Shown here one piece after another: positions 1 through 26,008 of a stretch of 26,008 nucleotides of DNA. Below the pieces are notes generated by a model, which was not told where the DNA came from, did no database searches, and saw only the letters and a list, made by a program, of their open reading frames with translations. The stretch's first letter is position 1, and every line of letters begins with the position of its first letter. This DNA is from a virus. Lineage: Duplodnaviria; Caudoviricetes. The DNA lies in IMG/VR virus record IMGVR_UViG_3300044708_000102, positions 1 to 26,008 of that record. One strand, 5' to 3'. The position numbers and the translations under genes were made by a program.

Positions 1-99
1 TCCAGCGGCCACGCGGGCAGGATTGGCAGCTACAGACGTTTAGCGTTCTGAAGCTGACTTGGAAAGACTCAACGTGTACACCGTGTTTGCATTTCATGG

Positions 100-420
100 C
101 TAGCGGGCCTCGCTTTCTTTTTCTGGCGGCCAAACAGGGCATAAGTCCTTCGTTTCCGCGCTAGTAGCGTCCGTGAAATACAGTGCGCCACAGTCGCCCG
201 TCATCAGTTCCAGCGTGCCAAGCGGCTCGCCCTTGTGGTACAGTTGGACCGAGCGGTCAGCTAATAGTTCAATTTGCAGCGGCTCGCCGTCTGTTTGAAC
301 GGACTCGCCCGCTACGGGGTATTTGCGAGCAAGGTCTTGAAGTTCTTGGCGGCTAAGTGTGATAGCGGCCCCGATAGTTATCAGTTCCGGCCCCACAGGT
401 TCGTCTGAAAGTGATCTCAT
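100..420 (-). CDS. hypothetical phage protein
   Basis: ORF in the minus-strand block; ATG at 420 (MRSLSDEP) preceded by AAGGA. Confidence 0.6.
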   Translation of the reverse strand: MRSLSDEPVGPELITIGAAITLSRQELQDLARKYPVAGESVQTDGEPLQIELLADRSVQLYHKGEPLGTLELMTGDCGALYFTDATSAETKDLCPVWPPEKESEAR

Positions 421-629
421 AATTTTTTCCTTTTGCCCGCTAAACCCTAGCACCCCTTCCGGGGCCAGCCGCGAGCTATTCTAAATTGCTCGCTTTTAGC
501 TTTGCTGGGCTAGCGGGGCCTAAAATTTTTTGGTCGCCATCGTTTTCCTTGCCCGCCCATCCTGCCCTAGTCTACTACAGTATGTCAAGTACAAAATGCT
601 CAGGCAGGGAAAATATTTTTAGCGGCCCG

Positions 630-1043
630 CTACTCTCCGAAATAAAACTGCTGAGCGTATTCTAAAACCGTTGCCCGCTGCGCTTCGTCTAGCCGCGCTT
701 CAGTCCACGGCTTGAACCAGTCTTGATATTCAAAGCGGGCCGTGGTCGGCTGGCCGTCTTCAAGGTCGCCTACAATGCGGGTAGCGGGGCCGCCAGTCGA
801 AAGCAGAATGCAGTACTCGGCGGGCGTGCGGTCGGCGTCGGATGCTCCCGCTGTGTACCACCCGCTGCGGACTTCCACGGACAAGGGGGTTTCGGCAATC
901 TCGTTGCTTGCTCCAAAATCGTTGCCGGGGTCGTCGCCTTCTTGCGCGTCGTGTAAGCGGTCAAGTTGTTCCCGCATCCATTCGGCGGCCCGCTGGCCCG
1001 CTTCATTCGCCTGTGTCTGAAAATCTTTTTCTTCGGTCTGCAT
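630..1043 (-). CDS. hypothetical phage protein
   Basis: 137-aa ORF, AAAGGAG RBS, globular composition (LLSTGGPATRI..YQDWF). Confidence 0.8.
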   Translation of the reverse strand: MQTEEKDFQTQANEAGQRAAEWMREQLDRLHDAQEGDDPGNDFGASNEIAETPLSVEVRSGWYTAGASDADRTPAEYCILLSTGGPATRIVGDLEDGQPTTARFEYQDWFKPWTEARLDEAQRATVLEYAQQFYFGE

Positions 1044-1067
1044 TTTGTTTCTCCTTTGTCCGCGTTC

Positions 1068-1241
1068 TTAAAGCTTTTGTTTCCTGCGTGTTACACCTTT
1101 TCCACCACACACCACGCAACGGATGCCCCGCCACGCTCCAACAACCCACCCTAGCCCGCTACAACCCCAGCATGTGCTAGTGGGCCGTCGGCACCACGGG
1201 CACCAGTCTGGTTTAGCGTAGCTGTGCGGGCAAGGTGTCAT
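1068..1241 (-). CDS. small Zn-finger protein with DnaJ-type CxxCxGxG repeats
   Basis: Not in ORF track; translates MTPCPHSYAKPDWCPWCRRPTSTCWGCSGLGW...CVVCGGKG (57 aa); ATGA overlap with upstream stop. Confidence 0.65.
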   Translation of the reverse strand: MTPCPHSYAKPDWCPWCRRPTSTCWGCSGLGWVVGAWRGIRCVVCGGKGVTRRKQKL

Positions 1242-1423
1242 GATCCGAAGAAAAGACGGCGGCTGCGCTCTTGTCTGTCGTCGCGCTCTTGAATCGCTTT
1301 CTTAAACTCCATGGCTTTTTCTAGCGTCTCAGTCGAAAGACCCGATAGTTTAGCCAACTTTATACGCCTTTCCAAGCGCTCGTAGCTGAGAACCGAAAGC
1401 GTTTCAACATTTTGCGTTGCCAT
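1238..1423 (-). CDS. hypothetical protein
   Basis: 61 aa, GGGAGG RBS upstream. Confidence 0.7.
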   Translation of the reverse strand: MATQNVETLSVLSYERLERRIKLAKLSGLSTETLEKAMEFKKAIQERDDRQERSRRLFFGS

Positions 1424-1471
1424 GCCCGCACCCTCCCTGAGTCTGTTTAAACGTACTTAGCTAGCGGGCCG

Positions 1472-1705
1472 CTACAGCGACACGTACCAGATACCCTCAT
1501 CCGGTTCTGGCGGGGGCAAAATCTTTCGTGACGTGTTCTTAACGTCGGGTTGCGTCGGGCTGTAGGTCCATGACCCGTCGTCGGAGTCGTAGCCCTCAAT
1601 GACTACGGGCAAATCGCCGCGCTCGGCCTTGATCGCTTCCAAGCGCAGGATTAAATCGGAAATCTTGAAACTGGAATCTTTTTCTAAAAACGTTTGTGCT
1701 GTCAT
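1472..1705 (-). CDS. hypothetical protein
   Basis: 77 aa, GGAGG RBS, ATGA coupling; LIxxLxxxxxxxGDLPV pattern common in small phage proteins. Confidence 0.75.
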   Translation of the reverse strand: MTAQTFLEKDSSFKISDLILRLEAIKAERGDLPVVIEGYDSDDGSWTYSPTQPDVKNTSRKILPPPEPDEGIWYVSL

Positions 1706-2103
1706 TGTCCATTTCCTCCGTCGGGGCCCGCTAGCTTTCGTTCGCTAACCCATGCTTCACCTTGCCCGCTAACAGGCGTGACTAACAAATCAGTACGCCC
1801 ATAGACTCGCCTAGACTTTAACACACGGACAAGGAATGTCAAGTCTTTTGTGCTAGCGAGCCTTAAAATTTTTCCTTCTCGGTCGTCCACGATTGCGGGT
1901 AGGACGTGGCGGGCCGTTGATACTGTGCGGTGGTACCCGTCATAGTAGCCCGTGGAATAATCAGGCAACCCAGACCCAGCATTGAGCGCCACCACAAGAG
2001 GCACGCGGCCCATAAACCTATCCGTCCTGCCCGCCCGGTACCCGTTGCGGTAGTTTTCCGTTTGAACGGACTCCGGGCCGCTACCCATCGCGCTAGCCTG
2101 CAT
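1702..2103 (-). CDS. hypothetical protein
   Basis: 133 aa, overlaps both neighbours, AGGAG RBS. Confidence 0.65.
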   Translation of the reverse strand: MQASAMGSGPESVQTENYRNGYRAGRTDRFMGRVPLVVALNAGSGLPDYSTGYYDGYHRTVSTARHVLPAIVDDREGKILRLASTKDLTFLVRVLKSRRVYGRTDLLVTPVSGQGEAWVSERKLAGPDGGNGQ

Positions 2104-2350
2104 GGTTAGACTCCTGCGCTTCCCTTGCCCGCCGTAGTTCTAAAGCGTTCTCATGCTGGCACAGGGCGAACCAACCTCCCCACGGCCCGATAACAAAATC
2201 GTGCTCGGAGATGTCGCCTAGGCATTCTCCGCAGTATTCGTACTCAAAGAAAACTTCGGCCCATTCCTGCGCCGTTTGCCCGCTAGCATCGCGCTCTGGC
2301 GGGATTGGCGCGAAACCGTTACCCTTTACAATAGCTACTTGTTGGCTCAT
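2093..2350 (-). CDS. hypothetical protein (CxxC, possible Zn binding)
   Basis: Start moved to ATG 2350 after AAAGGAG; CGEC...H...C. Confidence 0.65.
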   Translation of the reverse strand: MSQQVAIVKGNGFAPIPPERDASGQTAQEWAEVFFEYEYCGECLGDISEHDFVIGPWGGWFALCQHENALELRRAREAQESNHAG

Positions 2351-2370
2351 CGGTCGTGCTCCTTTGGGGC

Positions 2371-2532
2371 CTAGCGGCCCGCTAGCGTCAAATAACACCT
2401 TACAATCCCACGCTTACCCGTTCCTTCAAACGCAGCAAGATGGCCGCGAACCGTCCACCAGTGCGCCCATTTGCGGGCCTCTGATAGCCTGAGCAATCCC
2501 GCGTCCGTCCGTTTGCGTCTAGGCGTCTTCAT
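2371..2532 (-). CDS. small basic hypothetical protein
   Basis: MKTPRRK... fills the gap between neighbours and overlaps the upstream stop. Confidence 0.45.
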   Translation of the reverse strand: MKTPRRKRTDAGLLRLSEARKWAHWWTVRGHLAAFEGTGKRGIVRCYLTLAGR

Positions 2533-2725
2533 ATTCCGCCTTGTCCGACAATGGGCCGGGGTCGTGCTCATCGTTCCACTCGCGGCATAGCTCGCGGGCC
2601 TCTTGTTCGCTAACCCCACGGGCTAGGTAGTGCTTGGTTCCGGCACCAGGTTCGCGGCCATTCGGCCAGCTTGGGTTAGGTTTCCACCACGTCCGATGGA
2701 ACACGTCAAAAGTTTCTTCGGCCAT
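2519..2725 (-). CDS. hypothetical protein
   Basis: 68 aa, AAGGAG RBS. Confidence 0.8.
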   Translation of the reverse strand: MAEETFDVFHRTWWKPNPSWPNGREPGAGTKHYLARGVSEQEARELCREWNDEHDPGPLSDKAEYEDA

Positions 2726-2785
2726 TTGTTTGTATCTCCTTTAGATTCAAAAATCTTTGCGGGCAAGGGAAGTGCTAGCGGCCCG

Positions 2786-3469
2786 CTATCCTTCCACGCT
2801 GTACCAGTAGTTCTCTTGCAGCTTGGTACGCTCTTTCTGTAGCCGCTGAATCCTCGTTTTGACACGGGACCATTCAGCCTTGCTCAGTTGTTCGACTAGC
2901 GGTAAGGTTTGGACGGCGGCCCGGTTAAGGCGCATTTCACGGCGTAGCGCACGATAGCCCGTGTACAAGTCTTTAATTTCGTCGGCTATTTCTTCGATGC
3001 GTGATTCTGCCCGCGATTTTGCCTCATATTCGCGTTCTTCTTCCGCGAAAATCTCCGCCATACGATCGGCGGCCCGTACCGCGTCCCGTAATTCGCTACG
3101 CACGTCGGAGAAGTCAACCCAAGCGCAATCCGTATTGTGGGGGTCCGCTACAGCGGGCAAGTATTGCGTTTCGCCGTCCCGTGCTGGCAACTGGTACACA
3201 TGCCCGCACGCCAATTGATCCTGAAATGAATCCATGTACCATCCCGTATGATCCATGCGGTAGGACTCGCGGGCCGCTACATCGTGGGCCGCGCCTACAC
3301 TGCGTAGGCCGTCGGAAACATGCTCTACCCATCGGCGGCCCTTGGTATTGGGGTTGTACTCAATGCACTTGTTCAGTCTGTAGCCGTACTTAGAATACCG
3401 TCGGCTAACGTAGGCCGTGAATGTTTCAGACTTCGGACCTTGCAAAAACCTTTCTGGTAGCTGTGTCAT
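2786..3469 (-). CDS. hypothetical protein with C-terminal coiled coil
   Basis: Long ORF, likely start ATG 3469 (MTQLPERF) after AAGGA. Confidence 0.8.
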   Translation of the reverse strand: MTQLPERFLQGPKSETFTAYVSRRYSKYGYRLNKCIEYNPNTKGRRWVEHVSDGLRSVGAAHDVAARESYRMDHTGWYMDSFQDQLACGHVYQLPARDGETQYLPAVADPHNTDCAWVDFSDVRSELRDAVRAADRMAEIFAEEEREYEAKSRAESRIEEIADEIKDLYTGYRALRREMRLNRAAVQTLPLVEQLSKAEWSRVKTRIQRLQKERTKLQENYWYSVEG

Positions 3470-3544
3470 ATCGTTTTTTCCTTTTGGCGTTTTGAGTGTG
3501 CCTCCCACTTTTTTCCGGGCCGCTAGCCCGTCTGTTTGAACGTA

Positions 3545-3739
3545 CTACCGTTTCAAATGCAATTTTGTTTCCACTCCGTTGTCGTCTGTCACAATGATCC
3601 AAGCTTCGCGTTCTCGCCCGCCATCAACTAACGCGGGCAAGTAGTATTCGTTGTAGCGCCCAATCTGTAGCTCATGATCGTCACTGAGCATTGTTTGGCC
3701 ATTCGCGAGTTTGGTTTTCACGTACATGCGGATTTTCAT
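3545..3739 (-). CDS. hypothetical protein
   Basis: Likely start MKIRMY at 3739. Confidence 0.6.
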   Translation of the reverse strand: MKIRMYVKTKLANGQTMLSDDHELQIGRYNEYYLPALVDGGREREAWIIVTDDNGVETKLHLKR

Positions 3740-3788
3740 AGCGGGCCTACCCTTTCCATTTGAACGTACTAGCAACTAGCTTGCCAAA

Positions 3789-4388
3789 CTAGCGGGCCTC
3801 TGGGATAACAGGCAGTCCCGTAGCTACCTCGTACACGGGGTATGGCGCTACACCGTCTTCAAACCAATCATGCCCCATGCAATAGGTTTTCGGCCCATCC
3901 GGGCAAGGATTGTCAAGATTGCCAGCACCGGGTACGCAAGGCGAGCAATATTGAGCGAACGTGTAGAACGGCGAACGCAGGATAAACACGTCCGAGTCAA
4001 GGCAATCCGTTAGCGAATAATCGCCGTCGTCCGATGCCCAGCCTAGCATTTCTTCGCTAAAAACGCTATCAGACCAATAGCATTCTTGACAAGGAATGCA
4101 CGTGTAGTCCTTGCCATCAAACCATGAAGGCGTACCATCGTCGTCTAGCTCGATTGGTTCGCCGTACTTGTCTTCCAGCTTGCCCGTGAACAGGCTTTCA
4201 TCGTCCGAAGCTTTGATAGTGTTTCCACACTTCGGGCATGTTGGCGGCCCATAGTTCGCGCCGTCCATGATCGTTTCATTGATCCAATCGCCTAGGCTGT
4301 GCTGTGAGACTACCCCGTAGTGAATCCCGTTTGTTTTGTCAACGTTTGATTGCCCTAGGCTGTAGTCGATACCTGCGTATGATGCCAT
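3789..4388 (-). CDS. Cys-rich acidic hypothetical phage protein
   Basis: 199 aa, GAGGA RBS, CPKC / CIPC / CSPC motifs. Confidence 0.85.
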   Translation of the reverse strand: MASYAGIDYSLGQSNVDKTNGIHYGVVSQHSLGDWINETIMDGANYGPPTCPKCGNTIKASDDESLFTGKLEDKYGEPIELDDDGTPSWFDGKDYTCIPCQECYWSDSVFSEEMLGWASDDGDYSLTDCLDSDVFILRSPFYTFAQYCSPCVPGAGNLDNPCPDGPKTYCMGHDWFEDGVAPYPVYEVATGLPVIPEAR

Positions 4389-4529
4389 GTTGTTATCCTC
4401 GTTTCGTTTGTTGTCCTACCAAGTACAGAAAAACTCGGGCAAGCTTGCAATACGTCAAAAAATCGCGGGCCGCTATGCAATCCTTTTGCCCGCTAATCAG
4501 TATGCGTAGTGCGTTACCTATGGGAGACA

Positions 4530-4865
4530 TTAGCTAGCGGCCCGATTCTCGAAAGTGTCAAGGGCCGCAAACAACGTGCTAGGCGCATCTAAGTACTCAC
4601 GGACAAGCGCAGGACCTACCCAGAGAATGCTATAGCGGGCCGTCCGGCCTACCCATCGGCAAAAACGCCAACCTTTCGGCACGTGGGCAAAGTCTACTCC
4701 ACGTTTGGCGAAAAAATCGCGGGCCGCTAGATATTGCTCCACGTCTAGCCCGTCCACTTCGTTCAAGAACGCATAGACGCGGGCATAATGGGCCGCTACC
4801 ATACGTTTTTCCTTGCCCGAAAGCTTGTCCCATTGATCTATCGGGTATCCGTGAGGTTTCGTCAT
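4530..4865 (-). CDS. hypothetical protein
   Basis: 111 aa in block orientation. Confidence 0.65.
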   Translation of the reverse strand: MTKPHGYPIDQWDKLSGKEKRMVAAHYARVYAFLNEVDGLDVEQYLAARDFFAKRGVDFAHVPKGWRFCRWVGRTARYSILWVGPALVREYLDAPSTLFAALDTFENRAAS

Positions 4866-4887
4866 GATCCGTAATCCTTCCGGGCCG

Positions 4888-5079
4888 CTAGTGAACCAAA
4901 ATTCGGCTAGCCATGCACGTTACCTGATAATCGTCCGCATACCACGCTTGCAAACGGTAGGACGTGGTAGCAACTAGCTCATCCCACTTGGCCAATAATT
5001 CAGCACTCCAGTATGTGTCGCGGGCAAGGATAGTTTCGGTTTCGTCCGCGTCATACCGTGCTATGTAAGCTTTACGCAT
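4888..5079 (-). CDS. hypothetical protein
   Basis: 63 aa, TAATG overlap with upstream stop. Confidence 0.65.
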   Translation of the reverse strand: MRKAYIARYDADETETILARDTYWSAELLAKWDELVATTSYRLQAWYADDYQVTCMASRILVH

Positions 5080-5660
5080 TAGTTTTGCTCCATTTCAGTA
5101 CCGCACAGGCAAACGGGCAAGCCAATAGCGGCCCATTTCGCCGTCAAACGTACCACGTATCCGCACGCTGGGCAAGATGCTTTAAGCAATCGGGTACCTT
5201 GTTTGTTCTTTTGGAGTGCTTTAATGTCAAACTCAGAGTGCGGGTACGCGGGCATTGTGGCTAGCAGTTCGTTTAAACGTACTGTCAATTCTGGGCCCGC
5301 TACAGTTGCCGTCGCCTTGCCCGTCAATCCTAGGGCCGTAGCGGCCCGTTTAAACGGTGTTTTGTGGCCGTGTTCGCATCCGACAACGGCATGGGCTATC
5401 TCATGGACCATTGTAGCCGCGATAACTAGCGGATCATTGAGCAATGGCGAGATAAAAATCTCGTTAGCGCCGTCCGCTGCACAAAGATGAGACCAGCACT
5501 CGCCAATGGTTCGATTCTTGCGCGATAGCGCCCGTTTGCTGGGCAATGCACAGCTAAAACGCATAGGGCCGCTAATCGCGTACCCTGATTCAGCGAACGC
5601 GGGCCGCAATCGGGCCGCTAACTCTACTAGCCATTGCTCGCGTGTGGTAATATCAGACAT
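5079..5660 (-). CDS. SprT-like zinc metalloprotease (Mpr-like)
   Basis: HEIAH (HExxH) followed by HGHKTPF, IGECW motif, C-terminal CPAC...CLC. Confidence 0.85.
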   Translation of the reverse strand: MSDITTREQWLVELAARLRPAFAESGYAISGPMRFSCALPSKRALSRKNRTIGECWSHLCAADGANEIFISPLLNDPLVIAATMVHEIAHAVVGCEHGHKTPFKRAATALGLTGKATATVAGPELTVRLNELLATMPAYPHSEFDIKALQKNKQGTRLLKASCPACGYVVRLTAKWAAIGLPVCLCGTEMEQN

Positions 5661-5663
5661 AGG

Positions 5664-5942
5664 TTAGCTCACTTTCAGGCTAGCGCCCGTATTTAGCGCC
5701 CGTGCGATTGTACCCCATGCGAACGTCCAACCAGTTCCACACACGCCCGCGAACGGTAACAGACGGCCCGCTATGCGGTACTCTGTCTTTTGCCCGCCAT
5801 GCTCAATAGTCACTTCGGGTAAATGCTCGCGCACTAACTCGGGCGTCCACTTGCCCGCTAGCACTTCGTGTTTAGGTTTGTTGTCCACGTTTAAACTTAG
5901 AGCAACCCTTATGCCAAACAAGGATAAGCGGGAAATGAACAA
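5664..5942 (-). CDS. hypothetical protein
   Basis: 92 aa, TTG start, abuts the SprT-like gene. Confidence 0.6.
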   Translation of the reverse strand: MFISRLSLFGIRVALSLNVDNKPKHEVLAGKWTPELVREHLPEVTIEHGGQKTEYRIAGRLLPFAGVCGTGWTFAWGTIARALNTGASLKVS

Positions 5943-6178
5943 GTTAAAAAGTCCCCTAGGTACGATATGTACCTAGGTCCTACTGATTCTAAAGCACTTC
6001 GCTATATTTTCGTATGTAATTTTGCTATAGCAATTTTATCCGATTGCGTAAAAAATCTATAGTAGAGCAATTAGCGGGCCAAACCCATTCTATTCAAACG
6101 TACTGATTTTTCAAGGGCCGCTAGCTTGATTTTCCTTGCCCGTATGCTTTGGCTATCAGATTGCATATAGGACGGGGT

Positions 6179-6472
6179 ATGCGCTTGATTCACAATTGCC
6201 GTAGTGCTGGCGGAGGTAGAGAATGGTCCCACTGTACCGGATGCGATGGACGTTTGCACATACCCGGATGCACAGCCAAACTTAACCCTAAGCGCGATTG
6301 CTGTGCGGCCCGCCACAAACTGCTATTTGACGCGGGCATTACTCGCGGGATATATGATGATTCATTCGCCATGTATCCCGAAGGATTACATGATCCTGAT
6401 AGCACAGTGGAACAAGACGCGAAGCTAGCACACGCTCGCCTAGTAGAGCTAGGGCTATACATAGCGAACTAG
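6179..6472 (+). CDS. Cys/His-rich hypothetical protein (lone plus-strand gene in the left block)
   Basis: ATG 6179 after AGGACGGGG; stop falls in the GC motif like its neighbours. Confidence 0.5.
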   Translation: MRLIHNCRSAGGGREWSHCTGCDGRLHIPGCTAKLNPKRDCCAARHKLLFDAGITRGIYDDSFAMYPEGLHDPDSTVEQDAKLAHARLVELGLYIAN

Positions 6473-6690
6473 CGGCCCGCTTCCCGTCCATTCAAACGAA
6501 CTAATTTCCGGCCCGCTAGCCCCGTGCTGTAGCCCTTGCCCGCTACCGTTCGTGTCTCATATTGCCCGCTAGGGCTAAACAAAAGGCGAATACAGAGTGA
6601 TAGCGGGCCGTTTTTCTGTTCAAACGGAAAAAGAAAACGGTCCTACCCAGTGAGGATAGGACCGTGAGAACGCGGGAATGATCCGGGCCG

Positions 6691-6933
6691 CTAGATCGAT
6701 GCGCCAAACAAATACCTATTGCCCGCTGGGTTGCCGCAGATATGGCAAGAACGCCAAGTAAACCCTTGCGACTCACCCAGGACTAGCCCGGTATGCGCGC
6801 CGTTATCCTCGCACGTTTGACGAATGCCGTCTCTGGTACGTTGTTCTTGCCCGTCATCCATGCCCGTGTAATCGTCATTCGCGATAGCTATGGCGCAATC
6901 GTCACAGCACAAACCAATTTCAAGGTATTCCAT
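6691..6933 (-). CDS. small Zn-binding hypothetical protein
   Basis: MEYLEIGLCCDDC...CHIC; GGAG RBS. Confidence 0.75.
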   Translation of the reverse strand: MEYLEIGLCCDDCAIAIANDDYTGMDDGQEQRTRDGIRQTCEDNGAHTGLVLGESQGFTWRSCHICGNPAGNRYLFGASI

Positions 6934-6981
6934 TATGGTTTCTCCGTTTTTCCGGGCCGCTATAAACAATCGGCCCGTGGG

Positions 6982-7212
6982 TTAGGGTTTGTCGCGTAAT
7001 TTGATATGCTCGCAGATAGCACGGGCAATGAGCGTACCTAAGTATCGCCGTTTGTGAGGTAGCTCGCCCGCTAGTTGTAAAACACGTACCGCACTTTGAT
7101 TAGCGGCTATCCACAAAGTCCCGTACTCGTCGGCGTACTTTGCATGATGCCCGCTAATCTCGCTTGCCTTTTGTTGTTCTAGTGCTTCACTTGCGGATAG
7201 GCGCTTAGTCAT
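6982..7212 (-). CDS. hypothetical protein
   Basis: Start MTKRLSASE overlaps the upstream small ORF. Confidence 0.6.
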   Translation of the reverse strand: MTKRLSASEALEQQKASEISGHHAKYADEYGTLWIAANQSAVRVLQLAGELPHKRRYLGTLIARAICEHIKLRDKP

Positions 7213-7366
7213 TAGGCCGTACCGTGTTAACGAGTGCTTCAGCGGTAGCGGGCGAGCAACCCAGCGAACGCACGCAAAGCAAGTACAAGCGAACGCGCGC
7301 GGATTGAACGCGGCTATCAAGCTGGGCCGCGTACTCTTGCAAAAGAACCAAAGTGTGTTTGTTCAT
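7205..7366 (-). CDS. hypothetical protein, first gene of the leftward block
   Basis: Not in ORF track; MNKHTLVLLQEY... 53 aa; TGnTATCCT extended -10 lies 7 nt upstream of ATG. Confidence 0.55.
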   Translation of the reverse strand: MNKHTLVLLQEYAAQLDSRVQSARVRLYLLCVRSLGCSPATAEALVNTVRPND

Positions 7367-7423
7367 GTTCCGAAGGATAACACACTATGACGCGGGCCGG
7401 ATCATAGCGGCCCGCTAGCTTGC

Positions 7424-7436
7424 TAAGTTATTGATT
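7424..7436 (-). promoter_or_regulatory. IHF-consensus site
   Basis: Minus strand AATCAATAACTTA matches WATCAANNNNTTR exactly. Confidence 0.5.
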
Positions 7437-7678
7437 CTTTATTCTACCTTGCCCGCTATAAGAGATAACAATGGGTATATCATGGTTCATTTTGTTACCA
7501 TGCTGTAGCTCATGGCGCTAGCCGTTCGCCCGTCCTAGGGGATTTGTAGCGCGAGATTTTTTCCGTTTGAATGGACTAGGGCCGCTATCACCTCGATTCG
7601 TTCCGGGCCGCTAGCAATTCAATCCTTGCCCGCTGTGTTAAAGACCTAGAACAGACAAGAGGTCATGAGAGACAGACG

Positions 7679-7726
7679 TAAGGTCATTACTGAGGTCATG
7701 CCCGAGGTCAGCACTAAGGTCATGAC
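7679..7726 (+). repeat. four tandem 12-bp repeats with AGGTCA core
   Basis: TAAGGTCATTAC TGAGGTCATGCC CGAGGTCAGCAC TAAGGTCATGAC, plus an extra AGGTCA at 7660. Confidence 0.85.
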
Positions 7727-8584
7727 AATCGGGGCCGCTAACTGAGCTAAACCTAGTGAATTACTACAGCCTAACGGTATCGGGCCGCTATCTAGCCCTT
7801 GGTAGCCCTGTTATAGCCCAGCGATTCCGGGCCGCTAGCACTCAATACGCTCACTCAGGATGGATATCCAGACAAGCCAATCCTTGCCCGCGTCATTCAT
7901 ATTGCCCGCTAGCGTTCTGTTCAACCAGAAAATCGCGGGTCGCTAGCTATATCCGATCCTTGCCCGCGTCTTTAAAGAAGGAATAAGGGAAGACAGAGAG
8001 ACAAGGGAAGACAGAACGGCCCAGCACGGCGGCCCGTGGTTCGCGCTTGCCCGCTATCATGTTGATAATACGCTCAAAGCGTGCTCACAGAAGGATACAC
8101 AGATAACACAATCCTTGCCCGCGTAGTTCCTAGCGTCTCCCAGCGTTTCTACAAAGTAGAGTATAGCCCGTAGGCTGTGTCAATCGCGCACTAAAGCGTG
8201 GTAAAATTGCAACGAACAAAGTATGGTAGTTCTAGACATTCGCAAAAACTACATTGTAGTAGCATCGAACTAAGTCTATTGTTTGCAATCAATTCCCTTG
8301 ACTAGTTACATCAAGGTACATCTACGTAATTGATAACACTCAGGCTATCTCGGGCCGCGTTTAGACCTATCCAGACGTGGTTTTTAGGCTAGCTCGCTGT
8401 TTGTTTTCAGTAGGTTACAGATAGGGGACCCTAATTTTAGAGCGTAGGGTGGAGGGGGTTTTCCCCTTTAGAATCAGTGAGTTAGTGTAAGGTACCTAGC
8501 ACCCACGACCTTTTTCTTCATCCCCAGTCTCGTCAACAACTTAAAAAATTCACGCCGTTCCGTAGCCGACACGACAACAATGTC

Positions 8585-8613
8585 TTGACAATCCCTAAAG
8601 TGTATGGTAGACT
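8585..8613 (+). promoter_or_regulatory. sigma70-type promoter
   Basis: TTGACA-17-TAGACT with extended TG. Confidence 0.75.
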
Positions 8614-8622
8614 GAATCAGAT

Positions 8623-9360
8623 TTGGGTTTGCTACTCGGCATTTTACTTATAATTTTCGTCGCGGTGTTCTACTGGGTTCCCTTCTTCGGGGAAGTCTTC
8701 GTGGCTCTCCACAAGCCCGACCCGCCCAAACGGACGAACGGTTTCTATCGACCACACCGTCGGCGGTCTTCCGGCTCGTGGTCTCCTTCTGTCTCGGCTC
8801 CTTCTACGGTACTTCTGGCGGGCAAGGAATTGCATAAGCTGGCGGCCCAGGAAATTTCCGTTCAACCAGAAAAAGCGAAGCAAGTCCTACCCGACTTCTC
8901 TAGGACCACTGAATGCAAATGCCGCTGCGGAAAAACTTTTTGGTGCCCGCCGTCTGCGTTCTGGGCCGGAACGGTTTGTGCAGATTGTGATCCCTTTGAA
9001 GAAGCTGTCCGCAAATTTTGGAAGCGATATGAAGCTGGCGCGCTAGAACGTGGACACGCTTTTGATATATCCTTTGTCCGCTTTCGGGAAATCATTACCC
9101 AGAATTGTCATTATACAGGAGTAGAGCCGAACCAAAAGGTGAGAGTAGCGGGCAAAACGTTTCTTTTCAACGGCGTAGACCGAATGGATAGCGCCCAAGG
9201 GTATTCGGATTCAAACTGCGTTCCGTGTTGTAGCGCCGCCAACTTTGCCAAGCGCACGATGGCGTATCAAGACTTCGTAGCTTTTCTAGACGCTACTGCT
9301 AAGTTTAGGCTTGACAAAACGAGTCAAACTGTGGTAGAATCTACAAGTGAACTACTATAA
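8623..9360 (+). CDS. protein with N-terminal hydrophobic segment and C-terminal HNH-like endonuclease domain
   Basis: CHYTG...NGVDRMDSAQGYSDSNCVPCCSAANFAK resembles the GxDRxDxxxGYxxxNCVPCCxxCN HNH family; start uncertain. Confidence 0.65.
   Translation: MGLLLGILLIIFVAVFYWVPFFGEVFVALHKPDPPKRTNGFYRPHRRRSSGSWSPSVSAPSTVLLAGKELHKLAAQEISVQPEKAKQVLPDFSRTTECKCRCGKTFWCPPSAFWAGTVCADCDPFEEAVRKFWKRYEAGALERGHAFDISFVRFREIITQNCHYTGVEPNQKVRVAGKTFLFNGVDRMDSAQGYSDSNCVPCCSAANFAKRTMAYQDFVAFLDATAKFRLDKTSQTVVESTSELL
9311..9340 (+). promoter_or_regulatory. sigma70-type promoter (leaderless MTase transcript)
   Basis: TTGACA-18-TAGAAT, TG extension, GTG start follows after a 6-nt gap. Confidence 0.75.
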
Positions 9361-10594
9361 CGAGAATGACCCTTTCACCGCCCAATGGCTGAAAGAACTA
9401 ATCAAAGCCAAACACATTTCAAACGGTGTCGTAGACACCCGCTCAATAACGGAGGTTTTACCTGGAGACCTATCTGGTTACAAACAATGCCACTTCTTCG
9501 CCGGAATCGGGGTTTGGAGCTACGCTCTTAGACAATCTGGATTCTCAGACGACCGAAAAATCTGGACAGGAAGTTGTCCCTGCCAGCCGTTCTCAGCGGC
9601 GGGCAAACGCAAAGGAACCGAAGACGAAAGACATCTTTGGCCCGTGTGGTTTGAACTCATCCGAGCCTGCAAACCTGAGCTTGTGGTTGGCGAGCAAGTT
9701 GCGTCAAAAGACGCACTCGCTTGGATCGACACTGTACAAACTGATATGGAAAAACAGGACTACGCCTTCGGGGCGGTTGATACCTGCGCTGCGGGGTTCG
9801 GTGCTCCGCACATCAGACAAAGATTGTATTGGCTGGCCCACGCGGCGTGGGCCACACGGATCGGGACCATCGGACGCGATAACTCGGGGATTGACCCCAG
9901 ACGGGGCCGCGAGATTGACGGGCTGGCCGACGCTGAAAGTCCAGCCCGGGGATTATCAATACACGGGACCAGATCGCGGGATTGGGTTGAACCTGTCGGG
10001 GGCAGCGCAGTTGGCGAGTCCCGAGGATTCGGTGGTGGCTCAGAAGATGGGGCTATCAGGTTGGCCGACTCCAGACAAGAACAGTGGCGAGCGAGTATGG
10101 AACGCCGACCCGACAACACTAGTTCGTTTGAACGGAACGAAGAATCAATTCACGATCAACAACGCGGCGAACACGGCGGGGTGGGGTACCCCGAACTGCA
10201 TGGACTATCTCCCGAGCAACAATCTGGAGGAACGGCGGAAAAAGGGTGGCTGTTCAAACCTGAAGGATCAGGCACCGCTGACGGGAGGATCGGGTTGGTC
10301 AACACCGACAACTCGGGATCACAAGGACGGTGCCTGCCAGAACGCGAACGTTCCCGTGAACGGACTGCTTGGCGACCAAGCAGTCCTAGTAGGCCCAATC
10401 CGACTAACGGCTTCTGGCGAGACGTTGACTGGCTCTGGTGCAGGGATTCCAAGTGGCGGCCCGTTGAACCCGGAACTTCCCCGCTGGCTAATGGGGCTCC
10501 CGCCAGAGTGGGACGATTGCGCGGTTTTGGCAACGCAATCGTTGCCCCGCAAGCCACGGAATTCCTCAAAGCGGTCCAAGAAATTATTGGTTGA
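9347..10594 (+). CDS. DNA (cytosine-5) methyltransferase, alpha polypeptide
   Basis: Motif I FFAGIG, IV GSCPCQPFS, VI EQV, VIII APHIRQR, X GFGNAIV; motif IX absent; central ~200 aa looks non-globular. Confidence 0.9.
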   Translation: MNYYNENDPFTAQWLKELIKAKHISNGVVDTRSITEVLPGDLSGYKQCHFFAGIGVWSYALRQSGFSDDRKIWTGSCPCQPFSAAGKRKGTEDERHLWPVWFELIRACKPELVVGEQVASKDALAWIDTVQTDMEKQDYAFGAVDTCAAGFGAPHIRQRLYWLAHAAWATRIGTIGRDNSGIDPRRGREIDGLADAESPARGLSIHGTRSRDWVEPVGGSAVGESRGFGGGSEDGAIRLADSRQEQWRASMERRPDNTSSFERNEESIHDQQRGEHGGVGYPELHGLSPEQQSGGTAEKGWLFKPEGSGTADGRIGLVNTDNSGSQGRCLPERERSRERTAWRPSSPSRPNPTNGFWRDVDWLWCRDSKWRPVEPGTSPLANGAPARVGRLRGFGNAIVAPQATEFLKAVQEIIG

Positions 10595-10625
10595 CAAACA
10601 AACTGAATCCGTGATACAGTCTTGA
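9651..10625 (+). CDS. C5 methyltransferase beta polypeptide (TRD modules plus motif IX) in nested +1 frame
   Basis: 324-aa overlapping ORF with five GW[PGS]T repeats and motif IX-like LNPELPRWLMGLPPEW; true start uncertain. Confidence 0.8.
   Translation: MNSSEPANLSLWLASKLRQKTHSLGSTLYKLIWKNRTTPSGRLIPALRGSVLRTSDKDCIGWPTRRGPHGSGPSDAITRGLTPDGAARLTGWPTLKVQPGDYQYTGPDRGIGLNLSGAAQLASPEDSVVAQKMGLSGWPTPDKNSGERVWNADPTTLVRLNGTKNQFTINNAANTAGWGTPNCMDYLPSNNLEERRKKGGCSNLKDQAPLTGGSGWSTPTTRDHKDGACQNANVPVNGLLGDQAVLVGPIRLTASGETLTGSGAGIPSGGPLNPELPRWLMGLPPEWDDCAVLATQSLPRKPRNSSKRSKKLLVDKQTESVIQS
10591..10620 (+). promoter_or_regulatory. sigma70-type promoter (leaderless)
   Basis: TTGACA-18-TACAGT, TG extension, ATG follows after a 6-nt gap. 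Confidence 0.7.
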
Positions 10626-10626
10626 A

Positions 10627-10995
10627 ATGACAACTTCAAAGCAGTTGGCGGCCAAATATCTGACGGGAGTTCCTGTGTACGTCGGGCGCGGATTTGACAG
10701 TGGGGTCTTGATGAATGCTGTTGAGGACGCTATTGATGCGGGCAAGGAAGAACTCAGACAGGCGGTAGTAGCGGCCCTAAAAATGGAAGCCCAACGTCTG
10801 GACGTAATGGGCAGACGACAGGCGGCCATAGATGTGTTCTCCGCAACCTCACTGCCCATCTTAGCTCCGCCTAAGCCTGAACTTAGCCAGCGGGCACTCG
10901 GGGTGGCCAAAGAATTTTTGGATCGCGGCTACCAACAAACGACCGGGCACCTAGATTTGCTTGCCCGAATCATTCAAGACGAGTACGGTGCGTAG
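10627..10995 (+). CDS. hypothetical protein
   Basis: 122 aa directly downstream of promoter. Confidence 0.75.
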   Translation: MTTSKQLAAKYLTGVPVYVGRGFDSGVLMNAVEDAIDAGKEELRQAVVAALKMEAQRLDVMGRRQAAIDVFSATSLPILAPPKPELSQRALGVAKEFLDRGYQQTTGHLDLLARIIQDEYGA

Positions 10996-11006
10996 CGCCC
11001 CAAAAT

Positions 11007-11174
11007 ATGGCTAAACTTCCGATTCAAAAGAACTTATGCCAAACGTGCCGCCAGCACAGAGCGGTTTTTAAATACCAAGGTCAAGTTCGGGCGGATCGCC
11101 GCCACGATATTTGCCCACGTTGTTATCGTAGTGCCCGAGACGCAATGCTAGCGGCCCAAGGAGGGGCAACCTGA
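11007..11174 (+). CDS. small Zn-finger protein
   Basis: Not in ORF track; CQTC...HDICPRC, 55 aa, fills gap. Confidence 0.6.
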   Translation: MAKLPIQKNLCQTCRQHRAVFKYQGQVRADRRHDICPRCYRSARDAMLAAQGGAT

Positions 11175-11390
11175 ATGTTTACGGATGAAGAACTGGCGGG
11201 TATTTTAGATACGATCCAAGAGCGCATAGATCGCCCCTACGGGGACGTTGGGTTTGCATTGGGGTACCGGGACGCCTTAGTGTGGATAAAACCCGCCGTA
11301 GAGACCCTACAAGACCGAATTCGAAACTTGGAAGCGGAACTTATTCTTTGCAAGAGAAACAAACCCCGATTGAGGATTTCACGCAAATGA
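11175..11390 (+). CDS. hypothetical protein
   Basis: GGAGG RBS, 71 aa. Confidence 0.7.
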   Translation: MFTDEELAGILDTIQERIDRPYGDVGFALGYRDALVWIKPAVETLQDRIRNLEAELILCKRNKPRLRISRK

Positions 11391-11758
11391 CCGAGTCTGT
11401 TCAAACGAACTATCACCCGCTAACTGAAGAAGAACTCGGGCAAATAGAACAGCTAGCGGCCCGAGCTAGCAAATTCTACCTAGCCTGCCCGCAGAACTTG
11501 GGTATCGCGCAAGAGGAAGGCAAGTGCGGCTACCACCCCATGCGACCAGAAGACGCGGCTTTTTGCGGGGCGGCCCGCCAGCACGTTCCTCGCTTGACCG
11601 CTGAAGTACGTAGGCTGTGGGCACGGGTAGCGGAACTGGACGATCTGATTGACTGTTTGGAGGACGACAAGGTTGATCTTGAGGTCCAGTTGGAAGACGC
11701 TCGGGACGAAATTGAAGACTTGGAAGACCAACTGGCGGGCAACGACGAGTCCGTTTAA
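11387..11758 (+). CDS. hypothetical protein with acidic coiled coil (Ead/Ea22-like DAAFxxAAR pattern)
   Basis: ATGA overlap, GAGGA RBS, EDAAFCGAARQHVPRL. Confidence 0.7.
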   Translation: MTESVQTNYHPLTEEELGQIEQLAARASKFYLACPQNLGIAQEEGKCGYHPMRPEDAAFCGAARQHVPRLTAEVRRLWARVAELDDLIDCLEDDKVDLEVQLEDARDEIEDLEDQLAGNDESV

Positions 11759-11774
11759 ACAGAATGGGGCCGCT

Positions 11775-12011
11775 ATGCTAACCTGGAACCTCGTAGGAAG
11801 TCGTATCGGCGGGGTTCTGATAACCCGCAAGTACAAGAACCAACTGGAAATTCTGTGCAATCGCGGACACGGAAGCCGGATTAGCTTGCCCGACAAAATA
11901 AAGCCGGGGGTAAGCTGGTGTCCCAAGTGCCCGAAAGGGCGGCCAAGAAAGGACGGTGTTCCGAAGAAGGACGCTAAAAGGAAAAGACTTGGGAAATTGA
12001 TGGCGGGGTAG
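11775..12011 (+). CDS. basic Zn-binding hypothetical protein
   Basis: CNRGH...WCPKC. Confidence 0.6.
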   Translation: MLTWNLVGSRIGGVLITRKYKNQLEILCNRGHGSRISLPDKIKPGVSWCPKCPKGRPRKDGVPKKDAKRKRLGKLMAG

Positions 12012-12200
12012 TTTAACCTCAAAAATTCCGAATAAGTCTTTTGCTGTTAGTGGTTTGCGGACAAAGTGTCGCGGAATAACCACATATAGTAGGGGGCTAA
12101 CGCGGGCTATCCCTTTTGGTTTCAACCTAAGCCCTCCTTAGTCGGTTCAAGCGTCCGACCCGCCAGCGCGTCTACGCCTAGCGGAAAAACGCCCCCAAAA

Positions 12201-12401
12201 ATGTTGAAGTTGACACACCGAGAGTTTGTAGTTGGCAAGCTGATGAAAGAACTTGAGCGGGCAAAAAGCACTGAAAAGATTATTGAAATCGCAGAGCTTT
12301 TGCTGAAGTTCGGAGTCGGGTCGCCAAAACCGAGAAAGAAACGGGCACCGCCCGAGCCGCCAGAAGCACCGAAACCTCTCGACCCGCTACTGGCCAAATA
12401 G
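12201..12401 (+). CDS. hypothetical protein
   Basis: 66 aa; stop coincides with an 18-bp palindrome. Confidence 0.5.
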   Translation: MLKLTHREFVVGKLMKELERAKSTEKIIEIAELLLKFGVGSPKPRKKRAPPEPPEAPKPLDPLLAK

Positions 12402-12425
12402 TACGTTCAAACGAACTGGAGACAA

Positions 12426-12776
12426 ATGGCAAATATTTGCATCACAATCGCGGGGGAGAACTTAGATGACGTACTCAATGACTTGGCCGACTTGGGACTG
12501 GCCGCTATCGAAGGCTTATCCGCCAAATACGATTTCGAAGACCCCGATGAGTTTGAAGTGGCGGAACCTCAAGGCGTGGATTCGGAAACATGCGCTGATT
12601 GTGGCGGGTCGCTAGACGAAGAACCGGATTGGGAAGACGGCTACTACCTGGGAACCTTCGCCCAAGACGAAGCGGTGTTCAAGGGCATAGTCGCCCGCCG
12701 ACTTGACGGGTATTTCTACTTGCCCGGCTTGGCAGAACCCGTAGACGCCTTGGTCATTGACGAAAAGGTGTACTAA
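12426..12776 (+). CDS. acidic hypothetical protein
   Basis: GGAG RBS, 116 aa. Confidence 0.75.
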   Translation: MANICITIAGENLDDVLNDLADLGLAAIEGLSAKYDFEDPDEFEVAEPQGVDSETCADCGGSLDEEPDWEDGYYLGTFAQDEAVFKGIVARRLDGYFYLPGLAEPVDALVIDEKVY

Positions 12777-12950
12777 TTGGAACCTTGCCCGTGCCACACA
12801 TACTACCCTACTGAGAACGGCGGGTATTGGGTAACACGGTGGCTGCACAAAGGGGACCCTGTAAAGGTACCCCGAGCACAACGGGAAGTGGGTTCCCCGA
12901 ATTACGCGGACGAGTTAAGGCGGGTTTACAGAAAAAAGGTATCGCACTAA
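12777..12950 (+). CDS. hypothetical protein
   Basis: Not in ORF track; TTG start immediately after previous stop, TAATG overlap with next gene, 57 aa. Confidence 0.45.
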   Translation: MEPCPCHTYYPTENGGYWVTRWLHKGDPVKVPRAQREVGSPNYADELRRVYRKKVSH

Positions 12951-13207
12951 TGGCTGAACAGACTTTTGTACAGGCAACGGAATTGACCGAAGCAGTTAGC
13001 GCGGAGATTGACGCGGCGTTTCAGTACAAGCCGTGGGACGCGGCCAAGGTAGCGGCTGGCGAAAAAGTACGACAAGTTTTGGCCGAAGCGGTCAAGACAA
13101 TCGTCGCGAACGTGCCAAGATCGGCGGACAGAACTACAGCCATTCGCAAGCTACGGGAAGCCCGAATGGACTGCAACTCTGCGATCACGTTTGACGGCAA
13201 GTATTAA
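12950..13207 (+). CDS. Acb2/Tad1-like helical-hairpin protein (putative immune-signal sponge)
   Basis: FQYKP...VRQ...IVANVPRSADRTTAIRKLREARMDCNSAI resembles the FxYHxP...PxSRExSxAxxKLEExxMWANAAI family as I recall it. Confidence 0.6.
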   Translation: MAEQTFVQATELTEAVSAEIDAAFQYKPWDAAKVAAGEKVRQVLAEAVKTIVANVPRSADRTTAIRKLREARMDCNSAITFDGKY

Positions 13208-13239
13208 ACTTTAGCGGGCACGAAGTGCCAAAGGACAAC

Positions 13240-13758
13240 ATGAAAAAATTTCTTGCTATCGCGGTTTTGTTTTTGGCGGGCACGGCGTTTGGACAAGCTG
13301 CTTCAACACCGACCCCCGGCGCGGATTTGCCGTCCCAGACCTTCGGAGTCTTTGCGTCGTATGACGCCTACAACACGCCGCATGTGACTGGTGGGTTTGA
13401 AGTTTCGAAGTTGGCGACTACGTTGCCTTACGAAACAATCACTTCGATCTATACGAGTTTCCGCCCGCTGGCAAAACCTCGGGGCGCTATCGCAACTAGC
13501 GTAGCCCTCGAAGTCGATCAGGTAGTGTCCCATGCGGGACCGTTCCATTTCTTGGCAATCGGCAGCGCGGGAGTTTCGACCACGAGTACCACGACTGGCG
13601 GGGTGTTTCAGGGCGGCGGCGGGTTCATTTACACGTTGCCCGCTAACAAGCAGAAGTTTTTTGACTCGGTGAAGTTCAAGGCGGTTGCCGAGCACAGCGC
13701 GGCAGCGGGAACTTTGGGCGCGTACTTCGTGACGTTCCAAAAGGGCTTCGGGAAGTAA
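13240..13758 (+). CDS. secreted / outer-membrane beta-rich protein
   Basis: Signal peptide MKKFLAIAVLFLAGTAFG-Q, alternating beta strands, aromatic C-terminus; AAGGA RBS. Confidence 0.7.
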   Translation: MKKFLAIAVLFLAGTAFGQAASTPTPGADLPSQTFGVFASYDAYNTPHVTGGFEVSKLATTLPYETITSIYTSFRPLAKPRGAIATSVALEVDQVVSHAGPFHFLAIGSAGVSTTSTTTGGVFQGGGGFIYTLPANKQKFFDSVKFKAVAEHSAAAGTLGAYFVTFQKGFGK

Positions 13759-13901
13759 TGGCGAAGAAATCCAAGGTCGGGAAAGTGCTGAAGGAATTCA
13801 AGGCGGGAACTTTGCGTTCTGGAAGCAAGAAGGGTCCTAAAGTCAAATCGCGAGCCCAGGCTTTGGCTATCGGTATTTCCGAGGCTAAGCGCGGCAAGTG
13901 A
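13758..13901 (+). CDS. DUF6496-like small basic protein
   Basis: Not in ORF track; KVLKEFKAGTLRSGSKKGPKVKSRAQALAIGISEA. Confidence 0.8.
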   Translation: MAKKSKVGKVLKEFKAGTLRSGSKKGPKVKSRAQALAIGISEAKRGK

Positions 13902-14116
13902 CAGTAGCGGAAGTCAAGGCTTTGGAGCCGCTAGCGGACGTAGTCGAATTGAAACCAGAGGCCCGCTATTTATTTTTGCTCCCTACTTGCCCGCCTCCGA
14001 ACGTAATCAATTCGTTGACTGGCAACCCAGGACTGGCGGGGATTAGCGGCGCGGTAGTTTGCTACGCGGAAGGCTTCAAGATTTACGAACTTGGCGGGCA
14101 AGAGAAATCTGGTTAA
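13898..14116 (+). CDS. hypothetical protein
   Basis: GTGA overlap, 72 aa. Confidence 0.65.
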   Translation: MTVAEVKALEPLADVVELKPEARYLFLLPTCPPPNVINSLTGNPGLAGISGAVVCYAEGFKIYELGGQEKSG

Positions 14117-14191
14117 ACAGAATGATCGGGGCCGCTATAGGTTGTATCGTGGCTATTTTCTTAATTCTAGTCTGGTGCCGGGAGCCTGTAG

Positions 14192-14431
14192 ATGACACCG
14201 AGGAAGCTAGCGAGCGGCACCCCGATTGATTTGGTTTGGGCGGACGCTTGTACAGGCGACATTGGGTGGGAAGCCGCGCCAGTCAAAAACAGCGTGGCCG
14301 AAATCGAGAGCCGAGGATTCGTAGCGGGCTGCGATTCCAAAGCCTTGGTTATTTCGCACAGCAGGCACGTAGTAGAAAACGCTGTTGGTGTTTGCGACAC
14401 GTTGTCTATTCCGTGGGGGGTGCATCCGTAA
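14192..14431 (+). CDS. conserved phage hypothetical protein
   Basis: VWADA...GW...SRGF...IPWG pattern; GGAG RBS. Confidence 0.7.
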   Translation: MTPRKLASGTPIDLVWADACTGDIGWEAAPVKNSVAEIESRGFVAGCDSKALVISHSRHVVENAVGVCDTLSIPWGVHP

Positions 14432-14452
14432 ACTTCAGGCAAGGAAAAAGTA

Positions 14453-14656
14453 ATGGCGAACATGGGTTGCCAGATTAACAAGTTGGTCGATCCGGGCAAT
14501 GGAAATTTCTCATGTGCGGACCCCGCCAACGTTTTGGGTGGCGCTGTGTGGGAGATGTGCGAGAGACCAGCGGCGTTCCGTAGCAAAAATCCGCCTACAG
14601 TTTTCGTTTGTTCTGAGTGTGCGGCGGGATACCCAGGCGGCGTGGACGCACTGTGA
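14453..14656 (+). CDS. Cys-rich hypothetical protein
   Basis: AAGGA RBS, CSEC. Confidence 0.6.
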   Translation: MANMGCQINKLVDPGNGNFSCADPANVLGGAVWEMCERPAAFRSKNPPTVFVCSECAAGYPGGVDAL

Positions 14657-14847
14657 ACTTTCCGCTAGACAATTGCCGCGAAATTGAATTGACGTGCTGC
14701 GTATGTGGAGGCCAGAAAAAATCTGACGGCACTTGCGTTCGCGGGACGTGTTCAGATTGCCGGGCCGCTATTTCCGCGCCAGCCATCCCATACGAAGACC
14801 TCTGGGGCTATCCACAGCAATCCTTGGCCGCCAAAGTTTCTGTTTGA
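14653..14847 (+). CDS. Cys-rich hypothetical protein
   Basis: GTGA overlap; CCVC...CSDC. Confidence 0.5.
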   Translation: MNFPLDNCREIELTCCVCGGQKKSDGTCVRGTCSDCRAAISAPAIPYEDLWGYPQQSLAAKVSV

Positions 14848-14854
14848 ACGTACT

Positions 14855-14989
14855 ATGGACTATCACGCGCCAGAACTATACGAGACAGTTACCTGCGAAA
14901 AAGGTCACACCGCCGAGTATTTCAAACTCAGGCAAGGTCCTATAGTCTGTTGTAAGTGTGTCGTGGCCGAACGTACCCGCTCTGCGTAA
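14855..14989 (+). CDS. small Zn-finger-like protein
   Basis: MDYHAPE...CEKGH...CCKC. Confidence 0.5.
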   Translation: MDYHAPELYETVTCEKGHTAEYFKLRQGPIVCCKCVVAERTRSA

Positions 14990-15009
14990 GCATCGTGCTT
15001 GACATAAAA

Positions 15010-15200
15010 GGGGCAGTCGGCTTAGGCACGCTGACCCCGTAACAATGCGGCGTAGCCGCAAACTGCTGGGGGTTGATTGACCGCAGGTAAGTCCTGCCGC
15101 CGCCCGCACAAGATTCGGACGAAGACGGGGTCGCGATGTTGCAACATCGTCCCGAAAGATGGGGGCTAGTACAGCGTGCTCGTCCCACGACGCCCCACCA
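15010..15200 (+). ncRNA. unknown structured RNA ending in ACCA
   Basis: End pairing GGGGCaGTCG/CGACGCCCC, second stem GGCACGCTG/CAGCGTGCT, several internal hairpins. Confidence 0.55.
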
Positions 15201-15208
15201 AATTAAAC

Positions 15209-15289
15209 CCCGAGCCTGTGCTGTACCTACGGGATACAGGCTCTATAAGATTCTGGAAGGAGCGGGTTCGATCCCCGCGACGGGCAGCA
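15209..15289 (+). ncRNA. tRNA-like element with T-arm but no D-arm
   Basis: GCGGG-TTCGATC-CCCGC T-arm, 8-bp stem GAGCCTGT/ACAGGCTC. Confidence 0.45.
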
Positions 15290-15301
15290 AGCGCTAGTGC
15301 T

Positions 15302-15496
15302 GAGACGACGGTTTCAGGCGAACAGCCCAAGTGCCCGTCTGGTGTACTGGTGCACAGCTAGATAGAGACGGCGGTCGCGTCGTCTCGAAATTTTCGTTTT
15401 GCGATTGGGTGTCTTTTAGGGTTTAGCAGATGGCATCGTAAACCGCTGCCTATGAAACTGGGGAACCTACGCTTCGGCGGCCAGTCAATCGCAAAA
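15302..15496 (+). ncRNA. two further closed multi-stem structures
   Basis: GAGACGACG/CGTCGTCTC and TTTTGCGATTG/CAATCGCAAAA with a cUUCGg hairpin. Confidence 0.45.
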
Positions 15497-15524
15497 ATTT
15501 TTTCGGGCCGCCAGCATTTTTGGC

Positions 15525-15554
15525 TTGACATCTTGCCCGAGTCTTTTGTATAGT
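15525..15554 (+). promoter_or_regulatory. sigma70-type promoter of tRNA array
   Basis: TTGACA-18-TATAGT. Confidence 0.75.
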
Positions 15555-15563
15555 ATTTAGTAA

Positions 15564-15637
15564 GCCCGTTTAGCACAAATGGTAGTGCATCGGCTTGAAA
15601 CACCGACTATGTGGTTTCGATACCACGGCGGGCACCA
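15564..15637 (+). tRNA. tRNA-Phe(GAA)
   Basis: Cloverleaf, loop TTGAAAC, CCA encoded. Confidence 0.85.
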
Positions 15638-15643
15638 AGTTTA

Positions 15644-15719
15644 GGGTGCGTAGTGATTGTGGGCAACACGGCTGTCTTGCAAACAGAAAAAGCGGTTTCG
15701 ATTACCGCCGCATCCACCA
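15644..15719 (+). tRNA. tRNA-Ala(TGC)
   Basis: Loop CTTGCAA, G3:U70, CCA. Confidence 0.9.
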
Positions 15720-15723
15720 AGTT

Positions 15724-15798
15724 GAGCGTTTGGTCCAGCGGACAGGGCACAGAGCTTCTACCTCTGAGACGGCGGTTCAATTCCGCCAACGCTCTCCA
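15724..15798 (+). tRNA. tRNA-Arg(TCT)
   Basis: Loop CTTCTAC, CCA. Confidence 0.9.
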
Positions 15799-15805
15799 GA
15801 TTTAT

Positions 15806-15880
15806 TGCGAGATGGAGTAATTGGCAACTTGTTGGTCTCATAAGCCAAAGTTACGGGTTCAAATCCCGTTCTCGCTACCA
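15806..15880 (+). tRNA. tRNA-Met(CAT), initiator-like 1:72 mismatch
   Basis: Loop CTCATAA, CCA. Confidence 0.85.
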
Positions 15881-15890
15881 AGTTTTGTTC

Positions 15891-15966
15891 GGACGGAAGG
15901 GTGTCTGGAGACCCAGCGATTCTTATAAAGTCGCTCCTTAAGGTTCGATTCCTTGTCCGTTCACCA
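15891..15966 (+). tRNA. tRNA-Ile(TAT)
   Basis: Stem CGATT/AGTCG, loop CTTATAA, CCA. Confidence 0.8.
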
Positions 15967-15967
15967 T

Positions 15968-16043
15968 GCGCGTGTAGACCAATGGACGGTCAACTGTCTT
16001 CGAAACAGTTCATATGCAGGTTCAAGTCCTGTCACGCGCTCCA
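15968..16043 (+). tRNA. tRNA-Arg(TCG)
   Basis: Loop CTTCGAA, CCA. Confidence 0.9.
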
Positions 16044-16064
16044 TTTTTGTGGTACAAGTTTTAT

Positions 16065-16140
16065 TCCTCTCTAGCTCAATTGGAAGAGCCCCTAGCTGTT
16101 AACTAGGCATGTGTTCGTTCGAATCGGACGGGAGGAGCCA
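16065..16140 (+). tRNA. tRNA-Asn(GTT)
   Basis: Loop CTGTTAA, U1:A72, G73, CCA. Confidence 0.9.
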
Positions 16141-16144
16141 TTTC

Positions 16145-16215
16145 GCCGTTATTGCTCAGTGGCAGAGCCCTAGTCTTGTAAACTAGAGACACGTGTTCGA
16201 TTCACGTTAGCGGCC
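16145..16215 (+). tRNA. tRNA-Thr(TGT)
   Basis: Loop CTTGTAA; only CC follows before the next tRNA. Confidence 0.9.
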
Positions 16216-16217
16216 CC

Positions 16218-16291
16218 GCTGGTTTAGCTCAGTGGCAGAGCACACGGTTGGTATCCGTGAAACACGAGTTCGATTCTCGTATCCAGCCCCA
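16218..16291 (+). tRNA. tRNA-Thr(GGT)
   Basis: Loop TTGGTAT, CCA. Confidence 0.9.
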
Positions 16292-16297
16292 GTTTTA

Positions 16298-16372
16298 GGT
16301 CCGTTGGCCGAGAGGTTTAGGTGACAGCCTGATACGCTGTTTAGCGAGGTTCAATTCCTCGACGGATCACCA
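16298..16372 (+). tRNA. tRNA-Ile(GAT)
   Basis: Loop CTGATAC, CCA. Confidence 0.9.
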
Positions 16373-16376
16373 TTTC

Positions 16377-16453
16377 GGGTGGATGGCGTAGCGGCCAATC
16401 GCGGCGGTCTCTGAATCCGCTAATCAAAGGTTCGAATCCTTTTCCACCTTCCA
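16377..16453 (+). tRNA. tRNA-Gln(CTG)
   Basis: Loop CTCTGAA, CCA. Confidence 0.85.
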
Positions 16454-16457
16454 TTTC

Positions 16458-16533
16458 GCCAGTGAATGCAAAGGGTGGCGCGCTCGGTCCTTCAAACCGA
16501 AACTAGTCGGTTCAACTCCGATCACTGGCCCCA
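16458..16533 (+). tRNA. tRNA-Glu(TTC), atypical (C33)
   Basis: Stem TCGGT/ACCGA, loop CCTTCAA, CCA; amino-acid identity uncertain. Confidence 0.65.
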
Positions 16534-16538
16534 TTTTT

Positions 16539-16612
16539 GCCGGGTTCGTTTAGTGGAAAGACCGGAGTCTTTGAAGCTCCTTTCGGTGGTTCGATTCCAT
16601 CACCCGGTGCCA
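16539..16612 (+). tRNA. tRNA-Gln(TTG)
   Basis: Loop CTTTGAA, CCA. Confidence 0.9.
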
Positions 16613-16613
16613 T

Positions 16614-16688
16614 ATGGTCTTCGTTCAGCGGCCAGGACCTTCGTCTCCAAAACGAAAGACGCGAGTTCGATTCTCGCAGACCATGCCA
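16614..16688 (+). tRNA. tRNA-Trp(CCA)
   Basis: Loop CTCCAAA, G73, CCA. Confidence 0.9.
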
Positions 16689-16692
16689 TTTT

Positions 16693-16766
16693 GCTGCGTT
16701 CGTATAGTGGTATTACGTTGCCTTCGTAACGCAATCACGGCGGTTCGATTCCGCCACGTAGCTCCA
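16693..16766 (+). tRNA. tRNA-Thr(CGT)
   Basis: Loop TTCGTAA, CCA. Confidence 0.85.
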
Positions 16767-16774
16767 GATTTTGC

Positions 16775-16803
16775 TTGACAGGTTTTTGAGAAGTTGCTAT
16801 AGT
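16775..16803 (+). promoter_or_regulatory. internal sigma70-type promoter in tRNA array
   Basis: TTGACA-17-TATAGT with TG extension. Confidence 0.8.
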
Positions 16804-16813
16804 TAGTTTGTGA

Positions 16814-16890
16814 GCGCCTAACTCCCGAATGGTCTGGGTATCGGCCTTTTAAGCCGAACTGAGAGGGTTCGATTCCTTCTGGGCGCACCA
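16814..16890 (+). tRNA. tRNA-Lys(TTT)
   Basis: Loop CTTTTAA, CCA. Confidence 0.9.
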
Positions 16891-16896
16891 TTTTTA

Positions 16897-16973
16897 GTGC
16901 CCGTCTCCCAAATGGTTCGGGAACCAGACTCTTAATCTGGACTGTGAGCGTTCGACTCGCTCCGGGCACACCA
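16897..16973 (+). tRNA. tRNA-Lys(CTT)
   Basis: Loop CTCTTAA, CCA. Confidence 0.9.
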
Positions 16974-16977
16974 GTTC

Positions 16978-17051
16978 GCGAAGTTCGTAAAGTGGCATTA
17001 CCTGAGTCTTCCAAACTCAAGTCGCGGGTTCGATTCCCGCACTTCGCTCCA
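16978..17051 (+). tRNA. tRNA-Gly(TCC)
   Basis: Loop CTTCCAA, U73, CCA. Confidence 0.9.
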
Positions 17052-17056
17052 TAGTC

Positions 17057-17130
17057 GCGGATTTCGTATAGTGGAAGTACTAGAGCTTGCCAAGTTCTAG
17101 GCGCGAGTTCGATTCTCGCAATCCGCTCCA
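17057..17130 (+). tRNA. tRNA-Gly(GCC)
   Basis: Loop TTGCCAA, U73, CCA. Confidence 0.9.
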
Positions 17131-17187
17131 AGTTGTGCGTGAGTCAGAAGGATCGTGGGATATGCCGATCACACGCACTTTAGTTTT

Positions 17188-17261
17188 GCCGGGGTGACGG
17201 GGACCGTCAATCTTCTCCTACAAAGAAGACATTAAGCGTTCGAATCGCTTCTCCGGTACCA
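17188..17261 (+). tRNA. tRNA-Val(TAC), atypical (C33, odd D-arm)
   Basis: Stem CTTCT/AGAAG, loop CCTACAA, CCA. Confidence 0.7.
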
Positions 17262-17266
17262 AGTTC

Positions 17267-17341
17267 GGGGCGTTGGTCAAGAGGAATGACATCTGCCTGT
17301 CACGCAGAAAGCGCGGGATCATAGGCCCGCACGCCCCGCCA
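17267..17341 (+). tRNA. tRNA-Asp(GTC), aberrant T-loop
   Basis: Loop CTGTCAC, G73, CCA; T-loop ATCATAGG. Confidence 0.8.
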
Positions 17342-17346
17342 AGTTA

Positions 17347-17423
17347 GGGCTTGTGGTGTAACAGGACAAACACAGGACTCTCCTAAAGTCCAGAATCGGA
17401 TTCGAATTCCGACAGGCCCACCA
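17347..17423 (+). tRNA. tRNA-Arg(CCT)
   Basis: Stem GGACT/AGTCC, loop CTCCTAA, CCA. Confidence 0.85.
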
Positions 17424-17427
17424 TTTT

Positions 17428-17886
17428 ATGGCAGACTCGATACCTGCGAGGTTGAGACAAAAGGTCTTCGCTCGCGACAACAACCGATGTGTTGGATATA
17501 GCGGGCCTTGTGGCCGTGAAGAAGGTTTGACCGTAGACCATATCGTGGAGAAATCCAAGGGTGGTCCGACGGTGTTAGAAAACCTCCAGACACTTTGCAT
17601 ACCGTGTCACACGCATAAGAACATGGGGCGGCCCCATCCCGAGCCAGAACGTATTTTGAGTTCGTTTGAACGGATGCGGGCAAAGCATAAGTCTCGAACC
17701 CGCGTGCCCGCTGCCGTAAGGCGGAAACGCAAAGCGGCGGCCAGGGAGTGCGTTAAAGAAATCCCTGGATACAACCAGCCGCTATATCGTATTTTGGATT
17801 TTGAAGACGGACAACTTTTGCGGCGCGACCCGAATGCGATTTGGGCTATAGCGCCAAAATATTATGGTATGTCCGCAAGTGTTTAA
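17428..17886 (+). CDS. HNH endonuclease
   Basis: VFARDNNRC...LTVDHIVEKSKGG...ENLQTLCIPCHTHK. Confidence 0.9.
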   Translation: MADSIPARLRQKVFARDNNRCVGYSGPCGREEGLTVDHIVEKSKGGPTVLENLQTLCIPCHTHKNMGRPHPEPERILSSFERMRAKHKSRTRVPAAVRRKRKAAARECVKEIPGYNQPLYRILDFEDGQLLRRDPNAIWAIAPKYYGMSASV

Positions 17887-17890
17887 CTGA

Positions 17891-17964
17891 GGATCGTTGG
17901 TGTATTGGCGGCATTCGGCCTTGTGACGGCCACGGAGTCAGTTCGATTCTGACACGACCCTCCA
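17891..17964 (+). tRNA. tRNA-His(GTG)
   Basis: Loop TTGTGAC, CCA; A-1:U73 instead of G-1:C73. Confidence 0.8.
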
Positions 17965-17971
17965 TAATTTT

Positions 17972-18045
17972 GTGGGATTAGCGTAGTGGCAGCGCTTCTG
18001 ATTTGGGATCAGAAAGCGCCGGTTCGATTCCGGCATCCCGCACCA
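17972..18045 (+). tRNA. tRNA-Pro(TGG)
   Basis: Loop TTTGGGA, CCA. Confidence 0.9.
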
Positions 18046-18056
18046 TTTTTGAAAAG

Positions 18057-18461
18057 ATGACCGAAACCCACGAAAAAGAAATAATATCGTGTCTCAAGTT
18101 TGAGATGACCGCACAGAAACGTGGCGCTGTCGTTTCCAAGCCGACAACCGATTTCGTTAGATACGACTATATTGTCGATTGGAACGGGAAACTGTACCGC
18201 GTTCAGGTCAAGTATTGTGGCGCGAAGGACAGCAAAGCCACTCAGGGCGCTTGTCAGTTGCAGCTTAGAAAGCGAAAACGCGATAAGTATACCAAAGACG
18301 AGATTGATGCTCTTGTGGTGTATATGCCGCGAACGGACAAAGTGTACTGGTTTGGCCCAGAAGTGTTCGATGGGAAAACCAGTCTGTGTTTACGGTACGG
18401 GCCGACCAAGGACGTTCGAAACACGAACACGGCGCTCTTAGTAGAGAATTACGTATTTTAG
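18057..18461 (+). CDS. PD-(D/E)XK endonuclease (I-Ssp6803I / group I intron-associated family), free-standing
   Basis: VSKP...RYDYIVD...KLYRVQVK...YTKDEID; start moved to ATG 18057 after tRNA-Pro. Confidence 0.85.
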   Translation: MTETHEKEIISCLKFEMTAQKRGAVVSKPTTDFVRYDYIVDWNGKLYRVQVKYCGAKDSKATQGACQLQLRKRKRDKYTKDEIDALVVYMPRTDKVYWFGPEVFDGKTSLCLRYGPTKDVRNTNTALLVENYVF

Positions 18462-18465
18462 TTTT

Positions 18466-18542
18466 GCACGGCTGATGTAATTGGCAAACATGTTCGTTTC
18501 AAAAACGAATTTTTGTGAGTTCGACTCTCACGCCGTGTACCA
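18466..18542 (+). tRNA. tRNA-Leu(CAA), short variable loop
   Basis: Loop TTCAAAA, CCA. Confidence 0.85.
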
Positions 18543-18543
18543 T

Positions 18544-18629
18544 CCGTCGTATTCCCGATGGCCGGGTCGCTGGCTGTAACCCAGCACTTCTTTCGAAGAC
18601 AGGGCGTTCGATTCGCTCACGACGGACCA
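18544..18629 (+). tRNA. tRNA-Tyr(GTA)
   Basis: Loop CTGTAAC, long variable arm, C1:G72, CCA. Confidence 0.85.
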
Positions 18630-18634
18630 GATTT

Positions 18635-18719
18635 GCCGATGTGGTGGAGTGCATACACAGCAGTCTTAGAAACTGCCGTCCTAAAGGACATGCGAGTGCG
18701 AATCTCGCCATCGGCACCA
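18635..18719 (+). tRNA. tRNA-Leu(TAG)
   Basis: Loop CTTAGAA, long variable arm, CCA. Confidence 0.9.
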
Positions 18720-18725
18720 TGTTTT

Positions 18726-18802
18726 GCCCGCGTAGCCCAGTTGGCAGAGGCGTTCGCCTTAAGAGCGAAATAGGACGTGTTCGAATCACGTGGCGGGCAC
18801 CA
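18726..18802 (+). tRNA. tRNA-Leu(TAA), short variable loop
   Basis: Loop CTTAAGA, CCA. Confidence 0.85.
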
Positions 18803-18807
18803 AGTTC

Positions 18808-18896
18808 GGAGAGTATGTCTCAATGGCGAGACACTGGTCTTGAAAACCAGCGCACCTTAACAGGGCAGAGGCGTTCGATCCGTCTACTCTCCGCCA
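18808..18896 (+). tRNA. tRNA-Ser(TGA)
   Basis: Loop CTTGAAA, long variable arm, G73, CCA. Confidence 0.9.
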
Positions 18897-18901
18897 TTTT
18901 C

Positions 18902-18987
18902 GGAAGTGTAGCCTCAACGGTAAGGCACGACATTGCTAACGTCGCGGGCTTCGGCCTTTGCGTGTTCGAGTCACGCCACTTCCGCCA
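18902..18987 (+). tRNA. tRNA-Ser(GCT)
   Basis: Loop TTGCTAA, long variable arm, G73, CCA. Confidence 0.9.
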
Positions 18988-18991
18988 TTTC

Positions 18992-19065
18992 GCGCCGTAT
19001 CCGATTGCTTAGGGGTTCGCCTGCAAAGCGAATGTTGGAGAGTTGAATTCTCTCACGGCGCTCCA
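18992..19065 (+). tRNA. tRNA-Cys(GCA)
   Basis: Loop CTGCAAA, U73, CCA. Confidence 0.85.
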
Positions 19066-19071
19066 TTTTAA

Positions 19072-19223
19072 CGGTCATGTGCAAACCATAAGTCGTTCAC
19101 TGCGACTGGATAGCGGCCCCGGCGTTGCAGCCTCGCTATCTAAAATTCGACCCCCTTGCCAGTACTTACGCGCAGTCTCGGAGTGGGTGTCTGTTTACGA
19201 CACGGACAGAAATCTGGCGACCG
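19072..19223 (+). ncRNA. unknown structured RNA after last tRNA
   Basis: CGGTC/GACCG closure, four internal stems. Confidence 0.4.
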
Positions 19224-19233
19224 CTAAATTTTT

Positions 19234-19455
19234 ATGCTTGACTTTCTCAAATCAAAGCCAAAACCCGCCGAAGCAGAATCAGCTAGCGCACCGGAATATA
19301 CAACGGTAGCGCCGCTGCACGTTGGCTGGGTTGTGAACGGGCAAGCAGTGCCAGAGCTAGCGGGCCAAAAACCGCACGAAGTGCTCGCCAAATACAGCGC
19401 CGACAACTGGCCGCTGCACAGCGTTGACCAAGGCGTTTTGTATTTGATTCGGTAA
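19234..19455 (+). CDS. hypothetical protein
   Basis: 73 aa ORF. Confidence 0.6.
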   Translation: MLDFLKSKPKPAEAESASAPEYTTVAPLHVGWVVNGQAVPELAGQKPHEVLAKYSADNWPLHSVDQGVLYLIR

Positions 19456-19766
19456 TGCGGACTGACCGTAGGTGGCCGCGCAATTTGTGCTGGTGTATTT
19501 TATGCAGGCAAAGCGTTCCTAGTAAGAAAGAACTGAGACGCCGAACACGTAGGGTAGCGGCCCGAAATCTTTACCGCGAAGTCCATTCAAACGTACTCCA
19601 AAATTTTTGAGCGCCAGCTTAGTTTTTCCTTGCCCGCTCATTATTTCTCGTTAACTCAAAATCGCGATCTTACAATCGGATTTTAGTTTTTAGAGGCTCT
19701 GCTTAGGCAGCAGCCAGCGGCCTCCGGGCCGCCAACTCCAAACAAAGCAGAGGATAATAAATCACT

Positions 19767-20387
19767 ATGGCGTCAAACGCTAACGCTGTAACTCGTGTAT
19801 CATTCACCAAGTCTCCGATTCTTGCCACGGAAACTATTTTGTTGACCCCGCAGGCCGTGACCGCCGGCGCGACGACTCGCGCTAGTTCTCTCGTCGGATT
19901 GCCCGGCGATTTGCTCCAAGGCGGTGTGTGGGACGGCGTTCCGTTCCGTGTTTCCATTTACGGCAAGGCGTTCGCTAGCGCGTCAGAAAACTTGACGTTT
20001 GCCTGCTATTTGAACACTGCCGCAGGCGGAAACACCAACTTGACGACGTTTACCAACGACCTTAAGATCATCACTACAAGCACGATGGCCAGTGGTGGCG
20101 CGGCTTGGATTGGCTTCTACGACTCGTCCATCTGCATGTGGATTTCGACTGGTGCTACGGCCACGGGTAACACAACCGGGTCGTTCGTGTTCTTCCCTGA
20201 CCCGGGCGGATTGAAGGCAATTCCGACCACGTCAGCCGTCCTACAGGCGACTGCGGTCATCGGAAATAGCGGCACTCCGGTTGTTTCAACGCTGGCTAAC
20301 CTGCAACTGTATTGCACGGCTTTGACGGGCACGGCAGACTCCACGTCCATCGTGAATCTGAACCTGCAAATCGAATCGTTGATGTAA
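19767..20387 (+). CDS. Thr/Ala/Gly-rich protein, possibly virion structural
   Basis: 206 aa, GAGGA RBS, beta-rich low-charge composition. Confidence 0.75.
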   Translation: MASNANAVTRVSFTKSPILATETILLTPQAVTAGATTRASSLVGLPGDLLQGGVWDGVPFRVSIYGKAFASASENLTFACYLNTAAGGNTNLTTFTNDLKIITTSTMASGGAAWIGFYDSSICMWISTGATATGNTTGSFVFFPDPGGLKAIPTTSAVLQATAVIGNSGTPVVSTLANLQLYCTALTGTADSTSIVNLNLQIESLM

Positions 20388-20442
20388 TAATCGCGGACAC
20401 GGGCCGTCTACATGGCGGCCCGAACCGCTTAAAGGCTTAAAA

Positions 20443-20739
20443 ATGAGTTCACCGCTTTCCAAGAAAGAATCGAAAGACAAGAAGCGCAAGAAACATCGGC
20501 TGCACATTTCGATTAGGCCGACCGACGACGGAGGCTTCCGCGCCGACCATTCCCACGTGCCGCACCCCGACGACGAATCCCCAGTGCCGTCGCCCGAGGA
20601 ACACAACTTGCCCGACTCAGAATCTTTGGCCGATCACGTGCAGCAAGCCTACGCACCCCAAACGGACGAGCCAGAAGAAGGACAAGCCCCGCCAACGGGT
20701 CCTAGTCCGCAGCCGACCCCAGCACAAGGCCAAGTCTAG
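20443..20739 (+). CDS. hypothetical protein (basic N-terminus, His/acidic C-terminus)
   Basis: 98 aa ORF. Confidence 0.7.
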   Translation: MSSPLSKKESKDKKRKKHRLHISIRPTDDGGFRADHSHVPHPDDESPVPSPEEHNLPDSESLADHVQQAYAPQTDEPEEGQAPPTGPSPQPTPAQGQV

Positions 20740-20740
20740 G

Positions 20741-20769
20741 TTGACTTCGGCTGACATTCGTGGTACGAT
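20741..20769 (+). promoter_or_regulatory. sigma70-type promoter (leaderless)
   Basis: TTGACT-17-TACGAT, TG extension, ATG follows after a 6-nt gap. Confidence 0.7.
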
Positions 20770-20775
20770 ATCGAA

Positions 20776-21747
20776 ATGTCCATTCAACCAGACACGTACA
20801 CGGAGAAGTTAGCGCAGCAGTTAGCGGCCAAAGTCGTGGGACAAGACGCGGCTATTGAGCAAGTAGTAAATGCTATTGTTCGCTGGCGGGCCGGGCTCGC
20901 CGGAATCGACCGACCCGTAGCAGCGTTTCTGATGATGGGCCAAACCGGATGTGGCAAAACGCTTTTAGCCGAATCGTTGACCGAAGTCATGCACGGCGAC
21001 GCCCGCATGATGATTAAGATTCACTGCGCTGAATACAAGCACAGCCATGAATGCGCCCGACTGATTGGCGCGCCACCCGGATACATCGGACACAAAGAAA
21101 CGCAACCGAGGTTGAGCTCGCGCCGAATTCAGGAAGCGCAGACCAAGAACTGCCCGCTGGTCATAATCCTGCTGGACGAAATCGAAAAAGCCCATCCCGA
21201 TTTCTGGGATATTTTCTTGGGTATCCTAGACAAAGGCGAACTGCATTTGGGTGATGGCGGTTCGACGGATTTAAGACAATCCATAATTCTGATGAGTTCG
21301 AACGTCGGTGCTCGCGAAGCCTCGCAGTCGGCGGGCTTTCTGATTGATCGGAAAAAGACGGCGGCTAGTGCGGCTAAGAAGTTGTTTAGTCCCGAATTCC
21401 GCAACCGCTTAACAACCGAAATCGTATTTAACACTTTGTCCGCAGAGCAGCTTCGTGCTATTGCTGATCTTGAATTACAACGTTCAGCCGCACGTGTTCT
21501 GACGGCCAAAGGGGTCGCGGTTGAGTTCCAAAAGGACGTTACCGACTTAATTTTGAAAGACCTTGACCAAGACTTCGGTGCTCGGCCTATTCGGCGTGCT
21601 ATTGAAAACCTGATCGAACTTCCACTGGCAAAGCATTTGATTGACACACAGCTTATGCCGGGCGACACTGTCGAAATCGAAGTCAAGAACGGCGAAATAA
21701 AAATTTTCAGACAGCGACCAGCCAAGGCCGCGAAAGGATCAGCGTAG
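20776..21747 (+). CDS. stand-alone ClpA/ClpB D2-type AAA+ ATPase
   Basis: VVGQ, Walker A GQTGCGKT, pore loop GAPPGYIG, Walker B LLDEIEKAH, FSPEFRNRL, GARPIRR. Confidence 0.92.
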   Translation: MSIQPDTYTEKLAQQLAAKVVGQDAAIEQVVNAIVRWRAGLAGIDRPVAAFLMMGQTGCGKTLLAESLTEVMHGDARMMIKIHCAEYKHSHECARLIGAPPGYIGHKETQPRLSSRRIQEAQTKNCPLVIILLDEIEKAHPDFWDIFLGILDKGELHLGDGGSTDLRQSIILMSSNVGAREASQSAGFLIDRKKTAASAAKKLFSPEFRNRLTTEIVFNTLSAEQLRAIADLELQRSAARVLTAKGVAVEFQKDVTDLILKDLDQDFGARPIRRAIENLIELPLAKHLIDTQLMPGDTVEIEVKNGEIKIFRQRPAKAAKGSA

Positions 21748-21894
21748 ATGAGTTTTAAATCTGTCCAAGCTAAGATCGCAAAGAAGGAAGGCGTGTCCCG
21801 AAAATCCGCTGGCGCGATTCTCGCCAAGAGCACAAGGAACGCCAGCGCCGCAGCGAAGCGTAAGAATCCGAAACTGAAGCGCGTTAAGGGCTGA
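21748..21894 (+). CDS. small highly basic phage protein
   Basis: Not in ORF track; MSFKSVQAKIAKKEGVSRKSAGAILAKSTRNASAAAKRKNPKLKRVKG; AAAGGA RBS. Confidence 0.75.
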   Translation: MSFKSVQAKIAKKEGVSRKSAGAILAKSTRNASAAAKRKNPKLKRVKG

Positions 21895-21895
21895 A

Positions 21896-22150
21896 TTGTA
21901 CGAGCCTAAATCCATATATTGCGGACTAGTTCCGTACTACAAAGTGACGTTAGTACGAACACGAACCCAGCGGAAAACATTCAGCGTTTTTCAAGTTCAA
22001 GATGTTCCTTCTGCAATAGCCGAAGCCCAGAAAATGGCCGCCGACTCGGAAGAAGGCTGGAGTTCACCAGCCGATACGTTTAAAGCCACCGAGGCCACTC
22101 CCCGACAAACGGGAGACGACTGGGGCCAGTTCCCGAAGCAGTCTGTTTAA
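21896..22150 (+). CDS. hypothetical protein
   Basis: 84 aa; start uncertain; stop lies in an 18-bp palindrome. Confidence 0.55.
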   Translation: MYEPKSIYCGLVPYYKVTLVRTRTQRKTFSVFQVQDVPSAIAEAQKMAADSEEGWSSPADTFKATEATPRQTGDDWGQFPKQSV

Positions 22151-22211
22151 ACGTACTTAGTTTTTCGCCCGCCAGCAGTAAGACTTTCCTTGCCCGCTAT
22201 ACCCCCGCCAA

Positions 22212-24143
22212 ATGACATTCGCAGAACTGGTAGACAAATACCAGACCGCTCCAGCTATCCCCGACGAAGAACTATACGACATGATGGTTTCGTTTCGAGA
22301 CTATCTCGTAGCGCAATATCGTGCGGGAGTCAAGCTAGCTGACCAGCCATACGGTCAAGAAATACGTCGTCGGACTGAGCAAGACTTATTCTGGGCGTGC
22401 CGCTATTTCACTTGGAATACAAACCCAGCGGGCGTAGACAAGCCTGTAGCGGACAACGGGATTACCCGCGAGACCCACGGCGAAGTTTGCGATTTCTTTG
22501 TTAAGAAAGACAAATCAAAGAAAATCCGCGACCAAGACGTGTTCAAGAACCGGATTCTGCTATTTCCTCGCGGTTCACTGAAAACGACCGTGGACATCGT
22601 AGACGCAGTCCAGTGGATTCTCAACTTTCCCGAGATTCGAATTCTGATCTTGACCGCAGCCGACGATTTGGCCTACGGAGTCGTTTCAGAAATCAAAGGT
22701 CACTTCTTACTCTACGAAGAACCGTCGTGGATGAATTTGTTTTTCCCCGAGTTCTGCGTAACAGATAAAACAGCATCTAAGGGTTCCGAGGGCTGGTTCG
22801 TTTGCCCCGTGTGGGCCGCCAAAGGCTTAGAGCGCAAAGAGCCTACAGTGCTAGCGGCCACAGTTTTGGAAGCCTTGGCCGGGTTGCACTTTGAAGTCGG
22901 CAAGCTGGACGACGCGGTCAGCAACACCAACTCGAATACAGAAGAACTTTGCAAGAAGCTGACCAACCGAGTCGATCTGCACCGCAAGATGATTATGCGG
23001 TGGGGTTATTGGGACAAAATCGGGACACGCTATCAAGAGTACGACGACTACGGAACCGAACTTGCCCGTTTAGAGCGCTACAAAGCCAAACTGAGCCAAA
23101 TCCGACCGGGTCTTGAAGGTCTCATAGACGACAAGACTAAAACGAAGGTTTTGGTTGGCCGAGCCGTCTTAATCAAAAAAGAAACTGAAGCTGCGCTGGT
23201 CACGGAAGGCAAAGAACTCTCGTACGAAGAAGCTGGTGAAGACGGCTGCTATATTTTGCTGCCGCACCTGATTTCGTTCCAAGAATTTCTAGTTGACTAC
23301 GACAAGAACCCGCTAGATACTGAAGGCCAGCTTAACCAGAATCCGACCCCACCGTTTGAATCGGATTTCACGCATCAGATGATGCTTCAGGCTACGGTGC
23401 CCGCGTTAGATTTACCAGAACTCGGGCCGATCACGCTGTTCTGGGACTTAGCGTCAAAGAACAAAAAGCAAAGCGATTTCTCGGTATGTACAGCGGTGTT
23501 GTGGGACGCCGTTAAAGGCACCGGGTATCTGGTTGACTACACCAAGCAGAAGTATTCGCCGACCGAGTTAGCCCGTGCCATTGTGAACTCGATTCGAGAC
23601 CACATGCCGCTGAAAGTCGGGATTGAAGACGTAGGGTTTTCTAGCCACATTCAGTACGCCATTAACGACATCGCGCTAAAGACGTCGCGGCAAGACAAAA
23701 ACCCCCGAATTTTTGAAATTGCACAGGCAATTGAGTGGGTACCAACCAAGAACAACAAGGACGAAAAAGACAACCGCATCAAGTCTTTGCACCCCGAATT
23801 CGTTTTTGGCCGCATGAAGTTTAGCGCGTCTTGCCCGATGCTCGAAGAACTCTATGTTGATTTCGAGCGTTTCCCGCACAGAAAGCACGACGACGGCCCG
23901 GACTCCTTGGCGTACCAACTGCGATACCGTCCGATTGGTTTGGCGGCATCTGCCAGCGGAGACGTAATCCATTTTTCATACCGCGACAAGCTTTTGAATT
24001 GGGCCCGCCGCGACATTTTTGAACCTGATATTCAGGACTATATGAAGCTGCCTGAATTGGTTCCGGTTGAACTAAAACGAGAAGAACACAACACTACGCC
24101 GGATGGTCTTGAAAACATCTTAGGCTCGTGGTGGACTGGATAA
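22212..24143 (+). CDS. terL: terminase large subunit
   Basis: Walker A variant PRGSLKTT, Walker B GKLDD, IGTRY coupling motif, nuclease WDLAS...SDFS and HDDGPDSL; sits upstream of portal. Confidence 0.9.
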   Translation: MTFAELVDKYQTAPAIPDEELYDMMVSFRDYLVAQYRAGVKLADQPYGQEIRRRTEQDLFWACRYFTWNTNPAGVDKPVADNGITRETHGEVCDFFVKKDKSKKIRDQDVFKNRILLFPRGSLKTTVDIVDAVQWILNFPEIRILILTAADDLAYGVVSEIKGHFLLYEEPSWMNLFFPEFCVTDKTASKGSEGWFVCPVWAAKGLERKEPTVLAATVLEALAGLHFEVGKLDDAVSNTNSNTEELCKKLTNRVDLHRKMIMRWGYWDKIGTRYQEYDDYGTELARLERYKAKLSQIRPGLEGLIDDKTKTKVLVGRAVLIKKETEAALVTEGKELSYEEAGEDGCYILLPHLISFQEFLVDYDKNPLDTEGQLNQNPTPPFESDFTHQMMLQATVPALDLPELGPITLFWDLASKNKKQSDFSVCTAVLWDAVKGTGYLVDYTKQKYSPTELARAIVNSIRDHMPLKVGIEDVGFSSHIQYAINDIALKTSRQDKNPRIFEIAQAIEWVPTKNNKDEKDNRIKSLHPEFVFGRMKFSASCPMLEELYVDFERFPHRKHDDGPDSLAYQLRYRPIGLAASASGDVIHFSYRDKLLNWARRDIFEPDIQDYMKLPELVPVELKREEHNTTPDGLENILGSWWTG

Positions 24144-24146
24144 AAT

Positions 24147-24374
24147 ATGAAGAAGCCGTACACGGGCCGTGACAAGCAGACTGGCGAAGCCACAGCCCCG
24201 CCGCGAGTCCAAGAAAAAATGCCGATGACTACGGGCATGACTAACTTTGGTGAAGACACTTTGTGTCCGCGTGATTACGAAGCTAAAATCATGACGGTTA
24301 GCGACCCCGATGTTACAGTCAAAGAACTTCCTGGCTGGAACTTCACTACTGGTGCAATTAGCGGCGGTCGCTAG
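24147..24374 (+). CDS. hypothetical protein
   Basis: 75 aa between terL and portal. Confidence 0.65.
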   Translation: MKKPYTGRDKQTGEATAPPRVQEKMPMTTGMTNFGEDTLCPRDYEAKIMTVSDPDVTVKELPGWNFTTGAISGGR

Positions 24375-24395
24375 TCCGTTTAAACGGAAAAACTT

Positions 24396-26008
24396 TTGGC
24401 CAATATTCCACAGCCCAGCTTTTCTGCGTCAACGCCGATCCCCGCTTCAAGCGTGGAAGCCGCCGCGAAAGTTGGGGGTGCGTATGAACAGAATCAGGAC
24501 GCACTTCGTTTAGTCTGCCAGACAGTAGACTACGCCGAAGGGCATCAGACGTACAAAGACTGGGCTAATCAGTGGGCTACGTCGTTGCGGATGTATCAGT
24601 CGCAAGCCACTGTAGCTAACTGGGGGAACAATCAAGCGCGGAATAACTTTCCGATGTTCGTTGTCGCGAACGCCGTTAATACGTTTGTGCCGCAGATCAT
24701 GGACGGGTTGTTCGCGGATAACCCTCCGTTTTTGGTCAACCCGCGCCCCGGAACCAAATACCCAGTTTCGCAAGCTGTGTCCGCTGTGCTGTCTTATCAG
24801 ATTAAGGAAGAACTCGATTTCCGAAACCAGATGGAAATGTTTTCCCGCAACGTTGCGTTGTTCGGGACAGGCATTGCCGAATGGGGATGGGAAGACCGCG
24901 ACGAAATCCGAACTCGGTACAAGCGCCGGGATACTTCGGTTCGCAAAACCGATGAGTTCGGAAACGAAATCGTTTTTGAAAACCAAGACGATCCGGGTGG
25001 GTTAGAACCCGAAGAATACGAATACCACGTATCTCGTCCGACGTTTGAGAACATCTACAATCTCAAGCAGATCATCGTTGACCCGACGTTAGCTGTTCCC
25101 GATATCCGTAAGGCAAAATTCGTTGCTAAGCGGAAATATATGAACTGGGAACAACTTGAAGAATTGCGCGATGACGAAACCTACGATCTTCCTTCGAAAG
25201 ACGAATTGATCTCGTGGTTTCTGCCGCCCAACCCCGAGCCAACGCTGGCCGCGTCCGAGGAAAACTATCCGCTTGGTCCTGCGCTCGATTTGCGTGCAGA
25301 CCCGCGCTGGATACAAGCCTCGGCTGATGCGTTGTCCAAACCGCTTGAAGTTCTTGAATACTGGACCAACGACCGTGTAATCACGGTGTTGCAGCGGAAA
25401 AAAGTTCTGCGTAACGCCGACAACCCATACGGCGTTCTGCCATTTTTGTCTTGCAATTTAGTCAATGTGCCAGGAGCCTTCTGGGGCATGGGCATGGGAA
25501 AAATGGTCGGGCCAGAACAGCGGCTACAGCAAGGCATTATCAACATGTGGCTGGATCAAGTTGTTCTAGCCATCGTTCCGATGTTTTTGTCGCCCAAAGG
25601 CGAGAACGTGGTTACCCAGGATATTGTGTCGCGTCCGGGCGGTATCGTTCGCGTTGACGACCCTGAAAAATTCAAGCCGTTCCCGAAACCGGAACCCGTT
25701 ACCGACGCCGGAATTCAGATTTCGCTATCTCAGGCCCGTGTTGAACAAACTACGGGCAATTCGAACAGCAGCCTCGCAGGGGCGACTGACACAAGCGTTG
25801 CTCGTACAGCGGCAGGCGTTCATTTGGCCGCCAGTGGTCCGCAGATCACGATTTCGAAGCATTTGGACGACATCTCGGAACAAGTCTTTATTCCGTTCTT
25901 AGAACACCTGACGGAACTTAACCGCTTGATGCCGGAAGTCGTTTGGAAGCGGATTCTGGAAGAATCTGCGATGTCTCCCGACCCGAGCGCCGCTAAACCC
26001 GTAACTCC
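24396..26008 (+). CDS. portal protein (partial, runs off window)
   Basis: Frame open from TTG 24396 where I translated it, including the window end; NPYGVLPF...VPGAFWGMG...EQRLQQGIIN resembles podovirus-type portals; follows terL. Confidence 0.85.
   Translation, partial: MANIPQPSFSASTPIPASSVEAAAKVGGAYEQNQDALRLVCQTVDYAEGHQTYKDWANQWATSLRMYQSQATVANWGNNQARNNFPMFVVANAVNTFVPQIMDGLFADNPPFLVNPRPGTKYPVSQAVSAVLSYQIKEELDFRNQMEMFSRNVALFGTGIAEWGWEDRDEIRTRYKRRDTSVRKTDEFGNEIVFENQDDPGGLEPEEYEYHVSRPTFENIYNLKQIIVDPTLAVPDIRKAKFVAKRKYMNWEQLEELRDDETYDLPSKDELISWFLPPNPEPTLAASEENYPLGPALDLRADPRWIQASADALSKPLEVLEYWTNDRVITVLQRKKVLRNADNPYGVLPFLSCNLVNVPGAFWGMGMGKMVGPEQRLQQGIINMWLDQVVLAIVPMFLSPKGENVVTQDIVSRPGGIVRVDDPEKFKPFPKPEPVTDAGIQISLSQARVEQTTGNSNSSLAGATDTSVARTAAGVHLAASGPQITISKHLDDISEQVFIPFLEHLTELNRLMPEVVWKRILEESAMSPDPSAAKPVT

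Follow-up and report, generated by a model that had tools for sequence, protein, structure and literature searches.

Dispersed palindromes have been described in Cluster O mycobacteriophages, whose genomes, according to the 2015 report (PMC4351075), each carry more than 30 copies of an invariant 17-bp dyad repeat, TGTTCGGNNNCCGAACA, with an A/T-rich centre. The repeats are found in intergenic regions, at the 5' ends of genes and inside genes, mostly off promoters, and the same text gives them as absent from the host and their binder as unknown; no binder or function has been identified for such genome-wide phage palindromes so far. Our literature search, whose coverage left out most subscription journals, yielded no description of dispersed parS-like phage dyads beyond this paper. 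Cluster A stoperators, according to PMC4351075, are also numerous in each genome, lie at gene junctions and are bound by one phage protein, and are asymmetric and oriented. The ParB-parS and Noc-NBS systems, as described in PMC7383237, pair palindromes on the 16-bp scale with a two-fold symmetric HTH DNA-binding domain, in which ParB R173 reads guanine 1 of parS.

Here we analysed a 26,008-nt stretch of soil phage DNA (the window), which is part of a phage genome of roughly 100 kb, the host probably belonging to the Acidobacteriota. The closest terminase relatives match at 55-62% (P0002-P0004), and no further fragments of the phage genome were found among 8 viral and 98 metagenome pattern matches. 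A symmetric weight matrix, iterated to convergence on the window, identified 23 copies of one 18-bp dyad with the consensus AGTCCGTTYRAACGGACT, about one per kb (Table 1). The sites score 16.0-26.8 bits, the next-best match in the window 9.9 bits. At ≥14 bits, Markov nulls of order 1, 3 and 5 (40 runs each) contained 0.15-0.43 dyads, and synonymous-codon shuffles in which the proteins were kept (n = 200) a mean of 1.5 and a maximum of 5, well below the 23 observed. The preliminary description of this DNA had proposed about 24 copies of a dispersed repeat; the repeat is confirmed, with 23 copies instead of 24, and all 13 coordinates quoted there carry the 18-mer given for them. The half-site consensus AGTCCGTTY tolerates one change, at positions 4-5, which read CC (16), CT (15), AC (9) or TC (6) in the 46 halves, and the centre is restricted to TA, TG or CA at the 23 sites. 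TG and CA centres are present on both arms, the matrix is symmetric and there is no orientation with transcription. Dyads are spread across the early, tRNA and packaging modules with a spacing more even than random (p = 0.009), a property seen in 5 of 10 genomes examined and absent from the other 5. A second motif, TAGCGGSC, has 57 of its 78 copies in the left arm and the divergence region (1..8500) and lies within 15 nt of 13 of the 23 dyads.

Table 1. The 23 dyads of the window and their surroundings; (+) and (-) denote the strand.
Position	Location	Translation, score or other remark
288..305	inside gene 100-420 (-)	ESVQTD; 23.8 bits
1440..1457	between stop 1472 and ribosome-binding site of gene 1238-1423 (-)	
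2055..2072	5' part of ORF 1702-2103 (-)	ESVQTE
3529..3546	overlaps TAG of gene 3545-3739 (-)	
3753..3770	14 nt upstream of start 3739 (-)	touches its ribosome-binding site
5266..5283	inside SprT-like gene 5079-5660 (-)	
6087..6104	over spacer and -10 of sigma70-like match, - strand	such matches at chance level overall
6485..6502	region without secure genes	
6613..6630	directly after terminator-like hairpin 6665-6637 (-)	
7560..7577	non-coding divergence region	
7914..7931	non-coding divergence region	weakest, 16.0 bits
8855..8872	inside endonuclease VII-like gene 8623-9360 (+)	ISVQP
10121..10138	inside two overlapping methyltransferase frames	
11394..11411	codons 3-8 of gene 11387-11758; adjoins stop 11390	ESVQTN
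11748..11765	centre is TAA of gene 11387-11758	
12400..12417	overlaps TAG 12399-12401	precedes ribosome-binding site of start 12426
14106..14123	contains TAA of 13898-14116; overlaps ATG 14122	
14837..14854	contains TGA of 14653-14847; ATG next at 14855	
17659..17676	inside HNH gene within tRNA array	
19580..19597	13 nt ahead of stop 19610	
20777..20794	overlaps ATG of ClpB-like AAA gene	MSIQP; identical in L001
22140..22157	contains TAA of 21896-22150; 55 nt before terL	
24373..24390	overlaps TAG 24372-24374; 5 nt before portal start	identical in L001

The ClpB-like AAA gene at 20777 has no ribosome-binding site. In the homologous sequence L001 the counterpart of the 22140 dyad differs at 4 bases and lies at nearly the same distance with a different upstream gene, i.e. 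the position of the site is kept while its sequence changes. One window dyad lies in a SprT-like gene, a family found in 6 of 9 dyad-bearing records and also in the dyad-free G033.

Terminase relatives, placed with a quick tree in which the G031 row is fragmentary and G040 and G033 have long branches, carry dyads of their own throughout the genome, built from the half-site KTCCR with a spacer of N4 or N5 and amounting to up to 62 sites. KTCCR-N5-YGGAM was found 52 times in G024, 33 times in G010, 27 times in G032, 20 times in G031 and 62 times in G039, against a single match in each of the five reversed controls. With the N4 spacer there are 22 sites in G030, where the dyad has the form TGTCCGGWWCCGGACA and thus parS length, and G013 has 15 N4 and 16 N5 sites side by side. 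The relatives' dyads are 16-17 bp long and number 20-62 per record, compared with 18 bp (N6) in the window. The exact N6 consensus of the window is carried by unrelated AT-rich 60-kb phages (33-37% G+C), and across three unrelated phage groups the half-site is kept and the spacer changed (N4/N5/N6). At one per 1-5 kb, with the whole genome covered, the sites are far denser than those of ParB or Noc.

Most dyad-bearing relatives encode in their replication module a stand-alone protein of about 220 aa (alignments A4/A6). The dyad is present in 12 of the 14 lineages with a gene of this A4 family (one carrier, L323, being judged on 20 kb only), and complete records without the gene (G033, G034, G037 and Tunturi_3) show no N5 excess; G038 has both gene and dyad, its terminase sister Tunturi_3 neither. 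G007 (66% complete) has an intact-looking A4 gene and no dyad, and further motif searches for a hidden one were blank. In the AlphaFold model of the candidate (pLDDT 85.8), helices begin at residue 13 and the HTH falls within the N-terminal half. Foldseek ranks 1-2 are the ParB DBD-parS entry 6s6h (prob 0.99, E 0.064, TMt 0.47-0.52), with ParB, Noc and Spo0J entries next in rank; a VIA match at rank 3 (Z 6.7, rmsd 9.4) is within the noise range. The family has no ParB sequence match in Pfam or PDB, ParB_N is absent among the families listed (25 of 30) for 19 A4 members, and PF01672, a precomputed label on P0139, is absent among the families listed in a later Pfam check. In nearly all of at least 150 homologues (149-400 aa) the profile matches from the N-terminus. 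The candidate is thus predicted from its model, on moderate fold evidence, to have a ParB/Noc DNA-binding fold without the N-terminal CTPase domain, and therefore no sliding clamp would be expected.

In seven genomes whose candidate has Arg at position 1 of the recognition helix, the base before TCCR is G in 58-93% of the excess half-sites; this falls to 23% with Lys, where T dominates, and to 21% with His, and G040, with a rebuilt recognition helix, has other dyads. Judged by sequence, the outer base appears to shift in 2 cases where the first recognition-helix arginine changes, although these are only 2-3 contrasts and the Arg carriers are kin; by an alignment of the motifs, this arginine would be the equivalent of ParB R173. 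Profile searches found no A4 gene in the window or L001, and no member of the family was found in the AT-rich phages that share the exact N6 consensus. Neither the candidate of those phages (A5; probability 0.3%) nor the DUF3102-like family A3 gave a significant profile alignment to A4, both comparisons placing the HTH segments in register, and BLAST linked these AT-rich phages to the terminase clade by a single 53-aa match only. Within the window, Pfam and PHROG scans (50 ORFs), a DUF3102 model and the A3 and A4 profiles were all blank, which bears out the earlier remark that no cognate protein is encoded there.

That the repeats are sites for a dimeric protein, as first suggested from the sequence, gains indirect support from the dyad itself, the lack of hairpin co-variation, the conservation of site position despite sequence change, the dyad family of the relatives and their candidate with a predicted ParB fold. 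We propose that the dyads would be bound, as double-stranded DNA, by a phage-encoded dimer with a predicted ParB/Noc-type fold and no CTPase clamp, that an A4-type gene would sit in the phage's unseen ~75 kb, and that dimers bound roughly every kilobase would coat the genome of the phage itself. Binding of the dyad by an A4-type protein is reasonably probable. The view that this protein acts on genome architecture, by marking the phage DNA, bridging it or compacting it separately from the host's, and does not control single promoters, is tentative, with chances a little short of even. It is doubtful, although worth stating, that a CTPase-less ParB domain has been repeatedly recruited by phages as a self-marking nucleoid protein; if true, each lineage would write 20-60 parS-like dyads (KTCCR, spacer 4-6) genome-wide, and this would amount to a widespread system without previous description (1,096 protein clusters), one that would account for the orphan repeats of Cluster O.

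Using 49 hand-curated genes and a threshold of 15 nt from a start or stop, we found 12 of the 23 dyads at gene boundaries (background 13.5%, p = 1e-5), as the preliminary description had led one to expect; 10 are near a stop (p = 1e-5) and 8 near a start (p = 6e-4). The enrichment at stops is not independent of the motif, because the motif contains TAA/TGA/TAG and the dyad itself supplies the stop codon at 7 sites, and the clustering at junctions probably arises because an 18-mer with stop codons is cheapest there. Five dyads are plainly intragenic (288, 5266, 8855, 10121 and 17659), and another four or five are in 5943-8622, a region with poor annotation. The recurring peptide (E)SVQT that had been noted is found in the translations as ESVQT (288, 2055, 11394), ISVQP (8855) and MSIQP (20777). 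Boundary placement is strong in the window and two relatives and weak or absent in 5 of 9 relatives. A promoter association of the dyads was rejected: sigma70-like matches occur at chance level (11 vs 11.5).

The start enrichment in the window, in G024 (17 of 52 sites) and in G039 (16 of 62) suits a repressor and speaks against coating. The same kind of phage protein might act in the manner of stoperators, silencing or timing the genome at junctions through bound dimers that occlude promoters and ribosome-binding sites and stop elongating RNA polymerase; this is the main alternative, which we consider unlikely but deserving of attention. Sites 20777 (on an ATG), 6087 (on a sigma70-like match) and 6613 (behind a terminator) would fit it, as would two sites in relatives, one immediately before the G010 A3 gene and one within codons 3-7 of the G038 A4 gene, and the integrase-like proteins that we read from the ORFs of several relatives. 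However, G010, G032, G013, G030, G038 and G001 show no enrichment at starts, sites near the start are missing from most A4 genes, structural genes contain many of the sites, and the dyad is symmetric, whereas stoperators are asymmetric and oriented (PMC4351075).

It is improbable that the binder is the A3 protein, DUF3102-like with a C-terminal AT-hook, or that several ParB-fold proteins share the sites. The A3 family occurs in 10 of 40 records, all of them dyad-bearing, its top VIA match is Spo0J residues 98-208 (Z 7.5, 106 aligned), its ESM Atlas neighbours are DUF3102 clusters, and the coexisting N4 and N5 sites of G013 are consistent with shared binders. Yet A3 was not found in G030 and G031, which are complete and carry the dyad, or in G013, G016 and G012, and its recognition helix varies far more than the half-site does. 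Recombination junctions for the swapping of small gene cassettes, the gene-end placement being a record of this traffic, would account for L001 homology resuming 10 nt past site 22140 behind a non-homologous gene, for at least three pieces of a relative in run X2 whose starts coincide with or lie within sites 11748, 14113 and 19580, and for two deletions between Cluster O repeats reported by Cresawn et al. Such a role is quite improbable, as variation at the centre and positions 4-5 makes the dyad too degenerate for a site-specific recombinase, other breakpoints (L001, run X2) are at site-free gene ends, and five dyads are intragenic.

Recruitment of a host nucleoid or regulatory protein is very improbable. 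The exact N6 consensus does recur in unrelated phages, but at their G+C content these are unlikely to share the host, and spacer and outer base differ among related phages. The window pattern, with 18 matches in the 26 kb of the window for comparison, is not enriched in 60 acidobacterial genomes of the probable host order (23 vs 26 in the control; one unpublished genome left out). In an Acidobacteriota bin, 42 N5 matches compare with 45 in the control; 7 of the 42 fall on contig C120, evidently a 50.7-kb contig with a terminase relative (L453) and a coinciding site at 16656, and outside this phage contig there is no enrichment. The dyad is phage-specific, without enrichment in acidobacterial chromosomes. 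Single-stranded hairpins of the REP/small-dispersed-repeat type are scarcely credible and largely refuted by the half-pairing test: 135 of 207 positions are complementary between halves, whereas re-pairing the halves at random gives 140.5 ± 5.6. The halves do not co-vary and are therefore not those of a hairpin, and every window copy departs from a perfect palindrome. In genomes of cyanobacteria and Chloroflexota the perfect 18-mer makes up a single hairpin within larger repeats, which we take to be of REP/SDR type; these have several co-varying hairpins per unit, whereas the window dyad stands alone and its flanks hold no companion hairpin.

The motif is here connected with a spacer-changing dyad family and with a single named candidate, a protein in which the recognition helix seems to follow the site; the binder question therefore becomes open to tests that need only short oligonucleotides and a small purified protein. 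The family would also form a natural series for following shifts in spacing and base preference among ParB-type domains, and would supply compact orthogonal DNA-binding pairs.

The initial statement that the consensus matches no known one holds only in part, in that under one degenerate pattern the half-site fits the published Cluster O dyad (PMC4351075). In Corndog, KTYCR-N5-YGRAM has 28 matches in 25.8 kb vs 2.3 expected; its gp90 is a ParB_N protein without alignment to A4, and no A3 or A4 match was found in this phage. The window resembles the Cluster O genomes in its tens of dyads, their A/T-rich centre, their mixed inter- and intragenic location, mostly off promoters, and the lack of acidobacterial enrichment, and differs in length (18 bp with N6, not 17 bp), in degeneracy, and in phage group and host; a half-site pattern is held in common, the spacer differs and no common protein was detected. 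Like stoperators, the window sites are many and lie at gene junctions, but they are symmetric dyads, and no immunity repressor came to light. In contrast to ParABS, with a ParA ATPase and few sites clustered near the origin, the dyads are found genome-wide, 20-62 per record, with variable spacer, and unlike ParB and Noc the relatives' candidate is predicted to have no N-terminal CTPase (ParB_N) domain. Noc sites are themselves dispersed, and the likeness to ParB and Noc extends to palindromes of 16-18 bp and, in the relatives' candidate, to the same predicted fold with a conserved Arg starting the recognition helix.

The palindrome is a genuine repeat of the window: the 18-mers quoted in the preliminary description are present at 13 of 13 positions, and a symmetric weight matrix returns 23 sites, one fewer than the 24 or so counted there. 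These sites score 16.0–26.8 bits, and the interval between 9.9 and 16 bits is empty. Markov null models predict 0.15–0.43 sites at 14 bits, and synonymous codon shuffles yield a mean of 1.5 and a maximum of 5 in 200 shuffles. The half-site is AGTCCGTTY, with one change tolerated at positions 4–5, and the centre is TA, TG or CA in every copy. Complementarity between the two halves (135 of 207 positions, 140.5 for random pairs) is not above random; the halves therefore do not co-vary, which points to recognition as double-stranded DNA rather than as a hairpin. The same property sets the window copies apart from the perfect 18-mer in cyanobacterial and Chloroflexota genomes, which there forms one hairpin within larger repeated units. 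The proposed placement on gene boundaries was borne out among the 49 curated genes, 12 of the 23 sites lying ≤15 nt from a start or stop against a background of 13.5% (p = 1e-5). Starts are nearby at 8 sites and stops at 10, the start figure being the cleaner test because seven sites themselves provide the stop codon. The sites are also spaced more evenly than random placement would give (CV 0.61 versus 0.94, p = 0.009).

The palindrome is not a host signal. The window pattern occurs 18 times in 26 kb of phage DNA versus 23 times in 60 genomes from the order of the Ca. Sulfotelmatobacter bin (one unpublished genome excluded), where the control pattern occurs 26 times. The bin itself holds 42 matches to the version with a 5-nt spacer (N5), a total not above the control (45); seven of them fall together on contig C120, which is evidently the 50.7-kb contig that carries the terminase relative.

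The exact matrix of the window detects no site cluster around the terminase in 79 more distant relatives. Conservation in related phages, which the preliminary description had put forward as a check, was nevertheless found, with the same half-site and a spacer shorter than the window's 6 nt (N6). Among 33 records, where the reversed pattern gives 0–4 matches per record as a control, KTCCR-N5-YGGAM was counted 52 times in G024, 41 in its near copy G022, 33 in G010, 27 each in G020 and G032, 20 in G031 and 16 in G013; it is absent from G006, G028 and G034, and about ten further records are at control level. The N4 version is found 22 times in G030, and G013 carries both spacers in one genome (15 N4, 16 N5). 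At the locus L179 N4 and N5 dyads likewise coexist in about equal numbers. The N6 consensus of the window recurs 8–17 times in unrelated AT-rich phages of ~60 kb (G001–G003, G041). Gene ends in the relatives were taken from crude automatic calls. On that basis, the tendency to lie near a start or stop is pronounced in G024 and G039 (p about 1e-11), modest in G030 and G031 and absent in 5 of 9 genomes, and 7 of the 9 have an excess of intergenic sites. Even spacing was seen in 5 of 10 genomes.

ORF clustering of 12 clade records yielded a candidate binder, a family of 212–250 aa (A4) that adjoins the primase-helicase in each of the nine among them that bear the dyad. It is present in 13 of 40 records, plus four more through a direct scan. 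Counting near copies once and using whole-record data only, the dyad accompanies 12 of 14 A4-bearing lineages, being weak in G008 and G015; G007 has the gene and no detected dyad. Three records were reached via the A4 protein alone. In G039 there are 62 N5 sites; G038 carries an N4 dyad; and G040, whose A4 gene encodes a rebuilt helix, has no such dyad and two other repeated motifs instead. These are 12 copies of ACTWM-N8-KWAGT ending in CATAAGT, possibly a phage promoter, and 8 copies of RGTAC-N4-GTACY (L337–L341). Four complete records without the gene, among them Tunturi_3, show no N5 excess, and G038, the terminase sister of Tunturi_3, has both gene and dyad. In a Foldseek search with the AlphaFold model of A4 (pLDDT 85.8), the top-ranked structure is the ParB DNA-binding domain on parS (probability 0.99, E 0.064), and other ParB, Noc and Spo0J entries follow; a wide structural aligner gives Z 6.7 and 6.6, within its noise range. 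A ParB_N domain was not seen in the model or among the family matches listed for 19 members. Searched against 1.84 billion representatives, the A4 profile matches 1,096 clusters when the cut-off is E 1e-3 and 195 when it is 1e-30.

Guanine 1 of parS is recognised in ParB by R173, a residue of the GKSR motif (PMC7383237). The matching helix position was assigned through motif alignment of the A4 family and compared with the base outside the half-site. With Arg there (seven genomes), G makes up 58–93% of excess half-sites; with Lys (G024) T dominates and G falls to 23%, and with His (G016) A and T dominate and G is 21%. Two contrasts plus G040 suggest a helix–base link, which is not statistical proof. 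A second predicted ParB-fold family, DUF3102-like with an AT-hook (A3), is in 10 dyad-bearing records and was not found in the complete records G030 and G031. In the AT-rich N6 phages a third small protein (A5) heads the early operon; its nearest named clusters are DUF3102, PF49 partition protein and DUF6192, and it has no significant alignment to A4.

The window takes in the entire virus record, a fragment of 26 kb estimated 27% complete, with tRNA genes, terminase, SU10-type portal, ClpB-like ATPase, methyltransferase and endonucleases. As the preliminary description had observed, no obvious cognate protein is encoded: the A4 profile has no match in the window, nor in its near relative L001, and no further pieces of the window's genome were found. 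The phage probably carries the gene outside the fragment, since a quick terminase tree places the window in a clade of 17 rows (support 99), and the fuller members of this clade have A4. The host is probably acidobacterial, because the nearest cultured terminase (27%) belongs to Tunturi_3, a podovirus of Acidobacteriota (PMC11924767), the two terminase relatives found inside bacterial genomes are both in Acidobacteriota bins, and the two runs containing window DNA are soil metagenomes. The L001 terminase is 99% identical to that of the window; sites 20777 and 24373 are unchanged there, two additional sites lie further right, and the site before terL differs by four bases, with a different upstream gene. 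L001 also has another small Lys/Arg-rich basic protein gene before terL. The 4.7-kb tRNA stretch of the window contains a single dyad.

Features of the window beside the 18-bp sites
Feature	Position	Strand	Description
Second motif family	1-8500		dense; sparser up to 26008
AGGTCA repeats	7657-7725		5 direct repeats, 12-21-nt spacing, iteron-like, in non-coding divergence region; possible origin or packaging signal
C5 methyltransferase gene	9347-10625		overlapped by 324-aa second frame also matching methyltransferase PHROGs; frame pair also in G008; possible frameshift or overprinting
Small Lys/Arg-rich basic proteins	13758-13901; 21748-21894		52-79% conserved across clade; candidate DNA-condensing proteins
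tRNA array	15564-19065		28 tRNA genes, including tRNA-Ile with anticodon TAT; inserted HNH and PD-(D/E)XK endonucleases
ClpB-like AAA gene	20776-21747		stand-alone C-terminal AAA domain; no ribosome-binding site, dyad overlaps start, TTGAC-like element ~35 nt upstream; possibly leaderless

The second motif family comprises TAGCGGSC (78 copies, 3.9 expected), GGGCCGCTA (36, 0.4 expected) and CGGGCAA (60, 6.7 expected), frequently arranged as TAGCGG-S-CCGCTA dyads. A TAGCGGSC-type motif lies ≤15 nt from 13 of the 23 sites, with 4.0 expected under local shifts; the motif may resemble the KorB operator half-site. Non-palindromic 8-mers of their own are over-represented in several of G013, G016, G030, G031, G038 and G040, for example CGAGGTCA (71 in G013), GCCGCGCA (38 in G038), GGATATAC (35 in G016) and GGCTAYAC (G030), which hints at a second marking system peculiar to each lineage.

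Each dyad would most likely be bound by a dimer that the phage itself makes, with a predicted DNA-binding domain of the ParB type but lacking the CTP clamp. The geometry of the dimer would be set by the flexible pyrimidine-purine centre together with the lineage-specific spacer. What the bound protein does is less certain. A roadblock would make the sites work much as stoperators do, from which they differ in not being asymmetric; we consider this reading less likely than coating. Our tentative preference is that the protein coats and marks phage DNA while it is being replicated or packaged, because the sites occur in every module, are often evenly spaced, lie mostly off promoters and are seldom found in host DNA. 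Coating would resemble the working of Noc on dispersed NBS sites, with the difference that the candidate protein lacks a CTPase domain. The closest counterpart is the 17-bp repeat of Cluster O mycobacteriophages, which fits KTYCR-N5-YGRAM (28 in 25.8 kb of Corndog versus 2.3 expected). Its authors inferred a dimeric binder, considered it improbable that the repeat acts in transcription initiation, and identified no binding protein (PMC4351075). The window sites belong with these repeats as an 18-bp variant of an already known but unexplained kind, to which the present analysis adds a candidate binding protein, none having been found earlier in the literature searched.
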